From an uncultured Alphaproteobacteria bacterium (GTDB lineage: Bacteria; Pseudomonadota; Alphaproteobacteria; HIMB59; GCA-002718135): DNA of 64,000 nucleotides. The notes under the pieces are model-generated. The model was given only the letters and a program-made list of their open reading frames with translations. It was not told where the DNA came from and did not search any database. The stretch is from assembly GCA_902627245.1 (NCBI GenBank), contig CACOIH010000003.1, forward strand, positions 140-64,139, read 5' to 3'. The translations under genes and the position numbers were made by a program. Numbering within the stretch: position 1 is the stretch's first letter; each line of letters begins with the position of its first letter. This document shows, in pieces, positions 1 through 64,000 of this stretch.

Positions 1-1
1 T

Positions 2-1084
2 GATCTTGGAGTGATTAAAAGAGATGAAACTAATGATCAAATTACAATAGATGCAGCTGAAGCAGTTAAAAAGTATGGTGTAGGAATAAAATGTGCAACA
101 ATTACGCCAGATGAAAATCGAGTAGAAGAATTCAAATTAAAAAAAATGTGGCGTTCTCCAAATGGAACAATAAGAAACATACTTGGAGGAACTATATTTA
201 GACAGCCAATTATATGTAAGAATGTTCCAAGAATAATTACGAATTGGAACCAGCCAATTGTAGTTGCTAGACATGCCTTTGGTGATCAATATAGAGCAAC
301 TGACACATTAATAGATAAACCAGGAACACTTAAAATGGTTTTTGAACCTAAAGATGGAACTGAAGGATTTACAAAAGATGTATATGAATTTGAAAAATCT
401 GGTGTAGCTCTATCAATGTACAATTTAGATAATTCAATTAAAGACTTTGCTAGGGCATGTTTTAATTATGGACTTAACCTAGGTTGGCCAGTTTATCTTT
501 CTACTAAAAATACTATTTTAAAAATCTACGATGGAAGATTTAAAGATTTATTTCAGTATGTTTTTGACTCTGAATTTAAAGATAAGTTTAAAGAAAATGA
601 TATAGTTTACGAACACAGATTAATAGATGATATGGTAGCATCAGCATTAAAATGGGAAGGTAATTTTATCTGGGCATGTAAAAATTATGATGGCGATGTT
701 CAATCAGACTCTGTTGCTCAAGGATTTGGATCACTAGGCTTGATGACAAGTGTATTGATGACTCCAGATGGCAAAACAGTAGAAGCTGAAGCTGCACATG
801 GAACTGTTACCAGACATTATAGAAATCATCAGAAAGGTATCGAAACTTCAACTAATCCTATTGCATCAATTTTTGCTTGGACAAGAGGTTTAAGTTTTAG
901 AGGAGAATTTGATGGTAATAATGAATTAATAAATTTTGCTAAAAATTTAGAGAAAACATGTATCAAAACTGTAGAAAATGGTGAAATGACAAAAGATTTA
1001 GCAATATTAATAAACAAAGATCAAAAATGGTTAAACACTCAAGATTTTTTAAGAGCAATAAAAAATAATTTTCAAACTAGCTAA
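2..1084 (+). CDS. icd: NADP-dependent isocitrate dehydrogenase (dimeric eukaryote-like type), 5' end outside window
   Basis: The reading frame is open to the window edge. Motifs [20 protein letters not shown] and [11 protein letters not shown] are typical of NADP-IDH. Confidence 0.9.
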
Positions 1085-3749
1085 TAGAATTTAGTTTATC
1101 TTCTATGTAATTTATACTTTCACTAATTTGACTAACTTCTGATCCACCTCCTTGAGCTAGGTCTTTTCTTCCACCCCCACCCTTACCACCAAGAATATTT
1201 GAAATTTCTTTTATTTCTTTTGAAGCATCGAAAATATCTGTAATATCGTCTGTAACCCCCAATACTATAGATATTTTATTTTCATTTTTTGAAATTATTA
1301 ATGAAATACTTTTTTTATTGTATTGTTTTTTTTGTTCATCAATAAATGTTTTCAAAGATTTATTTGGATAATCTTCAGCTATTAAATAAATAAAATTTAA
1401 GTCTCTAATTTTTTTTACAACAATATTATCAATATTTTTTGATATAGACATATTTTGTTTTAATTTTTCGTATGTCTGACTTAATTCTTTAATTAATAAA
1501 ACCTTTTCATCAGTTTTATTTTTAAAAATATAATCAGCATTAATTTTTTTAATTTTATTCTTTAAATCTTGAATTTGATAATCTTGGTTTTTATTTTTTT
1601 CTAATATATTGCCTTCTATTTCTTTAATATATTTATCTACTGCAATATTAGATACAGCCTCAATTCTTCTAATTCCAGACGCAACACTAGATTGATTAGT
1701 TATTTTAAATTTACTTATTTCACCTAATCTAACAACATGAGTTCCACCACATAATTCTTTTGAAAAAAATGATTCATTTTCTTGACCCATTGTTACTACT
1801 CTTACTTCATCACTATATTTTTCTCCAAATAATGCCATTGCGCCTTCTTCAATAGCTTTTTTCTGATCGACAACTTTAACTTCAACAAATCCATCTTTTT
1901 GAATTTGATCATTTACAATTTCTTCAATATTTGTGAGTTGATTTTTCTCAATTGGATTATTATGACTGAAATCAAATCTGAGTTTTTCTGAATTTACAAG
2001 TGAGCCCTTCTGTGTAACATGCTTACCTAGTATTTTTCTTAGAGCAGCATGCAACAAATGAGTTGATGAATGATTGTATTTAATAAAGTCTCTATTCTCT
2101 TTATTTATGCTTGCCTTAATGGTATCATTAATTACACATTTACCACTAATTACTTTACCTTTGTGAAGAAAATAGTTGCCAAATATTTTTGTTGTGTTCA
2201 TAACTTCAAACTTAAAGTTATCATTTTCAAAAAAACCCTGATCACCAACCTGACCACCACTTTCTCCGTAAAAAGGTGTTTGATTTAATAATATAATTGC
2301 TTCTTGATCTTTTTTAATTTTATCTACTGATTTACTTTCTAATATTATCGAAATTATATTGCAATCAGCCTCCATATCCGAATATCCTAAAAATTCTGTT
2401 GGCTCTATCTTAGAAGTTATTTCAAACCAAATGCTGTCATCCTGAATGTCTCCTGTACCTTTCCAGCTTTGTCTTGCTCTTTCCTTCTGATCTAACATTT
2501 TTTGTTCAAATGTTTTTGTATCGACTTCAATATTTTTACTTTTCAAATAATCTTGAGTTAAATCTAAGGGAAATCCATAGGTATCATATAATTTAAATGC
2601 TACTTCTCCATTAAATATATTGGTTGAGTTAGAAATCTCCTCATCTAAAATTTTTATACCTTTTTCAACAGTTTCCTTAAATTTTGTTTCTTCATTAATC
2701 AGTGTATTCAAAATGAGATCTTTTGCCCTGTCTAATTCAGGATATGAATTTTTAATTCCATCTAGAAAAATAGGGAATAGTTTGTGAAATACAGGCTCTT
2801 TATTCCCTAAAGAATGTGCATGTCGCATTCCTCTTCTCATTATTCTCCTTAAAACATAACCCCTACCTTCATTTGAAGGCATTACTCCATCAGCAATTAA
2901 AAAAGAAGATGATTTTAAGTGATCTGCAATAACTCTATGACTAGGATTTTTAATTGAACTTTCATTTCCACAAAGTTTTGTTGATTCATTTATAATTGGT
3001 TGAAATAAATCTGTTGAATAATTATCATTAGAACCCTCTAAAAGAGCTGTCATTCTCTCTAATCCCATTCCGGTATCAATAGAAGGTTTTGGAAGATTTA
3101 TTCTTTCAGTTTTAGATAATTGTTCAAATTGCATAAAAACCAAATTCCAAATTTCTATAAATCTATCACCATCTTCGTTAGGAGAACCAGGTGGGCCTCC
3201 TTCGTATTTATCACCATGGTCAAAAAAGATCTCTGAACAAGGTCCGCAAGGGCCAGTTTCACCCATTGACCAAAAATTATCTGAAGTACTAATTTTTATT
3301 ATTTTATCATCAGATAAACCTGCAATTTTTTTCCATAATTTAAATGCCTCATCATCTTCAGAGTAAACAGTAACTAATAATCTATCCCTACTTATAGAAA
3401 ATTCTTTAGTTATTAAATTCCAAGCAAGCTCTATAGCTAAATCTTTAAAATAATCTCCAAATGAAAAATTACCTAACATTTCAAAAAATGTATGGTGTCT
3501 GGCTGTATAACCTACATTTTCTAGATCATTATGTTTACCACCCGCTCTAACACATTTTTGAGCAGTAGTAGCCCTTTTGTATTCTCTTTTTTCCTTACCT
3601 GTAAATATATTCTTGAATTGAACCATACCTGAGTTTGCAAACATCAGTGTAGGATCATTATCTGGAACTAGTGAACTTGAATGAACAATTTCGTGACCAT
3701 TAGTTTTAAAATAATCAAGAAATGTTGATCTAATCTTATTAGAATTCAT
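1077..3749 (-). CDS. alaS: alanine--tRNA ligase
   Basis: 890-aa ORF with an AlaRS N-terminal core ([10 protein letters not shown]), editing-domain HSSTHLLH and CGGTHV motifs, and a C-terminal glycine-rich DHHA1-like tail. It overlaps the icd stop convergently by 8 nt. Confidence 0.97.
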
Positions 3750-3783
3750 GAAAAGTTAATATAACCTGAAATCTATATTGTCT

Positions 3784-3818
3784 AAATAAAAAAGGCGCCA
3801 TTAAACAAAATGACGCCT
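3784..3818 (-). terminator. rho-independent terminator downstream of recA
   Basis: On the minus strand, AGGCGTCAT-loop-ATGGCGCCT (9-bp stem, 1 mismatch) is followed by TTTTTTATTT. It lies between the recA stop (3840) and the alaS start (3749). Confidence 0.6.
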
Positions 3819-3839
3819 ATGAATATGATAATTAAAAAA

Positions 3840-4940
3840 TTATTCTTTAATTTCTTCTTTTGCCTTATCTTCTTTTTTCTCAATCTTTCCTTCCATCATA
3901 GCTTTTTCAACTATTCCAGCATTTTGAAGGATTTGATTTTCGATTTCCTTAGCTATTGAAGGGTTATCATTTAGGTAAGATTTAACATTTTCTCTACCCT
4001 GACCTATTTTAGTCTCTTTATAAGAAAACCATGATCCAGATTTATCAATTATTTCTGCTTTGACTCCAAGGTCAACAAGTTCACCTAGTTTAGATATACC
4101 TTCTCCATACATAATATCGAATTCAACTACTTTAAAAGGCGGTGCAACTTTGTTTTTAACAATTTTTACCCTCGTCTGATTTCCAATAATTTCATCTTTA
4201 TCTTTAATAGCGCCAATTCTTCTAATATCCATTCTAACAGATGAATAAAATTTTAATGCATTACCACCTGTGGTTGTCTCAGGACTTCCAAACATTACTC
4301 CTATTTTCATTCTTAATTGATTAATAAATACTACAAGAGTGTTTGATTGAGATATTGAGCTTGTTAATTTTCTTAAAGCCTGACTCATTAATCTTGCTTG
4401 TAAACCAGGTAATGAATCCCCCATATCTCCTTCAAGCTCTGCTCTAGGCACAAGAGCTGCAACAGAGTCAATAATTAATACATCAATACCACCAGATTTG
4501 ATTAAAGAATCCGCTATTTCTAATCCTTGCTCACCTGTGTCGGGTTGTGAAATTAGTAGCTCTTCTAGGTTTACTCCTAGTTTTTTTGCATATGCTGGAT
4601 CTAGTGCATGTTCTGCATCAATAAAAGCACAGTTTCCACCTTTTTTTTGTGATTCTGCAACAATATGAGTAGCCAGAGTTGTTTTACCAGAGCTTTCAGG
4701 TCCATATATTTCAATAATTCGACCTTTAGGAACCCCTCCAATACCTAATGCTATATCTAAACCTAATGATCCTGTTGATATAGCTTCAATATCTACGTTA
4801 GTTTTTGAGCCTAATTTCATTATTGAACCTTTTCCGTAATTTTTTTCAATTAGGCTTACTGCGGCTTCTAAAGACTTACTTCTATTTTCTTTATCCATTG
4901 AATTCTCGTTATTTACTACTTTTAGTTTAGCTTGAGACAT
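3840..4940 (-). CDS. recA: recombinase RecA
   Basis: 366 aa with Walker [10 protein letters not shown] and RecA-wide conserved blocks ([46 protein letters not shown]). Confidence 0.98.
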
Positions 4941-5025
4941 CTCATTACTCCATTAATTTCCTAAGTTTTTATTAAGATTCTTGCAAATCATGTTTTCTTG
5001 TACATGTTTTGTTCTCATTTTAAAA

Positions 5026-5040
5026 GTTCTATTTTTGTTC
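5026..5040 (-). promoter_or_regulatory. candidate alphaproteobacterial SOS (LexA) box, GAAC-N7-GAAC as read on the recA strand
   Basis: GTTCTATTTTTGTTC lies 86-100 nt upstream of the recA start. A third GTTC sits at 5011-5014. Confidence 0.3.
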
Positions 5041-5156
5041 TTTTTAAATAAAATTGATAAATTACTGAAATATAATACTATTTTTAATATAAGATATTTT
5101 TAATATTACTTGAATAAATATTATCTTTTGATAAATCACCGTCTTTTTAAGAATCT

Positions 5157-5564
5157 ATGACTAAAATACCTAAAAATTATAAGCCCACACAAAAAGAAAA
5201 ATTTATGAACGCTAAAATGAGAGAGTATTTTAAATTAAAGCTTATAAATTGGAAAAGTGAACTTTTAAAAGAATCTTCACAAACCCTTAATAATCTTCAA
5301 AATGAAAATGAGGCTAAGCCAGATATAACTGACAGAGCATCTGAAGAAATAGATAGGTCATTTGAGCTTAGAACCAGAGATAGGGAGAGAAAACTAATTA
5401 ATAAAATAGATGCAGCGCTTCAGAGAATTGAAGATGGTTCTTACGGCTATTGTGATGAAACTGGTGAGCCAATAAGTATTAAAAGATTAGAGGCAAGACC
5501 AGTTGCTACACTAAGTCTAGAGGCTCAAGAAATGCATGAAAAAGCAGAAAAAAGAATTAACTAA
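5157..5564 (+). CDS. dksA: RNA polymerase-binding transcription factor DksA (cysteine-poor variant)
   Basis: Coiled-coil tip motif DITDRA (DxxDxA) and a C-terminal YGYCDETGEPISIKRLEARP block. Only one of the four canonical zinc-finger Cys residues is present. Confidence 0.85.
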   Translation: MTKIPKNYKPTQKEKFMNAKMREYFKLKLINWKSELLKESSQTLNNLQNENEAKPDITDRASEEIDRSFELRTRDRERKLINKIDAALQRIEDGSYGYCDETGEPISIKRLEARPVATLSLEAQEMHEKAEKRIN

Positions 5565-5576
5565 TCATATATTTAA

Positions 5577-5774
5577 ATGTCGGAATTTTATTTTGGCGAT
5601 CTCACTCCAGGTACATTTGTTATAAATGTAATTAAAGAAAAAGAATGGGGAATTGGTCAGGTTCAATCATCAATAAATAATAAAATTACTATTAATTTTG
5701 AAAATGTTGGAAAAAAAACTATAAACCCTAGAGAAGTTGAATTAAAAATAATAAAAATTAATGAAACTAATTGA
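5577..5774 (+). CDS. small conserved protein, DUF3553-like
   Basis: 65 aa. The PGTFV...WGIGQVQSS...ITINFENVGKK pattern resembles the alphaproteobacterial DUF3553 family. It overlaps the moaA start by 14 nt. Confidence 0.45.
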   Translation: MSEFYFGDLTPGTFVINVIKEKEWGIGQVQSSINNKITINFENVGKKTINPREVELKIIKINETN

Positions 5775-6753
5775 TCAATATCTAAGAAAAGTTAACTATC
5801 TCCGTGTATCTGTAACCGATAGATGTGATTTAAGGTGTGTGTATTGCATGAAAGAAAAAATGCAATTTTTACCAAGAAAAGATATTTTAACATTAGAGGA
5901 AATTGAGAGACTTTGTGATAATTTTATAGATTTGGGTGTTGAGAAAATAAGACTCACTGGCGGTGAACCATTAGTTAGAAAAGATATAATTAAACTAATA
6001 GAAAGATTGAATTATAAAAAATATAATACAAATTTAAAAGAAATTACCATTACAACAAATGGAACCTTATTAAAAAAATATGCAAATCAATTGCGCAAGA
6101 ATGGAATTGAAAGAATAAATGTTTCGTTAGATACTATTAATCCGGAGAAATATAATAAAATAACAAGATTTGGAAACATTGAAAAAGTTTTTGATGGTAT
6201 AAATGAGTCTTTGAACGAAGGTATTAAGATCAAAATAAATACTGTCGTAATTAAAGATTTTAATGAAAATGAAATTGAAGAATTAATCAACTGGACTGAT
6301 TCTAAAAAAATTGATTTAACTTTTATTGAAGTTATGCCAATGGAAGAAACAGATATATCAAGAGAATATCAATTCACATCTTTGACTGACATATTTGAAA
6401 ATCTTAATAAAAAATATAATTTTAGGCAAAGTACTCATAACACAGGCGGGCCTGCAAGGTATTATGTAAGTGATAGTTTGTCTTCAAATATAGGTTTCAT
6501 TAGCCCATTAACAAATAATTTTTGTGCTACTTGTAATAGAGTAAGAATATCTAGTACCGGAAAGCTATTTATGTGTCTTGGTCAGAATGATTACGTAGAT
6601 TTTATGGATATTATGAGAAAAGACTTTAGTGATAATTATATTAAAGAAAAAATAAAATTTGCCCTGAATATTAAACCTAAAAATCACGATTTCATGATTG
6701 ATTCTAAAATTAATAAATATATGAAAAGACATATGAATGTAACAGGTGGATAA
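5761..6753 (+). CDS. moaA: GTP 3',8-cyclase (molybdenum cofactor biosynthesis protein A), radical SAM
   Basis: N-terminal radical-SAM CDLRCVYC cluster, C-terminal CATCNRVRISSTGKLFMCL cluster and a terminal Gly-Gly. Confidence 0.9.
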   Translation: MKLIDQYLRKVNYLRVSVTDRCDLRCVYCMKEKMQFLPRKDILTLEEIERLCDNFIDLGVEKIRLTGGEPLVRKDIIKLIERLNYKKYNTNLKEITITTNGTLLKKYANQLRKNGIERINVSLDTINPEKYNKITRFGNIEKVFDGINESLNEGIKIKINTVVIKDFNENEIEELINWTDSKKIDLTFIEVMPMEETDISREYQFTSLTDIFENLNKKYNFRQSTHNTGGPARYYVSDSLSSNIGFISPLTNNFCATCNRVRISSTGKLFMCLGQNDYVDFMDIMRKDFSDNYIKEKIKFALNIKPKNHDFMIDSKINKYMKRHMNVTGG

Positions 6754-7511
6754 TGAAATTCCATTTTTTATCATCTAATAATATTGAAGCAAAGAAAGCC
6801 GAAATAAAGTTTACAAAAATCTATGGTCAAAATCCTGTTGAAGATTCAGATTATATTGTGCCTATAGGAGGAGATGGCTTACTACTAAAATCATTACACA
6901 ATTTAAACAATTTAAAAAAGCCATTTTTTGGAATTAATTTTGGTTCAATAGGTTTTTTAATGAATAATATAATAGATCAAGATTTAAACGAAACTATATA
7001 CAATGCAAAAAGATCTGACTTTAAACCACTTAAGATGACAGCTGTAAGTATTGAAAAGAAAATATTTAAAGCATTTGCATATAATGAAGTTTCACTTATG
7101 AGGCAAACACATTTAGCATCAAAAGTAAAAATTAAAATTAATGACGAAATAAAAATGAAAGAATTAATTTGTGATGGTGTATTAGTATCGACTTCAGCTG
7201 GAAGTACTGCATATAATTTATCAGCGCATGGAAGTATATTACCTTTGGATTCAAATATTTTAGCATTAACACCAATAAGTGCTTTTAGACCTAGAAGATG
7301 GAGAGGTGCTTTGCTCTCTGAAACAAACAAAATTGAATTTAATGTTTTAGATAAAAAAGACAGATCTTCTAGTGTAACTGCAGATAATGTAGAATTTAGG
7401 AATATTGACACAGTTAATATTGAATCATCAAACGAAAATAAATGCACAGTGCTATTTGATAGCAAACACTCGATTGAGGATAAGATATTAAATGAACAAT
7501 TTAATTTTTAA
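6753..7511 (+). CDS. nadK: NAD kinase
   Basis: GGDGLLL motif and the TSAGSTAYNLSAHG block. Its start shares 1 nt with the moaA stop. Confidence 0.85.
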   Translation: MKFHFLSSNNIEAKKAEIKFTKIYGQNPVEDSDYIVPIGGDGLLLKSLHNLNNLKKPFFGINFGSIGFLMNNIIDQDLNETIYNAKRSDFKPLKMTAVSIEKKIFKAFAYNEVSLMRQTHLASKVKIKINDEIKMKELICDGVLVSTSAGSTAYNLSAHGSILPLDSNILALTPISAFRPRRWRGALLSETNKIEFNVLDKKDRSSSVTADNVEFRNIDTVNIESSNENKCTVLFDSKHSIEDKILNEQFNF

Positions 7512-7517
7512 ATAAAA

Positions 7518-7892
7518 TTATATTTTTTTAAATACACATATTTTATTTCCATCTGGATCTCTTATATATGCGTAGTAATCTTTGCCATGTCTTGGTCCTG
7601 GAACACCTTCACTCTTAGCTCCAAGCTTAATTCCAATTTTGTAAAAATCTTCTACTACTTTTCTTGATTTAGCAATAAAAGTAACCATTGTACCATTTCC
7701 TACGGTTGCTCTTTTTTTGTTATGTGGTTTAATCAAATAAAGTTCAATTTTGTTAGGTGATATATTTCTAGAATAACCAAAATATCGATTATGTGTCAAA
7801 GTTCTTTGTATTTTTAGAGGCTTTAGAACTTTATCATAGAAGCTTCCAGCTCTTTTAAGATTGTTTGTGCCAATAGTTATAAAAGAAAACAT
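7518..7892 (-). CDS. VOC (glyoxalase/bleomycin-resistance/dioxygenase) family protein
   Basis: 124 aa with an N-terminal ITIGTNNL...FYDKVL pattern and a C-terminal YYAYIRDPDGNKI pattern typical of VOC-fold proteins. Confidence 0.65.
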   Translation of the reverse strand: MFSFITIGTNNLKRAGSFYDKVLKPLKIQRTLTHNRYFGYSRNISPNKIELYLIKPHNKKRATVGNGTMVTFIAKSRKVVEDFYKIGIKLGAKSEGVPGPRHGKDYYAYIRDPDGNKICVFKKI

Positions 7893-7941
7893 AATATGAA
7901 TAATAACTTAATCATTTAGTTATTAAAGTCATATTTCTCGG

Positions 7942-8026
7942 TGGTAGCCTCGGCCGGACTTGAACCGGCACTCCCAAAAGGGCAAGGATTTTAAGTCCTT
8001 TGTGTCTACCATTCCACCACGAGGCC
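7942..8026 (-). tRNA. tRNA-Leu (anticodon UAA), type II with long variable arm, CCA encoded
   Basis: Folded by hand. Acceptor GGCCTCG/CGAGGCT (G1-U72). D arm GTG-GAATGGTAGA-CAC. Anticodon arm AAGGA-CTTAAAA-TCCTT. Variable arm CCC-TTTT-GGG. T arm GCCGG-TTCAAGT-CCGGC. Ends in ACCA. Confidence 0.9.
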
Positions 8027-8334
8027 AATTAGTTTTTCAGAAGGATTTCTATTATATTTCTTCACATTCTGAAAGTACTTTAACATAAGTTGCATTAAAT
8101 TGGATAGTTAAAATTGCAACAAAAATTAAGTGTTAAAGATTTTTTTCTATATACCTAGGGAATTTAAATAAATGAAGCGTTCTGTTGACTAAAGCAAAAC
8201 CCTTGCTACATGAAACATGGGCTAATAGAGGCTAATCATGTATAGAGATCAATAATGAAATTTTTTAGTGTGGTAGCTAAAACTTTTCTGAAATATGTTA
8301 GTTTTAATGTGATAAGTAGTAAAATAAAATATAA

Positions 8335-9063
8335 ATGAATAATACAACAAAAGAAAATCTTATATCTATTTTTTGTTACAACGTAGATAAATTTATATAT
8401 TTGTTATTAAAAAAAGTTCACTTATCAAATCATAAGAATACATCTGTAATATTAATCAATGATTTTTCTACAGATGATACACTTAATGAAATAAAAAAAT
8501 TTATTGAAAAATATAAAACTGAAAATATTGAAATAATTAACAATAAAAAAAATATGGGCTATGGATTCAATTATAAATTATCATTTAAGTATGCAATAAA
8601 GTATAATTTTAAAAAAATTATATTTCTTCATGGTGATGGACAATATCCTCCTGATCAAATTAAAAAAATGTCGCTATTATTAGATAAAAATACTCTTGTT
8701 TATGGATCTAGATTTTTAAATTTTTCTTCGGTTAGAGAAAACATGCCAACAATTAGGTATTTTGCTAATAGATGTTTAACTATCTTTATTAATTTTATTT
8801 TCAGAAAAAAACTTACTGAGTATTTTAGTGGTTTTAGAGGATATTTTATTTCAGATATTAATAAAATGAATTTTGACAATCTTAGTGATAAATGGATTTT
8901 TGAGCAACAATTACAATTTAGAATAATGAATAAGAATTTAAAAATAAAAGAATTTCCAATTCAAACAGTTTACGAAAATCAAGTTTCTAATATACCACCA
9001 GTACGATATTGTATTGATGTAATAATAAATGCAATAAATTTTGCTTTTATTAATAAAAACTAA
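8335..9063 (+). CDS. family 2 glycosyltransferase (polyprenyl-phosphate glycosyltransferase-like)
   Basis: The N-terminal ISIFCYN...ILINDFSTDDT (DxD-type) and FLHGDGQYPP blocks resemble Dpm1/ArnC/GtrB-type GT2 enzymes. Confidence 0.7.
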   Translation: MNNTTKENLISIFCYNVDKFIYLLLKKVHLSNHKNTSVILINDFSTDDTLNEIKKFIEKYKTENIEIINNKKNMGYGFNYKLSFKYAIKYNFKKIIFLHGDGQYPPDQIKKMSLLLDKNTLVYGSRFLNFSSVRENMPTIRYFANRCLTIFINFIFRKKLTEYFSGFRGYFISDINKMNFDNLSDKWIFEQQLQFRIMNKNLKIKEFPIQTVYENQVSNIPPVRYCIDVIINAINFAFINKN

Positions 9064-10094
9064 AAATTGTTCTCTGCATATTTTTTGAACAAAATTAATC
9101 CTTCTTTAAGTGATATTTTCGGTTTATATGAAAATTCATTTTTTATTCTTCGAATATTTGGACATCTTCTTAAAGGTTCACTTGAAGGATAATCTTTTGG
9201 GTAATTTATATTTTTAATTTTAAATTTTTTTTCATTAAAAGTGTTAGCAATTTTATTTGCTAAATTATTTACACTTATCTCTCCAGTATCGTTTCCTACA
9301 TTATAAACAAAATATTTTCCAAAAAAACAGATTTTTATAATGATAGGTATTGCATCAATGATATTACAATATGTCCTTGTTTGGTTGCCATCGCCATACA
9401 CATTCATAGTTTTATATTTTATATAATCATAAAAAAATTGTGGGATAACTCTTTTATCAATTTTTGACATTCCATTACCATAAAAATTAAATGGTCTTAT
9501 TATTTTTGTATCTAGTGAATAAAAATTTTTATAAATATAAGTGTAAGTCTCACCAGATCTTTTGCTTTCATCATAGCAAGATCTATCTGAAATACTAGAT
9601 ACTCTTCCTTCATAATCTTCTGAAGTAGGGATATTTTTTTTATCAGGGTTTCCATAAATTTCACTAGAACTAAAATATATAAATTTTGCTTTTTTAATTC
9701 TTGCAAAATCCAATAAAATTTTACAAAGATCTGAATTTAAAAAATATGTTTCTAATGGGTATTTCTTGTAATATTTATGAGAGGGAATTCCAGCTAGATG
9801 AATAATTAAATCTATTTTTTTATTGAGATTAAAATTTCTTACTTTAGTTAAATCAGTTTTAGTAAATATAAAATTTTTTGTATCAATTAATTTTTTATCA
9901 AGTTTAGGTGCTATAATATCATAACCATAAATATTAAAAAAACCTTTAAATTTTTTCGCTAATAAAGCAGCAACCAAATAACTTCCAATCATTCCTCCAC
10001 ATCCAGTTATTAAAATATTTTTTATTTTATTTTGTTTTAGAATTTTTTGATTTACAGATTCGATTATTTTATTATAGGTTAATTGATCTATCAT
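9060..10094 (-). CDS. NAD-dependent NDP-sugar epimerase/dehydratase (extended SDR)
   Basis: Rossmann motif ILITGCGGMIGSY, then SSSEIYG and YDESKR (YxxxK) catalytic motifs. Confidence 0.8.
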   Translation of the reverse strand: MIDQLTYNKIIESVNQKILKQNKIKNILITGCGGMIGSYLVAALLAKKFKGFFNIYGYDIIAPKLDKKLIDTKNFIFTKTDLTKVRNFNLNKKIDLIIHLAGIPSHKYYKKYPLETYFLNSDLCKILLDFARIKKAKFIYFSSSEIYGNPDKKNIPTSEDYEGRVSSISDRSCYDESKRSGETYTYIYKNFYSLDTKIIRPFNFYGNGMSKIDKRVIPQFFYDYIKYKTMNVYGDGNQTRTYCNIIDAIPIIIKICFFGKYFVYNVGNDTGEISVNNLANKIANTFNEKKFKIKNINYPKDYPSSEPLRRCPNIRRIKNEFSYKPKISLKEGLILFKKYAENNF

Positions 10095-11341
10095 TTATAA
10101 ATTTTGAATTTGGGTAATGGTGAAATAAAGACTGTTTTTTTAAGACCATTTTTTCGCCATTTTGTTGAAATATCATTAAACAAATGCCAAGCCAGAATTA
10201 TCATAATATCTGGCTTGTTTTTAAATAGAAAATTACTATTTATGATTTCTAAATCTGTTCCAGGTGCAAGATGTCCTAATTTTAAAGAAGTAGGTTGTTC
10301 GACAATAAATTGCAAATGATCTTTTAAAAATGAAAAATAATGAATGATTACTGAGGCTCTAGCTGGAAAAGCTTTACCAATAATGTATTTAGATTTATTT
10401 TTATTTAGATATTCATAAAGATTATTTTTAATTATATTTATTCTAGAATTAAATTTAAAATATGTGCTGGGATTATCTAATCCAAAATTTTTTTCCATAT
10501 TTAAGATTTTATTAACATTTGGCAAAGGCTTTATTTTTTGTAGTGTAAAATGTACTTGGATATTTCCGCCATATCTATCTGAAGTTTTTGCATTATAGAC
10601 ATAAAATCCATAGAGTTTCATTAATTTTATTAAACTTCTTAAAGAGTAAGTTCTTAAATGTTCATGATAAAAAGTATCAAATTGATTTTTTTTAATTACG
10701 TCTAAAAGATAATGATTCTCTATTATAAAAAATCCATTTTTTTTAATTATTTTTTTAATCCCTTTAATGAATTCACCAAGTTTATTAGTATGTGCAAAAA
10801 CATTTGTAGTAGTAATAATTTTCGCCTTATTATATTTAAAATAAATTTTTTCTGCTGTTTTTGTATTAAAAAAATCATTTAATACTTTAATATTTTTTTC
10901 TTTATGAAAAATATAAGTACCTGTAGGTTCTATTCCCAATAAATTATTGTAACCAAAAAATTTAAATTGTGATAATAATGTTCCATCATTTGATCCAATA
11001 TCTATTATTAAATCTGAAGGTTTTAAATCATAATTTTGTATTGTTTCTTTAGCTAGTATTTTAAGATTATTCACAATAGATTTCGATATTCCAGGCCTAT
11101 AATGATAATTTTTATTATAAAGAATATTGTCACCTACTATGTAGTTATTTTGAACGTACATGCATTTTTTGCAAAGATTAATCTTAATTGGATAATATAT
11201 ACATTCTCTATTTATATTTGTTTTTTTTATTAGATCGTCAGCTAATGGTTGATAGCCTAAATCAATTACCTCTGTAAGATTTTTTGAATAACAAATCTGA
11301 CAATGATTTAAATAACCAATATTATAATTGTGATCAATCAT
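10091..11341 (-). CDS. NDP-hexose C-methyltransferase-like SAM methyltransferase with N-terminal zinc ribbon
   Basis: The CQIC...CKKC zinc-ribbon, the SAM-binding DIGSNDG motif and the C-terminal domain layout resemble TylCIII-type sugar C-methyltransferases. Confidence 0.65.
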   Translation of the reverse strand: MIDHNYNIGYLNHCQICYSKNLTEVIDLGYQPLADDLIKKTNINRECIYYPIKINLCKKCMYVQNNYIVGDNILYNKNYHYRPGISKSIVNNLKILAKETIQNYDLKPSDLIIDIGSNDGTLLSQFKFFGYNNLLGIEPTGTYIFHKEKNIKVLNDFFNTKTAEKIYFKYNKAKIITTTNVFAHTNKLGEFIKGIKKIIKKNGFFIIENHYLLDVIKKNQFDTFYHEHLRTYSLRSLIKLMKLYGFYVYNAKTSDRYGGNIQVHFTLQKIKPLPNVNKILNMEKNFGLDNPSTYFKFNSRINIIKNNLYEYLNKNKSKYIIGKAFPARASVIIHYFSFLKDHLQFIVEQPTSLKLGHLAPGTDLEIINSNFLFKNKPDIMIILAWHLFNDISTKWRKNGLKKTVFISPLPKFKIYK

Positions 11342-12314
11342 GCATTAATGATATTTTTTTTGTTAACTCATGTGATTTAATAATTGTAGATATATTGTAA
11401 AGATATTTATTTTCTGAGCAATTATTATTTTTTAAAAGTTCTTTTATGTTTTTATAAGTTAAATTATATCTTTCGTTTAAGTTATCATTTTTTTTATTAA
11501 TTATCATTCTTTTATTTTTTAATAATTTAAAATTTTTTGTCCAATTCTTTGAATTATTCAGAAGTTCAATTATATTTTTTTTTGATTCCGTCTTAATATG
11601 ATGAATATTACTTTTAGAATTGTTTGAAATTTTTATTTGGCAAGGAATCTTATTATCACACAATACCTTAATATTTATATTATCAACATAGTTATAATTA
11701 TTAATATATTTTTTAATTTCTAAAATTTTAATTTCTTTGAAGATAAAAAGAATATTATAAATCAAATGTATTAAATAATTATAATAAATACCGCCTCCTT
11801 GATTCTCTGTAATTTTCCACGATTTTTTAAAATCAATATAAAAAGTTTGTTTAAAAAACCATCTATATTTTATTGAGGTTATTGTCTCCCTTTTTAATAT
11901 TTTTATAAATTCTATCCATTGTGTGTTTTTTGGAAAAATAAAATTTACATTTATTAAAATATTTTTTTTTGTAAAATAGTTAATACTTTTTTTTAATAAT
12001 TTTAAATTAATAGAATACGGTTTTTCAAAAAAAAGATATTTTACTGTAATATTTTTTTTCATTATATAATTAATTACTTTTTCTTGAATTAAGGGAGGGA
12101 CAGCACAAGTTATCATATCGTATTTATTTTTTTTTAGAGCAAGTTTATAATTTTTAAATTTTCTTAGATTATTATCTGAAATATTTTTTTGATATATATT
12201 TGGACTTGCTATGTCTATTATTTTACATTTTATTTTTTTTAAAGCATAGAAGTGAGAATGATATCCAAAATTAGAACCAATAATTAAAGTCCTAACAATT
12301 TTATTTTCAATCAT
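11334..12314 (-). CDS. Gfo/Idh/MocA-like sugar oxidoreductase
   Basis: N-terminal RTLIIGSNFGYHSH dinucleotide-binding pattern and an FFEKP motif. Highly diverged and lysine/asparagine-rich. Confidence 0.45.
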   Translation of the reverse strand: MIENKIVRTLIIGSNFGYHSHFYALKKIKCKIIDIASPNIYQKNISDNNLRKFKNYKLALKKNKYDMITCAVPPLIQEKVINYIMKKNITVKYLFFEKPYSINLKLLKKSINYFTKKNILINVNFIFPKNTQWIEFIKILKRETITSIKYRWFFKQTFYIDFKKSWKITENQGGGIYYNYLIHLIYNILFIFKEIKILEIKKYINNYNYVDNINIKVLCDNKIPCQIKISNNSKSNIHHIKTESKKNIIELLNNSKNWTKNFKLLKNKRMIINKKNDNLNERYNLTYKNIKELLKNNNCSENKYLYNISTIIKSHELTKKISLMHD

Positions 12315-12444
12315 AACATTATTTATTAATTACAGAAATTATGAAAAGCAACTAAATTTATTTATAATTGAGTACAGAACTTTAGTTATAAAATTAATTA
12401 ATAACTTGTATAATTTTTATTGAATATATGTATTAATAAATATT

Positions 12445-13605
12445 ATGAAAGATATAGCTAAAAATTATTATTTCGTTTTGTCTATATTTTTATCTTTCCT
12501 CTTCATTATTTATATTTTTTTATTGAATTCTCTTGGTTTCATAATGGGCGGAGACTCATTTACATACCTTGAATGGGTGCAACTCATTAAAAATAATGAC
12601 TTTAGTTTCATAAACAACAATGATGAACACAGTCAAAAGGGATATAATTATCTTATTACAGTTTATATAATGTATTTTTTTCAGCTAATATATTTTCAAA
12701 ACTGGCAGATGTTTTTTGTTTATTTTAATCTCTGTATTTTTTTTCTTATTTTTTCACTACTTTTATTTTTATTAAATAAAGAATTAAAATTAATTCCAAT
12801 TATGAGTTTTAGTCTTTATATATTTTTTGGTAATTATGAACAATTTCTTTGGATAAGATATTTGCTCACAGATTACATTTTTTATTTATTAGTCAGTTTA
12901 CTTTTTTTTATGTGTTTTGTTTATCAGATAAAAAAAAATATAATTTATCTAATTTTTATTTTTCTTATTTTAGTGATAAGTTTTTTTACTAGACCAACTT
13001 TTGTAGTTCTGCTTTTAATAGTCACAACTTTGATTATTATAAATATATGCATAAAATTTAAATTATACAAATTTTTACCATTATTTTTAATTTTATTTTT
13101 TTGTTGTTTTGCAATATTTTTTGAACTAATTATTTTTCATAATTTTCTAGAAGGAAAATTCGCCGATTTGTCGTTCAAAAAAATATTTGGTTATTATCAA
13201 GAAGGTGTGATAGTCCGAAATAGATTTCATACATATATTGAAATAAATCATATAAATTTATTGAACTTACTAAAATTGTTTTTTTTAAAATTTATATATT
13301 TCTTTGTTTTTTGGGATCAATTGTATAGTTTAAAACATAATATCTTAAATACTATAATTTTCTTCCCAATTTATTTTTTTGCAGGATATTCTTTATTTAA
13401 ATTTAAAACTTTAACAAATTATCAAAAAAATCTTATTATAAATTGCTTGGTATTTATTTTTTGTTTTGCTTTTTTTCATTCCCTAACCCTTATTGATTAT
13501 GATTGGAGATTTAGACTGCCAATATATTTACCATTAAATATTGTTTCAATTATTGGTTTTTTCATTTTCTTTTATCAAAAAGACCATAAACTATATTTTA
13601 ACTAA
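12445..13605 (+). CDS. polytopic inner-membrane protein, GT-C-like glycosyltransferase or polymerase candidate
   Basis: 386 aa, about 10 or more hydrophobic segments, with an acidic GGDSFTYLEW loop after TM1 as in GT-C enzymes. The call is fold-level only. Confidence 0.4.
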   Translation: MKDIAKNYYFVLSIFLSFLFIIYIFLLNSLGFIMGGDSFTYLEWVQLIKNNDFSFINNNDEHSQKGYNYLITVYIMYFFQLIYFQNWQMFFVYFNLCIFFLIFSLLLFLLNKELKLIPIMSFSLYIFFGNYEQFLWIRYLLTDYIFYLLVSLLFFMCFVYQIKKNIIYLIFIFLILVISFFTRPTFVVLLLIVTTLIIINICIKFKLYKFLPLFLILFFCCFAIFFELIIFHNFLEGKFADLSFKKIFGYYQEGVIVRNRFHTYIEINHINLLNLLKLFFLKFIYFFVFWDQLYSLKHNILNTIIFFPIYFFAGYSLFKFKTLTNYQKNLIINCLVFIFCFAFFHSLTLIDYDWRFRLPIYLPLNIVSIIGFFIFFYQKDHKLYFN

Positions 13606-13666
13606 CAAACCGATCCACCAAAATGTAGATGATAATAGCTAAATGCTTGATGTAGTTACAAATTCA

Positions 13667-13710
13667 GCAAGGAATTTAAATCATTTGTGTCTACCATTTC
13701 AACACTAGCC
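13667..13710 (-). pseudogene. relic of the 5' half of tRNA-Leu(UAA) (acceptor 5' strand, D arm, anticodon arm)
   Basis: In a hand alignment to 7982-8026, 38 of 45 positions are identical with one 1-nt gap. This includes a 15-nt identical run, tttgtgtctaccatt. It has the same orientation as the intact tRNA. Confidence 0.6.
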
Positions 13711-13724
13711 GATTGATAATCTAT

Positions 13725-14471
13725 TCAAACTATTGAACTTTTTCCACCATTTAATTTGATCATATTTACAATGTCATCTACTACAGGTTGTATTGAAGTC
13801 ATATTCCATGAAGATACCACAATGTTGACGCCACCAGTTTTTGCTACCAAATTAAAGTAAGGATAACTTCCTATTGATGAATCTTTATATTTATCCTGAA
13901 TATCTTTTAAAAAATTAGCAATTTTACTCTCATAAAGATTAGTGTTAATAGTTGTTACAATCTTAGGTTTGCCTTTTTTCAATTTCTTAATTAACTCTAA
14001 AAACATAACTTGCATTATTTCTGGAACACCAGGTAGTACGTATACATTTTTTATTTTAAAACCAGGAGCTGCTGTCATAGGGTTCAAAATTAAGTCAGAG
14101 CCAATTGGCATTTTTGACATTCTTTGCCTACTTTCATTGAATTCTCCTTTGGGATAATAATTATTTAGTATTTTAAAAGCCTCATGGTTTATGACACATT
14201 CTAAATTAAATGCACTGGATATACTCTCAGAGGTAATATCATCGTGGGTAGGCCCTATTCCACCTGTTGTAAAAACATAAGAATATTTTTTACTGTAGTT
14301 TAGTACCCTGTCTATTATAGTTTGTTTATCATCTTTAATTATTACTACTTCTTCTAATTTTATCCCCTCTTGTAGTAAATTTTTGGCCATAAAATTAGAA
14401 TTTGTGTCTTGGGTTCTGCCAGATAATATTTCATCTCCAATAACAATAATTGCAGCTGTAAATGAACTCAT
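13725..14471 (-). CDS. CinA-like / MoCF-biosynthesis (molybdopterin-binding) domain protein
   Basis: N-terminal AAIIVIGDEILSGRTQDTNS and TTGGIGPTHDDIT motifs. Confidence 0.75.
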   Translation of the reverse strand: MSSFTAAIIVIGDEILSGRTQDTNSNFMAKNLLQEGIKLEEVVIIKDDKQTIIDRVLNYSKKYSYVFTTGGIGPTHDDITSESISSAFNLECVINHEAFKILNNYYPKGEFNESRQRMSKMPIGSDLILNPMTAAPGFKIKNVYVLPGVPEIMQVMFLELIKKLKKGKPKIVTTINTNLYESKIANFLKDIQDKYKDSSIGSYPYFNLVAKTGGVNIVVSSWNMTSIQPVVDDIVNMIKLNGGKSSIV

Positions 14472-14528
14472 AAGTTTAATTGATATTTATGTATATATTA
14501 TTTATTAGATTGTAAAAATTAATTTTAA

Positions 14529-15323
14529 ATGAGAAATAACAATATCCCAATATATTCCAAAAAGGATTTCGAAAATATGAGACAAGCAGGTTCTCTTGCT
14601 GCTCATGTTTTAGACTCATTGTATGAAAAAATACTTCCGGGTATAAGTACTTTAGAAATTAATGATATTTGTCATGAAATAATTATAAAAAATAATGCTA
14701 CTCCAGCACCACTAAATTATAAAGGATTTCCTAAATCAGTTTGTACATCAGTTAATCATGTAGTTTGTCATGGTATTCCATCAGATAAAAAAGTATTACA
14801 AGAAGGTGACTTAGTTAATGTTGATGTTACTGTTATTTTAAATGAATGGTATGGAGATAGTTCAAGAATGTTTGTTGCAGGTCAAACCAACAAAAAAAAT
14901 TATAATTTTTTAAAAATAACATATGAATCTCTTCTTGCTGGAATTGAGGAAGCTAAGCCAGGAAATCATATTGGAGATATTGGAAATAAAATTCAAAAAT
15001 TAGCAGAACAAAATGGATACTCAGTTGTTAGGGATTTTTGTGGTCATGGAATTGGCAAAGAGTTTCATACTCCGCCAAGTGTTTTGCATTTCGGAGAGCC
15101 TGGTGAAGGACCAAGACTAGAACCTGGGATGTTTTTGACCATCGAACCAATGATTAATTTAGGTGGGTGGCAAACAAAAATATTAAATGATGGTTGGACG
15201 GCAGTAACTAAAGATAAGTCATTATCAGCACAATTTGAGCATACTATTGGGATAACTGAAGATGGAAATGAAATATTTACATTATCTAAAAATGGTACTG
15301 CTTTCCCAATAAAAGATATATAA
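14529..15323 (+). CDS. map: type I methionine aminopeptidase
   Basis: Metal-ligand blocks VCHGIP, DLVNVDV, GHGIGKEFH, TIEP and QFEHT. Confidence 0.95.
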   Translation: MRNNNIPIYSKKDFENMRQAGSLAAHVLDSLYEKILPGISTLEINDICHEIIIKNNATPAPLNYKGFPKSVCTSVNHVVCHGIPSDKKVLQEGDLVNVDVTVILNEWYGDSSRMFVAGQTNKKNYNFLKITYESLLAGIEEAKPGNHIGDIGNKIQKLAEQNGYSVVRDFCGHGIGKEFHTPPSVLHFGEPGEGPRLEPGMFLTIEPMINLGGWQTKILNDGWTAVTKDKSLSAQFEHTIGITEDGNEIFTLSKNGTAFPIKDI

Positions 15324-15333
15324 ACAAATAGAA

Positions 15334-16626
15334 ATGATACCAAGATATAATAGGCCAGAAATTGAAAAAATATGGTCTTTAGAAAATAAATTTAATATAT
15401 GGACTCACATTGAGTGTCTTATTGCTGAAAAGCAAGCTCATCTTGGAATTATACCTAAAAAAGCTGCTAATGATATTAAGAAAAATGCTAAGTTTAATGT
15501 TAAAGAAATTGAAAAATTAGAAAGTAAAACAAAACATGATGTAGTTGCGTACATTGATAACGTAAGCAAGTATATTGGCCTATCATCAAAATATTTTCAT
15601 TTTGGCGTTACATCTAGTGATATTATTGATACTGCATTTTCGATACAGTTAAAACAAACAGGAGCAATAATAAAAAAAAATTTAGCTGAATGTATCAAAA
15701 CTTTTAAATTTCTAGCAAAAAAACATAAAAATACCCGAATGATAGGTAGAAGTCATGGAATACATGCAGAACCAATAACATTTGGATTAAAATTAGCGTC
15801 ATTTTATTTTGAGTTTAAAAGAAATATGAAAAGATTTGATCAAGCGATAGATGAAATATCAATTTGTGCTATCTCTGGTCCAGTAGGAACATTTAATTCT
15901 ATAGATCCAAGGATTGAAAGATACGTAGCCAAAAAATTAAATTTAAAACCTGAGGATATATCAACTCAAATAATTCCCAGAGATAGACATGCATACTTTT
16001 TTTCTGTTTTAGGTATTATAGCTTCATCAGTTGAGAGATTTGCAGTAGAAATTAGAAATCTTCAAAAAACTGAGGTTCTTGAAGTTGAAGAGAATTTTAG
16101 TAATAAACAAAAAGGATCATCAGCAATGCCACATAAAAGAAATCCTGTGCTTAGTGAAAATTTAACAGGTATTTCAAGATATATAAGAAGTGCTGTTATT
16201 CCATCTCTTGAAAATATAGTGCTTTGGCACGAAAGAGATATTAGTCATTCTAGTGTAGAAAGAATTCTTACACCAAATATAACAATTGCTACTGATTTTA
16301 TGTTAGTGAGATTGAATAATCTGCTTAAAAATTTAAAAATTTATCCAAAAAATATGAAAAGAAATTTAAATTCATTAGGAGGTTTATATAAATCACAAGA
16401 AATAATGTTGAAATTAATTGAAAAAGGTTTCCAGAGAGACTTGGCTTATAAAATCGTACAAGAATGTGCGATGTTATCATGGAATAATAATAGTAAATTT
16501 ATTGAAAACATGGTTACGAATAAACAATTAAATAAGAAACTATCAAAAAACGATATTAAAAACCTTATAGATGATAAAGATGAGCTTAAAAATATTAACT
16601 GGATTTACAAAAATAAAATCAAATAA
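15334..16626 (+). CDS. purB: adenylosuccinate lyase
   Basis: 430 aa with the fumarate-lyase signature GSSAMPHKRNP and the N-terminal YNRPEIEKIWS pattern. Confidence 0.95.
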   Translation: MIPRYNRPEIEKIWSLENKFNIWTHIECLIAEKQAHLGIIPKKAANDIKKNAKFNVKEIEKLESKTKHDVVAYIDNVSKYIGLSSKYFHFGVTSSDIIDTAFSIQLKQTGAIIKKNLAECIKTFKFLAKKHKNTRMIGRSHGIHAEPITFGLKLASFYFEFKRNMKRFDQAIDEISICAISGPVGTFNSIDPRIERYVAKKLNLKPEDISTQIIPRDRHAYFFSVLGIIASSVERFAVEIRNLQKTEVLEVEENFSNKQKGSSAMPHKRNPVLSENLTGISRYIRSAVIPSLENIVLWHERDISHSSVERILTPNITIATDFMLVRLNNLLKNLKIYPKNMKRNLNSLGGLYKSQEIMLKLIEKGFQRDLAYKIVQECAMLSWNNNSKFIENMVTNKQLNKKLSKNDIKNLIDDKDELKNINWIYKNKIK

Positions 16627-16663
16627 ACTTTATTTTTATTATATTTAAGCTATTTTAAATATT

Positions 16664-16894
16664 ATGCCAATGACAGCAGATCAAATAAAAAATTTTATAG
16701 AAGAAGCTCTTCCTGATTCTAGAGTAAAAATTGAAGATTTGAAAGGTGATGGTGATCATTATAGCGCAACTGTTATATCAAAGTCCTTTGTAGGAAAAAC
16801 TAGAGTTGAACAGCATAAAATGGTATATGATTCCTTAAAAGGTAAAATGGGTAACGAACTTCACGCACTTAAACTTAAAACAATTATGGAGTAA
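16664..16894 (+). CDS. BolA family protein
   Basis: 76 aa with a DGDHY...RVEQHKMVY BolA pattern. It sits immediately upstream of a monothiol glutaredoxin. Confidence 0.85.
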   Translation: MPMTADQIKNFIEEALPDSRVKIEDLKGDGDHYSATVISKSFVGKTRVEQHKMVYDSLKGKMGNELHALKLKTIME

Positions 16895-16896
16895 TT

Positions 16897-17238
16897 ATGA
16901 ATGATGTTGATCATGTTTCACAAAATATAGAAAACGAAATTAAATCTAACGATGTAGTTCTATTTATGAAGGGTACTCCTATTTTTCCGATGTGTGGTTT
17001 CTCAGCTGCTACTGTTGAGGTTCTCAATAAAATTGGTGTTAAATTTGAAAGTGTAAATGTCCTTGATAGTGACGAAATGAGAGAGGGCATAAAAAAATTT
17101 TCAAATTGGCCAACTATACCTCAACTATATGTTAAAGAAGAATTTATTGGTGGATGCGATATCGTAAGAGAAATGTTTGAAAGTGGAGAACTTTTAGAAT
17201 TATTAAATACTAAAGGAATAGACGTAAGCCCGTCTTGA
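16897..17238 (+). CDS. grxD: monothiol glutaredoxin (Grx4 family)
   Basis: CGFS active site and the WPTIPQLYV...GGCDI block. Confidence 0.9.
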   Translation: MNDVDHVSQNIENEIKSNDVVLFMKGTPIFPMCGFSAATVEVLNKIGVKFESVNVLDSDEMREGIKKFSNWPTIPQLYVKEEFIGGCDIVREMFESGELLELLNTKGIDVSPS

Positions 17239-17239
17239 A

Positions 17240-18139
17240 TTGATCAAAAATACATTTTTTAAAGGCATACTTTATACATGTATAGCCTCTATATTTTGGG
17301 GTCTTCCGCAACCACTCTTTTTTAATGAATTAAATCACGTAAATACTTTAGAAGTCGTTCTTCATAGAGGTCTTTGGTCTTTTGTTTTACTATTTTTGAT
17401 ATTATTAAGTTTTACAAATCTTGATGAATTTTTTAATTTATTTAGATCTTTTAAAAAGATTTCTATACTTACTATTACAGCTTGTCTAATAACTTCAAAT
17501 TGGGCATGTTTTATTTATGCTGTTGGAGAAGAAAGAGTTCAAGATGCTTCAATGGGATACTTTATCACTCCAATGATTAGTATAATTTTAGGTAATATTT
17601 TTTTAAAAGAAAAACTAACTACTTATAAGACTACAGCTGTATTATTAATGTTATTCGCGATTGCTTATTTATTTGTAAGCTTAAATGAAATTCCAGTATT
17701 AATCATTTTAATTGGTTCTACCTGGGCAGTTTATGGATTATTGAGAAAACATATCATGGTAGAACCGTCTATTGGGCTATTATATGAAACTTTTATAATT
17801 TCTATCATTTCAATTCCTTATCTATTATTTATGTTTATTAATGGTGAAAGTAATTTTATTTCTATTAATCTTAAAACTACTATTTTTTTGGTTTTAACTG
17901 GTGGAGTTACAATTTTTCCATTATTTTTTTTTAACCTAGGGCTAAAATATATTCAGCTAGGCTTAGCAGGAGTTCTTTTTTACTTAGCTCCCTCTTTTCA
18001 TTTTATAACTTCAATGTTTATTCTAAATGAAAAAATATTGTACGTAAAAATGATATCTTTTATAGTTATTTGGATAGGTATAATATTTTATATATATGAT
18101 ACTTTAAAAGATAGATCTAACGAGAATAGTACTCAATAA
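17240..18139 (+). CDS. rarD: EamA/DMT family transporter, RarD-like
   Basis: 299 aa, 10-TM pattern, N-terminal [15 protein letters not shown] motif. It has a TTG start 1 nt after the grxD stop, and its 3' end overlaps rpsD convergently by 23 nt. Confidence 0.65.
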
Positions 18140-18737
18140 CCAGGTTTGGTTCCATTGTAACTGGGTAAGGCACATCATGTATCAAAGGCGCTCTTAAAAA
18201 ACGACCCTTAAATTCTTTGACATCAACCTCGAGATATTCAGGAATTTCTCTTTCTTGAGAACTAATTGATTCTACTATTAAATTAATCTCTTTACTCTTA
18301 TCTTTTATTGAGATTTCATCACCATCACTAACGTTAAAAGAAGGAATATTGACTCTTTTACCATTAACCTTCACATGACCATGATTAACTAATTGTCTAG
18401 CAGCAAAAATTGTTGGTACAAATTTCATTCTGTATACTGTAGCATCCAATCTTCTCTCAAGTAGCTCAATTAATATTTGGCTAGTGTCACCTTTAGTGTT
18501 TGAAGCTTTCTTAAATATGTTTCTAAACTGCCTTTCAGTAAGATCACCATAGTAGAATTTAAGTTTCTGCTTAGCGAAAAGTTGATTACCGTAGTCAGAT
18601 AATTTTTTTCTTTGACCCTGTACACCATGTTGACCAGGTTTAGAGTTTCTTCTATTAAATGGACTTTTAGGTCTTCCCCAGAGATTAACTCCTAGCCTCC
18701 TGTCAATTTTATATTTAGCGTTATGTCTTTTTGTCAT
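18117..18737 (-). CDS. rpsD: 30S ribosomal protein S4
   Basis: 206 aa with the N-terminal [15 protein letters not shown] block, an S4 RNA-binding domain and a C-terminal [12 protein letters not shown]. Confidence 0.97.
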
Positions 18738-18800
18738 TAATATGAGGGGTATATAGTGATTTAAATATTTATGTCAAATTGAATATGTCTAGATTTTGGC

Positions 18801-19511
18801 TTATTTAGTAAGTTTTTTAGTAATCCCCCATAAAGTTTGTAGTTCTTTTTTAGTAAGTGGGGATTTCAAGTAAATATTGTAAATATTATTTTTCATACTT
18901 TCAGTTTTTTCTTTTGGTGCAAAAAAATTTTTACTTGTAAGATTTTCAAATAAATAATCAAAATATTTAGATAGCTGACCTTTGGTAATATAATCAGTTT
19001 TATCTTCTTTTAATTTTTTAACATTTGAATGACTAAATTCAAAAAATTTATATGACATTATACCAACGGCATGTGACAAATTAAGGGAATTGCTATTACT
19101 ATTAGTATTTATAGAAAAAAGTAAATCAGAAAGTCGAAGATCCTCATTAGTTAAACCTGAATTTTCAGGACCAAAAATAATTGCTACTTTTCTATGGTTT
19201 TTAAAAATTTGATTTAATGTTTTAAAACTATCTGTACTTTTTTTATTTAGGAATCTTTTTCTGTTTGTAGTTGCAATAACATATGTGAATTTGTTAAGAG
19301 CTTGTTTCAGGTCATTATAAACCTTAGCTTTTTTTATAATTGTACTTGCTTTTTTTGCAGAATTGATGGACTTATCATTATGCCAGTCTTTTTTAGGATT
19401 AATAATAATTAAGTCCTTCAAAGAAAAATTATTCATAACTCTTGCCACCATTCCAATATTTTCTGGTAATTGAGGTCTAACAAGAATTATAGTAGGTTTA
19501 TTTATTATCAA
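18801..19511 (-). CDS. SpoU/TrmH-family RNA 2'-O-methyltransferase (TrmJ-like)
   Basis: NIGMVARVMNNF, FGPENSGL and LNLSHAVGI SPOUT motifs. Confidence 0.75.
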   Translation of the reverse strand: MIINKPTIILVRPQLPENIGMVARVMNNFSLKDLIIINPKKDWHNDKSINSAKKASTIIKKAKVYNDLKQALNKFTYVIATTNRKRFLNKKSTDSFKTLNQIFKNHRKVAIIFGPENSGLTNEDLRLSDLLFSINTNSNSNSLNLSHAVGIMSYKFFEFSHSNVKKLKEDKTDYITKGQLSKYFDYLFENLTSKNFFAPKEKTESMKNNIYNIYLKSPLTKKELQTLWGITKKLTK

Positions 19512-21094
19512 TTGTTATTATTCAGATCGTTAAATAGTTTGAAAGTAATACTATCAAAAATAGCACTATATGATGCATCAATAATATTTGGAGAAACACC
19601 AATTGTTGTCCAATGTTTATTACTTTTATCCGAAGATTCTATTAAAACTCTTGTAATAGCTCCAGTTCCTTTTTCTGAAGAAAGAATCATCACTTTATAA
19701 TCTGTTAACTTTAAATCCTCTAAAGAAGGGAAATAATCAATCAGAGCTTTTCTAAGAGCGCTGTCTATAGCATTGACGGGGCCATTACCGACGCCAACTG
19801 TCATAATATCAATTTCTCTAACTTTTAGATAAATAGTTGCCTCTGCTTCCGTAACCAGAGATCCTTTAGCATTCCATCTTCTTTCATCGGTAACTCTAAA
19901 TTTTTCTAATTTATAAAAATCTTCAAAATGTCCTAATTGACGTCTTACTAGTAATTCAAAACTAGCCAGCGCAGTATCAAAAGAATATCCCTGTGCCTCT
20001 TTTTCTTTAATTGTTTCTAAAATATTATTTATTTGATCATTTTTTAACTCAACGTTTAGTTTATTTAATTGACTAAGAATATTTGATCTTCCAGCTTGAT
20101 TAGAAATTATTACATTTCTTGAGTTCCCTACAATGTTTGGTTCAATATGTTCGTATGTTGATGAGTTTTTTTCTACAGCAGATGCATGTAAACCGCCCTT
20201 ATGAGAAAATGCATGTTCACCTACATATGGTGCATTTTTTGTAGGTGGAATATTCAAAATGTTATCAAGTGTTCTTGAAATGTTTATTAAATTTTTAAGT
20301 TTATCTTTATTTATGTTTATCTCAAAATTTGTTTTTAAAACCAATGTTGGAATTAATGAAATCAAATTAGTATTACCACATCTTTCTCCTAAGCCATTTA
20401 TAGTACCTTGAACTTGTCTTGCACCGGCATTAATTGCGGCTAAAGCATTAGCTACAGCATTATCAGTATCATTGTGTGCGTGTATTCCTATATTTTTACC
20501 TGGTACAATTTTAACAACTTCACTAACTATATTGAAAATTTCATGAGGTAATGTTCCTCCATTTGTATCACAAAGCACTACCCATCTAGCTCCAGCATCA
20601 TATGCTTCCTTAATACAATTAATTGCAAAATCTTTATCTTCTTTGAAACCATCAAAAAAGTGTTCAGCATCAAAAATAGGTTCTTTATTTTTTGATTTTA
20701 TATGTTGAATACTATCACTTATCATTTCTATATTTTCTTGCTTGGATATTTCCAGTGCATTTTTTACGTGAAAGGATGAAGATTTACCAACTATACAGAC
20801 ACAAGTTGCACTTGAATTAATTAAAGAACTTAAACCTGGATCATTTTCTACACTCCTGCCAGGTCTTCTTGTCATACCAAAAGCAGTTAATTTACTATTA
20901 TTAAATACTAAATCTCTTGAAAAAAAATCATTGTCTGTAGGATTTGCTCCAGGCCAACCACCTTCTATATAATCAATACCTAAATCATTTAGATGTTGTG
21001 AAATGATCATTTTATCACTAACTGAAAAATTAACACCAGTAGTTTGCTGACCATCTCTTAGTGTGGTGTCAAATAGGTAAACTTTGTCTTCCAT
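19508..21094 (-). CDS. cimA: (R)-citramalate synthase
   Basis: 528 aa with the N-terminal FDTTLRDGQQTTGVNFS...IEGGWPGANPTDNDFF block characteristic of the CimA branch of the LeuA family, an HAHND metal site and a C-terminal LeuA-dimer-like domain. Confidence 0.8.
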   Translation of the reverse strand: MEDKVYLFDTTLRDGQQTTGVNFSVSDKMIISQHLNDLGIDYIEGGWPGANPTDNDFFSRDLVFNNSKLTAFGMTRRPGRSVENDPGLSSLINSSATCVCIVGKSSSFHVKNALEISKQENIEMISDSIQHIKSKNKEPIFDAEHFFDGFKEDKDFAINCIKEAYDAGARWVVLCDTNGGTLPHEIFNIVSEVVKIVPGKNIGIHAHNDTDNAVANALAAINAGARQVQGTINGLGERCGNTNLISLIPTLVLKTNFEININKDKLKNLINISRTLDNILNIPPTKNAPYVGEHAFSHKGGLHASAVEKNSSTYEHIEPNIVGNSRNVIISNQAGRSNILSQLNKLNVELKNDQINNILETIKEKEAQGYSFDTALASFELLVRRQLGHFEDFYKLEKFRVTDERRWNAKGSLVTEAEATIYLKVREIDIMTVGVGNGPVNAIDSALRKALIDYFPSLEDLKLTDYKVMILSSEKGTGAITRVLIESSDKSNKHWTTIGVSPNIIDASYSAIFDSITFKLFNDLNNNN

Positions 21095-21131
21095 AATATC
21101 AGATTGCTAATAGAGTATAATTTAAAATTTA

Positions 21132-22466
21132 CTAGATTTTTCCAAGTTTTTGCAAAATACCGTTTTTATCAAATAAAGGTATGAGATATTTTAATTCAGG
21201 ACCATGTGATTTTCCTGTTAAAATTAGCCTTAAGGGCATAAACAAATCTTTACCCTTCAACCCAGTTTTATCTTTAATATTTGATGTCCATGTGTCCCAA
21301 GTTGTTTCATCGAAAGGATCATTAGGTAATTCTTCTGCAGCTATATTTACAAAGTTTGTATCAATATCAAATTCTTTATAATTGTTTATAGCAGTAATTA
21401 CGGTTTCCCAAGTACTAACTTCATTTAAAAAAGTAATATTATTTTTTACAAAACGCCAAAATTTCTCTTTTTGTAAATTACTACTTATATTCAAAATTTT
21501 ATCTTTAATTTGGTCAAAGTTAAATAATTTTATTGTATCCTGATTAAGTGACACTAATGATTCTTTTGAAAACTTTGCTGAAGATTTAGATATATTACTA
21601 ATATCAAATTTATTAATTATACTTTTTAAATCAATCATTGGTTCAATATTGCTACTTGAGCCAATAAAAAGAAAATAATTAATTAATGTTATGTTTTCGA
21701 AACCATCTTTTTTGAACTTTTCAATAGATAGGCTACCCATTCTCTTGCTGAAACCTTTACCTTCATTATCAGTTAGAAATGGATGGTGAGCAAATATAGG
21801 AATGGTAGCACCTAAAGCTTTAAAAATTTGAATATGAAATGCTGTATTAGCTATATGATCTTCACCTCTAATAATATGAGTTATTTCTTCCTGTATATCA
21901 TCTATTACTGAAGGCAGATGGTATAATAATGTTCCATCTTCTCTAATTAAAACGGGGTCACTTAAGTTTTTAGGATTAAAAGAAACTTTGCCTTTAATTA
22001 AATCTTTCCAAGATATTTCATTGGTATCAAGTTTAAATCTCCAATGAGGTTTTTTACCAGATTTAATTTTTTGATTAATTTCTTCTTCTGATAGATTTAT
22101 TGATGATCTATCATAAATTGGAGGTTTGCCAGAAGATAATAAAGCTTTTTTCTTGAGAGCAAGTTCTTCTTCAGTTTCAAAACAAGGATAAAGTCTTTTA
22201 TTATTTTTTAAAGTATTGATTTTTTCATTATAAATTTCATTTCTAGCAGATTGATTAAAAGTATAACTCCAATCAATGCCCAACCATTTAAGATCTGATT
22301 TAATAGCATTTTCAAATTCTTTAGAGCTTCTACTTTGATCAGTATCATCAATTCTAAGAATAAACTCGCCTTTATGTTTTTTACAAAATATCCAATTTAA
22401 TAATGCAGATCTAGCATTACCAATGTGTATAATTCCTGTAGGACTTGGTGCAAACCTACATTTCAT
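21132..22466 (-). CDS. gltX: glutamate--tRNA ligase
   Basis: RFAPSPTGIIHIGNAR (HIGH) motif and a KMSKS-like GFSKRMGS motif. Confidence 0.92.
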   Translation of the reverse strand: MKCRFAPSPTGIIHIGNARSALLNWIFCKKHKGEFILRIDDTDQSRSSKEFENAIKSDLKWLGIDWSYTFNQSARNEIYNEKINTLKNNKRLYPCFETEEELALKKKALLSSGKPPIYDRSSINLSEEEINQKIKSGKKPHWRFKLDTNEISWKDLIKGKVSFNPKNLSDPVLIREDGTLLYHLPSVIDDIQEEITHIIRGEDHIANTAFHIQIFKALGATIPIFAHHPFLTDNEGKGFSKRMGSLSIEKFKKDGFENITLINYFLFIGSSSNIEPMIDLKSIINKFDISNISKSSAKFSKESLVSLNQDTIKLFNFDQIKDKILNISSNLQKEKFWRFVKNNITFLNEVSTWETVITAINNYKEFDIDTNFVNIAAEELPNDPFDETTWDTWTSNIKDKTGLKGKDLFMPLRLILTGKSHGPELKYLIPLFDKNGILQKLGKI

Positions 22467-22467
22467 G

Positions 22468-23208
22468 TCAATCTCTTGGAAATTCGCAAACTGGAATAGG
22501 TTTCATTTTATGAAGATTGGGCCCTCTTATTTCTTTATATTTATTATAGTATTTACTGTTTTTATTTTCCATTGCTTCTTCTAATTGCTTATAAGATAAT
22601 CCAAGTTGATTTTCATCATTTCTACTATCATCCCATAAGCCATCAGTTGGAGCTGCATCTACAATATCTTTTATAACACCTATTTCCCTTGCTAAATCCC
22701 AAACTTCTGACTTAGTACAATCTGCTATTGGTGATATATCCACACCACCATCTCCATATTTAGTGTAGAATCCCACTCCAAAGTCTTCAACTTTATTTCC
22801 TGTTCCAACTACTATGCCATTATTACTTTGTGCAACCTGATACAAAGTAACCATTCTCAATCTTGATCTAGAATTTGCAAATGCAAGTTCGCTATCAAAA
22901 TCTTTCATAGTGCTCTCAAATATTTTAAAAATATTATCTAACTCTATTATTTTACAATCAACATTATTAAAGTTTTTTTTGAGATAATCTAAGTGTCTTA
23001 GGCTTAAATCATGTTGTGATGAGTTTTGCTTGATAGGCATCGATATCGCAATTGTTTTAAGTCCAGTATGAGCACATAAAGTGCTGGTTAATGCTGAGTC
23101 AACACCACCGGATACACCAATTATCAGAGAAACAGGTTGTGATCTAATAGACTTTGTATAATTTCTAATCCAATTTATAATGTATTCTATTTTATCTTTT
23201 AAGTTCAT
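22468..23208 (-). CDS. nadE: NH3-dependent NAD+ synthetase
   Basis: PP-loop GVSGGVDS and the GTGNKVEDFGVGFYTKYGDGG block. Confidence 0.9.
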   Translation of the reverse strand: MNLKDKIEYIINWIRNYTKSIRSQPVSLIIGVSGGVDSALTSTLCAHTGLKTIAISMPIKQNSSQHDLSLRHLDYLKKNFNNVDCKIIELDNIFKIFESTMKDFDSELAFANSRSRLRMVTLYQVAQSNNGIVVGTGNKVEDFGVGFYTKYGDGGVDISPIADCTKSEVWDLAREIGVIKDIVDAAPTDGLWDDSRNDENQLGLSYKQLEEAMENKNSKYYNKYKEIRGPNLHKMKPIPVCEFPRD

Positions 23209-23230
23209 AATGTTTAATATAAATTAAAAT

Positions 23231-24604
23231 TTATAAATTTGAAGATTGCTTTGAAAGTAATTTTTCTTCTTTTAAAAAATCAGACAGTAGAAAAGCAAGT
23301 TCTAATGACTGTGATGCATTTAGCCTAGGATCGCAATAAGTATGATATCTATTTTGAAGGTCCTTATCGGTAATTTCTTGTAATCCACCCATGCATTCAG
23401 TGACATCTTGGCCTGTCATTTCAAGATGAACACCTCCTGGATAAGTTCCTTCCGATCTATGAATTTGAAAGAATTGATGAATTTCAGATATAATATCTTT
23501 TAATGGCCTTGTTTTATAGCCGGTATTTGATTTAATTGTATTACCATGCATTGGATCACAGGTCCAAACAACTTTTTTTCCAGATTTATGGACAGTGTTA
23601 ACAATATTTGGAAGCATACTTCCAACTTTTTCATGGCCCATTCTACATATTAAGGTAATTTTACCTCTTTCATTATTTGGATTTAAAACATCTATAATTT
23701 TTAGTAATTCATCAGTCTTTGTAGTAGGCCCAACTTTTATTCCAATTGGATTTTCAATCCCCTTCAAAAATTCAATATGAGCTCCATCTAATTGTCTTGT
23801 TCTGTCACCAACCCAAAGCATATGAGCAGAAACGTCATACCATTTTCCCGAAGTACTATCTATCCTTGTTAATGCTTCCTCGTATTGAAGTAGTAATGCT
23901 TCATGACTAGTAAAAAAATCAGTCTCATTTAGTTGCCTAACGCTATTTCCATTAATTCCACATGCTTCCATAAAATTTAAACACTCATCAATTCTATTAG
24001 ATATTTCTGTAAATTTTGTAGCGTTTTCATCTTTTACAAAATTTAAATTCCATTGATGAATTTTATTTAAATTTGCAAAGCCACCTTGAGAAAAAGCTCT
24101 AAGTAGATTTAAAGTGGATGCTGATTGATTATATGCTTGAACTAGCCTATTTGGATCTGGATTACGATCTTTTTCGTTAAAGTCGATACCATTAATTATA
24201 TCACCTTTGTAAGATTCTAATTCTATATTATTAATTATTTCAGTTGAAGAAGATCTAGGTTTAGCAAATTGCCCCGCTATTCTTCCTACTTTAACAATTG
24301 GGCATGATGCTCCAAATGTTAAAACAACTGCCATCTGTAAGATAACTTTGAAAGTATCTCGTATATTATCAGGATGAAAGTCGGCAAAACTTTCAGCACA
24401 ATCGCCACCCTGAAGCATAAATGCTTTTCCTTTAGATACATCACTAAGCTTTTCCTTTAATAATCTAGCTTCTCCTGCAAATACTAAAGGTGGAAACTTA
24501 GATATTTTTTCAAGAGTTTTGTTCAAATGCTTTTCATCAAGATATTGTGGCATGTGAAGAGCATTTTTTTTTCTCCAACTCGATGGTGACCAATTATTGT
24601 TCAT
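23231..24604 (-). CDS. class II (plant-type) 3-deoxy-7-phosphoheptulonate (DAHP) synthase
   Basis: 457 aa with the N-terminal WSPSSWR..ALHMPQY pattern and the GGDCAESF, MLWVGDRTRQ, DPMHGNT and GGVHLEMTG blocks. Confidence 0.9.
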   Translation of the reverse strand: MNNNWSPSSWRKKNALHMPQYLDEKHLNKTLEKISKFPPLVFAGEARLLKEKLSDVSKGKAFMLQGGDCAESFADFHPDNIRDTFKVILQMAVVLTFGASCPIVKVGRIAGQFAKPRSSSTEIINNIELESYKGDIINGIDFNEKDRNPDPNRLVQAYNQSASTLNLLRAFSQGGFANLNKIHQWNLNFVKDENATKFTEISNRIDECLNFMEACGINGNSVRQLNETDFFTSHEALLLQYEEALTRIDSTSGKWYDVSAHMLWVGDRTRQLDGAHIEFLKGIENPIGIKVGPTTKTDELLKIIDVLNPNNERGKITLICRMGHEKVGSMLPNIVNTVHKSGKKVVWTCDPMHGNTIKSNTGYKTRPLKDIISEIHQFFQIHRSEGTYPGGVHLEMTGQDVTECMGGLQEITDKDLQNRYHTYCDPRLNASQSLELAFLLSDFLKEEKLLSKQSSNL

Positions 24605-24650
24605 ATTTAAATTGGCTAATAAACGGTTAATTAAATATAAACAAGTTATA

Positions 24651-25949
24651 TTATTTTGTTCTTTTATTCCTTAGAATTTTGAGAGCTGATCGCTCTAATG
24701 CAAGTGAACCTTTTGGTATATTTTTTGTGATGACGCTTCCTGCTCCAATTTTAGAATTCGCTTCTAAAATTACAGGGGCAATCAATGAAGAATTTGAACC
24801 GATGAAAACATTATCTTTAATTATTGTTTTGTGTTTTTTATTTCCATCATAATTGCAAGTAATTGTGCCAGCTCCAATATTAACATTATTTCCAACATTT
24901 GCATCACCGACATAAGAAAGATGCGCAATTGAAACTTTTTTACCTATCTTTGAATTTTTAATTTCAACAAAATTGCCTACTCTAGAATTTTTATCAATTA
25001 TTGAATTAGGCCTTATTGTTGCGCTAGGACCAATATTACAGTTTTCACCAATAGTCACTCCTTCTAAATAGGAGTTACTTTTTATTATTGAGTCTTTTTT
25101 AATTATTGTTTTTTCTTTAATAGTGACATTACTTTCAATTATTACATTTGGTTCAATTTTTGCATCATAGCTTAAGTAACAAGTATCAGGTTTAAGAAAA
25201 TTAACACCAATTTTTATAAACTTATCTATATATTTTTTTTGAAGAATACTCTGCACCTTATCATAATCTTCAAGTGTATTAATGCCTAACATCTCATCTT
25301 CATGGCATTCAATAAAATTTGTATTAAATTTATTAGAATGAAATATTTTAAATATATCTGGTAAATATCTCTCTTTTTTAATTATATTAGTTTTAATATT
25401 TTTTGTATTTTCAAATAATATTTTCTTTTCAGTAATTAATATTCCTGAATTACATAGGTTGATTTTTTTTTGATTAAGATTTAAATTTATTTCTTCAACA
25501 ATTTCTTCAAGAACATTATTTTTCACTAAAAGTCTACCATAACCAAAAGGTTTCTGAGCCCTAAAAGCAATTATTGAAGCCTTGGCCTTTGAAAAAAGAA
25601 ATTTCTTTATTAATTTCCTTATACTTGACAAAGTAATCAATGGTGTATCTCCAAATAAAACTAAAACATTTTTTGAGTTAATCTTATACTTTGCTTGTTC
25701 TATAGCATCTGCAGTGCCTTTTTGTTTATTTTGAATTACAAAAATACAATCTTTCAAAATAGATTTTAAATCATTGATATTTTCTTTATTACATACAACA
25801 ATGACTTTTCTACCCGATATTTTTTTTGCTATTGAGTGAACGTGAGATATTATTGGAAGCCCGCATAAAGGATAAATTAATTTAGAAGTTTTGGTTTTAA
25901 ATCTTGTACTTCTTCCAGCAGCTAGAATTACCGTTGTAATATTAAACAT
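24651..25949 (-). CDS. glmU: bifunctional GlcNAc-1-P uridyltransferase / GlcN-1-P acetyltransferase
   Basis: N-terminal ILAAGRSTRF nucleotidyltransferase motif and C-terminal left-handed beta-helix hexapeptide repeats. Confidence 0.85.
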   Translation of the reverse strand: MFNITTVILAAGRSTRFKTKTSKLIYPLCGLPIISHVHSIAKKISGRKVIVVCNKENINDLKSILKDCIFVIQNKQKGTADAIEQAKYKINSKNVLVLFGDTPLITLSSIRKLIKKFLFSKAKASIIAFRAQKPFGYGRLLVKNNVLEEIVEEINLNLNQKKINLCNSGILITEKKILFENTKNIKTNIIKKERYLPDIFKIFHSNKFNTNFIECHEDEMLGINTLEDYDKVQSILQKKYIDKFIKIGVNFLKPDTCYLSYDAKIEPNVIIESNVTIKEKTIIKKDSIIKSNSYLEGVTIGENCNIGPSATIRPNSIIDKNSRVGNFVEIKNSKIGKKVSIAHLSYVGDANVGNNVNIGAGTITCNYDGNKKHKTIIKDNVFIGSNSSLIAPVILEANSKIGAGSVITKNIPKGSLALERSALKILRNKRTK

Positions 25950-25954
25950 TAAAT

Positions 25955-26587
25955 TTAAAAATTTCTTAGAATTTCATTGCCAATATTAATGACCTCTTTT
26001 GAAGCATCTGAAGTGACGCTTATATCAACTACACCTCTACCAACTGAAAAAGTTTCTGCAAATATTACTTTACTTGAAAGTCTAGAACGTGCAATTTTTG
26101 CTCCTGCATATCTTAATCTCAATATCATTGCTTCTGTTAATTTTGCTCTTGGCATAACTCTGTTTAAAATTATAATTGGGTTTTTTCTTTCTTGCTTTGC
26201 AATTTTTAAAAAAGGTAAAGTTGCCATTAAGTCAACAGGACTTGGTTGGACAGGTACAAAAACTCTATCAGATGCTTTCACAACTTGCATAGTTTCAAAG
26301 GTGATAGATGGAGGGCTATCAATAATAATGAAATCATATTTTCTTTTAATTGCCTTAATTTCATCAATCAGGTCTCTAATATCAAAATCTAATTTAGTGA
26401 TACCTACATCATCTTCACCATAGTAACTCCTTCTAGCATCTAGCCAATAACTCAAACTTTTCTGAGCATCAGCATCAATAACAGCCACTTTATATCCACT
26501 GTTGCTCCACAAAACAGCAAGGTTTGCAGAAAGCGTAGATTTTCCAGAGCCACCTTTTTGATTGGAGAATGCGATTACTTTACCCAT
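25955..26587 (-). CDS. small orphan ParA/MinD-family ATPase
   Basis: Deviant Walker A NQKGGSGKST and Walker B FIIIDSPP, 210 aa. There is no parB-like partner. It lies 5 nt upstream of glmU in the same orientation. Confidence 0.75.
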   Translation of the reverse strand: MGKVIAFSNQKGGSGKSTLSANLAVLWSNSGYKVAVIDADAQKSLSYWLDARRSYYGEDDVGITKLDFDIRDLIDEIKAIKRKYDFIIIDSPPSITFETMQVVKASDRVFVPVQPSPVDLMATLPFLKIAKQERKNPIIILNRVMPRAKLTEAMILRLRYAGAKIARSRLSSKVIFAETFSVGRGVVDISVTSDASKEVINIGNEILRNF

Positions 26588-26642
26588 AATATTAATTGAT
26601 ATTAACTATTTTGTAGATAATGGAAAGAAATTATAAAAAAAT

Positions 26643-27569
26643 ATGACCAAAAACAAGATTGAAAATGCAAAAAAGTTATTGCGTAGTGGAGAACTCGTAA
26701 TTTTCCCCACAGAAACAGTTTATGGATTAGGTGGCAATGCAAATGATAAAAAAGCAGTAAAAAGAATTTATAATATAAAAAAAAGACCGGCGAATAATCC
26801 TATTATTTGTCATTTTAAAAGTTTGAAGGAAATAAAGAAAGATTTTTACCTAAGTAAACTTGAAGAATTATTAGCAAAAAAACTTTGGCCTGGACCAATT
26901 ACTTTAATATTAAGAAAAAAAACTAATTCAAAAATTTCACAATTAGTTTCTAATAAGTCACCCTATGTTGGTTGCAGAATTCCACAAGATAAAATTGCTT
27001 TACAACTTTTAAAGAGTTTAAATTTTCCTTTAGCAGCACCAAGTGCAAATTTTTCAGAGAGAACATCTGTTACGAAATTTAAAGATTTGGATAAAAATTT
27101 AATTAAAAAAATATTTACTATTAAGGGGGAACAATCAAAATTAGGTTTAGAGTCTACTGTTATTAAGGTTAAAAAAAATACAATAGAATTACTTAGACTA
27201 GGAAGTATTACACCAAATGAAATTTTAAAAGTAGCTAAAAAATCAAATATTAAATTTATTAGAACATCTAAAATATCTCCTGGTAATTTAAAAAAACACT
27301 ACGCTACCAAAAAGAAAATTAGAATAAATGTAATAAAAGTTAATGATGATGAGGGTTTAATAAATTTTGGTAAAAATAATTTAAAATCAAAAATTATTAA
27401 TTTAAATTTAAGTAGAAATGGCAATTTGAAAGAAGCTAGTAGAAATCTATTTCATTTTTTACATAAGTTAGACCAGAGTAAATGTAAAAAAATAGCTATC
27501 GCCCCAATTCCAAGTGTTGATCTAGGTTTAACAATAAATGATAGGATTAAAAGAGCGAGTAAAAAATAA
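26643..27569 (+). CDS. L-threonylcarbamoyladenylate synthase (Sua5/YrdC with Sua5 C-terminal domain)
   Basis: FPTETVYGLGGNA and AAPSANFS motifs. The 308-aa, two-domain length also fits. Confidence 0.85.
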   Translation: MTKNKIENAKKLLRSGELVIFPTETVYGLGGNANDKKAVKRIYNIKKRPANNPIICHFKSLKEIKKDFYLSKLEELLAKKLWPGPITLILRKKTNSKISQLVSNKSPYVGCRIPQDKIALQLLKSLNFPLAAPSANFSERTSVTKFKDLDKNLIKKIFTIKGEQSKLGLESTVIKVKKNTIELLRLGSITPNEILKVAKKSNIKFIRTSKISPGNLKKHYATKKKIRINVIKVNDDEGLINFGKNNLKSKIINLNLSRNGNLKEASRNLFHFLHKLDQSKCKKIAIAPIPSVDLGLTINDRIKRASKK

Positions 27570-27571
27570 AT

Positions 27572-28894
27572 TTATAATCTATTTAAAAAGTCAACAGTTC
27601 TATAATAAACAATTGCTGAAGAATAAATTGGTCTCCTTAAAATATTTCCACCTGGAATTTTTAAATGTCTTATTTGATTGAACATATCAAAACGATTTGA
27701 TTTATCTAATATTTTCTCTGAGATTAGCTTTCCAGCCATAACACTCATTGCTAATCCATGTCCAGAATATGCATGAGAATAAATAAGTTTTTGATTCATT
27801 AAATAACCTAAAATTGGAAGTCTATTAACTGATATTGCTAATGTGCCACCCCAAGAAAATTCTATCTTATATTTTTTAATCTCAGGGAATACTTTATACA
27901 TCCTTTTGGCTACAAAATTTTTAGTGTCTTTAACGAATTTTGATGTAATTGTTTCAGGCCCCCCAAATAACAATCTATAATCTTCAGAAAACCTATAATA
28001 ATCAATCATAAACCTTGAGTCAATTACGCCACAATTTCTTTTTATAAGTTTTTTAGCTGAAGTTTCGCCTATAGGTTCTGTTGCAATTATATAATTATTT
28101 ATTGGCATAAAAAAATTCCTAGTGGATCCCAAAAGATCATCAAGATATCCGTTACAGGCTACAATAATTTTTCTTGATTTAATGATATGATTGTTTGTGT
28201 GGATATGAACTTCAGAATATTTATCTTCAATTTTATCAACTGGTGAATTTTCAAAAATTTTAATGTTATTCTTAAGGCACACTTCTGCTAAACCATAAGT
28301 TAATTTAAGGGGATTTAAATGATAACTATCTTTAGATAATATTCCTGAGTGGTATCTATCACTAGCAACCTCATCTTTTATATTTTTAGAGTCAAAATAT
28401 TCATAATTCGAATAATTATATTTTTTTTCCATATGATTCATTTCTTCAAGAAAATATTTATAATCTCTTTTTGTATTGCCAACATGCATAATGCCCTGCT
28501 TTAAAGCGCAGTCAATTTGATGCTTTTTAATCAAATTAGTAACTGTCTGCACAGCTTCTAATCCAACATTCCAAAAGAATTTTGCTCTTTGAAAACCAAA
28601 TTTTTTCTCTAAAAAAAATTGATCTTTTCGCATACCTATGCCCAGTTGACCGCCATTTCTCCCTGAGGCACCTGCACCAACTTTATTTGCTTCTAGAATT
28701 GTTATTTTTAAACCATTGTTTGACAAATGGAGTGCTGATGAAATACCAGTTAAACCAGCCCCAATAATACAAATATCAGTAGAAAAACTCTCTGTTATTT
28801 TACTCTGATCAGGAAGTTTTTTTGCAGAAAATTTATAAAAACTATCTTTTTCATTATCATGTTGCTTATAGGTTCTTTTTTTTGTAAAAATCAT
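27572..28894 (-). CDS. FAD-dependent oxidoreductase, gamma-glutamylputrescine oxidase (PuuB)-like
   Basis: DAO-family Rossmann motif ICIIGAGLTGISSA. It is divergently paired with a glutamine-synthetase-like gene. Confidence 0.65.
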   Translation of the reverse strand: MIFTKKRTYKQHDNEKDSFYKFSAKKLPDQSKITESFSTDICIIGAGLTGISSALHLSNNGLKITILEANKVGAGASGRNGGQLGIGMRKDQFFLEKKFGFQRAKFFWNVGLEAVQTVTNLIKKHQIDCALKQGIMHVGNTKRDYKYFLEEMNHMEKKYNYSNYEYFDSKNIKDEVASDRYHSGILSKDSYHLNPLKLTYGLAEVCLKNNIKIFENSPVDKIEDKYSEVHIHTNNHIIKSRKIIVACNGYLDDLLGSTRNFFMPINNYIIATEPIGETSAKKLIKRNCGVIDSRFMIDYYRFSEDYRLLFGGPETITSKFVKDTKNFVAKRMYKVFPEIKKYKIEFSWGGTLAISVNRLPILGYLMNQKLIYSHAYSGHGLAMSVMAGKLISEKILDKSNRFDMFNQIRHLKIPGGNILRRPIYSSAIVYYRTVDFLNRL

Positions 28895-28944
28895 TTTCTA
28901 TTCAATAATGGTTTAATAACAAATAGTAAACAAACACTCTCATA

Positions 28945-30312
28945 ATGATTGAAAAATTTAAAACATGGTTAGATGATAATTCTATTACTGAAGTTGAGTG
29001 TTTAGTTCCTGACTTAGGTGGAATCGCGAGAGGAAAAATATTACCAACGAATAAGTTTTTAAAAGGTTTGGAAGATGATAGTCATAGATTGCCTCAATCA
29101 ACCTTTATTCAAACAATATCGGGTGATTATGCATATGAGGACTCAACAGGTACATTACCAAAAAGTATATATAATCCAACAGATGTTGATGTCATTTTAA
29201 AACCTGATTTTAACTCAATGAGAGTTGTGCCATGGTATGAAGATCCTACAGCTCAAGTAATATGTGATACAATAAATCTAAATGGTGATGAAGTTATCAA
29301 TTCAAGTAGAAATGCGTTAAAAAATATACTAAAACTATATAAGAAAGAAAACTTGATTCCAATTGTTTCTCCAGAATTAGAATTTTATCTTGTTAAACCT
29401 AATCCTGACTCTGATTATCCACTTGAGGTTCCAGTGGGTCAATCAGGAAGACAGGAAACAGGTAAGCAAGCTTTAGGAATTGATGCTGTAAATGAATTTG
29501 ATAATCTTTTTGAGGATTTGTATAACTATTGTGAGTCACAGCATATTGAGATTGATACCATCAATCATGAGTCCGGTTCAGCACAAATGGAGATTAATTT
29601 TCAACATGGTAATCCTTTAGAGTTAGCAGATCAAGTTTTTTTATTTAAGAGAACTTTAAGGCAATCTGCACTTAAGCATAAACTTTATGCAACATTTATG
29701 GCCAAACCTATGGAACACCAACCTGGTAGTGCTATGCATATCCATCAATCAGTTTACGATAAAAAAAATAAAAATATTTTCTTTAATAAAAAATCTGGTT
29801 TATCAAAAAAAATGAAGAATTATATTGGTGGCCTTCAAGAATATACCCCTCTTCTAATGCCAATTTATGCACCTAATATAAATTCTTTTAGAAGATTATT
29901 TGCAACTTGGGGAACTCCAAAAAATGTCAAATGGGGTATTGGAAATAGAAGTTGTGGATTTAGAATACCTTCTATTGAGGAAAAAAATATGAGAATTGAG
30001 AATAGAATTCCTGGATCAGATACAAATCCATACTTAGTTTTTGGTGCAAATCTTGCCTCTGGATACCTTGGTATGAAAAATAATATTAAACCTTCAGCTG
30101 AAACAAAAGATAGTGCCTTCCAAGATAAATTTTCTAATTTACCTAAAACTATTGATGAGTCTCTTTCACTGTTCGAAAATAATGAGGAAATTAAAACTAT
30201 TTTTAATGATAAATTTATTAGAAGTATTGCAGCAATTAGAAGAGTTGAGTATCAAGCATATTTATCAGTGATAAGTTCTTGGGAAAGAGAATATTTATTA
30301 CTTAATGTTTAA
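28945..30312 (+). CDS. glutamine synthetase family protein, gamma-glutamyl-polyamine synthetase (PuuA)-like
   Basis: GS catalytic blocks PELEFYL, HESGSAQMEINF, GSAMHIHQS and NRSCGFRIP. A GmaS-type function cannot be excluded by eye. Confidence 0.7.
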   Translation: MIEKFKTWLDDNSITEVECLVPDLGGIARGKILPTNKFLKGLEDDSHRLPQSTFIQTISGDYAYEDSTGTLPKSIYNPTDVDVILKPDFNSMRVVPWYEDPTAQVICDTINLNGDEVINSSRNALKNILKLYKKENLIPIVSPELEFYLVKPNPDSDYPLEVPVGQSGRQETGKQALGIDAVNEFDNLFEDLYNYCESQHIEIDTINHESGSAQMEINFQHGNPLELADQVFLFKRTLRQSALKHKLYATFMAKPMEHQPGSAMHIHQSVYDKKNKNIFFNKKSGLSKKMKNYIGGLQEYTPLLMPIYAPNINSFRRLFATWGTPKNVKWGIGNRSCGFRIPSIEEKNMRIENRIPGSDTNPYLVFGANLASGYLGMKNNIKPSAETKDSAFQDKFSNLPKTIDESLSLFENNEEIKTIFNDKFIRSIAAIRRVEYQAYLSVISSWEREYLLLNV

Positions 30313-31105
30313 ATTTTTTATTAAAATAAAAATATATTATCCCAATTATTAATAAAGCCAACATTAAAATTGCTGATAATGCATTAACTTCAGGACTTAA
30401 ACCCAAGCGAACCTTCGAGAAAACAACTATTGGCAGTGTGTTTGCTCCTGGACCTGTAGTGAAGCTTGCAACCACAAGATCATCTAAAGAAATTGTAAAC
30501 GCCAACAACCAACCGGCAATTATAGATGGCAATATTATCGGCAAAGTTATCCTATAAAGCACTTTAGTATAATTATAACCAAGATCCATTGCAGCTTCTT
30601 CTATATTTTTGTTAAAATCAGTTAATCTTGCTTGAATAATAATTGCTACGAATGCAATGCAAAAAGTTACATGTGATATAAAAATAGTTAATTGACCCCT
30701 AGATGATGGAAATCCAACTAAATTATTTAAACTTATAAAGAAAAGTAGCATAGATAGTCCTAATATCAATTCTGGTAGCACCAAAGGTGTTGAAGAAAGA
30801 AAAATATATAATGACTTAAATGGAATTTTACTTATTCTTACAAGTGAGTATCCAATCATAACTCCTAAAATTGTAGCAAAAGTTGCAGACAAAGCTGCTA
30901 TTTTAACACTAATAATAAATGCTTCTATAATTTGTTCGTTATTAAATAATTCATTGTACCATCTTAAAGAAAATCCCTTCCAAACCATTACTCTCTTATT
31001 CTCATTAAATGAGTAAAAAATTAAAACTAAGATTGGGAAATATAAAAATAATAAACCTGAAAATATAACAATACTTTTAATTATATTAGATTTCATTCTT
31101 TTCAC
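30302..31105 (-). CDS. polyamine ABC transporter permease (PotC/PotI-like)
   Basis: 6-TM BPD-transporter pattern with an EAAMDLG EAA loop. Last gene of the SBP-ATPase-permease-permease operon. Confidence 0.8.
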   Translation of the reverse strand: MKRMKSNIIKSIVIFSGLLFLYFPILVLIFYSFNENKRVMVWKGFSLRWYNELFNNEQIIEAFIISVKIAALSATFATILGVMIGYSLVRISKIPFKSLYIFLSSTPLVLPELILGLSMLLFFISLNNLVGFPSSRGQLTIFISHVTFCIAFVAIIIQARLTDFNKNIEEAAMDLGYNYTKVLYRITLPIILPSIIAGWLLAFTISLDDLVVASFTTGPGANTLPIVVFSKVRLGLSPEVNALSAILMLALLIIGIIYFYFNKKFKH

Positions 31106-31973
31106 TCCAACGTGAATAAATTATTTGAAAAATTATAATTGGCAAAACCAAGATAATAATTCCAGTAAAAGCTAAAGCGCTAGCTCCTGGCCAGTTTCTG
31201 TTAACAAAGAATTCTTCCCATAAAATTTTTCCATAATATAATCTATCACTGCCACCTAACATTTCAGGTATGATAAATTCTCCAACAACAGGAATAAAAA
31301 CCAACAGTGAACCTGCAATAACTCCTGGAATAGATAATGGAAGTATAACTTTAAAAAAAGTTTTAAAACGATTTAATCCCAAATCTTTTGATGCTTCAAT
31401 TAAATTTAAATCAAACTTATTCAGATATCCGTAAAGTGGTAAAATCATCAAGGGTAAATAAGTATATACAATACCCATAATGACTGCATATTGGTTGTAT
31501 AATAATTGAAGTGGTTCTGATGTTATGCCGAGGTTTATAAGTATTACATTTATAATTCCATTATTCTGCAAGATTATTTTCCATGCATATACTCTTAGCA
31601 AGAATGAAGACCAAAAAGGAATGACTACTAAAACTAATAAAATATTTCTTAATTTTATATTTGAAGTAGCAATATAAAAAGCTAACGGGAAACCGATAAG
31701 TAAACAAAAAAAAGTAGATATTAGAGCCAAAATTAATGAGTTTATAAAAGATCCAATATAATAATAATCGCTAAATATATAAACGTAGTTTTCAAATGTA
31801 GTGTTAATTTTAAATCCATTATCAAATAGAAAAATATCTTGATAAGGAGGCATCCCCCATTCAGATACTGATATTGATATCTTAAAAATTATAGCTAATG
31901 GGATAAAGAAAAATAAAACAAGCCAGAAATATGGAGTAAAAACAAAATATTTTTCAAAAAATTTATTTTTCAA
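31086..31973 (-). CDS. polyamine ABC transporter permease (PotB/PotH-like)
   Basis: EAA loop EASKDLG. It overlaps the downstream permease by 20 nt. Confidence 0.8.
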   Translation of the reverse strand: MKNKFFEKYFVFTPYFWLVLFFFIPLAIIFKISISVSEWGMPPYQDIFLFDNGFKINTTFENYVYIFSDYYYIGSFINSLILALISTFFCLLIGFPLAFYIATSNIKLRNILLVLVVIPFWSSFLLRVYAWKIILQNNGIINVILINLGITSEPLQLLYNQYAVIMGIVYTYLPLMILPLYGYLNKFDLNLIEASKDLGLNRFKTFFKVILPLSIPGVIAGSLLVFIPVVGEFIIPEMLGGSDRLYYGKILWEEFFVNRNWPGASALAFTGIIILVLPIIIFQIIYSRWSEKNEI

Positions 31974-33041
31974 TTAATCCTCTAATATTTTAATTGATTC
32001 TTTTTCCCAACTACACAAAACTCTTTCTCCAATTGGAAAGTTATAATTAGAGTTGGAATTGAAATTCTGATCTAGAACTGAAATAATCTTATTATTAATT
32101 TTAATTTCATAACGTGTAAAACTTCCCAAATATGATTTTTCTATAATTTCTCCATTAAAAGAATTAAATGGGTATATTTTAGAGTTATTTATTGATTGAA
32201 TTTTTATTTTCTCTGGTCTTAGTAAAATATTAGTTTTTGTTTTTTTTAAATCTTTGCTCAAATAAAAATTTATGTCTAAATCATCAGAATAATAATTTTC
32301 GTCTTTTTTATAAATTTCAATAATATTTGCAATACCGATAAATTTAGCAGTATAAAGGCTTTTGGGATTTTCATAAATTTCTTCGGGGCTTGAGCATTCT
32401 AAAATAAGACCATTTTTCATAATTGCCATTCTATCTGACAAAGACATTGCTTCCTCTTGATCGTGTGTAACAAAAACAAAAGTAATTTTAAGTTTTTTTT
32501 GGAGAGCGGTTAACTCTAATTGAGTTTTTGATCTAAGTTTTTTATCTAATGCTGCAAGAGGTTCATCTAATAATAATAATTTAGGTTTTTTTATTAAGCA
32601 TCTCCCAAGGGCAACTCTCTGTTGCTCTCCACCTGAAAGTTGCTTAATTCTTCTATTTAATAAATTTTCAATAGATAAAAGCTCAGAAATATCTTTTACT
32701 TTAATTTCAATTTCCTTACTGGTAAAATTTTCTTTTATTCCAAAAGCTAAATTATTAAACACATTTAAATGAGGGAATAAAGCGTAAGATTGAAACATAT
32801 AATTTAATGGCCTATTAAAAGGTTCGAGATTTGTAATATCAACTCCGTCGAGGATTACTCGGCCTGTATCTGGTTTCTCAAAGCCACCTAATATTCTTAA
32901 TAATGTAGTTTTACCCGAACCAGATGATCCTAAAAGACCAAAAAATTCAGACTTTGAAATATTTAAATTTATGTTTTCTAAAACTTTGTTTTCTCCAAAA
33001 GATTTAGAAATATTTTCAATTACAAGGAAATTTTTATCCAT
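31974..33041 (-). CDS. polyamine ABC transporter ATP-binding protein (PotA/PotG-like)
   Basis: Walker A GSSGSGKTT, signature LSGGEQQR, Walker B LLLLDEP and a C-terminal TOBE-like domain. Confidence 0.85.
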   Translation of the reverse strand: MDKNFLVIENISKSFGENKVLENINLNISKSEFFGLLGSSGSGKTTLLRILGGFEKPDTGRVILDGVDITNLEPFNRPLNYMFQSYALFPHLNVFNNLAFGIKENFTSKEIEIKVKDISELLSIENLLNRRIKQLSGGEQQRVALGRCLIKKPKLLLLDEPLAALDKKLRSKTQLELTALQKKLKITFVFVTHDQEEAMSLSDRMAIMKNGLILECSSPEEIYENPKSLYTAKFIGIANIIEIYKKDENYYSDDLDINFYLSKDLKKTKTNILLRPEKIKIQSINNSKIYPFNSFNGEIIEKSYLGSFTRYEIKINNKIISVLDQNFNSNSNYNFPIGERVLCSWEKESIKILED

Positions 33042-33047
33042 TTTTAA

Positions 33048-33077
33048 TCAGCACTAATATTAATATATTAGTGCTGA
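33048..33077 (-). promoter_or_regulatory. intercistronic 12-bp perfect stem-loop between the binding-protein and ATPase genes
   Basis: TCAGCACTAATA-ttaata-TATTAGTGCTGA. On the mRNA strand it starts 15 nt after the SBP stop and ends 6 nt before the ATPase ATG. Confidence 0.6.
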
Positions 33078-33092
33078 AATTATGTATATTTT

Positions 33093-34139
33093 TTAATTTG
33101 ATTTAAATTTATTAAAGTATTTACTTGATAACTGTGCTTTTTTAGGTGAATCAGCAGTATCAGCGAAAAGCATACTTAAAGTTGCTTCATCAGGATAAAT
33201 AGCTGGATCCCCTAGAATTTCAGGATCAACAAATTCATTTGCTGCTTTGTTAGGATTTGAATACCAAACATAATTTGTAATATCAGCAGCAACTTGAGGA
33301 CGCATAATATAGTTTATAAACTTGTGTGCGTTTAAAACATTTTTTGCATCAGCTGGAATTGCCATCATATCAAACCAAATTACTGTTCCCTCAGAAGGAA
33401 TAGAATACCAAACTGGCTCTATTTCTTCATATGCAGCAATAAAGACATCACCAGACCAACCCATAGCTAGACAAATTTCACCGTTAGCAAGATCATCTAT
33501 ATATTGAGAAGAATCAAAATATCTTATGAAAGGTCTAATTTCCTGCAACATTGAAAGCGCTGCTTCATAGTCACTTTCATTTTCAGTATAAGGGTCTTTA
33601 CCTATATATTTTAGAGCAATTTCCATTACTTCTGAAGGCGCATCTAACATTGCTATACCACAATCTTCATATTTAGATGCAATAGCTGGATCAAATAAAA
33701 TACTCCAACTAGTAACTTCATCTTCATCTACTTTATCAGTATTGTAACCAATACCAGTTGTGCCATACATGTAGTTTACAGAATATTGTCCTCCTGGATC
33801 ATGCGCATCAATTTTTGCAAGGACTTCAGGATCTAGATTTCCTAAGTTTGATAACTCAGATTTATCAAGTTTTTGAAAAACTCCTGCCTTGATTTGGTTT
33901 TCTAAAAAAGAACCTGAAGGCACCACAATATCATAGCCAGAACCACCAGCTAAAAGTTTAGCTTCAAGGACTTCGTTTGAATCAAAAACATCATAAGTGA
34001 CATCAATGCCAAATTCATTTTCAAAATTTTCAATTGTATCTTCAGCAATATAATCAGACCAATTGTAAATAAATAATTCTTCTTTAGCCTGAGCTGAAAA
34101 AGAAACTAAAACTAATAGAGATATAAAATACTTAAGCAT
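33093..34139 (-). CDS. periplasmic spermidine/putrescine-binding protein (PotD/PotF family)
   Basis: Signal peptide MLKYFISLLVLVSFSAQA, the NWSDYI motif and overall PotD/F-like composition. The gene order matches potFGHI. Confidence 0.85.
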   Translation of the reverse strand: MLKYFISLLVLVSFSAQAKEELFIYNWSDYIAEDTIENFENEFGIDVTYDVFDSNEVLEAKLLAGGSGYDIVVPSGSFLENQIKAGVFQKLDKSELSNLGNLDPEVLAKIDAHDPGGQYSVNYMYGTTGIGYNTDKVDEDEVTSWSILFDPAIASKYEDCGIAMLDAPSEVMEIALKYIGKDPYTENESDYEAALSMLQEIRPFIRYFDSSQYIDDLANGEICLAMGWSGDVFIAAYEEIEPVWYSIPSEGTVIWFDMMAIPADAKNVLNAHKFINYIMRPQVAADITNYVWYSNPNKAANEFVDPEILGDPAIYPDEATLSMLFADTADSPKKAQLSSKYFNKFKSN

Positions 34140-34179
34140 TATTCCCCTCCTAAATAAAAATCACATTAAATAAAATAAA

Positions 34180-35037
34180 TTAAAAATCGAGAATTTTTTT
34201 ATATAGATCTGGTCTTCGATCTCTAAAGTTACCCCATAATTTTCTATATTCTCTTGAAATCTGCATATCTAAAGTAGCAGTTATTATACCCTCATCTTTA
34301 TCATTCATCTGATTTATTACATTACCTATGTGATCCAGTATTAAAGAATTACCATAAAAACTTAATTCAATATCAGCCTCAATCTCCTTCCCTACTCTAT
34401 TTGAGGCTATAATTGGAATCTGATTTGCAGCAGCATGGCCAACCATTGTATTAACCCAATGATCTTTTGATTTTAATTCTGGCATGTGTGGCTCAGAGCC
34501 AATTGCAGATGGGTATAAAATTAAATCTGCACCACTTAAAGTTAGGATCCTTGCACACTCAGGGAACCACTGGTCCCAACAAATTGCACAACCAACTTTC
34601 GCTTTTGGAGTGTCAAAAACCATAAATCCAGTATTACCTTTTTCAAAATAATATTTTTCATTATATCCAGGACCTTCCGGAATATGAGACTTATTGTAAA
34701 CTTCACTTATTTTGCCCAATGAATCAATCATAACTAGAGAATTAAAAAACTTGTGATCTTTTTTTTGGAAAAAACTTATCGGTAATGAGATTTTGTTCTC
34801 TCTACAAACGTTAGATAATTTTTCAAACATCGGATTAGATGGAAATTCTATTGCAAGATTAAAAAATTTATCATTTTTTGTTGAGCAAAAATAATGGTCT
34901 TGAAATAATTCTTGTAGAAGTAAAATATCCACATTTTCCTTAGAGGCCTTTTCAACTAGATTAAGAGCTTTATTTAAGTTGGCATCAAAATCTCCCTTAA
35001 CAGCTCTAAATTGGGATGTAGCTACTTTTATTTTCAT
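34180..35037 (-). CDS. aguB: N-carbamoylputrescine amidase
   Basis: CN-hydrolase fold with the catalytic CWDQWFPE block. I chose the start MKIKVATSQF because it gives an ATGA overlap with the aguA stop. I rejected the longer ORF-track start at 35064. Confidence 0.85.
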   Translation of the reverse strand: MKIKVATSQFRAVKGDFDANLNKALNLVEKASKENVDILLLQELFQDHYFCSTKNDKFFNLAIEFPSNPMFEKLSNVCRENKISLPISFFQKKDHKFFNSLVMIDSLGKISEVYNKSHIPEGPGYNEKYYFEKGNTGFMVFDTPKAKVGCAICWDQWFPECARILTLSGADLILYPSAIGSEPHMPELKSKDHWVNTMVGHAAANQIPIIASNRVGKEIEADIELSFYGNSLILDHIGNVINQMNDKDEGIITATLDMQISREYRKLWGNFRDRRPDLYKKILDF

Positions 35038-36017
35038 ATTTTTGGTACATTCATTGTGATGCAATGAATATTTCCTCCACCATAATTTATATTTGCTGTT
35101 TCCAACATAATAATATCTCTATCTGGAAACAATTTTTCAAATATTGTCTTAACTTCATTATCTTCACTTACATTAAATTTAGGTAAAATTATTTTATTTT
35201 TACTAAAATAGAAATTTATATATGAGCTTATAATATTCTTATTATTAATTTTCTTTTTTGTAGGTAAAGGAATATCAATTAAATCAAATTTTTGATCAGT
35301 ATCTTTAAAAAAATTAATTAAATCATTTTTATTTTTTTTCAATATTTCATAGTTAGGATCTAATTTATGGGTAGATGCAATTAAATATTTATTCTTTTCA
35401 ATTGGACATAATAAATTATCTACATGACCATCTGTGTCATCATTAATTAAACCATTTTCAAATAAAAAAATATTATTTAAATCAAATAAAATTTTTAATT
35501 GATTAATAATGTTCTCTCTGCCATATTTCTGTTTTCTATTTTTATTAAATATTACATTTTTAGTACTAAATAAATTTTTTCTGTCATCATAAGTTATTGC
35601 TCCACCTTCTATAACTAAATCAGAAGTCTTTGTTGAAATATTTAAATAGTTTGAAATAAATTTTGATACCTTATTATCATTAGAATAATCTGGATATTTG
35701 CCATAACCATTAAAGTCAAAACTAATTGATTTAAGTTTTTTACCTTCAGTATAAAATATTGGACCTATATCTCTCATCCAAGAGTCATCTAATTTACACT
35801 CTAAAATATTTATATTATCATGAACGGTTTTACTTTTAATTTCATTAATATCTTCTTTATTTGATAAAACAATAACATCTTCAGTTTTTGCAATTTCATT
35901 AATTACATTCGCAACTTCATCTCTAGCGTTATTTATAATTTTACCATAAAGACTTTTGTTGCATGGCCAAGCAATAAGGCAATTTTGATGTTCATACCAT
36001 TCAGGAATTAGTTTCAT
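35034..36017 (-). CDS. aguA: agmatine deiminase
   Basis: N-terminal IPEWYEH..CLIAWP and C-terminal GGGNIHCIT catalytic cysteine motif. Confidence 0.88.
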   Translation of the reverse strand: MKLIPEWYEHQNCLIAWPCNKSLYGKIINNARDEVANVINEIAKTEDVIVLSNKEDINEIKSKTVHDNINILECKLDDSWMRDIGPIFYTEGKKLKSISFDFNGYGKYPDYSNDNKVSKFISNYLNISTKTSDLVIEGGAITYDDRKNLFSTKNVIFNKNRKQKYGRENIINQLKILFDLNNIFLFENGLINDDTDGHVDNLLCPIEKNKYLIASTHKLDPNYEILKKNKNDLINFFKDTDQKFDLIDIPLPTKKKINNKNIISSYINFYFSKNKIILPKFNVSEDNEVKTIFEKLFPDRDIIMLETANINYGGGNIHCITMNVPKI

Positions 36018-36030
36018 AAAATTTAAAAAT

Positions 36031-36609
36031 ATGTATAATTATTTAATGTCTAAAGATGAAGTAAAATTCACTGAAATGAAATTTGGAGATAAGGAAGATT
36101 ATGATCTACTAGCAAATTTTGAAGACAAATATATAGAGGGTACAGCAGATAGAATTGTAAGAGTACTGCAAGGTTTAGACAAATCAATGGGTGGATATAA
36201 GGTATCAAGATTAGAACATTCTCTTCAAACTGCCTCCAGAGCTTTAAGAGAACAAGCTTCTGAAGAAATGGTTGTTGCAGCTTTACTGCATGACATTGGC
36301 GATGAAATAGCTCCTCTAAACCATTCAGAACTTGCTGCTGCAGTTTTAAAACCATTTGTTTCTGAAAAAACAAGATGGATTGTTGAGCAACATGGTTTAT
36401 TCCAAGCTTATTATTATAATCATCATTATGGTAAAGACAGAAATCTAAGAGACAAATTTATTGGACATGACTTTTTTCAAGACACGATAGATTTTTGTGA
36501 AAGATGGGATCAATCGTCGTTTGATCCAAATTATGATACTGTTCCACTAAAAGAATTCGTACCAATGGTTCAAAGAATATTTAATAGAACGCCTTATAGA
36601 AATTTATAA
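36031..36609 (+). CDS. HD-domain protein, PhnZ/TmpB-like candidate diiron oxygenase
   Basis: 192 aa. The ordered candidate ligand set is H (LEHSLQ), HD (LLHDIG), H (NHSEL), H (EQHGL), D (ERWDQ). The LEHSLQTA...EEMVVAALLHDIG block resembles PhnZ-type HD proteins as I remember them. Confidence 0.45.
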   Translation: MYNYLMSKDEVKFTEMKFGDKEDYDLLANFEDKYIEGTADRIVRVLQGLDKSMGGYKVSRLEHSLQTASRALREQASEEMVVAALLHDIGDEIAPLNHSELAAAVLKPFVSEKTRWIVEQHGLFQAYYYNHHYGKDRNLRDKFIGHDFFQDTIDFCERWDQSSFDPNYDTVPLKEFVPMVQRIFNRTPYRNL

Positions 36610-37077
36610 TTATTTTTTTAATTTATGGACTAAACTAAGATTGCCAGGTTGAAAATTATTTATATTTTCATTAATAAATTCGTCAATCTGTTTTTGTTTA
36701 TCTTGTTCTATTTCTGTCACTTTTCTTATATTTAAATCAACATACAATGAGCAAACTTCAGTAGTAGCTGCTCTATAGCCTTCATCTTTGTGTGTCATTT
36801 CTAATTTATAAATTAGTCTTTTTTTATCTCTGTCTAAAAATAATAAATTAATGTCAACTTCATCACCCTCTTTAACTTCTTTGTCATAAGTAGTGTGTGA
36901 CTCAACAGCAAATGTAGTTTTTTTTTCAATTTTTGCTGAATCTTCACCCATATTAAACTTTTGTAATAATACTTCCCATCCAGCATCAAATAAATGAATA
37001 TAAAAAGCTAAATTCATATGGCCATTGTAGTCAGTCCATTCTTTTTTAACTTTTCCAGAATTTAAATAAATCTTCAT
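36610..37077 (-). CDS. hotdog-fold acyl-CoA thioesterase (betainyl-CoA thioesterase candidate)
   Basis: 4HBT-like N-terminus (WTDYNGHMN). I chose the start MKIYLNSG. The ORF-track start at 37155 would overlap the divergent BKACE gene. Confidence 0.6.
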   Translation of the reverse strand: MKIYLNSGKVKKEWTDYNGHMNLAFYIHLFDAGWEVLLQKFNMGEDSAKIEKKTTFAVESHTTYDKEVKEGDEVDINLLFLDRDKKRLIYKLEMTHKDEGYRAATTEVCSLYVDLNIRKVTEIEQDKQKQIDEFINENINNFQPGNLSLVHKLKK

Positions 37078-37120
37078 AAGTTTTACTTTTTTAATTTCAA
37101 ATATATAGTAGTTTAAAATA

Positions 37121-38011
37121 ATGAATAATGAAGTAATAATTTCATGTGCTGTCACAGGTTCTGGAGATACAGCTGGTAAACACCCTGAATTACCAATTAC
37201 ACCAAAACAAATTGCAGAAGCTTCAATTGAAGCAGCTAAAGCTGGGGCTGCTATTGCTCATATTCATGTAAGAGAACCTGATGGAAAACCGTCAAGAAAT
37301 TTAGAATACTATAAAGAAGTAGCGGATAGAATTCGATCATCTAATACAGATGTTGTATTAAATTTTACAACAGGAATGGGTGGAGATTTTGAAGTTGGAA
37401 CAGGTAATGATCCTTTAAATCCAGTTGGTCAAAATACGGATATGATAGACGCTTTAAGTAGATTGGAGCATGTTGAAGAATTATTGCCTGAAATGTGTAC
37501 TCTAGATTGTGGAACATTAAATTTTGGTGATGAAAATATGACTTTTATCCATACACCTTCACAATTAAGATCTGCAGCAAAAAAAATGCAAGAATTAGGT
37601 GTTAAACCAGAAATGGAAGCATTTGAAATGGGTCACTTATGGTTTGCAAATCAACTTTATAAAGAAGGTCTGATTGATGGCCCTCCTCTGTATCAAATTT
37701 GTTTAGGGATACCATGGGGTGCGCCAGCAACAACTAATGCGATGAAAGCAATGGCGGACATGGTTCCTAAAGAGGGTTATTGGGCAGGATTTGGTATTGG
37801 TAGAACACAAATGCCAATGGCTGCTCAAGCTGTAATATTAGGTGGTAATGTAAGAGTCGGATTAGAAGATAATCTTTATCTTAAAAAAGGTGTTTTTGCA
37901 TCAAATGCTCAATTAGTTGAAAAAGCAAGATGTATTGTGGAAGATATGGGCTCTTCTATTCTTTCACCTCAAGAGTCTAGAGAAAAATTAAAATTAAAAA
38001 AACATTTTTAA
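37121..38011 (+). CDS. BKACE (DUF849, 3-keto-5-aminohexanoate cleavage enzyme) family protein, dehydrocarnitine cleavage candidate
   Basis: N-terminal [12 protein letters not shown]...PITPKQIAE...[10 protein letters not shown] pattern of BKACE TIM-barrel enzymes. It is adjacent to a carnitine dehydrogenase-like gene. Confidence 0.75.
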
Positions 38012-38012
38012 A

Positions 38013-38942
38013 TTGAATAAAATAAAAAACATAACTGTAATTGGAACAGGTGTAATTGGTACAGGTTGGATTTTACGCTTCTTAGCATTTAATAAAAGAG
38101 TTACTGCTTACGACCCGAGTGTTAAACAGAAAGATTATTTAAAAAAAGAATTGAAGAGAACTAAGTTAATTGTTGAAAAATTATATAATAAAAAAATTAA
38201 TATTAAAAATTTAGTCTTTTCTTCAAATATTGAAGACGCTGTTAGTAAAGCGGATTTAATCCAAGAGAATGTACCAGAAAGATTAGAACTCAAAAAGAAA
38301 GTGATTAATCAATTAAGTCAGTTTGCTCCGAAAAACTGTATTATAGCTTCTAGTTCATCAGGTTTACTTCCTTCAGAATTACAATCGAATTGTATTAACC
38401 CTAAAAGGTTTATAGTCGCTCACCCCTTCAACCCTGTCTATATATTACCTCTAGTTGAGATAGTTAAGGGCAATAAAACAAGCAAAATTATTATGAATGA
38501 AGCTAATAAATTTTATAAAAATTTACATATGAAAACATTAATTGTTAACAAAGAATTGCCTGGTTTTCTTTCAGATAGATTGCAAGAAGCACTATGGAGA
38601 GAGGGTCTACATATTATTAATGAAGGATACGCTACAACCAAAGACCTTGATGAAGCAATAACTTATGGCCCAGGTATGAGGTGGGCTTTAATGGGGACTT
38701 TTTTAACATTTCATTTAGCAGGTGGAGAGCTGGGAATGAAACATATGCTAGATCAATTTGGACCAGCGCTAAAGCTTCCTTGGACAAAACTAAAATCACC
38801 AAATTTAAACAAGAAGCTAAAGGATAAAATTATAACTGGTACTAAAAAGCAATCAAAAAATTTATCAATTAATAAGCTTAGCAACATGCGAGATAATTTT
38901 TTAATTGATTTGCTACACTTAAAGAAAAAATATAGATTGTAG
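38013..38942 (+). CDS. L-carnitine dehydrogenase-like 3-hydroxyacyl-CoA dehydrogenase family protein
   Basis: Rossmann motif VIGTGVIGTGW directly at the N-terminus (TTG start) and the HPFNPVYILPLVEIV, PGFLSDRLQEALWRE and FGPALKLPWT blocks. Confidence 0.7.
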   Translation: MNKIKNITVIGTGVIGTGWILRFLAFNKRVTAYDPSVKQKDYLKKELKRTKLIVEKLYNKKINIKNLVFSSNIEDAVSKADLIQENVPERLELKKKVINQLSQFAPKNCIIASSSSGLLPSELQSNCINPKRFIVAHPFNPVYILPLVEIVKGNKTSKIIMNEANKFYKNLHMKTLIVNKELPGFLSDRLQEALWREGLHIINEGYATTKDLDEAITYGPGMRWALMGTFLTFHLAGGELGMKHMLDQFGPALKLPWTKLKSPNLNKKLKDKIITGTKKQSKNLSINKLSNMRDNFLIDLLHLKKKYRL

Positions 38943-38944
38943 GC

Positions 38945-39952
38945 ATGACTATAAAATCAAAATATGTTGCCCTCAAAAATTATATACCTTTAGGTTTACC
39001 AAAAGAAATTGATTTTGAAATTAAATCAAGGCTTTTAGAATTGAATGATGAGAATAATATACATGTCAAAAACTCTTGGATATCTGTTGATCCTTACATG
39101 AGAGCAAGAATGACCGAAAGAAAAAACTATAAACCGCCATTTAATATAGGTGAAGAAATGGAAGGTTACGCAATTGGAACTGTTGAACAATCAGCTAGCG
39201 GTTCTTTTAATAAAGGTGATTTAGTATTTAGTAATAATGGTATGAGGGATAACTTTATTTGTAATGAAAAAGATTTAAAAAAAATTAATCCATCAAACTT
39301 ACCAATTCAATCATATTTGGGTCCTCTAGGAATGACAGGTCATACAGCCTATATTGGCCTATTTCAATATGGGAAACTTAAAGAGAAGCAAACTGTTCTC
39401 GTTTCTTCAGCAGGTGGAAGTGTTGGCTCAACTGTATGTCAAATTGCAAAAATGTTAGGTTGCAAAGTAATTGCTAGCACAGGATCAGATGAAAAAGTAG
39501 AATGGTTAAAAGAAGAGCTAAAAGTTGATCATGCTTTTAATTATAAAAAAATTGATAATATTGTTCTGCATTTGAAAGAAATATGTCCTGAAGGATTTGA
39601 TTTGTATTTTGATAACGTTGGAGGTGACTTTTTAGAAGCAGCAATTTTTAGAATGAAAAATTTTGGTAGAATTGTAATTTGTGGAAGAATTTCTCAAATG
39701 AATGCAACATCTTCACCAGGTGGATTAAAAAACATGGCTCATGTTCTTGTAAAACGTTTAACTATTAAGGGATTTTTAATATTCGATCATCAAAATGATC
39801 ATGAACCATTTGAAACAGATATGAAAAATTGGTTAATTAATGATAAAATTAAATTTAAAGAAACTGTTTATGAAGGGATTGAAAATGCCCCCAAAGCGTT
39901 TATTGATTTACTTAATGGGAAAAATATAGGAAAAATGTTGGTAAAAATTTAA
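38945..39952 (+). CDS. NADP-dependent MDR oxidoreductase (alkenal/enone double-bond reductase, YncB/PTGR1-like)
   Basis: Zinc-free MDR with the SAGGSVGSTVCQIAK nucleotide motif and a C-terminal GKNIGKMLVKI. Confidence 0.7.
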   Translation: MTIKSKYVALKNYIPLGLPKEIDFEIKSRLLELNDENNIHVKNSWISVDPYMRARMTERKNYKPPFNIGEEMEGYAIGTVEQSASGSFNKGDLVFSNNGMRDNFICNEKDLKKINPSNLPIQSYLGPLGMTGHTAYIGLFQYGKLKEKQTVLVSSAGGSVGSTVCQIAKMLGCKVIASTGSDEKVEWLKEELKVDHAFNYKKIDNIVLHLKEICPEGFDLYFDNVGGDFLEAAIFRMKNFGRIVICGRISQMNATSSPGGLKNMAHVLVKRLTIKGFLIFDHQNDHEPFETDMKNWLINDKIKFKETVYEGIENAPKAFIDLLNGKNIGKMLVKI

Positions 39953-41388
39953 ATGGTTACGTAAGGAGATGTTCCCCTATATTTGATATCCAATCTAAGT
40001 TCTTTGTCTATTGGTGGGAAGGCTCTTTGTTGACATTCGGTTCTAGGACAAATTCTACATGAAACACCAATTGGCATTTGAAGTTTTTTATTAGTTAAGT
40101 CTATCCCTTCCGAATAAACTAAATCCTTAGCATATTTCATATCGCACCCAAGTCCTATAGAAACAAAACTTTTTGGCATTCCGTGTTTTTCAACTCCTTT
40201 CTCAAAGGCTCTTGCTATACAAAAATAAACTTTACCATCTGGCATTTTAGATATTTGTGGATGAATTTTACCTGGATTTAAAAATGCGGTATAAACATTC
40301 CACCTTGGACATGACCCGCCATGTCGAGGTATGTGAATACCAGATAAAGAGAATCTTTTAGAAACATTTCCAGCGATATCAGTTTTTAAAAAATGAAAAG
40401 GAACACCTTCATTTCCAGGTCTTTGAAGATTCGTTAATCGATGAGTTACTTGTTCAAAACTACATGCATAGTGATGCATTAATATTTCAACATCGTATCT
40501 ATGAAGTTTTGCACTTTGTAAAAAATCATCATATGGCATCATAAATGCGGCAGCATAATAATTTAGTAATGATAGTTTCAGTAAGGGGACAACCTCTTCA
40601 GACTCAATGTTATTCTTTTGAATTACTTTTTCTATTATATCACTGGCTTCAAGGTATGCTACTTGTGATGCTAAATGAAAGTTTCTTGATGTATAAGTAA
40701 GCATCTCTGAAAGATAAAAAATTTTTGATTTCTCATCAAATCTTTTAACAATTTTTTCGTCCTCACTTACTGTGACAATTTTAACTTTGATATTGTGTTT
40801 AGTTTCAAGAAATTTAGTAAGCTTAGATCCTGAGCCAATATTAGGACCTATTTCTAAACCTATTTCTTCTCTTAATTTTTCAGAACTTATTTCAAGATCA
40901 TGAAAATAATTTTTGTTTTCTTGTAATATATCTGAAACTAATTCGACAGGCAATCTTGTGGGCTTATTGATTTCACCAGAAGTGACATCCATTGTTTCTA
41001 AGCGATTTTGCATATCCTCTTTAAAACTTTTAAAAGTATCATTGATTGTAAGTAGAGCTTTAGCAATGTTAGGATTTGATCCTATGAAATTGCTCGTGTC
41101 GTGGTTTGTAATTTTGAGATCATCAAAAATTTCATTACTTAAAACATCCATTACGTCAGATAGAAGTCGCTTGTTAGATTCTGCTGAGAAGTCTTTAATG
41201 GATAACTCAAGCTCATCTGCAGCTTTGATTAACAATGCAATTGGAATCTTACGTTTTCCATTTTCAATTAAATTTAAATAACTAGGTGATATTCCTATTG
41301 ATTTAGATAATTTTGCTTGCGAAAAACCCTTATCTATCCTTTGTTTTTTGAGTCTTGGACCTAAATTAATTTCTGTATTAGTATGCAT
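39949..41388 (-). CDS. XRE-family regulator with ImmA/IrrE (M78) peptidase-like and DUF2083 domains (ScfR/RamB/PrpR type)
   Basis: N-terminal HTH (GFSQAKLSKSIGISPSYLNLIENGKR) and a C-terminal cysteine pattern GGSCPRW...C...CRICPRTECQQRAFPP. Confidence 0.75.
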   Translation of the reverse strand: MHTNTEINLGPRLKKQRIDKGFSQAKLSKSIGISPSYLNLIENGKRKIPIALLIKAADELELSIKDFSAESNKRLLSDVMDVLSNEIFDDLKITNHDTSNFIGSNPNIAKALLTINDTFKSFKEDMQNRLETMDVTSGEINKPTRLPVELVSDILQENKNYFHDLEISSEKLREEIGLEIGPNIGSGSKLTKFLETKHNIKVKIVTVSEDEKIVKRFDEKSKIFYLSEMLTYTSRNFHLASQVAYLEASDIIEKVIQKNNIESEEVVPLLKLSLLNYYAAAFMMPYDDFLQSAKLHRYDVEILMHHYACSFEQVTHRLTNLQRPGNEGVPFHFLKTDIAGNVSKRFSLSGIHIPRHGGSCPRWNVYTAFLNPGKIHPQISKMPDGKVYFCIARAFEKGVEKHGMPKSFVSIGLGCDMKYAKDLVYSEGIDLTNKKLQMPIGVSCRICPRTECQQRAFPPIDKELRLDIKYRGTSPYVTI

Positions 41389-41405
41389 TTACAAAATTTA
41401 CAAAA
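41387..41405. promoter_or_regulatory. tandem 9-nt repeat TTTACAAAA x2 abutting the regulator start codon
   Basis: CATTTACAAAATTTACAAAATTTAT. The CAT is the reverse complement of the regulator's ATG. Confidence 0.4.
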
Positions 41406-41480
41406 TTTATTTTCAATAAGTAATTTTGTTTACATGAAAAACAAGAAAATTACTAGTTTTTTTTGATTTTTTTGTATAAG

Positions 41481-41497
41481 TGTAAATATTGTAAATT
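41481..41497. promoter_or_regulatory. inverted counterpart: TGTAAAT x2 in 9-nt phase abutting the small-ORF start codon
   Basis: TGTAAATATTGTAAATTATG. Its reverse complement, CATAATTTACAATATTTACA, mirrors the left repeat block. Confidence 0.4.
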
Positions 41498-41677
41498 ATG
41501 AATAGTAAATTAACAGAAAATATTAAAAATCAAAGAGAAAATTTAGAACAGAGTTCTATTGAGAAAAAGGTCCTTGAAGGATCTATAGACTCCAACTATG
41601 ATCTTAACTTAGCTGAAGGTATAGAAGCATATTATAGTGAAAGATACGGTTGGACTCTCAGAAGAAAATCTATCTAA
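41498..41677 (+). CDS. unlisted 59-aa ORF divergent from the regulator (hypothetical)
   Basis: ATG to TAA, translating to MNSKLTENIKNQRENLEQSSIEKKVLEGSIDSNYDLNLAEGIEAYYSERYGWTLRRKSI. A plus-strand terminator follows. I recognised no family. Confidence 0.3.
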   Translation: MNSKLTENIKNQRENLEQSSIEKKVLEGSIDSNYDLNLAEGIEAYYSERYGWTLRRKSI

Positions 41678-41748
41678 CTTTTATCTCTATTTAGGGTTTA
41701 TTTCCTCCCTAATTAAATGGTTTCCTTCCTTCTAAACAAGACATTATA

Positions 41749-41780
41749 CTTAGGCTAGAAACGGCCTAAGTTTTTGTTTT
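41749..41780 (+). terminator. rho-independent terminator (plus-strand polarity)
   Basis: CTTAGGC-tagaaacg-GCCTAAG followed by TTTTTGTTTT. It also lies directly 3' of the convergent GMC gene. Confidence 0.6.
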
Positions 41781-43371
41781 AACTCAAAATTGTATCTGCA
41801 GCTTTCTCGGCAATCATCACAACATTAGCATTTAGATTGGCACTAACAATATCAGGCATAATTGAAGCATCTATAACTCGCAAATTTTGGACTCCATGAA
41901 CTCTAGTATCTTGATCAACTACAGAATCTTTATCAATGCCCATTTTGTTAGTACATGAAGGATGGTATGCAGATTCTGCAGTATTTCTAATCACTTCATC
42001 TAATTCTTCTTGATTTACAACTTGCTTTCCTGGCCTTATTTCATAATCAACGTAATCTGAAAGAGATTTTTGAGAACAAATATTTTGAGCAATTTTAATG
42101 CTTTGCCTCATTTGCTCTAAATCCTCTTTATGCTGTAGATAATTAAATTGAATTTTTGGATCTTTGGTAAAATCATCAGATGAAATTCTAACAAAACCTC
42201 TACTTTTTGGTCTATTTGGACAGGCATGAAATTGGAATGAGTCAAATTTTGGATTTTCTAAACCATGATTAATAACTAAAGAAGGGAAGAAATGAAATTG
42301 AAGATTTGGATGATTATAGTTAGGACTTGATTTTACAAAACCTCCAAGTTCTAAATGAGAATGTGATAGCTTACCTTTTCTCATCAAAAACCATTTTGCA
42401 CCTTCGATACATTGCGTAATCATATTAGTTGATAAATTATATAAAGTATCTTTACTTTTAGATTTATACTGTATGTAAAATTCTAAGTGATCTTGTAAAT
42501 TTTCCCCCACCCCTCTTAGATGATTAATTACTTTAATTCCTAAATCTTTAAGATGGTTATGATTTCCAATTCCAGATAGTTGTAAAATTTTTGGCGAGTT
42601 TATTGCTCCCGCACTCAAAATTACTTCTTTATTAGCAAAGTATTTTTTAGTTTGATTATTTGTTAAATATTCTATTCCAATAGCTACATTATTTTCAAAA
42701 ATTATTCTTTTCACATATGTGTTCTTTATAATTTTTAAATTTTTTCTATTTTTAATTGGATCGAGATAAGCTTTAGCAATACTTTGCCTAACTCCTTTAT
42801 CTATAGTAACATCAAAAGTTCCAAAACCTTCATTATTATCACCATTTGAGTCTTCAAATAAATTGTAACCTGCTTCATTAGCTGCTTTTGTAACAGCTTC
42901 AAAAAGTGGAAATTTTTTATCAATGGTTGATTTATTTACCTTTAAAGGCCCTTGAGAGCCTCTTAAAATATTATTTCCAGACCAAGTTTCTAGTTTTTTA
43001 AAAAATGGCAATACTTTTTCATAACTCCATTTATCTAAGCCGTACGATGCCCATCTATCAAAATCTTCTTTATGACCTCTTGCAAAAACCATACCATTAT
43101 GAGATGAACATCCTCCTAACATTTTACCTCTAGGACAATATAAACTTCTATTATTTAAATATGGTTCAGGCTCAGTATAATATTTCCAATTATATTTAGA
43201 GTCATGCATTACATATAAAAGTGCACTTGGCATATCAACCTTCCAAGTATTATTTGATGGACCTGCTTCAAATAAAGCTATGGTATTTGTCGATTTCGCT
43301 GATAATCTATTTGCTAATACGCAACCTGCAGATCCTGCACCAATTATTATATAATCTGCATTTGCAATCAC
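41779..43371 (-). CDS. GMC-family FAD oxidoreductase (choline dehydrogenase-like)
   Basis: N-terminal DYIIIGAGSAGCVLANRLS and GMC signature blocks. The C-terminal HPSCTNKMG and RVIDASIMP blocks contain the active-site His. Confidence 0.8.
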   Translation of the reverse strand: MIANADYIIIGAGSAGCVLANRLSAKSTNTIALFEAGPSNNTWKVDMPSALLYVMHDSKYNWKYYTEPEPYLNNRSLYCPRGKMLGGCSSHNGMVFARGHKEDFDRWASYGLDKWSYEKVLPFFKKLETWSGNNILRGSQGPLKVNKSTIDKKFPLFEAVTKAANEAGYNLFEDSNGDNNEGFGTFDVTIDKGVRQSIAKAYLDPIKNRKNLKIIKNTYVKRIIFENNVAIGIEYLTNNQTKKYFANKEVILSAGAINSPKILQLSGIGNHNHLKDLGIKVINHLRGVGENLQDHLEFYIQYKSKSKDTLYNLSTNMITQCIEGAKWFLMRKGKLSHSHLELGGFVKSSPNYNHPNLQFHFFPSLVINHGLENPKFDSFQFHACPNRPKSRGFVRISSDDFTKDPKIQFNYLQHKEDLEQMRQSIKIAQNICSQKSLSDYVDYEIRPGKQVVNQEELDEVIRNTAESAYHPSCTNKMGIDKDSVVDQDTRVHGVQNLRVIDASIMPDIVSANLNANVVMIAEKAADTILS

Positions 43372-44153
43372 TAATTCATTCTTTCTGTATTACCGTCCAC
43401 ACTGATAATCTGGCCAGAAATATTTTCAGAATCTTTACTTAACAAAAATAAAACCATTGATGCAATGTTTTCTTTTGTAACAAAAGTTCCCAAAGAAACC
43501 ATAGACTCAAATTCTTTTTTTACATTTTTTGGATTTGTTTTTGTTAATTTAGCTTTTGCATTAACAACTCTTTTCATTCTATCACCCTCAACAGATCCTG
43601 GACATATAGCATTTACTCTTATTTTGTATTTACCTAGTTCCATAGCTAAGGTTTTTGTTAAACCTATAATTGCCCATTTACTTGCAGTATATGGTGATCT
43701 TTGAGCAAATCCAAAAATACCTGCTGTTGATGAAAGATTTATGATTGAAGCTTTTGTTGATTTTTTTAATAAAGGTATTGCAAATTTTGTGTAATAAAAA
43801 TGACTATTAAGATTTGTGTTTATAGTTGTTTTCCAATCATCAATATTTATATTTTCAATATATTCTGTTGGTCCAGCAATACCAATATTATTAATTAAAC
43901 CATCAATTTTTTTTTGAGATTTAATTTCATTAAAATAATTTCTGACTTCTTTTGCATCAGTGCAATCAATACATTGAGCAAATATTTTATTTCTAAAATT
44001 TTTGTTTTTATTGATTTTTTCGATTTTTTTGCGATTTTTATCTGTTAGAAAAACTTTACCACCTGCGTTTATTATTTTTTTAGAAATTTCAAAACCAATT
44101 CCATCTCCAGCAGCAGAAATAATATATTTTTTGTTTTTTAAACTTATACTCAT
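43371..44153 (-). CDS. short-chain dehydrogenase/reductase (classical SDR)
   Basis: SAAGDGIGFE cofactor motif, NNIGIAG and YTASKWA (YxxxK). It overlaps the GMC start by 1 nt. Confidence 0.8.
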   Translation of the reverse strand: MSISLKNKKYIISAAGDGIGFEISKKIINAGGKVFLTDKNRKKIEKINKNKNFRNKIFAQCIDCTDAKEVRNYFNEIKSQKKIDGLINNIGIAGPTEYIENINIDDWKTTINTNLNSHFYYTKFAIPLLKKSTKASIINLSSTAGIFGFAQRSPYTASKWAIIGLTKTLAMELGKYKIRVNAICPGSVEGDRMKRVVNAKAKLTKTNPKNVKKEFESMVSLGTFVTKENIASMVLFLLSKDSENISGQIISVDGNTERMN

Positions 44154-44413
44154 AAAAACTTAAGTTCTTCCATAGTTATATAGCCTAGTGTCTTTCCTTT
44201 ATTATTGATTACTACCACAGTTAAGTTGTCTTTTACAATCTTGTCTTTAAATTTTTTAATAATTACATTTTCATTTACTTTAAATATATCACCTAAAGTT
44301 AATTTTGAATGATCAAAATTGGTTTTATCAATCATAATATCTTTTGCTTTTGAGTTGTAAAATTTAGTTTCTTTACTTTTAAATAAATTAAAAAAATTAG
44401 ATAAAAAAAACAT
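44150..44413 (-). CDS. small stand-alone CBS-domain-like protein
   Basis: 87 aa. The AKDIM...VVVINNKGKTLGYITMEEL pattern resembles a single CBS motif. It has a 4-nt overlap with the SDR gene. Confidence 0.4.
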   Translation of the reverse strand: MFFLSNFFNLFKSKETKFYNSKAKDIMIDKTNFDHSKLTLGDIFKVNENVIIKKFKDKIVKDNLTVVVINNKGKTLGYITMEELKFL

Positions 44414-44447
44414 ATATTAATTAATTATATTAATAAAAAATATCTAT

Positions 44448-46067
44448 TTATAAAGATCTCTTATTCAATAAATTGGTTAACCAATCTGGATCCATTTCCG
44501 GAACTGAGGATAATAGTAATTCAGTGTAATCTGGGTATGGTGGATTAAGAATTTTGCTTTTCAAACCTTGTTCAACAACTTCTCCTTGATACATAACCAC
44601 TATTTCATCTGAGATCGCTTTAACAGTTGCTATATCATGAGTTATAAAAATATAGGTAACACCAAGATCTTTTTGTAATTTTTGGAGTAGTTTTAATATT
44701 CCCTCTTGAACTATTTGATCTAATGCTGATGTAACTTCATCACAAATGATTAAATCTGGGTTGGCCGCTAAAGCTCGAGCAATACAAATTCTTTGTTTTT
44801 GACCTCCTGATAATTCAGATGGCAATCTATCAAGAAAACTCTCATCAAGCTCAATCATTTTTAAAAGTTCAATAACTTTATTTTCACGCTCTTTTCCTTT
44901 AATACCATGATAAAACTCTAGAGGTCTTCCAATAATTTCATCAACTGTTTGACGAGGATTCATCGCTGTGTCAGGCATTTGAAATATTATTTGAATTCTC
45001 CTTAATTGTTCTCTAGTTCTGTTTTCAAGCTTTGGTGGTAATTTTTCTCCATCAAAAATTATATTGCCTTTAAGTTGAGGTAATAAACCAGTTACTACCC
45101 TTGCGGTTGTTGATTTACCAGAACCACTCTCACCAACTATTGCAACAGTTTTTCCTTTAGGAATATCTATTGAGACATTATGTAATACTTTTGATGATCC
45201 ATATGCTGCATCAATATTTCTAATAGATAACATCATATTATCACTAGTTTCTTCAGGCTTAATTAAAGATCTTACAGACCATAATGACTTTGTATAATCT
45301 TCCTTTGGATTAGATAACATTTCTCTTGTCTCTGCTTCTTCTACCTCTTCTCCGTATCGTAAAACTTTAATTCTATCTGCCATTTGAGCTACTACTGCTA
45401 AGTCATGAGTTATGTAAATTGCAGCAGTATTAAATTGATCTACAATTTTTCTCATAGCTGATAGTACTTCTACTTGAGTTGTTACATCTAAAGCAGTTGT
45501 TGGCTCATCAAATATAATTAACTCAGGTCTAGGCGACATAGCCATAGCTGTCATAACTCTTTGCAACTGACCTCCAGACACTTGATGAGGATAACGCGAT
45601 CCAATATTTTCAGGTTCAGGCAATTGCAAAGAACGATATAATTCAATTGCATCTTTTTTTAAATTTTCAGATGTATCTAATTTCATTCTATTGCCTGCAC
45701 TAATTGTTTGCTCCATTAATCTGTGAGCAGGATTAAATGAGGCAGCAGCTGACTGAGCTACATAGGAAATTTTAGTGCCCCAAATTTTTCTTTTTTCGTA
45801 TTCATTTAGTTTAGCAAGATCAGTTCCATCAAAAATAACTTTACCACTGATTATCTTACAACCAGGTTGAGTATATCCCATTGCGGCTTTACCTAAAGTA
45901 GACTTACCTGCACCACTTTCTCCTATTAAACCTAATATTTCACCTCTGTTTAAGGTCAAATTAATTCCTTTTATGATTTTATGCCAACGCTCATCCGAAA
46001 ATCCATCAATTTTAATATTTTCTATAGTTAATAATAAATCACCTTTTTTATTGTTATTTGACATCAT
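44448..46067 (-). CDS. ABC transporter ATP-binding protein with two fused ATPase domains (Dpp/Opp D-F type)
   Basis: Two Walker A motifs (GESGAGKST, GESGSGKST), two signatures (VSGGQLQR, LSGGQKQR) and two Walker B motifs. Confidence 0.9.
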   Translation of the reverse strand: MMSNNNKKGDLLLTIENIKIDGFSDERWHKIIKGINLTLNRGEILGLIGESGAGKSTLGKAAMGYTQPGCKIISGKVIFDGTDLAKLNEYEKRKIWGTKISYVAQSAAASFNPAHRLMEQTISAGNRMKLDTSENLKKDAIELYRSLQLPEPENIGSRYPHQVSGGQLQRVMTAMAMSPRPELIIFDEPTTALDVTTQVEVLSAMRKIVDQFNTAAIYITHDLAVVAQMADRIKVLRYGEEVEEAETREMLSNPKEDYTKSLWSVRSLIKPEETSDNMMLSIRNIDAAYGSSKVLHNVSIDIPKGKTVAIVGESGSGKSTTARVVTGLLPQLKGNIIFDGEKLPPKLENRTREQLRRIQIIFQMPDTAMNPRQTVDEIIGRPLEFYHGIKGKERENKVIELLKMIELDESFLDRLPSELSGGQKQRICIARALAANPDLIICDEVTSALDQIVQEGILKLLQKLQKDLGVTYIFITHDIATVKAISDEIVVMYQGEVVEQGLKSKILNPPYPDYTELLLSSVPEMDPDWLTNLLNKRSL

Positions 46068-46974
46068 CTTTTAATCCACTTGTTATGTACAAATACCAAT
46101 CAACAACAAAATTTATTGATACACAAAGTAATGCGATAGCTGCAGCAGGAATTAATGGAGTTAAACCTGCAGTAATATCATATTGTGCATATTGGATTAG
46201 AATTGCATTCTCTCTAACCATAGATGCCCAATCAGCAGATGGTGGTTGAATACCAATTCCTAAAAAACTTAAACTCGAAATAGTAAAGATTATAAAAATA
46301 AACCTTAGACCAAATTCTATAATTAATGGTGAAGCTATATTGGGCAGTATTTCTCTATAAATAATATACGATAATTTTTCTCCTCTTAATCTTGCCACCT
46401 CCACATACTCTAAAACTACCTGGCCTACAGCAACTGATCTTGAAATTCTAAAAAATCTTGTTGATTCTAAGATTCCCAAAATCAAGATAAGATTTAGATT
46501 TGTAGGTCCAAAAACAGAAAGAAGAATAAAAGTAAAAATCATAACTGGTATGGACATTAATGTATCTACAATTCTACTTAAAATTTGATCAACATATCTT
46601 CTATCTAATGCCGCAATAATACCTAACACAGTACCAATAAATAACGCAAGAATAGTAGCTATTAAACAAATACCAATTGTGTTTCTAGCAGCAAAAATTA
46701 TTCTTGAAAATATATCTCTACCGATTTGGTCTGTTCCAAAAATATGACCGTCACCCCAAGGAGCATATGCTACAGGAAAAATTTCAGCTTCTCCGTGAGG
46801 CGCTATGAAAGGTGCAAATATAGCAGCAAAAAAATAAATAAACAAAACTATCATTCCGAACCATGCTGAAAATGGAGCTTTTGATAAAGCAATTTTTAAT
46901 CTTTCAAACTTAGTTCTTCTTTGAACCAAATTTGCAACTTCACCTTTTGCAGAATATGAGAGGTTTTCGCTCAT
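46054..46974 (-). CDS. ABC transporter permease (DppC/OppC-like)
   Basis: 306 aa with an N-terminal OppC-type segment and BPD-transporter core. It overlaps the neighbouring genes by 14 and 4 nt. Confidence 0.85.
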   Translation of the reverse strand: MSENLSYSAKGEVANLVQRRTKFERLKIALSKAPFSAWFGMIVLFIYFFAAIFAPFIAPHGEAEIFPVAYAPWGDGHIFGTDQIGRDIFSRIIFAARNTIGICLIATILALFIGTVLGIIAALDRRYVDQILSRIVDTLMSIPVMIFTFILLSVFGPTNLNLILILGILESTRFFRISRSVAVGQVVLEYVEVARLRGEKLSYIIYREILPNIASPLIIEFGLRFIFIIFTISSLSFLGIGIQPPSADWASMVRENAILIQYAQYDITAGLTPLIPAAAIALLCVSINFVVDWYLYITSGLKDDVK

Positions 46975-47969
46975 TTAGGATACAAAAGTCTAGGGTTAGA
47001 AATTATACCAATTAAGTCTGCGATTAAATTTAATATAACATATGTTGATGCAAATATTAATGCACATGCTTGAACTACAGGAAGGTCTCTATTGTAAACT
47101 GAACCTACCATTAGTCTGCCAATACCTTGGTAATTAAAAACATATTCAACAACTACTGAACCAATCAACATGTATGCTAAATTGATAGCAATAACCTGTG
47201 CGATAGGAGCCCATGCATTTGGAAGAGCATGCTTAACAACAACTTCATATCTTGATGCTCCAGATAGTTTTGCCATTTCAATATATTCACTTGATAGAAT
47301 ATTTATAATAGCTGATCTTGTCATTCTCATCATATGGCCCAAAGTAACTAAAGTTAAAGTAAAAACTGGAAGTGCTGTCCTGTAAAATCTTTCTATTAAA
47401 GTAGTATTTTCATCTACATTAGATATGGTTGGGAAAACTGGAAATAAAGTTGCTAATAAAAGAATGAATATGTAAGCAGTAAAAAATTCTGGGGATGAAA
47501 CTGTAACCAAACTAAATCCAGTAGCCGATCTATCATAATATGAGTTTCTATATAAAGCAGATGATATTCCTAATATTAGCGATAAAGGAATAGCAAACAA
47601 GGCGCATACACCTGTTAAAAATAAAGTATTTTTTAGTCTTGGTATAATTAAGCCTACCACTTCTCTTGATCTATCTCCTTGATCACCCTGGACTTTAGAT
47701 CTGCCAGAAAATGAACTTCCAAAGTCTCCCTGAAAAACATTGCCTAACCATTCAAAATATCTTGTAACTGGAGGCTTATCTAATCCTAATTCTGCCCTCA
47801 ATGCTTTGACAGCTGACTTAGTTGCACTTTGTCCTAAAATTTCTGTTGCAAAGTCCCCAGGCAAAAAAGAAAAGGTACTAAAAATAATTACAGAAAATGC
47901 AAATACCGTAATTAGACCAAGACTGAGCCTTAATAAGATTGTCCTAAATATTGGATGAATTCTGCTAAT
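46971..47969 (-). CDS. ABC transporter permease (DppB/OppB-like), probable non-canonical ATT start
   Basis: The open frame upstream of the ORF-track TTG start encodes the expected first TM helix (IHPIFRTILLRLSLGLITVFAFSVIIFSTFSFLPGDF). It contains no ATG, GTG or TTG. AGGAGG lies 5 nt upstream of the ATT at 47969-47967. Confidence 0.7.
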   Translation of the reverse strand: MSRIHPIFRTILLRLSLGLITVFAFSVIIFSTFSFLPGDFATEILGQSATKSAVKALRAELGLDKPPVTRYFEWLGNVFQGDFGSSFSGRSKVQGDQGDRSREVVGLIIPRLKNTLFLTGVCALFAIPLSLILGISSALYRNSYYDRSATGFSLVTVSSPEFFTAYIFILLLATLFPVFPTISNVDENTTLIERFYRTALPVFTLTLVTLGHMMRMTRSAIINILSSEYIEMAKLSGASRYEVVVKHALPNAWAPIAQVIAINLAYMLIGSVVVEYVFNYQGIGRLMVGSVYNRDLPVVQACALIFASTYVILNLIADLIGIISNPRLLYPK

Positions 47970-48127
47970 TTTTTCCTCCTGAATGAAACACGGTTATTTT
48001 TTAAGGTTATCTCTAAAATAGGTCAATATGCAACCTAAAATTCATAAATTATCCGTTGAATTAAAACAGTATATATGTTTGTATATATTAACTTAAGTTT
48101 GTTTTTTGTTAAATTTCTAGAAATTAT

Positions 48128-48152
48128 GAACAAAAACCTTAGGTTTTTGTTC
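48128..48152. promoter_or_regulatory. 25-nt perfect palindrome in the binding-protein leader
   Basis: GAACAAAAACC-tta-GGTTTTTGTTC. It ends 8 nt before the GGGAGG Shine-Dalgarno and 18 nt before the ATG at 48171. Confidence 0.5.
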
Positions 48153-48170
48153 AATTATAAGGGAGGACAA

Positions 48171-49799
48171 ATGAAAAATAAGAAAATAGACAAATACATT
48201 GAGGAACAGTCTTCAAAGCTTACTAAAGGGCTTATAGACAGAAGACAGTTCATGATGTCTGTCCTTGCTACTGGTGTAACTCTACCAATAGCTCTATCAC
48301 TTGCGGATAAAGCTGTTGCTGCTACTCCAAAAAAAGGCGGACATTTAAGATGGGGTAATAGTGCAGCAGATGCTACTGATACTCTTGATCCAGCAACTTA
48401 TCAGAGCTCATTTATGCAAGCTACTGCTTGGTCATATCAAAACTGTTTAACAGTTGTTGATTCAGATCATACTATAGTTGGAGAGCTTGCTGAGTCAATT
48501 GAATCTGATGATGCTCAAACTTGGGTATATAATCTTCGTAAAGGAGTTGAATTTCATAATGGAAAATCAATGACTGCAGAGGATGTCGTGCTCAACTATC
48601 AGTATCACATGAATCCAGATACTGCTTCAGCAGCAGGTGGATTGCTATCTCAAATTGATACAGTTTCAGCTGATGGAAACAACAGAGTTATTTTTAAACT
48701 AAAAGGTGCAAACGCCGATTGGCCAGCAATAACTACTGATTATCATATTATGATTAAGCCAACAAAAGATGGTGTTGTAGATGCTCAATCAACTATTGGA
48801 ACTGGTCCATACATTATGGATGAATTCAATCCAGGTGTTGGTGCAAAATTTGGAAAGAGAAACCCAAATTATTTTAAAGGTGATAGTGTTGCACACTTTG
48901 ATTCAGTTGAAGTCATTGGAATTAATGATCCTGCTACTAGACAAGCAGCGTTATTAAACGGTGAAATCGATTGGATGAATGGTGTTGATCTTAGAACTGC
49001 AAACTTACTAACCAGAGATCCTAATGTAGAAATTACTGCGGCATCTGGTTATGCTCACTATACAGCTCCAATGAGGTTAAATGTACCACCGTTTGATAAC
49101 TTTGATGTTCGTATGGCTATGAAGTTTGCAATCAAAAGACAAGAAATTGTTGATAAGATAATGCTTGGATATGGAACAGTAGGAAATGATCACCCGATCT
49201 CAACTGCACACCCATATCACAATAATGCATTACAGCAGAGAGAATTTGATGCTGATAAAGCTGCTTATCACTGGAAAAAATCTGGAGTAAGTGGACCAAT
49301 TGAAATTAGTACTTCTGAGGTTCCTTATGCAGGATGTACAGATGCAACTAACTTGATAGCAGCATCTGCTCAAGAATGTGGTATCGATCTTCGAGTTAAA
49401 AAAGAGCCTGAAGATGGTTACTGGAGTAACGTATGGAACACTAAAGGTTTCAGTATGAGTTCTTGGGGTGGAAGACCTACAGAAGATATGATGTGGTCTG
49501 CTGCATTCACAGATGATACTGAGTGGAATGAAGCTGCTTGGGGTAATCTTGTTCAAACTGACTCAACTGTTCGTTTCAATGAACTAGTTAGAGCTGCTAG
49601 ATCAGAGCTTGATGCGGAGAAAAGAAAATCAATGTACTGGGAAGCACAAGCTCTTTGTAACTACGATGGTGGTGCAATTGTTTATGCATTTAACCAATAT
49701 GTTGGTGCTGGTTCTAAAAAACTTGCTCATGGCGATGATGTTGCTGGTAACTGGGAAAGTGACGGTAACAAACTATCAGAACGTTGGTGGTTCGCGTAA
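48171..49799 (+). CDS. family-5 (peptide/opine/nickel type) ABC substrate-binding protein with Tat signal
   Basis: I chose the ATG after GGGAGG. It has a twin-arginine leader DRRQFMMSVLATGVTLPIALSLADKAVAA and SBP_bac_5-like architecture. G+C content and codon usage look higher than in the neighbours. Confidence 0.85.
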   Translation: MKNKKIDKYIEEQSSKLTKGLIDRRQFMMSVLATGVTLPIALSLADKAVAATPKKGGHLRWGNSAADATDTLDPATYQSSFMQATAWSYQNCLTVVDSDHTIVGELAESIESDDAQTWVYNLRKGVEFHNGKSMTAEDVVLNYQYHMNPDTASAAGGLLSQIDTVSADGNNRVIFKLKGANADWPAITTDYHIMIKPTKDGVVDAQSTIGTGPYIMDEFNPGVGAKFGKRNPNYFKGDSVAHFDSVEVIGINDPATRQAALLNGEIDWMNGVDLRTANLLTRDPNVEITAASGYAHYTAPMRLNVPPFDNFDVRMAMKFAIKRQEIVDKIMLGYGTVGNDHPISTAHPYHNNALQQREFDADKAAYHWKKSGVSGPIEISTSEVPYAGCTDATNLIAASAQECGIDLRVKKEPEDGYWSNVWNTKGFSMSSWGGRPTEDMMWSAAFTDDTEWNEAAWGNLVQTDSTVRFNELVRAARSELDAEKRKSMYWEAQALCNYDGGAIVYAFNQYVGAGSKKLAHGDDVAGNWESDGNKLSERWWFA

Positions 49800-49811
49800 T
49801 ATAAATATTTT

Positions 49812-49840
49812 AAGTGGCGCATTTAGCGCCACTTTCCTTC
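49812..49840 (+). terminator. rho-independent terminator or attenuating hairpin after the binding-protein gene
   Basis: AAGTGGCGC-attt-AGCGCCACTT followed by TCCTTC. The U-tract is weak, so partial read-through is plausible. Confidence 0.55.
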
Positions 49841-49889
49841 ATTTCATACTCTATTTACATAAAAAATAATCTTCTTTAAAATTAATTAC

Positions 49890-50813
49890 ATGTTTCAAAA
49901 CAATAAGAAATATTTACTTGATGGAGGTTCAGGTCAGACTTTATTAGAAATGGGACTGAAAACTACAGGTGATCTTTGGTCTGCTAAAGCACTTATAGAT
50001 AATAACAATCATCATTTAGTTTTAAAGATGCATCAAGACTTTATCAATGCAGGATCCGAATTAATAGTGACAGCAAATTTTTCTGTTAGAAAAAGAATGT
50101 TTATTAAACATAATATTCTGGATTATTTTGAAGAAAGTTTAAGATCTGCAGGAGAGATTGCTCTTAAAGCAAAAAATAAATCTAATAAACACATTCTAGT
50201 TGCAGGATCTATGCCTAATCAAGGCAATACATATTCTCCCTTAAAATTCGAAACAGATGAAACCATTTATAATAATTTTTTAGAAATTGCTCAAATTCTT
50301 AACCAATATGTTGATATTTTTTATTTAGATGTTTTAAGCTCCATAAACGAAATTAAATTAGCTTTAGAGGCTACAAAAAATTTTAATAAACAAATTTTAG
50401 TTGGTGTTCATCTACGCTATGATGCCAAATTGCCATCTGGAGAAACATTAAATGAACTTTTTAAAGTGATCAAAAATTACAATTGCTGTGGAATAATTTC
50501 AGCTTGTATATCACCAGAAATTGTTAATTTAAGTTTACCATTTTTAGCAAAACAATCTTTACCATTTGGCTATAAAGTGAATTTATTTAAAGAAATGCCA
50601 ACTGGAAATATAAAGACTTTTACTGAAGAGGGTTTTGACGGTGAAAGAGAATATATTGATCCAGCAGATTTACTTGGCTCAAGAATTGATGAGTATAATA
50701 ATGAAAAAATAAAAGAATTTGTTACTAAAACATTAAGAGAAAATGTGTCATTGATTGGTGGATGTTGTGAAATTAAACCGAGACATATTAACTTGCTTAA
50801 AAATTTATTTTGA
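49890..50813 (+). CDS. homocysteine S-methyltransferase family protein (BHMT/MmuM-like)
   Basis: N-terminal LLDGGSGQTL, a mid-protein Cys (ISACISPE) and the C-terminal zinc motif GGCCEIKPRHI. Confidence 0.75.
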   Translation: MFQNNKKYLLDGGSGQTLLEMGLKTTGDLWSAKALIDNNNHHLVLKMHQDFINAGSELIVTANFSVRKRMFIKHNILDYFEESLRSAGEIALKAKNKSNKHILVAGSMPNQGNTYSPLKFETDETIYNNFLEIAQILNQYVDIFYLDVLSSINEIKLALEATKNFNKQILVGVHLRYDAKLPSGETLNELFKVIKNYNCCGIISACISPEIVNLSLPFLAKQSLPFGYKVNLFKEMPTGNIKTFTEEGFDGEREYIDPADLLGSRIDEYNNEKIKEFVTKTLRENVSLIGGCCEIKPRHINLLKNLF

Positions 50814-50851
50814 TTTTTATATGTTTTAGGTTGATATATTAATAATATTAT

Positions 50852-52081
50852 ATGAGTAACAATGTAAATGATTATCGCTTTGTAATAAAAGCTGTGCCAA
50901 TTGAGGGTGGAAGATCTGTTGATTTAGCTAGGCCAATGAAAATTCATCCTCTCAGTTATCAAGAGTTGCATTTAGATCCAGAATATACGAATTATGCTGA
51001 TGGAAGATTTACACTTGAAAAATTAAAGCATGCATCTGCTGATGAAATGTACTGGAAAGCTCGTCAAGAAATTATACTTAGACATACTGGGGAATACCCT
51101 TATGAAATATCAGGACCGGATGCAGAAAAATTATTACAGAAAATTTTTCCTAGAGATATTTTAAAAGTAAAGGTTGGTAGGTGCTCTTATCAATTCGCCT
51201 GCTATCATGATGGAGGAATGATTTCTGACGGTTTGCTGCTTAAACTAAATAATGATAAGTTTTGGTTCGCTCAAGGTGATGGTCATCTTTTTGGCTGGTA
51301 TAAAGCGCATTCAGTTGGATTAAATGTTAAAATTAAAGACCCTGATGTTTGGGTTAGTCAAATTCAAGGTCCAAAATCTCTAGACTTATTAAAAAAAATA
51401 ATTGATCAACCTTTAAAAGGAAATTTCAAATATTTCGATTGGGAAGAAGTCTCAATAGCATCACAAAAAGTTATAATTAGTAGAACTGGATTTACTAATG
51501 AACTTGGATGGGAAATTTATATTAGACCTGAAAATGATGCTAAAAAAATTGGAGATCTAATATTATCTGAAGGTACAAAAATGGGTATGCTTCTTACTGC
51601 TTCTCCAGGTTTTAGGGGTAGAAGAATTGAGGCTGGTCTTTTATCTGCTGGAAGAGACTTTACAAAAGATAGAAATCCATTTTCAGTAGGATTAGGAAAA
51701 TTTATCGATTTTAATAAAGGTGAATTTATTGGAAGAGATTTTTTAATTAATGCAAATAAAGAATGCTTAACTTGGGGTATGAGAGTAGAAAATAGCTTTG
51801 CAAAAGTAGATAGTGACATTTTATTAAATAATAAAAAAATAGGAATAGTGACATCAAGTACTTGGTCACCCTACCAACAATGTGGTGTTTCAATTGTTCA
51901 TATGAATAATAAAAAATTTGGACCAGAAACTGTGGTTGATGTCTTATGTGATGATGGTCAATTTAATAAAGGGGAGATATGTAAATTACCAATGTACGAT
52001 GTTAAAGGAGATATACCAAGAGGTATTAAACAAGATATTCCTAATGGTCCTGTGCCATGGAAAGGTATAAGTAAGAACTAA
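50852..52081 (+). CDS. GcvT-fold aminomethyltransferase family protein (THF-dependent demethylase candidate), unknown substrate
   Basis: ISGPDAEKLLQKIF, QIQGPKS and ISRTGFTNELGWEIY blocks of the GcvT family, with a diverged N-terminal region. Confidence 0.65.
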   Translation: MSNNVNDYRFVIKAVPIEGGRSVDLARPMKIHPLSYQELHLDPEYTNYADGRFTLEKLKHASADEMYWKARQEIILRHTGEYPYEISGPDAEKLLQKIFPRDILKVKVGRCSYQFACYHDGGMISDGLLLKLNNDKFWFAQGDGHLFGWYKAHSVGLNVKIKDPDVWVSQIQGPKSLDLLKKIIDQPLKGNFKYFDWEEVSIASQKVIISRTGFTNELGWEIYIRPENDAKKIGDLILSEGTKMGMLLTASPGFRGRRIEAGLLSAGRDFTKDRNPFSVGLGKFIDFNKGEFIGRDFLINANKECLTWGMRVENSFAKVDSDILLNNKKIGIVTSSTWSPYQQCGVSIVHMNNKKFGPETVVDVLCDDGQFNKGEICKLPMYDVKGDIPRGIKQDIPNGPVPWKGISKN

Positions 52082-52131
52082 GTTATTTTGTAATAGAAAT
52101 ATTTTTTATATTAGAATACTAATAATTTTAA

Positions 52132-53295
52132 ATGAATTATAACATCCAACCTAGCACTAAAATTCATACAATTGATGATGCTATTAAATTATCAAAAAAA
52201 AGATTACCTAAATTAGTATTTGATTTTATTGATGGCTCTTCCGGTGATGATAAGTTGGCAGAAATAAATAGCAGTGCATTAGATCAAATACGTTTAGAGC
52301 CAAAAGTATTTAAAAATGTTGAAAATAGAACTTTGAAAAAAACTATTTTGGATTTTAATTTTGATTTACCATTTGGGTTTGCTCCCATGGGTATGACAAA
52401 TCTATCTTGGCCAGAAGCTGATAAGATGTTTGCTAAAGAAAGTGTTCATAATAATATCCCAACATGTGTATCAATGGCATCAAGTACAACATTGGAAAAT
52501 ATGTATGAGTATTCTGAAGGACGTTCATGGATGCAAATATATATTTTTCAAGATGAGGAATTTATTATGGAACTTTTAGATAGAGCTAAAAATATTGGTT
52601 ATAAGGTATTAATTTTAACAGTTGATGTTCCTATACTTTCAAGAAGAGCTAGAGATGATAGAAACGGTTTTGGCTATCCATTTAAAATTGGTCCTAAACA
52701 ATTTTTCGACTTTGCACTTCATCCACGTTGGAGTCTTACAACTCTTCTTAAAGGCGCTCCTCGTCCAATGAATTATGTTACTTCTAGCAGTGGTGATCAA
52801 ATTTTTAGAAGAAAAGAAAGTAGAGGTGCTACAGACTGGAATACATTAAAAAGAATAAGGAATGCCTGGAAAGGCAAATTAATAATCAAAGGTATTATGA
52901 ATTCTGAAGATGCAATTAAGATTAAAGATTCTGGTGCAGATGCAATTCAAGTATCTAATCATGGCGGTAGGCAACTGGATAGTGCTACTGCAGCCATAAA
53001 TGCATTACCAAATATTAGAAACAAAATTGGAAATGATTTCCCTATAATATTTGATAGCGGAATAAGAAGTGGAAGTGATATTTTAAGAGCTTTAGCTTTT
53101 GGCGCTAACTTTGTTATGCTTGGCAGACCTTTAATGTATGCTGTTGGAGCAGATGGAGCAAGAGGATTAAGAAGAATTATCAATTTAATTAAAGAAGAGC
53201 TAAGCACAAATCTAGGCTTAGTAGGTTTAACAAATATAAATGATGTAAATGAGAAAATAATAGCAGAGAAGTATTTTAAGGATATAAAGTACTAA
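52132..53295 (+). CDS. FMN-dependent 2-hydroxyacid dehydrogenase/oxidase (LldD/glycolate oxidase family)
   Basis: TVDVPILSRRARDDRNGF and QVSNHGGRQLD catalytic blocks, plus the DSGIRSGSDILRALAFGA FMN-phosphate motif. Confidence 0.85.
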   Translation: MNYNIQPSTKIHTIDDAIKLSKKRLPKLVFDFIDGSSGDDKLAEINSSALDQIRLEPKVFKNVENRTLKKTILDFNFDLPFGFAPMGMTNLSWPEADKMFAKESVHNNIPTCVSMASSTTLENMYEYSEGRSWMQIYIFQDEEFIMELLDRAKNIGYKVLILTVDVPILSRRARDDRNGFGYPFKIGPKQFFDFALHPRWSLTTLLKGAPRPMNYVTSSSGDQIFRRKESRGATDWNTLKRIRNAWKGKLIIKGIMNSEDAIKIKDSGADAIQVSNHGGRQLDSATAAINALPNIRNKIGNDFPIIFDSGIRSGSDILRALAFGANFVMLGRPLMYAVGADGARGLRRIINLIKEELSTNLGLVGLTNINDVNEKIIAEKYFKDIKY

Positions 53296-53301
53296 AGATA
53301 A

Positions 53302-55044
53302 ATGAGTAATAAAAAAATAAGAGGTGGAGCACTAGTAGCAAGAGCACTTAATGATAAAGGTATAGAACACGTATTCACACTCTCTGGTGGTTTTTGTAAT
53401 CCAGCGTTAGAAGGATTTATGGAATGTCAAATTAATGTAATTAATTGTCCTCATGAACAAATTGCTGGTCATTTAGCTGATGGTCATACAAGAATATCAA
53501 GAAAACCATCAGTTTGTATAGTTGGTCCAGAAGGATTTGCCAATGCAGTTCCGTCAATGATGGAGGCATGGGGGGAAAGATCTCCAGTTATATTTATTAC
53601 AGGCTCAAGTAGCTTAAAACGACAAGGTTCAGGAGGTTTCAAAGAAATTGATGATGTATCAATTGCTGCCCCTCTTACAAAATACAGTGCAAGTATAACA
53701 GATGGCAACAGAATAAGAGAATTCGTAGATAAAGCTTATAGAATTGCAACAAATGGCTATCCAGGTGCAGTACATTTAAGTGTGCCAGTAGATATAATGT
53801 TTTCATCATTTGCAGATGATGCAGGTTTAGAAGAAAGGCCTTTTACTCATCAAAAGAAACCTTTGGCTAAAGCTTGGCCTGATCCTGAATTGTTAAATGA
53901 AGTATTTAATGTAGCAATTAGTGCTCAAAGACCAGTTATTATTGGAGGGCATGGAGTTTGGTGGTCTAATGCAGAAAAAAAATTAGAGCAAGCTGGGTTA
54001 GAATTAAATATTCCAATATTTAATATACCATATCATCAAAAACTTTTAGGCGAAGAGGCAGATACATATATGGGTCTAGCAGATATTCATCAATATCCTC
54101 CATCAAAAATGGCTCTCAATGAATCAGATTTGGTTCTCATGATTGGTGCACGTCTGGATAATCAAATGAATTTTGGAAATCCTCCACTTTTTCCAAAAAG
54201 CACTAAGCTTGTTTGTATTAATGGATCACATGAAGAAATAGAATTAAATAGAGCTGCAGATATTAACTTACTTTGTGATCCTGGAGTCTTTTTGGATAAA
54301 CTCGTAGAATTAAAAAAAAATAGTAAATGGAAATTAAATAATGAGTGGTTTGATAAGAATAAAAAAGAGAAAAAAAAATGGATTGATAATACGTTAGATG
54401 AATTAAATGAAGAAACTGAAGAGACAAAAAAAAATGGTGGAAAAATTCATCCTCTTCAGTTAGCTTTAGATGTTCAAGAAGTATTAACTGAAAATGATTG
54501 GTTAGTTATTGATGGTGGAAACACACATTTCTGGTCTGAGATTGCAATTAATATTGCCGGATCAAAAGGTAAAAAACTTGGAGGAATATTGCATCCAGGT
54601 ACTTTCAGTATGTTAGGTGTTGGAGTTCCTTTTGCAATATCAGCGAAAAATCTTAATCCTAAATCTAATGTTGTTTTGATAAGTGGAGATGGTGCATTTT
54701 TATCTGGCGGACTATCAATTGAAGCTGCATTTCAAGAAAAAAAACCTATTGTTGTAGTTATAGATAACAATGGAGGTCTTGACTGTATTTCTCAACAACA
54801 AGAAAGGTTATTTGAAAGTGGGAAACATTTTGCAACTGATTTTAGAGATATTCCATTTCATTCAATTTTTGAAGGTTTTGGAGGGCATGGAGAATTAGTT
54901 ACTAAAAGAGAAGATTTAGGCCCCGCTTTAAAAAGAGCGTTAGAAAGTGGTAAAACTGCATGTGTAAATGTTAAGGCTAAAGGTGTTATAAGTCCAATAG
55001 TTGCTGCAGTTAGTGATAAAAGAGATAAAGCGTCTATAGAGTAG
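53302..55044 (+). CDS. thiamine-diphosphate-dependent enzyme (acetolactate synthase / oxalyl-CoA decarboxylase / 2-hydroxyacyl-CoA lyase superfamily)
   Basis: N-terminal PYR domain with catalytic Glu (CPHEQIAGHLADG). The C-terminal ThDP motif is SGDGAFLSGGLSIE...VVVIDNNGG. Confidence 0.8.
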   Translation: MSNKKIRGGALVARALNDKGIEHVFTLSGGFCNPALEGFMECQINVINCPHEQIAGHLADGHTRISRKPSVCIVGPEGFANAVPSMMEAWGERSPVIFITGSSSLKRQGSGGFKEIDDVSIAAPLTKYSASITDGNRIREFVDKAYRIATNGYPGAVHLSVPVDIMFSSFADDAGLEERPFTHQKKPLAKAWPDPELLNEVFNVAISAQRPVIIGGHGVWWSNAEKKLEQAGLELNIPIFNIPYHQKLLGEEADTYMGLADIHQYPPSKMALNESDLVLMIGARLDNQMNFGNPPLFPKSTKLVCINGSHEEIELNRAADINLLCDPGVFLDKLVELKKNSKWKLNNEWFDKNKKEKKKWIDNTLDELNEETEETKKNGGKIHPLQLALDVQEVLTENDWLVIDGGNTHFWSEIAINIAGSKGKKLGGILHPGTFSMLGVGVPFAISAKNLNPKSNVVLISGDGAFLSGGLSIEAAFQEKKPIVVVIDNNGGLDCISQQQERLFESGKHFATDFRDIPFHSIFEGFGGHGELVTKREDLGPALKRALESGKTACVNVKAKGVISPIVAAVSDKRDKASIE

Positions 55045-55047
55045 GTT

Positions 55048-55383
55048 ATGGCAATTTTTTCTACACATTTACTAAATTCAATAGATGGTACGCATGCAAG
55101 TGATATAGAAATTGTTATTTATAAAGTAAATAATAATAATAAAGTTGTATTTCTAGAAGATAAAACAGATAGCTCTGGAAGAATGCTTAAAGAATTTGAA
55201 TTAACGAAAGAAGATTGTGAAAGTGATTATGAAATGATAATTAATACTGGTAAATATTTTAGAAATACTAGTGAAATAATTAATTCAATAAGTGTTAAAT
55301 TTAAAATGAAAGATCCTCTTAAAAAATATCACATACCTCTAATTATTTCTCCGAATGGATACTCAATATGGTGGTCTAAATAA
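55048..55383 (+). CDS. transthyretin-like protein (HIU hydrolase family) with non-canonical C-terminus
   Basis: N-terminal STHLLN, mid DSSGR and C-terminal YHIPLIISPNGYS family blocks are present. The family's terminal YRGS tetrapeptide is replaced by IWWSK. Confidence 0.65.
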   Translation: MAIFSTHLLNSIDGTHASDIEIVIYKVNNNNKVVFLEDKTDSSGRMLKEFELTKEDCESDYEMIINTGKYFRNTSEIINSISVKFKMKDPLKKYHIPLIISPNGYSIWWSK

Positions 55384-55384
55384 A

Positions 55385-56506
55385 ATGAGTAATTCAGGAT
55401 TAAACATGTCTAGACGTATTAGGCGGACTCCCTATACCGAGAAAGTAATTGAGGCTGGTGTAAGTGGTTTTACTGTAGTTAATCATATGCTTCTTCCAAA
55501 ATCATATAAAGCAACAGTAGAGGAAGATTATTGGCATTTATCTAAAAATACTCAAATTTGGGATGTTTCATGTCAACGACAGGTTCAAATAATAGGTGAA
55601 GATGCTGCAAAATTAATACAACTTATGTCTCCAAGATCAATAAAAGATATGCCTATTGGTAAATGTTATTATTATCCAATGATTGATGAAAATGCAGGGA
55701 TGATAAACGATCCTGTACTTTTAAAATTAAGTGAAAATAAATATTGGCTATCAGTTGCAGACTCAGATGTTCTTCTTTGGGCAAAAGGATTGGCTGTAGG
55801 AAGAAATTTTAAAGTTGATATTATAGAGCCAGATATTTACCCACTAGCAATTCAAGGTCCAAAATCTGAAGAATTAATGTCGTCAATATTTGGAGAAAAA
55901 ATTAAAAAATTAAAATTCTTTCATTTTTCTTTTTTTGAATTTGAAGGAACAAAGCAGATAATTGCAAGATCAGGATATAGCAAACAAGATGGTTTTGAGA
56001 TTTATCTTAAAGGTTTTAGTTTAGGAAAAAAACTTTGGGAAACTATTTGGGAAGCAGGAAAAGATTTTAATATTTCACCTGGATGTCCAAATTTAATAGA
56101 TAGAATAGAAGGTGGTTTATTATCCTATGGTAATGAATTTACTTTAGAAAACAATCCAATTGAATGTGGATTCGATAATTATTGTAATAATTTATCTCAT
56201 GATTTCATTGGAAAAAATGCACTAAAAAAAATATTAAAAAATGGAATAGAAAAAAAAATAAAAGGAATTACTTTTGATGGGTCCCCGACTCCTCCATGCT
56301 CAATACCTTTTCCAGTATACTCAAAAAATAGATTTCAAATTGGTAATATAACCTCTGGTATTTATTCACCATTTTTAAAAACCAATATTGGGCTATCAAT
56401 GGTGGATAGAGATTATTGGAATGATGGACAGGATGTTATCGTATTAACACCAGACAATATTGAGAGAAAAGGTAAAGTGTGCTCAATACCTTTTAATTAT
56501 TCTTAA
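55385..56506 (+). CDS. dmdA: DmdA-like GcvT-family demethylase (DMSP demethylase candidate)
   Basis: SRRIRRTPYT, NHMLLP, WDVSCQRQV, CYYYP, NDPV, YWLSVAD, IIEPDIYPLAIQGP, ARSGYSKQDGFEIY and GCPNLIDRIEGGLLSYGNE match the DmdA pattern as I recall it. I chose the start 1 nt after the upstream stop. Confidence 0.55.
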   Translation: MSNSGLNMSRRIRRTPYTEKVIEAGVSGFTVVNHMLLPKSYKATVEEDYWHLSKNTQIWDVSCQRQVQIIGEDAAKLIQLMSPRSIKDMPIGKCYYYPMIDENAGMINDPVLLKLSENKYWLSVADSDVLLWAKGLAVGRNFKVDIIEPDIYPLAIQGPKSEELMSSIFGEKIKKLKFFHFSFFEFEGTKQIIARSGYSKQDGFEIYLKGFSLGKKLWETIWEAGKDFNISPGCPNLIDRIEGGLLSYGNEFTLENNPIECGFDNYCNNLSHDFIGKNALKKILKNGIEKKIKGITFDGSPTPPCSIPFPVYSKNRFQIGNITSGIYSPFLKTNIGLSMVDRDYWNDGQDVIVLTPDNIERKGKVCSIPFNYS

Positions 56507-56507
56507 A

Positions 56508-56954
56508 ATGAGTCATTCAATCGAATTAAAGTGGGAATTAGGAGATCAAAAACTCGAATTTGGAAAATACTTAACTGATCACACAGTAATGCTTAACGAA
56601 AATGTATCTATTGATGCAGGATCATCTCCAGATTATGGAGGAAGCGAAACTAATATTAATCCAGAGCAAAAACTAGCTGCAGCTGTAAGTAGTTGTTTTA
56701 TGATGACTTTTTTAGCTTTAGCTGCAAAAATGAAATGGCCAGTTATTAATTACAAAGATAAAGCAATTTCGTATTTAGGAAAAAATGCAGAGGGAAGAAT
56801 GTACGTCAACAAAATAGAGCTAAATCCAGCTATAGTATTTGAAGATAATTTTAATATTTCTGATGAAGAGATGAAAAAGATGAAAGAGAGATCACATAAG
56901 TATTGTTTTATTGCTAATTCACTATCTAAAGATGTTGAAATTCAAATCAATTAA
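56508..56954 (+). CDS. OsmC/Ohr family protein
   Basis: 148 aa from the chosen ATG, with two family cysteines (SSCF and KYCFIANS). Confidence 0.7.
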   Translation: MSHSIELKWELGDQKLEFGKYLTDHTVMLNENVSIDAGSSPDYGGSETNINPEQKLAAAVSSCFMMTFLALAAKMKWPVINYKDKAISYLGKNAEGRMYVNKIELNPAIVFEDNFNISDEEMKKMKERSHKYCFIANSLSKDVEIQIN

Positions 56955-57746
56955 ATGAATTTTAATCTAATATTAACCGAAAAAAATAATAATATTTTTA
57001 ATATTATTCTTAATGACCAGAAAAACCAGAATACTTTAAGTGAAAACATGATCAATGAATTAACATCTGCGTTAGACATTGCTGATAAAGATAATGATGT
57101 AAAAGTAATTATTTTATCATCAAAAGGTAATATTTTTTGTGCAGGACATAATTTAAAAGATTTAAATTCACAAAGATTGCAAAATGACAAAGGGGAAAGC
57201 TATTTTAAAAAAATATTTCAAATGTGCTCTCAACTTATGCTGAAAATTAATAAAAATAATAAACCAGTTATAGCTATGGTTGATGGTATAGCTACTGCTG
57301 CAGGCTGTCAGTTAATTTCTAGCTGTGATTTAGCTTACTCAAGTAGCAGAGCAAAATATGCAACTCCTGGTGTTAATATTGGATTGTTTTGTTCTACACC
57401 AATGGTTCCATTATCAAGAACTGTAGGTAAAAAACAAGCAATGGAGATGCTTCTTACTGGAGATCTTATAAACGCAAATAAAGCTCTGAGGATTGGCCTA
57501 ATAAATGATGTCTTTGAAGAAGATAGTTTAAAAGAAAATGTATTTCAAATTGCTAAAAAAATATCGTCTAAATCTTCTAATACTATTAAAATTGGTAAAG
57601 AAGCTTTTTACAAACAAAAAGATATGAATTTAGAAGACGCATATACTTTTACTTCAAAGGTAATGACGGAAAATATGTTACACGATGATTCCAAGGAAGG
57701 TATTGAAGCTTTTTTAGAAAAAAGAGAGCCAAACTGGAAAGAATAA
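56955..57746 (+). CDS. enoyl-CoA hydratase/isomerase (crotonase) family protein
   Basis: FCAGHNLKDL and VDGIATAAGCQLISSCDLAY oxyanion-hole blocks. The start directly abuts the osmC-like stop. Confidence 0.85.
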   Translation: MNFNLILTEKNNNIFNIILNDQKNQNTLSENMINELTSALDIADKDNDVKVIILSSKGNIFCAGHNLKDLNSQRLQNDKGESYFKKIFQMCSQLMLKINKNNKPVIAMVDGIATAAGCQLISSCDLAYSSSRAKYATPGVNIGLFCSTPMVPLSRTVGKKQAMEMLLTGDLINANKALRIGLINDVFEEDSLKENVFQIAKKISSKSSNTIKIGKEAFYKQKDMNLEDAYTFTSKVMTENMLHDDSKEGIEAFLEKREPNWKE

Positions 57747-57753
57747 TTACTTC

Positions 57754-59226
57754 TTAAAATGGGTCTGATTGAGATGGATTGGTAGCTAGCCAAGTAGATT
57801 TAGTCTGCATGTAACTTTGCATTCCCTCCCATCCATTTTCACGACCGTATCCTGATTGCTTGAAACCGCCAACCGGAGATTGAGTAGAAGCATTAAAATA
57901 ATTATTTATATAAACAGTTCCAGCCTCTATCTTATCCGCTAAACGTATAGCTTTATTAGTATCCTTAGTCCAAATACCTGCTGCAAGCCCATAAATAGTA
58001 TCATTTGCAATTTTAATTACCTCATTTTCATCCTCCCAAGTTTGTATTGAGGCTACTGGTCCGAATATTTCATTTTGGGCTAAATCATCTTCATTAGGAA
58101 CATTATCAAATATTGTTGGGCCAATATAGTAACCTTCAGATTTATTCTCTTTTCTTCCATCAATTAATAATTTCAATCCTCTTTTTTCCGCATCTTCTAT
58201 TTTTGACAAGATAAATTCATACTGTTCTTTATTGGCAATTGGTCCAATTTGAGTTGAGGGGTCATTTGGGCTCCCCACTTTTGCTTTTTTGACCACTTCT
58301 AGCAACTTATTAGTAAATTCATCTTTGATATTTTTATGAACTAATATTCTTGAGCCTGAAATACAACTATGTCCAGCTACTGGAAATATTCCAGAAACAA
58401 CACCGTTTACTGATAAATTTATATCGGCATCACTAAATATGATTTGAGGTGATTTTCCACCAAGTTCCATAATTATCGGCTTTACTTTTTTTGATGCACT
58501 AAGACTTGCAGCGCTACCACCTTTTGTACCACCAGTAAAACTAATCATTCTAACATCATCGTGCTCTATCAAGGTGGCTCCAGTAGTTGGACCAAAGCCA
58601 GTTACGACATTAATTAATCCTTCTGGTAAATCTGCTTCTTCCAAAATACTCATTAACTCTAAAGTTGAGCATGATGCTCTTTCAGAAGGTTTAATAACAA
58701 CTGTATTACCAGAAGCAAGTGCAGGTGCTAATTTCCATATCAATGTTCCAATTGGTGAATTCCAAGGAAGGATAAGGGCTACAACACCAAAAGGCTCCCA
58801 TTTTAAATAATTATGCATATTAGGAACTTCAGATGGTATTAATCGACCTTCAAATTTATCACACATTCCAGCGTAATAATAAAAGCTCTCAGTCTGCCAA
58901 CTTGTCAAAGATGGTGTAATATTTTTTGGTAATTTACCATTATCTTTTGTTTCAATATTTCCAATTTTTTCAGCATTTTTTGAAATAACATCACCTATTC
59001 TATGTAGAATTCTTCCTCTTTCAGCTGGATGCATTTTTCCCCATGGCCCATCATAATAAGCACTTTTAGCACTTTTAACTGCAATATTAATGTCATCTAA
59101 ATTACAGTTGGGAAGCTTTGCCCATACTTTACCAATTGATGGATCTTCGCTTTCAAAATATTTACCAGAAGAAGGCTCATGCCAATTGCTACCAGCATAA
59201 TATTTAAAAATTTTAATCTCTGACAT
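57754..59226 (-). CDS. NAD(P)-dependent aldehyde dehydrogenase (betaine-aldehyde dehydrogenase-like)
   Basis: PWNSP, ELGGKSP and a catalytic Cys region (AGHSCISGSR). Confidence 0.85.
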   Translation of the reverse strand: MSEIKIFKYYAGSNWHEPSSGKYFESEDPSIGKVWAKLPNCNLDDINIAVKSAKSAYYDGPWGKMHPAERGRILHRIGDVISKNAEKIGNIETKDNGKLPKNITPSLTSWQTESFYYYAGMCDKFEGRLIPSEVPNMHNYLKWEPFGVVALILPWNSPIGTLIWKLAPALASGNTVVIKPSERASCSTLELMSILEEADLPEGLINVVTGFGPTTGATLIEHDDVRMISFTGGTKGGSAASLSASKKVKPIIMELGGKSPQIIFSDADINLSVNGVVSGIFPVAGHSCISGSRILVHKNIKDEFTNKLLEVVKKAKVGSPNDPSTQIGPIANKEQYEFILSKIEDAEKRGLKLLIDGRKENKSEGYYIGPTIFDNVPNEDDLAQNEIFGPVASIQTWEDENEVIKIANDTIYGLAAGIWTKDTNKAIRLADKIEAGTVYINNYFNASTQSPVGGFKQSGYGRENGWEGMQSYMQTKSTWLATNPSQSDPF

Positions 59227-59228
59227 AA

Positions 59229-60872
59229 TTAATTTATATTTTCTAATATCATATCTGCTGCTTTTTCTGCCAACATAATTACAGAAGCATTTATATTTCC
59301 ACTAATCATATCTGGAAAGGATGAAGCGTCAACTACTCTTAGGTTTTTTATACCTTTAACTCTTAATTTTTCATCTAAAACTGCTAGTTTATTATTATCA
59401 GATCCCATTGCACATGTGGATGCAGGATGGTGACCAGTTTGAACATGATTTCGAACTGCTTCTTTCATATCTTCAGTACTTTTTACTTCTTTACCAGGTA
59501 ATAATTCCTCTGAAACAATCTTCTTTAAACTTGGTTTTGATAATACTTCTCTTGTATATTTCATGCCTTCTATGAGATCATCCATATCTAGTAAATCTGA
59601 AAACCAATTAGGATTTATCTGCAGCTCTTCATTTGGGTTTGAGCTTTTCAATCTTACATTACCGGTACTCTTAGGTCTCAATAAATTAATTTGAAAATGT
59701 AAGCCTGGAAAAGCTTTTTTTCCTCTTGAAAAAAAAACAGATCCAAAATTTAATAAATGATCTAAATTAAATGAAGTTGTATATTTTTCTTCTTTAAAAC
59801 ACATAGAGGTCATAAAAATTTGAAGTTCTGGCATTTCTTTTTCTCTTATTGAATGAAAAAGGTTAGTAGACCAAAATGGTGCAGATGTAACACCTCTTTT
59901 AAATAAAATATATTGAAGACCAACTAACAATGCTTTGTCAATTCTTTGATATTTCGAAAAGCTTTTATTATTATTTTTCAAACCCCAATTCATTGGCATA
60001 ATAGGATGATCATGAAGATTTTCACCTACGCCAGGTAAATCATTGACTACATCAACACCCATATCTTTTAAATGTTCGTATGGCCCAATACCAGATAACA
60101 TTAAACATTTTGGACTGCCAAATGCACCAAGAGATAACATAATTTCTGATGAAGCATAAACATTACCTTTTGATAATGTTAATCCTATAGCTTTAGATTT
60201 TTCAATTAAAATTTTAAATACTGAAGTATTTTTATAAATAGTTAAATTTTTAGGTTTAAATTTTAAATATGCTTCTGCAGACGATTGTCTTTTTCCATTC
60301 CAAACTTTGACATCATATCTTCCCACACCATTTAGACTATCACTATAAAAATCATTATTAATTTTTGAACCTGCTTCCAAACATGCATTAATAAATGCCT
60401 CATCTACTTCATTATAATTGCCAGCTGGTGTAAGTTTTAATGGGCCAGAATGTGAATGATATTTGCCCTCTTTTCTGTGGTAAGCGGATGCTGATTTCTT
60501 AAAGTATGGCAATACATCATCATATGACCAACCTTGAAGCCCTTTTTGTCTCCATCGATTAAAGTCACCTGAAGCACCTCTCATATATATCATTCCATTT
60601 AATAGGGAAGATCCACCCAATCCTTTTCCTCTTGGGTATAAAATTTTTCTATTATTTAATTGTGGTTGCGGCACTGATTCAAAACCCCAATCAAACTTTG
60701 GATTTCCAAATATAAATCCATTTCCACCTGGCATTTGAGTGAATAGGCTTTTACCTGAGCCACCAGCCTCAATTAATAAAACTTTAATATCTTTGTTTTC
60801 ACATAATCTTGAAGCTAAAGTACAGCCAGCAGAACCGCCTCCAGCAACTATGTAATCAAATGTTTGTTTCAC
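59229..60872 (-). CDS. GMC-family FAD oxidoreductase (second choline dehydrogenase-like paralog)
   Basis: DYIVAGGGSAGCTLASRL, the GMC signature, and the C-terminal HPASTCAMG and RVVDASSFP blocks. Confidence 0.8.
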   Translation of the reverse strand: MKQTFDYIVAGGGSAGCTLASRLCENKDIKVLLIEAGGSGKSLFTQMPGGNGFIFGNPKFDWGFESVPQPQLNNRKILYPRGKGLGGSSLLNGMIYMRGASGDFNRWRQKGLQGWSYDDVLPYFKKSASAYHRKEGKYHSHSGPLKLTPAGNYNEVDEAFINACLEAGSKINNDFYSDSLNGVGRYDVKVWNGKRQSSAEAYLKFKPKNLTIYKNTSVFKILIEKSKAIGLTLSKGNVYASSEIMLSLGAFGSPKCLMLSGIGPYEHLKDMGVDVVNDLPGVGENLHDHPIMPMNWGLKNNNKSFSKYQRIDKALLVGLQYILFKRGVTSAPFWSTNLFHSIREKEMPELQIFMTSMCFKEEKYTTSFNLDHLLNFGSVFFSRGKKAFPGLHFQINLLRPKSTGNVRLKSSNPNEELQINPNWFSDLLDMDDLIEGMKYTREVLSKPSLKKIVSEELLPGKEVKSTEDMKEAVRNHVQTGHHPASTCAMGSDNNKLAVLDEKLRVKGIKNLRVVDASSFPDMISGNINASVIMLAEKAADMILENIN

Positions 60873-60883
60873 TTTTTATTTAA

Positions 60884-61759
60884 TTAATTAATATTTTTTC
60901 TTTCTCTATAAGCAATAAAAATTCCACTAAAAATAATGATAAAGCCTCCTAAATATATACTATAGGTTGGAACTTCTGCAAAAATTAAGAAACCCATTAA
61001 TCCAACAAAAATGAAAGATGAATATTCAAATGGTGATGTAACTGCAACATCAGCATATTTAGCTGCTTGAGACATAAAAAAATGTCCTAGAGATCCCATT
61101 ATACCTAAACTAGATGCGATTAAAATCTGACCTATGTTAGGCATTATAAAATCCTTTGGAAAAAATACTAAGGATGTAATTAACAAAGCAAAAGAATAAT
61201 AAAAAATTATAGCAACACTGGAATCAGTGCTCATTACTGATCTTGTTGATAGATAAACAGATGCCATAAAACATGCAGAAATAAGAGGATATAAAGACTC
61301 AAGCTTAAACAGATCTGTGCCTGGTTTAACTATAATTAACACACCTATAAAACCAATTAAAATGGCTGATGTTCTTAAAATACCAATTCTTTCTCCTAGT
61401 ATGGGAACAGCAAGAAATGCGGCTATTATTGGAGCTGAGTGAGCAATAGCAATATTTTCTGATAACATTAAATTATTTATTCCATAAATATAAAATACTA
61501 CACATCCGGATGCTGAGAAGGCCCTTATTAAATGTCCGAGAGGTTTTTTTGTTTTTAGCTTATTGAAACCAAAGTATATTGTAAGAATTAAAGCAATAAT
61601 ACTGCCACTTAAAGCTCTAAAGAAAACAGACTCCCATACAGGAAAATGAAAACTTAAATATTTGTATGTCATGTCATTAATACTTAGACAAAACATTGAA
61701 AGTATCATAAATGAAATACCCAAGAGATTATTATTTTTAGATTTCATTTTGATATTCAA
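60884..61759 (-). CDS. EamA/DMT family transporter
   Basis: 291 aa with a 10-TM pattern and duplicated EamA-like halves. Confidence 0.7.
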   Translation of the reverse strand: MNIKMKSKNNNLLGISFMILSMFCLSINDMTYKYLSFHFPVWESVFFRALSGSIIALILTIYFGFNKLKTKKPLGHLIRAFSASGCVVFYIYGINNLMLSENIAIAHSAPIIAAFLAVPILGERIGILRTSAILIGFIGVLIIVKPGTDLFKLESLYPLISACFMASVYLSTRSVMSTDSSVAIIFYYSFALLITSLVFFPKDFIMPNIGQILIASSLGIMGSLGHFFMSQAAKYADVAVTSPFEYSSFIFVGLMGFLIFAEVPTYSIYLGGFIIIFSGIFIAYRERKNIN

Positions 61760-61797
61760 TATACTATGTTAATTTATTGGGATATAAATATTTAAAC

Positions 61798-62937
61798 ATG
61801 AATCAAAAATACACTGTAAAAGATATAGAAAGAAAAAAAGATTATTTAAGTATAAAATGGGGTGATAACTTCAAAAGTAAATTCCATTTTCTATGGTTGA
61901 GAGATAACTGTCCAACAGCAATTCATCCTACTGCTAATATGAGAGTTTTTAATATTCTTACTATTAGTAAAGATATATTCCCAAAAGAATATAAACTTCA
62001 TAATAAGAAATTAAAAATAAATTGGAGTGAAGATAAACATGAAAGCAAATTTGATTTAAAATGGCTTAGAGATCACTGTTACACTGAAATTAATAATAAA
62101 AAATATAAAACTCCATATATATTTTGGGATGGAAATCTTAAAAAAAATTTCAATAAAATTAAATTAGATCATAACAAAATAATTAGACAAGATAATTACT
62201 TAAAAAAATGGCTAGAGTTACTACATTCCTATGGGTTTGCAATTGTTAGAAATTCTCCAACAAGAAAAAAATCAGGTTTTAAAATTTTAAATAGAATAAG
62301 TCATCATAGAGAAACTTTTTTTGGAACTCCTTTTGAGGTAATTAATATACCAAAGCCAAATAATACTGCATATACAGCACAAGCACTTAGAAATCATACA
62401 GATTTACCATATTTTGAGTATGCACCAGGTTATCAATTTCTACATTGTTTAGTCAATGACGCAACGGGAGGAAAATCATCTGTTGTTGACGGCTTTGCAA
62501 TTGCAGATTATTTAAGAAAAAAAGAAAGTGATGTATTTAAGTTATTAACTACTACTCACGTAAAATTTAAAGATACCGATTATACCCAAAAGGCAATTAG
62601 AATACTTCACTCTCCGATAATTACTCTCACAAAAGATAATGATTTTAATGATATTAGATTTAGTATGGCTGCAATGGGAGCTGTAGATATAAACCCGAGT
62701 AAAATGAAAAAGTTTTATGAAGCCTATCAATATTTTGCTTCGTTACTACAGAATACTAAATTTAAAATTGATTTTAGATTAGAAGCTGGAGATATTTTTT
62801 GTTTTAATAACAGAAGAGTTCTACATGGGAGGACTGAATTTGATCCAAACTCAGGAAATAGACATTTACAAGGGTATTATGTTGAAAGAGATGAGATTAT
62901 TGCCAGATTAAATTATTTTAATAAGATAAAAGTATAG
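61798..62937 (+). CDS. gamma-butyrobetaine hydroxylase-like Fe(II)/2-oxoglutarate dioxygenase (BBOX/TmpA family)
   Basis: N-terminal DUF971-like repeats (FHFLWLRDNC, LKWLRDHC), the HTD iron motif (NHTDLPYFE) and the distal NRRVLHGR. I chose the ATG at 61798. Confidence 0.7.
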   Translation: MNQKYTVKDIERKKDYLSIKWGDNFKSKFHFLWLRDNCPTAIHPTANMRVFNILTISKDIFPKEYKLHNKKLKINWSEDKHESKFDLKWLRDHCYTEINNKKYKTPYIFWDGNLKKNFNKIKLDHNKIIRQDNYLKKWLELLHSYGFAIVRNSPTRKKSGFKILNRISHHRETFFGTPFEVINIPKPNNTAYTAQALRNHTDLPYFEYAPGYQFLHCLVNDATGGKSSVVDGFAIADYLRKKESDVFKLLTTTHVKFKDTDYTQKAIRILHSPIITLTKDNDFNDIRFSMAAMGAVDINPSKMKKFYEAYQYFASLLQNTKFKIDFRLEAGDIFCFNNRRVLHGRTEFDPNSGNRHLQGYYVERDEIIARLNYFNKIKV

Positions 62938-64000
62938 TTAATCCAAACCACAAATTGTTTTAACTTCCAAATATTCTTCCAAACCCCAGACCCCGCCCTC
63001 TCTACCATTTCCCGATTGTTTATATCCTCCAAATGGCGTTCCTGGATCAGCTGTATTACCATTAATATATACTCCTCCAGATCGAAATTTTCTTGCAACT
63101 CTCTTGGCTTTTTCTTTATCCTGTGTCTGGACATAATTTCCTAAACCATAAAGTGTTTCGTTAACAATTGATATTGCTTCATCTTCAGATTCAAATGGAA
63201 TTATTGATAGAACAGGTCCAAATATTTCTTCTTTTGCAATTCGCATGTCGTTTGAAACATCAGTAAATATAGTTGGTTTTATAAAATATCCTTTTTCTAA
63301 CTCTTTTGGGCGTTCAGGGCCTCCTGCGAGTAGAGTGGCTCCTTCACTAATTCCACTTTTAATTAGGTCAATAATTTTGTCATATTGTTTTTTAGAAACA
63401 ACTGGACCAATGTGATCGCCTTTTTTCGATGCAATATCAACTTTTATTTTATTTGCTTCATCAGTTGCATCTTTAATAGCTCTTTTATAAATTGATTTTT
63501 CTACCAACATTCTTGTTGGGGCATCACAAGATTGACCAGAGTTACTCATTATATTTCTAACACCTTGTCTAACAGCTTCAGGATGTGAATCACTAAATAT
63601 TATGTTTCCCCCCTTTCCACCTAATTCAAGGCAAACTCTTTTAATAGTATCGGAAGCGTTTTTAGATATAAGCTTTCCAGCCCTTGTAGAACCTGTAAAA
63701 GAAATCATATCAATATCAGGATGTGATGCCAAAACAGTACCAACACCTTCTCCATCACCATTAATTAAATTAAATACACCTGCTGGAAAACCTGCTTCAT
63801 GAATAATATCTGCAAATATCATTCCAGAGAGTGGTGCAATTTCTGATGGCTTTAATATCATCGTGCAACCTGAAGCCAGTGCCGGTATTACCTTTAATGT
63901 TATTTGATTTATTGGCCAATTCCATGGTGTTATTAAACCGCATACTCCTATTGGCTCATATGCAATGTAATTATTTGAATTATTTTTAAATTTTTTCTCA
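62938..64000 (-). CDS. aldehyde dehydrogenase, N-terminus outside window
   Basis: The frame stays open upstream of the ORF-track Met (…GLITPWNWPINQITLKVIPALASGCTMILKPSE). It also has the ELGGKG and SGQSCDAPTR catalytic regions. Confidence 0.85.
   Translation of the reverse strand, partial: EKKFKNNSNNYIAYEPIGVCGLITPWNWPINQITLKVIPALASGCTMILKPSEIAPLSGMIFADIIHEAGFPAGVFNLINGDGEGVGTVLASHPDIDMISFTGSTRAGKLISKNASDTIKRVCLELGGKGGNIIFSDSHPEAVRQGVRNIMSNSGQSCDAPTRMLVEKSIYKRAIKDATDEANKIKVDIASKKGDHIGPVVSKKQYDKIIDLIKSGISEGATLLAGGPERPKELEKGYFIKPTIFTDVSNDMRIAKEEIFGPVLSIIPFESEDEAISIVNETLYGLGNYVQTQDKEKAKRVARKFRSGGVYINGNTADPGTPFGGYKQSGNGREGGVWGLEEYLEVKTICGLD

Follow-up and report, generated by a model that had tools for sequence, protein, structure and literature searches.

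A glycan-gene island at tRNA-Leu(UAA) that probably entered by pelagiphage-type site-specific recombination

Surface-glycan genes vary enormously among SAR11 bacteria, and how these genes move has been debated largely on indirect evidence. To our knowledge, SAR11 genomes are famously devoid of recognizable mobile elements. The locus described here lies in a 64-kb window (the whole stretch of DNA that was analyzed) and raises the question of how five glycan genes came to be enclosed by an intact tRNA-Leu(UAA) gene and, 5.64 kb away, a decayed copy of the 5' part of that tRNA (Table 1). In our assessment the island probably entered tRNA-Leu(UAA) via site-specific recombination of the pelagiphage type and has since lost its integrase. 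The individual mechanisms are already known and no new principle is involved; the value of the locus is that it offers a clean case, together with a lead on mobilization in trans. It is small and legible, with an empty site, an att scar, a phage attP that matches and, at the identical nucleotide position, a prophage, and it ties the gain of glycan genes to this kind of recombination.

TABLE 1 Coordinates of the island, its boundaries and its host flanks in the window
Feature	Position	Strand	Basis
VOC/glyoxalase-family gene, host flank at tRNA 3' side	7518..7892	-	PF00903; adjoins tRNA in 46 empty-site genomes
tRNA-Leu(UAA), intact, attR-equivalent	7942..8026	-	ARAGORN; identical to empty-site tRNA, e.g., L004
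Proximal arm, noncoding	8027..8334	.	No ORF; abuts tRNA 5' end
GT2 glycosyltransferase, predicted polyprenyl-phosphate-sugar synthase type (ArnC/GtrB/AglJ-like)	8335..9063	+	PF00535 at 7e-19
Predicted NAD-dependent sugar-nucleotide dehydratase/epimerase (UDP-xylose synthase/ArnA-like)	9060..10094	-	PF01370, PF16363
Predicted sugar C-methyltransferase, N-terminal Zn-binding domain	10091..11341	-	PF08421, PF13489, PF08484
Predicted GFO/IDH/MocA oxidoreductase (sugar-nucleotide ketoreductase/dehydrogenase type)	11334..12314	-	PF01408, PF22725, both weak
Polytopic membrane protein, 386 aa, putative GT-C-fold (ArnT/GtrC-like) periplasmic glycosyltransferase	12445..13605	+	AF2 fold matches
Distal arm	13606..13666	.	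Membrane-protein stop codon to relic; homologous to L083 post-relic sequence
Decayed copy of tRNA-Leu positions 1-45 (relic), attL-equivalent	13667..13710	-	Match and shuffle statistics
cinA-like gene (MoCF_biosynth/NMN-deamidase-related), conserved host flank	13725..14471	-	PF00994

An earlier note on this DNA had described the intact tRNA, a direct repeat of its 5' part that includes an exact 15-mer, and between them a block more AT rich than its surroundings, holding only sugar-modification and membrane genes, with no integrase or mobility gene left; it read the whole as a site-specific insertion or replacement at a tRNA gene. Each part of that description held. ARAGORN found a single tRNA in the window, tRNA-Leu with anticodon taa, and Pfam searches of the open reading frames returned the expected gene content, with VOC and NADK on one side and cinA-like, map and purB on the other. 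GC content is 0.17 to 0.23 across positions 8000 to 13500 and 0.27 to 0.31 on both sides, a drop of about 8 points. The relic has the same orientation as the tRNA, covers tRNA positions 1 to 45, shares the 15-mer TTTGTGTCTACCATT with it and matches it at 36 of 42 positions without gaps (13667 to 13708) or at about 38 of 45 with one gap.

An AT-rich background raises chance similarity generally, and it is the only point in favor of reading the repeat as chance or local duplication within an ancestral gene block. The local score of the relic (+1/-1) is 30, with no other strong second match in the window, whereas the best scores in 200 dinucleotide-preserving shuffles of the whole window, searched on both strands, averaged 13.8 (standard deviation, 1.2) and never exceeded 21. 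The ends of the relic coincide with the 5' end of the tRNA and the end of its anticodon arm, as they do in phage attPs. The junction was then compared across 51 orthologous loci that were retrieved with cinA from related SAR11 species-representative genomes. It is empty in 46 of them, with the order purB-map-cinA-19 nt-tRNA-Leu-VOC-NADK, just as the earlier note had anticipated for an inserted island. The shuffles and the empty junctions already refute an ancestral gene block, to which we attach practically no credence.

The relic occupies the exact point at which the ancestral tRNA began and is separated from the cinA stop codon by 14 nt; the stretch upstream of it is orthologous to the 19-nt spacer that divides cinA from the tRNA at the empty sites. 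Its gapless core carries six substitutions, five of them from G/C to A/T, and in total it has diverged from the tRNA at about 15 to 18% of positions. The anticodon stem is disrupted without compensation, and the relic is therefore a dead copy; an exact 25-mer taken from it had 0 matches in the metagenome contig collection. Its location suggests that the relic is the host's own displaced 5' half, still joined to the cinA flank, and that the tRNA now in use would combine a 3' part from the host with a 5' part from an incoming element.

The junction is a recurrent hotspot, as had been proposed, and it holds different cargo in different genomes. Single-cell genome AG-914-F14 (L041) carries a complete T7-like pelagiphage prophage there, with genes for RNAP, gp2.5, amidase, primase/helicase, DNAP and exonuclease. 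This prophage begins directly after cinA and tRNA positions 1 to 38, and its site and polarity match those of the island. Three further genomes (L032, L043 and L038) retain the L041-type phage arm as a scar of about 200 bp, and in L038 the scar is accompanied by 1.7 kb of protease cargo, with a repeat of the tRNA 3' half as its boundary. The junction has thus been used repeatedly, with at least two att polarities, and should be a good marker for following, in SAR11 populations, integration events and the turnover of islands. As a separate observation, tRNA-Leu(UAA) of three SAR11 genomes contains a phage-related group I intron (Rfam score of 54.4 bits, above the gathering score of 50, obtained in E-value mode on a short stretch only). 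A gathering-mode Rfam scan of L032, L038, L041 and L043 returned nothing, and a 27-mer of the intron had 0 exact matches in IMG/VR.

The attachment sites of free phages match the island boundary closely. The attP of HTVC109P is identical to tRNA-Leu positions 2 to 41 over 40 nt, and in HTVC105P, a MedDCM fosmid phage and about 15 IMG/VR contigs the attP likewise consists of the tRNA 5' half adjoining an integrase gene. The 15-mer core, which the earlier note had suggested seeking in phage attPs, lies within those of HTVC109P, HTVC105P and the IMG/VR contigs, each time beside an integrase. The homology to the tRNA reaches position ~45 in the island, compared with positions 38 to 42 in the phage attPs seen. 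The earlier note had considered duplication of a 5' half atypical, and on this point it was mistaken: such an arrangement has been published for HTVC019P-type pelagiphages, whose attP contains the 5' portion of the tRNA and whose integration places the intact tRNA beside int and a 5'-half copy at the opposite end (Zhao et al., bioRxiv 10.1101/410191). These phages integrate into tRNA-Leu(TAA) and complement its 5' part (bioRxiv 10.1101/410191). The earlier note was right that SAR11 tRNA genes are targets of temperate pelagiphages, and this holds for tRNA-Leu(UAA) itself.

No recombinase remains at the locus. Pfam detected no Phage_integrase domain among the island open reading frames, and no integrase was detectable elsewhere in the 64-kb window; tblastn of the HTVC105P and HTVC109P integrases against the whole window found neither an integrase nor a remnant, tblastn and tblastx comparisons that also took in IMG/VR integrases gave no match in the window or the arms, and no excisionase, phage gene or recognizable remnant of one was found in the island or the window. 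A weak match in the integrase search at about 20.5 kb was rejected as belonging to a LeuA-like gene. When positions 7900 to 13800 were compared with HTVC105P, HTVC109P, the L041 prophage and the scars by blastn-short and tblastx, only the tRNA part was shared. Since no integrase, excisionase or phage gene is left, we infer the recombinase rather than observe it.

The following series of events would account for these observations. In the ancestor, tRNA-Leu(UAA) would have followed cinA after 19 nt and preceded the VOC gene by about 12 nt. A circular element, whose attP would have consisted of the proximal arm, tRNA positions 1 to ~45 and the distal arm, may have recombined with the tRNA gene by means of a tyrosine integrase of the HTVC019P/Pelagivirus kind. 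A functional tRNA would have been rebuilt from an element-derived 5' part, since the attP contains that part, and the host's 3' part. The host 5' half would have been pushed 5.64 kb away, staying with cinA and decaying under AT-biased mutation. The integrase and other mobility genes would then have been lost, leaving only cargo between the att sites; with the integrase gone, the island would now be fixed, barring homologous recombination or mobilization in trans.

A two-step history would separate the relic from the cargo: a T7-like pelagiphage integrated, leaving the relic, and was deleted or decayed, and the glycan genes were acquired in a separate, later event, such as homologous or illegitimate recombination into the scar. 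The full prophage and the phage scars of about 200 bp at the same site in other genomes are in keeping with such a history. So is the origin of the cargo, as its closest relatives lie in the flexible glycan regions resident in SAR11 rather than in viral contigs; the C-methyltransferase and the 386-aa membrane protein had no relatives in IMG/VR. However, phage arm sequence is absent from both ends of the island, yet it is kept in the L032, L043 and L038 scars. The proximal arm occupies the spot where a pelagiphage would have int. The two arms share nothing with 19 IMG/VR attP contigs beyond the tRNA part, and a scan of the proximal arm for promoters and terminators did no better than shuffles. 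Its motif TTTCAGAANGTGAAGAAATA had seven matches in IMG/VR, none followed by a tRNA; all fall within unrelated coding sequence and were set aside as chance.

A metagenome contig (L083) bears further on this question. It holds the same five genes, at 92 to 96% amino acid identity to those of the window, and both arms, of which the proximal one is 87 to 90% identical to its counterpart. Its island is again precisely bounded by a partial tRNA and the tRNA itself, but a different sequence from that of the window lies upstream of its relic. The recurrence of the same arms with precise tRNA bounds suggests that the cargo moves together with its arms as a single unit bounded by att sites, and with this second example the two-step history appears unlikely. 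The last ~55 nt of the proximal arm (CTTTCAGAA.GTGAAGAAATA.AATA...) is repeated upstream of the L083 relic, and the resulting order, arm-relic-island-tRNA, is consistent with a stacking of modules. The possibility that the contig represents an assembled circle with an attP junction was rejected, as its two copies of arm and tRNA have diverged and are not redundant.

The same contig invites a different reading, in which the island is a nonautonomous cassette without an integrase but with a pelagiphage-type attP (the tRNA-Leu 5' half), which the integrases of HTVC019P-type phages insert, stack and possibly excise, much like a satellite or an integron-cassette-like parasite. The window and L083 both hold copies without an integrase whose conserved arms lie flush with the tRNA in different upstream contexts, and integrase-bearing phages whose attP core matches are abundant. 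If the reading were true, the most abundant bacterium of the ocean would have its surface-glycan (receptor) genes shuffled directly by lytic-temperate podoviruses. Against it, no circular form or sign of recent movement was seen, and the divergence of the relic, given above, indicates an old, static insertion. Moreover, no integrase arm-site motifs of the phage attPs were detectably shared with the island arms, and insertion of a second element into the relic, or tandem accretion, could likewise account for the L083 context. We regard such mobilization as a slim prospect, unlikely at best, and favor a single insertion by an element that brought its own integrase.

The cargo may form a self-contained Gtr/Arn-like surface-glycan module. 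By this reading, based on domain matches, its enzymes would make a modified, C-methylated sugar nucleotide, the GT2 protein would place the C-methylated sugar onto polyprenyl phosphate, and the GT-C-like protein would transfer this sugar, on the outer side of the inner membrane, to an acceptor at the surface. The NCBIfam matches of the GT2 protein (AglJ, dolichyl-P hexose transferase and PpgS) are weak and far below curated cutoffs, and an exact look-up of this protein returned only two Tara contigs of about 1.1 kb, which break off about 24 nt away from the tRNA. The top NCBIfam match of the dehydratase/epimerase, PRK11908, is also below its cutoff. Relatives of the C-methyltransferase at 96 to 97% identity are rare (L083 and P0012, the latter with four members), and an 81% relative is located in a resident SAR11 glycan region. 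The oxidoreductase, C-methyltransferase and epimerase occur together in 12 related loci.

The 386-aa membrane protein had no Pfam or NCBIfam match, and an exact-protein look-up returned no record. Only 11 homologs were found, all beside a GT2 gene and sugar-modifying genes and several also with a C-methyltransferase and an epimerase nearby; residue D37 is invariant. In L061 and L062 a gene for a GtrA-like flippase directly precedes the homolog, and in L091 a PMT_2 (GT-C) protein takes the equivalent place. The AF2 model (pLDDT of 82) had top PDB fold matches that are all GT-C proteins (Pmt4, ArnT, STT3 and ALG9), at E values of only 0.1 to 1; the match to ArnT had a probability of 1.00 and a TMq of 0.50 at a weak E value of about 0.1. 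The protein may be a GT-C-type transferase. No open reading frame between 8027 and 13666 encodes a GtrA/ArnEF-type flippase.

In Salmonella and Shigella, phage gtr (GtrA/GtrB/GtrC) O-antigen cassettes lie beside attP and int and persist in prophage remnants at tRNA genes. The island resembles these cassettes in lying at a phage-type attachment site with a plausible role in altering a phage receptor glycan, and both these and the ArnA/ArnC/ArnT lipid A pathway in pairing a putative GT2 polyprenyl-phosphate-sugar synthase with a putative polytopic GT-C-type transferase; its products probably alter the surface glycan seen by phages. Unlike Gtr and Arn, it is without the flippase, has three additional sugar-nucleotide tailoring enzymes and shows no sequence-level membership in the GtrC or ArnT families.

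Of the known elements, HTVC019P-type pelagiphages (Pelagivirus, Autographiviridae; Zhao et al., bioRxiv 10.1101/410191; Environ Microbiol 2019) are close in sharing the tRNA-Leu(UAA) target, the polarity (5' part in attP, intact tRNA proximal to int, 5'-half copy at the far end) and, in AG-914-F14, the identical site. In contrast to such a prophage, the island contains no int, RNAP, replication, structural or other phage genes; it consists of five glycan genes at 17 to 23% GC with unrelated arms. Among the features of tRNA-targeted integrative genomic islands of the tyrosine-integrase type, it displays the empty site, the direct repeat and the deviant GC content but has no integrase beside the tRNA-proximal att. 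Prochlorococcus tycheposons and their degenerate modules carry cargo between full and partial tRNAs, are stacked by successive integrations and, when old, have lost the integrase (Hackl et al., bioRxiv 10.1101/2020.12.28.424599). The streamlined marine host, the island cargo and the full and partial tRNA flanks are similar here, with the window corresponding to one module and L083 resembling tycheposon-type stacking, whereas the host, tRNAs and recombinases are others, and the tyrosine recombinase and replication modules by which tycheposons are defined are both absent. A recent model ("Pelagibacter, resolved"; bioRxiv 10.64898/2026.04.03.716430) has phages at conserved tRNAs deposit surface-modification cargo, lose their structural genes and leave low-GC cargo behind. 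It concerns a large hypervariable region (HVR) bounded by tRNA-Phe/His and tRNA-Arg, is based on indirect evidence and has 0 occurrences of tRNA-Leu (bioRxiv 10.64898/2026.04.03.716430). Compared with that model, the island is a small, clean instance in which both att sites can still be read and where the att scar, empty junctions in other genomes and a prophage at the site are directly observed.

ARAGORN finds a single tRNA gene in the window, tRNA-Leu (anticodon taa), and a decayed copy of its 5' half lies more than 5 kb away, on the cinA side. Read on the plus strand, this relic matches the part of the gene that encodes the tRNA 5' half at 36 of 42 positions without a gap, including an exact 15-mer (TTTGTGTCTACCATT); with one gap, the alignment covers about 38 of 45 positions and reaches 13710. 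Its segment score under +1/−1 scoring is 30, whereas the best scores on either strand of 200 dinucleotide-preserving shuffles of the entire 64-kb window had a mean of 13.8 (standard deviation, 1.2) and a maximum of 21, and the unshuffled window scored only 13 on its other strand. The repeat proposed in the earlier note is thus above composition-matched chance. The gapless core has six substitutions, five of them from G/C to A/T, and they disrupt the anticodon stem with no compensating changes, which fits a non-functional copy decaying under the AT-biased mutation of SAR11 and indicates that the insertion event was not recent. The 5,640 bp between tRNA and relic hold five open reading frames. 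GC content is 0.17 to 0.23 over positions 8000 to 13500 and 0.27 to 0.31 in both flanks. Genes for NAD kinase and a VOC protein lie in the flank next to the tRNA, and cinA-like, map, and purB genes lie in the flank next to the relic. In all of these checkable details (tRNA, relic, GC, open reading frames, and flanks), the earlier description was correct.

Features of the tRNA-Leu locus, of related loci, and of the phage HTVC120P
Feature	Position	Strand	Remarks
tRNA-Leu (taa)	7942-8026	−	window
Proximal arm	8027-8334		window, noncoding, GT2-tRNA gap (308 nt)
GT2 glycosyltransferase	8335-9063	+	island ORF
NAD-dependent dehydratase/epimerase	9060-10094	−	island ORF
Sugar C-methyltransferase	10091-11341	−	island ORF
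GFO/IDH/MocA oxidoreductase	11334-12314	−	island ORF
386-aa polytopic membrane protein	12445-13605	+	no family match
Distal arm	13606-13666		window, membrane-protein gene to relic (~60 nt)
Relic, gapless match	13667-13708		window
First 10 kb of prophage insert	L041 10764-20744		SAG AG-914-F14, contig CACIXR010000005.1
Protease insert	L038 11281-13080		downstream of tRNA
tRNA-Leu intron	L032 ~11038-11229		SAG AG-325-B13
tRNA-Leu intron	L038 ~11038-11229		SAG AG-414-N23
tRNA-Leu intron	L043 ~11037-11228		SAG AG-899-B06
Phage group I intron	L170 1462-1652 (~19616-19806)		HTVC120P (MH598807)
Distant glycan cassette	L091 1000-8750		metagenome contig Ga0209383_1003529

Orthologous loci were retrieved with the cinA-like protein, using one genome per species, and all 51 came from SAR11 genomes, either single-cell or assembled from metagenomes. 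In 47 of them, 19 to 20 nt separate the cinA stop codon from an intact tRNA-Leu(taa) of 85 nt, and in 46 of these the tRNA is followed directly by VOC, NAD kinase, and the gene after that; the contig of the remaining one stops at the tRNA. The uninterrupted junctions indicate an ancestral order of purB-map-cinA-tRNA-Leu-VOC-NADK with no insert. In the window, the relic starts 14 nt past the cinA stop codon, and the spacer before it (TAGTTTGAATAGATTATCAATC) is orthologous to the spacer before the tRNA (TAGTTTGATATTAGATCTTCATT) in L004, the closest relative of the window locus. Spacer and position together identify the relic as the original 5' half left in place, and the intact tRNA of the window is identical in sequence to those of the empty sites. 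The island and a complete tRNA now stand between this original 5' half and the VOC gene. The suggestion that the island was inserted at the tRNA is supported by the 46 empty junctions and by the location of the relic at the original tRNA start.

Duplication of the 5' half had been regarded as atypical, but it is normal for attP sites of the HTVC019P type. Podoviruses of this type have been shown experimentally to integrate into SAR11 tRNA genes; tRNA-Leu(TAA) is the target of HTVC105P, HTVC109P, HTVC119P, and HTVC200P, and their attP, which has int on one side and the RNA polymerase gene on the other, includes the tRNA's 5' portion (Zhao et al., bioRxiv 10.1101/410191). Such an attP leaves a reconstituted tRNA beside int and a 5' fragment at the opposite end of the prophage. 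A BLAST search of the relic region against a phage collection matched exactly those attP sites, between the RNA polymerase and integrase genes. Over 40 nt, the HTVC109P attP is identical to positions 2 to 41 of the window tRNA, and that of HTVC105P differs by one indel and one mismatch. A 27-mer of the tRNA 5' half is present in 19 IMG/VR contigs, about 15 of which have tRNA positions 1 to 38 (in one, to 42) followed by unrelated sequence and an adjoining tyrosine integrase with 30 to 79% identity to those of HTVC105P and HTVC109P. The attP matches and adjoining integrases mark the 5'-half geometry as usual for this phage group. Two very AT-rich IMG/VR contigs (L064 and L078; GC, 0.23) each contain a complete tRNA-Leu(UAA)-like gene with D and anticodon arms identical to those of SAR11 and different acceptor and T arms; these genes are predicted to be phage-encoded tRNAs, not attP sites.

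Four of the 51 loci were not empty. In L041, cinA is followed by tRNA positions 1 to 38 and then by a phage arm, and T7-like genes (RNA polymerase [phrog_414, 2e-250], gp2.5-like SSB, amidase, primase/helicase, DNA polymerase, and exonuclease) span all of the first 10 kb of the insert examined. This insert is a prophage, apparently a complete T7-like pelagiphage, at a nucleotide position and polarity identical to those of the island. In L032 and L043, this 5' half is likewise followed by the phage arm seen in L041 (GACTAGCCGACTAAGTAACCC...), but a complete tRNA comes after only about 200 bp of it, and this remnant is a deletion scar of an L041-like prophage. The same scar is found in L038, which has in addition a 1.7-kb insert downstream of the tRNA. 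This insert codes for a trypsin-like protease (PF13365), contains an open reading frame of 119 aa, and has no integrase; an exact repeat of tRNA positions 32 to 85 (54 nt) marks its boundary. It has the classical 3'-half polarity, so the tRNA gene has served as a target for at least two kinds of element, from both sides. Backbone identity is 99.4% between L041 and the empty locus L042 and 98.8% between L043 and L041; empty, prophage, and scar states coexist in one tight population. The prophage, scars, and protease insert bear out the proposal that this tRNA is a recurrent hotspot.

A second copy of the island was found on the 6,077-bp metagenome contig MDSW01190973.1 (L083), where the five genes recur in unchanged order, with 92 to 96% amino acid identity to those of the window. 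The contig ends in tRNA positions 1 to 44 on one side and contains a partial tRNA (31/34) toward the other. Populations with the island are represented in Tara samples ERR594343 and ERR594339 as well as in the MDSW assembly. The proximal arm is 87 to 90% identical between the two copies, the distal arms are homologous, and both relics meet the distal arm near tRNA position 39 to 45 (T[C/T]CTTGCT...). Upstream of the relic, the window has the host cinA flank, whereas L083 has a second, diverged version of the final ~55 nt of the proximal arm (CTTTCAGAAAGTGAAGAAATAAAATA...). This arm copy probably reflects integrations, stacked or in succession, by elements whose arms are related, as in the islands of Prochlorococcus (Hackl et al., bioRxiv 10.1101/2020.12.28.424599), and it argues that arms and cargo are one att-bounded unit and against a drift of the genes into an old phage scar. 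The two relics have no derived substitutions in common, which is compatible with either one or two integration events.

As had been stated earlier, no mobility gene is left: a domain search found no integrase domain in any island open reading frame, and the HTVC105P and HTVC109P integrases had no tblastn match in the whole window. A weak integrase match near 20.5 kb was a LeuA-like gene. The island has no similarity to the phage arms or integrases outside the tRNA part, and the C-methyltransferase and 386-aa membrane protein have no relatives in IMG/VR, where matches to a proximal-arm motif were rejected as chance matches within coding sequence. Relatives of the cargo occur in SAR11-like genomes, which indicates that it was drawn from SAR11's own flexible glycan gene pool. 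An 81% homologue of the C-methyltransferase lies in a large glycan region adjoining lepA-pheTS-rplT-rpmI-infC, and 77% relatives in another locus (L085) lie between unrelated metabolic genes. L091 carries a distant oxidoreductase-C-methyltransferase-epimerase-GT2 cassette with a PMT_2 GT-C protein, adjoining tRNA-Thr, NAD kinase, and tRNA-Leu(taa). Movement of the oxidoreductase-methyltransferase-epimerase-GT2 block has placed it in at least five contexts, and glycan cassettes of this type repeatedly adjoin tRNA genes.

The best NCBIfam matches of the GT2 protein, all below threshold, are polyprenyl-phosphate-sugar synthases (AglJ, dolichyl-phosphate hexose transferase, and PpgS). The family of the 386-aa protein is rare (11 matches); every examined member adjoins GT2 and sugar-tailoring genes, and in one context a GtrA-like flippase directly precedes the homologue. 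An AlphaFold model built on its homologues (pLDDT, 82; pTM, 0.85) had as its best Foldseek matches in the PDB only GT-C proteins, namely, Pmt4, ArnT (probability, 1.00; TMq, 0.50), STT3/PglB, ALG9, and EmbC, with E values of only 0.1 to 1. Two homologues (L061 and L063) lie beside tRNA-Met. The island dehydratase is ArnA/UDP-xylose-synthase-like. The most economical reading is that the dehydratase, C-methyltransferase, and oxidoreductase would make a tailored sugar nucleotide, the sugar of which would be loaded on polyprenyl phosphate and then added to a surface glycan outside the inner membrane. ArnA/C/T and the gtr serotype-conversion cassettes of phages follow the same logic; the island itself encodes no flippase.

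In mechanism, the island corresponds to the integration of pelagiphages (Zhao et al., bioRxiv 10.1101/410191), and in outcome it corresponds to degenerate tRNA-flanked modules, for instance the remnants of tycheposons. The outcome also agrees with the proposal that the hypervariable regions of Pelagibacter are the work of tRNA-integrating phages, which leave behind cargo for surface modification and shed the genes of their own (bioRxiv 10.64898/2026.04.03.716430). Defining genes of prophages and of tycheposons were tested for and are absent, and membership of either family was rejected. The island is an unusually legible case of a known class, the integrase-less cargo island at a tRNA att site. 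That it is an att-bearing cassette mobilized in trans by phage integrases seems to us improbable.

An element of ~190 nt splits the complete tRNA-Leu(UAA) between U34 and A35, the canonical position of the cyanobacterial and plastid intron, in the three scar-bearing loci (L032, L038, and L043). It matches Rfam Intron_gpI (RF00028) with 54.4 bits (E = 4e-13), which exceeds the gathering score. These split tRNAs were missed by ARAGORN. The intron is confined to these loci and occurs in none of the 47 with an intact tRNA; a literature search found no report of it. The pelagiphage HTVC120P has a group I intron of similar length (~190 nt; RF00028, 48.6 bits) that splits its capsid gene into gp29 and gp30, annotated as two coding sequences. 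The catalytic core of the tRNA-Leu intron is 76% identical to that of HTVC120P over 150 nt (E = 4e-19) and also matches the uncultured deep-sea phage KT997847. This similarity suggests that phage and host may have one intron lineage in common and that introns may pass between pelagiphages and the host tRNA gene into which they integrate.

What the first reader, a model, noticed from the sequence alone, without database searches (positions are those of the whole stretch)
41779..57746. 16-kb divergent supercluster: candidate undescribed catabolic system for a methylated (onium) hydroxy-acid osmolyte
The minus-strand operon runs permease-permease-fused ATPase-CBS-SDR-GMC oxidoreductase, with overlaps of 4, 14, 4 and 1 nt. 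On the plus strand a Tat-signal family-5 binding protein is followed by eight genes. The last six are separated by 6, 3, 1, 1 and 0 nt. In order the eight are:
- a homocysteine S-methyltransferase (BHMT/MmuM-like)
- a GcvT-fold protein
- an FMN 2-hydroxyacid dehydrogenase
- a ThDP enzyme of the ALS/oxalyl-CoA decarboxylase/HACL superfamily
- an atypical transthyretin-like protein
- a DmdA-like demethylase
- an OsmC-like protein
- a crotonase

I know of no characterised pathway with this composition. Three enzymes can strip methyl groups from activated sulfonium or quaternary-ammonium donors onto THF or homocysteine. Three dehydrogenases act on alcohol or 2-hydroxyacid groups. One ThDP enzyme can decarboxylate or cleave a 2-oxo or 2-hydroxyacyl intermediate, and one enzyme hydrates a CoA ester. 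That fits stepwise demethylation and carbon-skeleton breakdown of a compound such as a dimethylsulfonio-hydroxy acid (DMSHB or gonyol type) or a hydroxylated betaine. The specific substrate is speculation.
Basis: inference. Interest (0 to 1): 0.75.

Follow-up and report, generated by a model that had tools for sequence, protein, structure and literature searches.

The report
SAR11 methyl-sulfonium gene cluster, function unknown
A block of genes found across the ocean's most abundant bacteria (SAR11) joins a second, untested copy of the DMSP-demethylating enzyme to three enzymes of unknown substrate. In this lineage it is extended by a transporter and extra methyl-removing and alcohol-oxidising enzymes, so it is probably an undescribed route for using methylated sulfur compounds.

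Summary
The exception is "CBS", which is only a weak hint. The tight spacing proves nothing, because the median same-strand gap in this window is 2 nt.

The full 16-kb arrangement recurs in about 30 species-level genomes of one SAR11-type lineage. Only a core is kept in other Pelagibacteraceae: FMN 2-hydroxyacid dehydrogenase, ThDP enzyme, transthyretin-like protein and DmdA-family demethylase. That order is intact in 72 of 72 loci, and a second GcvT-fold protein usually precedes it.

The "DmdA" passes NCBI's DmdA model but is only 50% identical to the characterised SAR11 enzyme. It is a paralogue: 80 classical dmdA loci carry none of the core genes. The ThDP enzyme belongs to an orphan subfamily. 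The transthyretin-like protein has WWS[K] at its C-terminus where I expect the hydrolase motif.

No paper in the searched library describes this block. My best reading is a one-carbon chain-shortening module for a sulfonium 2-hydroxy acid, coupled to methyl removal. DMSHB to DMSP is the archetype. The substrate is unproven.

Verdict: observation confirmed, interpretation partly supported.

The parts
41779..43371 (-). GMC flavoprotein oxidoreductase 1, choline-dehydrogenase-like (530 aa)
   Evidence: GMC_oxred_N/C. NF002550 choline dehydrogenase subfamily scores 701 bits, above the 605 cutoff. The betA equivalog scores 627, below 732. The orthologue in L006/L007 is 81% identical.
43371..44153 (-). 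Short-chain dehydrogenase/reductase (260 aa)
   Evidence: adh_short / adh_short_C2. No NCBIfam model reaches its cutoff. It is 68-74% identical in sister genomes, where flanking genes are above 90%.
44150..44413 (-). 87-aa protein with a possible single CBS motif
   Evidence: No Pfam hit at E<0.001. CBS appears only at E=0.02 and 15.6 bits, and likewise in the L006 orthologue. It is 51-61% identical in sister genomes.
44448..46067 (-). Fused double ATPase of a Dpp/Opp/Nik/opine-type ABC importer (539 aa)
   Evidence: Two ABC_tran domains plus oligo_HPY. The best NCBIfam hits are NikE, CntD/F and YejF-like.
46054..46974 (-). ABC permease, OppC/NikC type (306 aa)
   Evidence: BPD_transp_1 + OppC_N. 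No equivalog is reached.
46971..47864 (-). ABC permease, OppB/NikB type (297 aa)
   Evidence: BPD_transp_1 + BPD_transp_1_N. No equivalog is reached.
48127..48153 (+). 27-nt perfect palindrome (12-bp stem) in the divergent intergenic region, about 18 nt upstream of the binding-protein start codon. It may be a 5'-UTR hairpin or an operator.
   Evidence: It is conserved in 21 sister loci with a C-to-T change that keeps a G.U pair. Its function is not tested.
48171..49799 (+). Family-5 solute-binding protein with a twin-arginine leader. The ORF opens at 48075; the likely start is 48171.
   Evidence: SBP_bac_5 at 228 bits. The best solved relative scores only 84 bits, a nickel-binding protein. RRQFM motif. 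The orthologue is 542 aa.
49812..49834 (+). Terminator-like hairpin (9-bp stem, 6 G-C pairs) after the binding-protein gene. A promoter-like site follows at 49854-49882.
   Evidence: This is a consensus scan only.
49890..50813 (+). Divergent homocysteine S-methyltransferase-family protein (307 aa)
   Evidence: PF02574 at 131 bits. The MmuM equivalog scores 86 (cutoff 215) and BHMT 78 (cutoff 338). DGG11, Cys199/200/206 and GGCC290 are present. It is only 66-69% identical in most sister genomes. A 52% homologue sits in the same position in L042/L043.
50852..52081 (+). GcvT-fold protein (409 aa), a putative THF-dependent methyltransferase distinct from DmdA
   Evidence: GCV_T. The DmdA model scores 181 bits, below 410. 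It is 29% identical to HTCC1062 DmdA and 31% to the neighbouring DmdA-like protein. Orthologues at 62-67% identity precede the core in other Pelagibacteraceae.
52132..53295 (+). FMN-dependent 2-hydroxyacid dehydrogenase/oxidase (387 aa)
   Evidence: FMN_dh at 391 bits. SNHGGRQ signature at residue 275. The best solved relatives are L-lactate oxidase (282 bits) and (S)-mandelate dehydrogenase (237 bits). No equivalog is reached.
53302..55044 (+). Orphan ThDP enzyme (580 aa), the most conserved gene of the block
   Evidence: TPP_enzyme_N/M/C. HEQ51 and GDG...NN at 462. No equivalog is reached. PDB best hits are OXC/HACL at 194 bits and benzaldehyde lyase at 168. In a 1.84-billion-protein library only two other full-length 50% clusters (48% and 37% identity) stand above the 30-34% background. 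It is 81-97% identical in all 80 SAR11 loci.
55048..55383 (+). Transthyretin/HIUase-fold protein (111 aa) with a non-canonical C-terminus
   Evidence: PF00576 at 73 bits. The HIUase equivalog scores 72.4, below 87.45. His7, Arg45 and His95 are present and lie in columns identical to the bacterial TLPs. The C-terminus is ...GYSIWWSK. The WWS[KEQD] ending is conserved in 82 of 83 orthologues; one ends WWPK.
55385..56506 (+). DmdA-family THF-dependent demethylase (373 aa), paralogous to the characterised SAR11 DmdA
   Evidence: NF009133 scores 535 bits against a 410 cutoff. HTCC1062 DmdA scores 637 and the HIMB1695 copy 556. It is 50% identical to PDB 3TFH. The classical dmdA loci lack the neighbouring genes.
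56508..56954 (+). OsmC/Ohr-family protein (148 aa) with two cysteines
   Evidence: PF02566. All NCBIfam models score below cutoff. Cys63 and Cys133. It follows the DmdA-like gene only in the window-type lineage.
56955..57746 (+). Crotonase-fold enoyl-CoA hydratase (263 aa), ECHDC3-like
   Evidence: ECH_1. PRK08139 scores 367, above 313. The best solved relative is human ECHDC3 at 239 bits, and DmdD is not among the matches.
57754..59226 (-). Aldehyde dehydrogenase, betaine-aldehyde-dehydrogenase-like (490 aa)
   Evidence: The BADH equivalog scores 462 bits, below 668.6. It is convergent with the crotonase and 89-91% identical in sister loci.
59229..60872 (-). GMC oxidoreductase 2 (547 aa)
   Evidence: The choline dehydrogenase subfamily model scores 511, below 605. 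It is syntenic in sister loci at 82-83%.
60884..61759 (-). EamA-type membrane transporter (291 aa)
   Evidence: The orthologue in L006 carries PF00892. Synteny at 84-91%.
61777..62937 (+). Gamma-butyrobetaine-dioxygenase-like Fe/2OG oxygenase (386 aa). This is a flanking gene, and its membership in the system is uncertain.
   Evidence: TIGR02409 scores 317 bits, below 415. TmpA scores 290, below 400. It is syntenic at 78-83% in sister loci.

Best explanation
The locus is built around a four-gene block that is conserved across SAR11. The block is an FMN-dependent 2-hydroxyacid dehydrogenase, an orphan ThDP enzyme, a small transthyretin-fold partner and a paralogous DmdA-family demethylase. A second GcvT-fold methyltransferase usually precedes it.

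I read the block as a one-carbon chain-shortening (alpha-oxidation-type) module joined to sulfonium demethylation:
1. The flavoenzyme oxidises a 2-hydroxy acid that carries a methylated sulfonium (or other onium) group to the 2-oxo acid.
2. The ThDP enzyme breaks the C1-C2 bond.
3. An aldehyde dehydrogenase makes the acid that is one carbon shorter.
4. The DmdA-family enzyme moves a methyl group to tetrahydrofolate.

The archetype is DMSHB -> 4-dimethylsulfonio-2-oxobutyrate -> DMSP-aldehyde -> DMSP -> MMPA.

In the window's lineage the block has gained further parts:
- a Tat-exported family-5 binding protein with its ABC importer
- a divergent homocysteine S-methyltransferase, which would pass a sulfonium methyl to homocysteine and so make methionine for a sulfur auxotroph
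- two GMC oxidases, an SDR and a BADH-like aldehyde dehydrogenase, which take onium alcohols through aldehydes to acids
- an OsmC peroxidase, possibly against peroxide from the flavoenzyme
- a crotonase

What is shown: the gene families, the cofactor and active-site motifs, the synteny, and the fact that the DmdA copy is a paralogue.

What is inferred: every substrate, the order of steps, the role of the transthyretin-like protein, and whether the ThDP step releases CO2 or formyl-CoA.
For: Families and motifs:
- The motifs SNHGGRQ, HEQ/GDG..NN and DGG/GGCC are all present.

Synteny of the core:
- The core order is intact in 72/72 genome loci, at ThDP identities of 81-97%.
- This holds in a genus where a 135-genome study reports that gene order is generally not conserved (bioRxiv 10.64898/2026.04.03.716430, read).
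- The core is always next to a family-5 ABC importer, in three different arrangements.
- The homocysteine methyltransferase recurs before the GcvT-like gene in a second clade, L042/L043.

The individual proteins:
- The DmdA-family protein passes the curated DmdA model.
- The nearest solved relatives of the flavoenzyme are lactate oxidase and (S)-mandelate dehydrogenase. A flavoenzyme followed by a ThDP enzyme and an aldehyde dehydrogenase is the logic of the mandelate pathway (my own knowledge).
- A BADH-like aldehyde dehydrogenase sits next to the block in this lineage.

Background from papers:
- The enzyme(s) that convert DMSHB to DMSP are still unidentified in most organisms (PMC11306096).
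- Only two DmdAs have been characterised (PMC5395565).
- Pelagibacter genomes carry 1-3 genes annotated dmdA.
Against: - No substrate evidence of any kind exists.
- The ThDP enzyme's closest solved relatives are the CoA-dependent OXC/HACL enzymes. Relatives in other taxa sit beside CoA ligase-like or thioesterase genes. SAR11 places a thiolase or a crotonase after the block. All this fits a CoA-ester lyase as well as, or better than, a 2-oxoacid decarboxylase.
- The aldehyde dehydrogenase, GMC enzymes, transporter, OsmC and crotonase are specific to this lineage.
- Many clades put a peptidase S51 and a peptide-type transporter next to the core, which hints at a peptide-like substrate.
- Adjacency is weak evidence in a genome that is 96% coding.
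- A terminator-like hairpin separates the binding-protein gene from the rest.
- The role of the transthyretin-like protein is unexplained.
Confidence: 0.35

Rival explanations
1. This is CoA-dependent alpha-oxidation. The ThDP enzyme is a 2-hydroxyacyl-CoA lyase or an oxalyl-CoA-decarboxylase-type enzyme. It cleaves a 2-hydroxyacyl-CoA (or oxalyl-CoA) into formyl-CoA plus an aldehyde (or CO2). A PhyH-type dioxygenase or the flavoenzyme supplies or consumes the 2-hydroxy or 2-oxo species. The crotonase, the thiolase and the aldehyde dehydrogenase process the products. The C1 unit joins the folate pool that the two GcvT-fold enzymes also feed.
For: - The best solved relatives are OXC/HACL-synthases at 194 bits and actinobacterial HACL at 173 bits.
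- The actinobacterial HACL model is among the top three NCBIfam hits for the SAR11 protein and for its 48% and 37% relatives.
- In a Thiotrichales MAG the relative follows a two-subunit ADP-forming CoA-ligase-like pair and precedes an aldehyde dehydrogenase and a GMC enzyme.
- The 48% relative is followed by a 4HBT thioesterase.
- SAR11 places a FadA-like thiolase or a crotonase after the block.
- PhyH-family dioxygenases occur in two variant loci.
Against: - No CoA ligase or CoA transferase is in any SAR11 version of the locus.
- No OXC or HACL equivalog cutoff is reached: 244 against 600, and 203 against 557.
- A 2-hydroxyacid dehydrogenase that acts on free acids has no obvious place upstream of a CoA-ester lyase.
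- The two PhyH genes are not orthologous, so they may be coincidental.
Confidence: 0.2
2. The locus is a mosaic of unrelated units packed together by genome streamlining:
- a peptide, nickel or opine-type ABC importer
- choline-type alcohol oxidation (GMC plus BADH-like enzymes)
- an extra methionine-forming methyltransferase
- a lactate or glycolate-type flavoenzyme with a ThDP carboligase
- a spare DMSP demethylase with a stress protein and a fatty-acid hydratase

On this reading there is no single 16-kb pathway. At most, the four-gene core shares regulation.
For: - The median same-strand gap in the window is 2 nt and 96% of it is coding, so spacing carries no signal.
- Only the core is conserved outside one lineage.
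- The transporter next to the core in other clades is only about 30% identical, so it is not orthologous.
- A terminator-like hairpin and a promoter-like site follow the binding-protein gene.
- Divergence between sister genomes is very uneven: binding protein 98%, methyltransferase 67%, ThDP 96%, 87-aa protein 53%.
- Carnitine-type genes flank the region.
Against: - The core order is intact in 72/72 loci across divergent clades, in a genus with poor gene-order conservation.
- Different family-5 importers and the methyltransferase have been recruited repeatedly beside the core.
- Methyl-onium chemistry is a coherent theme across about 25 kb.
Confidence: 0.25
3. This is a methionine-yielding salvage route, not catabolism. 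A sulfonium or thioether 2-hydroxy acid (DMSHB, or MTHB/HMTBA) is demethylated and oxidised to 4-methylthio-2-oxobutyrate. That product is transaminated to methionine, the sulfur source SAR11 cannot make from sulfate. The ThDP branch diverts any excess to methional and MMPA.
For: - All Pelagibacter depend on reduced sulfur.
- A homocysteine S-methyltransferase-family gene is in the cluster.
- An IlvE-type aminotransferase passes its equivalog (463 against 396) and lies two genes after the DmdA-like gene in 14 loci.
- FMN 2-hydroxyacid oxidases are known to convert the methionine hydroxy analogue to the oxo acid in animals (my own knowledge).
Against: - IlvE is a housekeeping gene, and it is absent from the window's version of the locus.
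- This reading gives no essential role to the most conserved gene, the ThDP enzyme.
- There is no direct evidence.
Confidence: 0.1

Closest known systems
DMSP demethylation pathway (DmdA-DmdB-DmdC-DmdD/AcuH) of SAR11 and Roseobacter
   Same: It has a GcvT-fold, THF-dependent demethylase that passes the curated DmdA model (535 bits, cutoff 410). A crotonase lies two genes downstream. The organism is a SAR11-type sulfur auxotroph.
   Different: - The demethylase is only 50% identical to the characterised HTCC1062 enzyme.
- It lies at another locus. 80 classical dmdA loci carry none of the core genes within 7 kb.
- No homologue of the flavoenzyme, the ThDP enzyme or the transthyretin-like protein is part of the known pathway.
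- No dmdB or dmdC is here.
- The crotonase is ECHDC3-like, not DmdD.
SAR11_1265, the 'DmdA-like aminomethyltransferase of unknown substrate' of Sun et al. 2011 (PMC3160333)
   Same: It is described as a DmdA-related paralogue present at about one copy per SAR11 cell in ocean metagenomes, with its function only speculated. That matches the abundance and paralogy seen here.
   Different: SAR11_1265 is reported next to metF, which is absent here.
Mandelate pathway (MdlB FMN (S)-mandelate dehydrogenase, MdlC benzoylformate decarboxylase, MdlD aldehyde dehydrogenase)
   Same: An FMN 2-hydroxyacid dehydrogenase, with mandelate dehydrogenase among its nearest solved relatives, is followed directly by a ThDP enzyme. 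An aldehyde dehydrogenase is nearby. The net chemistry would be a 2-hydroxy acid shortened by one carbon.
   Different: - The ThDP enzyme is nearest to OXC/HACL and benzaldehyde lyase; benzoylformate decarboxylase is not among the 60 best solved matches listed.
- There is no racemase.
- The companions are methyltransferases, not aromatic-ring enzymes.
Peroxisomal/bacterial alpha-oxidation (PhyH hydroxylase, 2-hydroxyacyl-CoA lyase HACL1, aldehyde dehydrogenase) and oxalyl-CoA decarboxylase
   Same: The ThDP enzyme's best solved relatives are HACL/OXC. PhyH-family genes occur in variant loci. An aldehyde dehydrogenase is adjacent.
   Different: All equivalog cutoffs are missed. There is no CoA-activating enzyme. 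The PhyH genes are absent from the window itself and are not orthologous to each other.
5-hydroxyisourate hydrolase / bacterial transthyretin-like proteins
   Same: It has the same fold family (PF00576). Query His7, Arg45 and His95 lie in columns identical to the bacterial TLPs.
   Different: - The HIUase equivalog is missed (72.4 against 87.45).
- The C-terminus is WWS[KEQD] in 82 of 83 orthologues, where HIUases carry Tyr-Arg-Gly-Ser (my own knowledge).
- No purine-degradation genes are nearby.
Choline to glycine betaine oxidation (BetA/BetB) and BHMT/MmuM homocysteine methyltransferases
   Same: There are two GMC enzymes of the choline-dehydrogenase group, a BADH-like aldehyde dehydrogenase, and a PF02574 methyltransferase with the DGG/GGCC motifs and candidate zinc-ligand cysteines.
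   Different: None reaches its equivalog cutoff:
- betA 627 against 732
- BADH 462 against 669
- MmuM 86 against 215
- BHMT 78 against 338

Membership tests
DmdA (DMSP demethylase) | Score at or above the curated cutoff of the NCBIfam equivalog NF009133 | tested here: met
   535 bits against a 410 cutoff. HTCC1062 DmdA scores 637 and the HIMB1695 copy 556.
DmdA (DMSP demethylase) | Close sequence relationship to a biochemically characterised DmdA | tested here: inconclusive
   50% identity over 360 aligned residues to P. ubique HTCC1062 DmdA (PDB 3TFH). Only two DmdAs have been characterised.
DmdA (DMSP demethylase) | Genomic position of the classical SAR11 dmdA (with dmdB/dmdC-type acyl-CoA genes) | tested here: not met
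   80 metagenomic loci with HTCC1062-type dmdA (81-100% identity) have no FMN_dh, ThDP, TTR or GcvT-like gene within 7 kb. No dmdB or dmdC is in the window locus.
DmdA (DMSP demethylase) | THF-dependent methyl transfer from DMSP giving MMPA and 5-methyl-THF | not testable with these tools
   This needs an enzyme assay.
5-hydroxyisourate hydrolase | Equivalog score (TIGR02962) and the C-terminal Tyr-Arg-Gly-Ser signature | tested here: not met
   72.4 bits, below 87.45. The C-terminus is IWWSK, and WWS[KEQD] is conserved in 82 of 83 orthologues. The YRGS signature is from my own knowledge of the family.
5-hydroxyisourate hydrolase | Transthyretin fold with the conserved His / Arg / His positions | tested here: met
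   PF00576 at 72.7 bits. In the alignment to 2G2N, 2IGL and 2GPZ, query His7, Arg45 and His95 fall in identical columns.
Oxalyl-CoA decarboxylase / 2-hydroxyacyl-CoA lyase | Equivalog-level similarity | tested here: not met
   HACL NF058623 scores 244, below 600. OXC NF006721 scores 203, below 557. TIGR03254 scores 186, below 739. These are nevertheless the best solved relatives.
Oxalyl-CoA decarboxylase / 2-hydroxyacyl-CoA lyase | CoA (and ADP) binding pocket residues | not tested
   This needs a structural superposition on OXC or HACL complexes. The tools return no model coordinates.
ThDP-dependent enzyme superfamily | Three-domain architecture, activating Glu and the GDG-X-NN ThDP motif | tested here: met
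   TPP_enzyme_N/M/C. HEQ at residue 51 and GDGAF...IDNN at 462-490.
FMN-dependent alpha-hydroxyacid dehydrogenase/oxidase | Family model plus the SNHG[AG]RQ active-site signature | tested here: met
   PF01070 at 391 bits. SNHGGRQ at residue 275.
L-lactate dehydrogenase LldD / lactate oxidase | Curated cutoffs of the specific models | tested here: not met
   PRK11197 scores 272, below 376. LldD scores 227, below 550. Lactate oxidase scores 179, below 646.
MmuM / BHMT homocysteine S-methyltransferases | Pfam family plus the DGG and GGCC motifs and a further upstream cysteine as candidate zinc ligands | tested here: met
   PF02574 at 131 bits. DGG11, Cys199/200/206 and GGCC290. The assignment of these residues as zinc ligands is from my own knowledge.
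MmuM / BHMT homocysteine S-methyltransferases | Equivalog-level similarity to MmuM or BHMT | tested here: not met
   86 against 215, and 78 against 338. PDB relatives score 55 bits or less.
BetA/BetB choline oxidation | Curated cutoffs for choline dehydrogenase and betaine-aldehyde dehydrogenase | tested here: inconclusive
   GMC1 passes the subfamily model (701 against 605) but not the betA equivalog (627 against 732). GMC2 fails both. The aldehyde dehydrogenase fails BADH (462 against 669).
Dpp/Opp/Nik/opine (PepT-type) ABC importer | Family-5 binding protein, two BPD_transp_1 permeases, ATPase with an oligo_HPY tail | tested here: met
   No ligand-specific equivalog is reached, so the ligand is unknown.
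DmdD (methylthioacryloyl-CoA hydratase) | Specific similarity to DmdD within the crotonase superfamily | tested here: not met
   The best solved relative is human ECHDC3 at 239 bits. DmdD is absent from the 60 best of the 63 matches at E<=1e-20.

The most novel reading that the evidence does not exclude
The SAR11-wide flavoenzyme-ThDP-transthyretin-like block is the long-sought, widespread activity that turns DMSHB (or a related sulfonium 2-hydroxy acid) into DMSP. It passes its product directly to a dedicated second DmdA. If so, the ocean's most abundant bacteria would harvest a DMSP precursor pool that current sulfur-cycle budgets and dmdA-based field assays do not distinguish. The lineage-specific transporter and homocysteine methyltransferase would make methionine from the same compounds.
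Probability: 0.12. Interest if true: 0.85.

Novelty: new variant of a known kind. Interest (0 to 1): 0.6.

Why it matters
SAR11 bacteria dominate the surface ocean and cannot reduce sulfate. How they obtain and process methylated sulfur compounds therefore shapes marine sulfur, carbon and climate-gas fluxes.

This work shows three things:
- The gene counted as "dmdA" in these genomes can be a paralogue. It is joined to three uncharacterised enzymes and is not the studied demethylase. That affects how copy numbers and field assays of dmdA are read.
- The ThDP enzyme is an orphan subfamily under very strong constraint, and it is very abundant in marine metagenomes.
- The block gives a concrete, testable candidate for converting sulfonium 2-hydroxy acids such as DMSHB. 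A 2024 study states that this step is still unassigned in most organisms.

Cultured carriers exist (HIMB1695, HIMB1709, Uisw_090), so the hypothesis can be tested directly.

Tried and rejected
- Riboswitches. SAM-type leaders control bhmT, mmuM and osmC in HTCC1062 (PMC5069961). Rfam gave no hit in 41-62 kb, even at E<=1.
- Homarine operon homABCDER (PMC13236597). Its composition is unrelated.
- Literature on locus tags SAR11_0242-0247 and SAR11_1264-1268. Nothing turned up beyond Sun 2011 and Smith 2016, and neither describes the block.
- The SAR11 binding-protein screen (PMC11485210). The text searches turned up no family-5 or peptide-type binding protein.
- The idea that the window's DmdA is the classical SAR11 dmdA. 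I rejected this: 48-50% identity and a different locus.
- HIUase function for the transthyretin-like protein. I rejected this on the equivalog score and the C-terminal motif.
- DmdD identity for the crotonase. Rejected.
- AruI (2-ketoarginine decarboxylase) identity for the ThDP subfamily, which the aminotransferase/arginase context in Cribrihabitans suggested. Rejected: 135-178 bits against a 500 cutoff.
- Biosynthetic acetolactate synthase. Rejected: 235 against 538.
- PhyH genes as a conserved accessory. The two are not orthologous.
- Contexts of the nearest non-SAR11 ThDP relatives. They are heterogeneous, and none has FMN_dh, TTR or DmdA-like neighbours.
- One context look-up failed for lack of a free slot.
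- Mapping the published "key DMSP residue W171" failed, because that paper's numbering is alignment-based.

Full report
**What is there**

The window is about 30% G+C and 96% coding. All 80 loci related to the ThDP gene come from Pelagibacterales-type genomes, so this is a SAR11-type genome.

Each falls in the stated family.
- Minus strand: two BPD_transp_1 permeases, a fused double ABC ATPase with an oligo_HPY tail, an 87-aa protein, an SDR and a GMC oxidoreductase.
- Plus strand: a family-5 binding protein, a PF02574 homocysteine S-methyltransferase-family protein, a GcvT-fold protein, an FMN 2-hydroxyacid dehydrogenase, a three-domain ThDP enzyme, a transthyretin/HIUase-fold protein, a second GcvT-fold protein, an OsmC protein and a crotonase.

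Cofactor and active-site motifs are intact:
- SNHGGRQ in the flavoenzyme
- HEQ51 and GDG...NN in the ThDP enzyme
- DGG and GGCC plus further cysteines in the methyltransferase
- two cysteines in OsmC
- an RRQFM twin-arginine motif in the binding protein

"CBS" for the 87-aa protein is only a sub-threshold hint (E=0.02).

**Is the spacing meaningful?**

No. The stated overlaps and gaps are correct once the starts of the DmdA-like gene (55385) and the OsmC gene (56508) are chosen as the homologues indicate. But the window as a whole has a median same-strand gap of 2 nt, and 24 of 39 such gaps are 10 nt or less. Convergent pairs also abut. Spacing cannot be used as evidence of coupling here.

A G+C-rich terminator-like hairpin (49812-49834) and a promoter-like site follow the binding-protein gene. 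A conserved 27-nt palindrome lies just upstream of that gene's ribosome-binding site.

**Synteny**

The ThDP protein found at least 562 relatives in a collection with one genome per species. The best 80 loci were mapped with all window proteins.

About 30 genomes carry ThDP at 94-97% identity. They are single-cell genomes labelled "uncultured Alphaproteobacteria". In these genomes the window's arrangement is reproduced as far as the 10-kb flanks reach: SDR, 87-aa protein, ATPase, permeases / binding protein, methyltransferase, GcvT-like, flavoenzyme, ThDP, TTR-like, DmdA-like, OsmC, crotonase / aldehyde dehydrogenase, GMC2, EamA. GMC1 is seen only in L006/L007, which were centred further upstream. 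Most of these loci also carry the butyrobetaine-dioxygenase-like gene. Four loci have an extra gene-sized interval between the ATPase and the 87-aa gene; in L006/L007 it holds a PhyH-family dioxygenase.

In the other Pelagibacteraceae (ThDP 81-88%) only a core is kept. The order flavoenzyme-ThDP-TTR-like-DmdA-like is intact in 72 of 72 loci with enough flank. A GcvT-like orthologue (62-67% identity) usually precedes it.
- The transporter beside the core in those clades is a different family-5 system, about 30% identical and on the other strand.
- A peptidase S51 is often inserted.
- A FadA-like thiolase, sometimes followed by IlvE, replaces OsmC and the crotonase.
- One locus has a 51%-identical binding protein directly before the flavoenzyme (L061). 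Two loci have a 52%-identical methyltransferase before the GcvT-like gene (L042/L043).

A 135-genome study reports that gene order is generally not conserved in the genus. The invariance of the core therefore means something. The 16-kb unit as a whole is specific to one lineage.

**The "DmdA"**

It passes NCBI's DmdA equivalog at 535 bits, against a 410 cutoff. The HTCC1062 enzyme scores 637. It is only 48-50% identical to that enzyme.

A metagenome scan with the HTCC1062 sequence returned 80 loci at 81-100% identity. None has any core gene within 7 kb. The window's gene is therefore a paralogous DmdA-family clade at a separate locus.

This agrees with two reports. The first is that Pelagibacter genomes carry 1-3 "dmdA" copies, with the classical one inside an sdh-asd-dmdA-acyl-CoA-leuBDC block. 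The second is Sun et al.'s "DmdA-like" SAR11_1265 of unknown function. I could not test orthology to SAR11_1265.

Only two DmdAs have ever been characterised.

**The other core proteins**

*ThDP enzyme.* It is an orphan.
- No NCBIfam model reaches its cutoff.
- The best solved relatives are OXC/HACL (194 bits), benzaldehyde lyase and catabolic acetolactate synthase.
- In a library of 1.84 billion representatives, only two other full-length 50% clusters stand above the 30-34% background, at 48% and 37% identity.
- Those relatives sit in heterogeneous contexts. One lies between aminotransferases near an arginase-family gene, a Dabb protein and a family-5 transporter. One lies among CoA-ligase-like, aldehyde dehydrogenase, GMC and Xsc/Pta genes. 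One lies among an SDR, a thioesterase and an E1-like pair. None has the SAR11 neighbours.

*Flavoenzyme.* It is nearest to lactate oxidase and (S)-mandelate dehydrogenase.

*Transthyretin-like protein.* Its His7, Arg45 and His95 lie in columns identical to the bacterial TLPs. It misses the HIUase equivalog. It ends in WWS[KEQD] in 82 of 83 orthologues, where I expect Tyr-Arg-Gly-Ser from my own knowledge of the family. It is therefore probably not a hydroxyisourate hydrolase.

**Lineage-specific additions and flanks**

- GMC1 passes a choline-dehydrogenase subfamily model but not the betA equivalog.
- GMC2 and the BADH-like aldehyde dehydrogenase miss their cutoffs.
- The methyltransferase is far from both MmuM and BHMT.
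- The crotonase is ECHDC3-like, not DmdD.
- The flanks hold a BKACE-like gene, a carnitine-dehydrogenase-like gene and a butyrobetaine-dioxygenase-like gene. About 25 kb therefore has a methyl-onium theme.

**Mechanism**

The most economical link between a 2-hydroxyacid dehydrogenase, a ThDP enzyme and a DmdA-family enzyme is one-carbon shortening of a sulfonium 2-hydroxy acid to the DmdA substrate. The archetype is DMSHB -> oxo acid -> DMSP-aldehyde -> DMSP -> MMPA. This follows the mandelate-pathway logic.

In this lineage an importer, a methionine-forming methyltransferase and alcohol and aldehyde oxidases have been added. A 2024 study states that the DMSHB-to-DMSP step is unassigned in most organisms.

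I give this reading a confidence of 0.35 as a scheme and about 0.12 for DMSHB itself. The main rivals are these:
- a CoA-dependent alpha-oxidation reading, supported by the OXC/HACL affinity and the CoA-handling neighbours
- a mosaic of unrelated units
- a methionine-salvage reading

**Verdict**

This is a real, conserved and undescribed gene block built from known enzyme families. It contains a known-family demethylase that turns out to be an unstudied paralogue. The "supercluster" is a lineage-specific elaboration of a smaller SAR11-wide core, and the substrate is unknown.

Noticed in passing
window 7942-13605: A tRNA-Leu(taa) lies at 7942-8026. A stretch of 20-23% G+C follows it, against about 30% elsewhere. 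The stretch encodes a family-2 glycosyltransferase, an NAD epimerase/dehydratase, a C-methyltransferase and two ORFs with no Pfam hit. It looks like a small surface-polysaccharide island of the kind described as tRNA-anchored hypervariable regions in Pelagibacter.
   Followed up: partly
window 37121-41388: Just upstream of the cluster lie four genes: a BKACE-like beta-keto-acid cleavage enzyme, an L-carnitine-dehydrogenase-like protein (338 bits against a 414 cutoff), an MDR-family reductase and a RamB-like regulator. This suggests a carnitine-type quaternary-amine module adjoining the cluster.
   Followed up: partly
window 61777-62937: This gene is gamma-butyrobetaine-dioxygenase-like and TmpA-like, an Fe/2OG oxygenase. 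It scores 317 and 290 bits, both below cutoff. It is syntenic in most sister genomes at 78-83% identity.
   Followed up: partly
window 48127-48153: A perfect 27-nt palindrome (TGAACAAAAACCTTAGGTTTTTGTTCA) lies immediately upstream of the binding-protein ribosome-binding site. It is conserved in 21 sister loci, where a C-to-T change keeps a G.U pair. That fits an mRNA hairpin better than a DNA operator.
   Followed up: partly
window 43371-44413 and 49890-52081, compared with L009-L040: Divergence between sister genomes is very uneven.
- Binding protein, ThDP, DmdA-like, OsmC and crotonase: 94-100% identical.
- Methyltransferase: 66-69%.
- GcvT-like protein: 78-80%.
- SDR: 68-72%.
- 87-aa protein: 51-61%.
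Two loci (L027, L039) carry an intermediate allele. The window's own allele occurs at 99-100% only on short Tara/ENA contigs. This may reflect allelic replacement or diversifying selection on substrate-specifying genes.
   Followed up: partly
L006/L007 2746-3576; L061 1459-2298: PhyH-family Fe/2OG dioxygenases are inserted next to the transporter in two variant loci. The two proteins are not orthologous to each other.
   Followed up: yes
L092 (Cribrihabitans marinus), L093 (Thiotrichales MAG): The 37%-identity branch of the ThDP subfamily tends to have a small Dabb (PF07876) protein nearby. In L093 the Dabb gene lies directly downstream of the ThDP gene. That is the position the transthyretin-like protein holds in SAR11 and a 4HBT thioesterase holds in the 48% relative (L094). 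A small partner gene after this ThDP enzyme may be a recurring feature.
   Followed up: no
L008, L089, L090 (other Pelagibacteraceae): In these clades the locus also carries a FadB-like 740-aa 3-hydroxyacyl-CoA dehydrogenase/hydratase and an arginase-family gene beyond the transporter. A spermidine/putrescine-type ABC system (SBP_bac_8, TOBE_2 ATPase) lies downstream of the thiolase.
   Followed up: no
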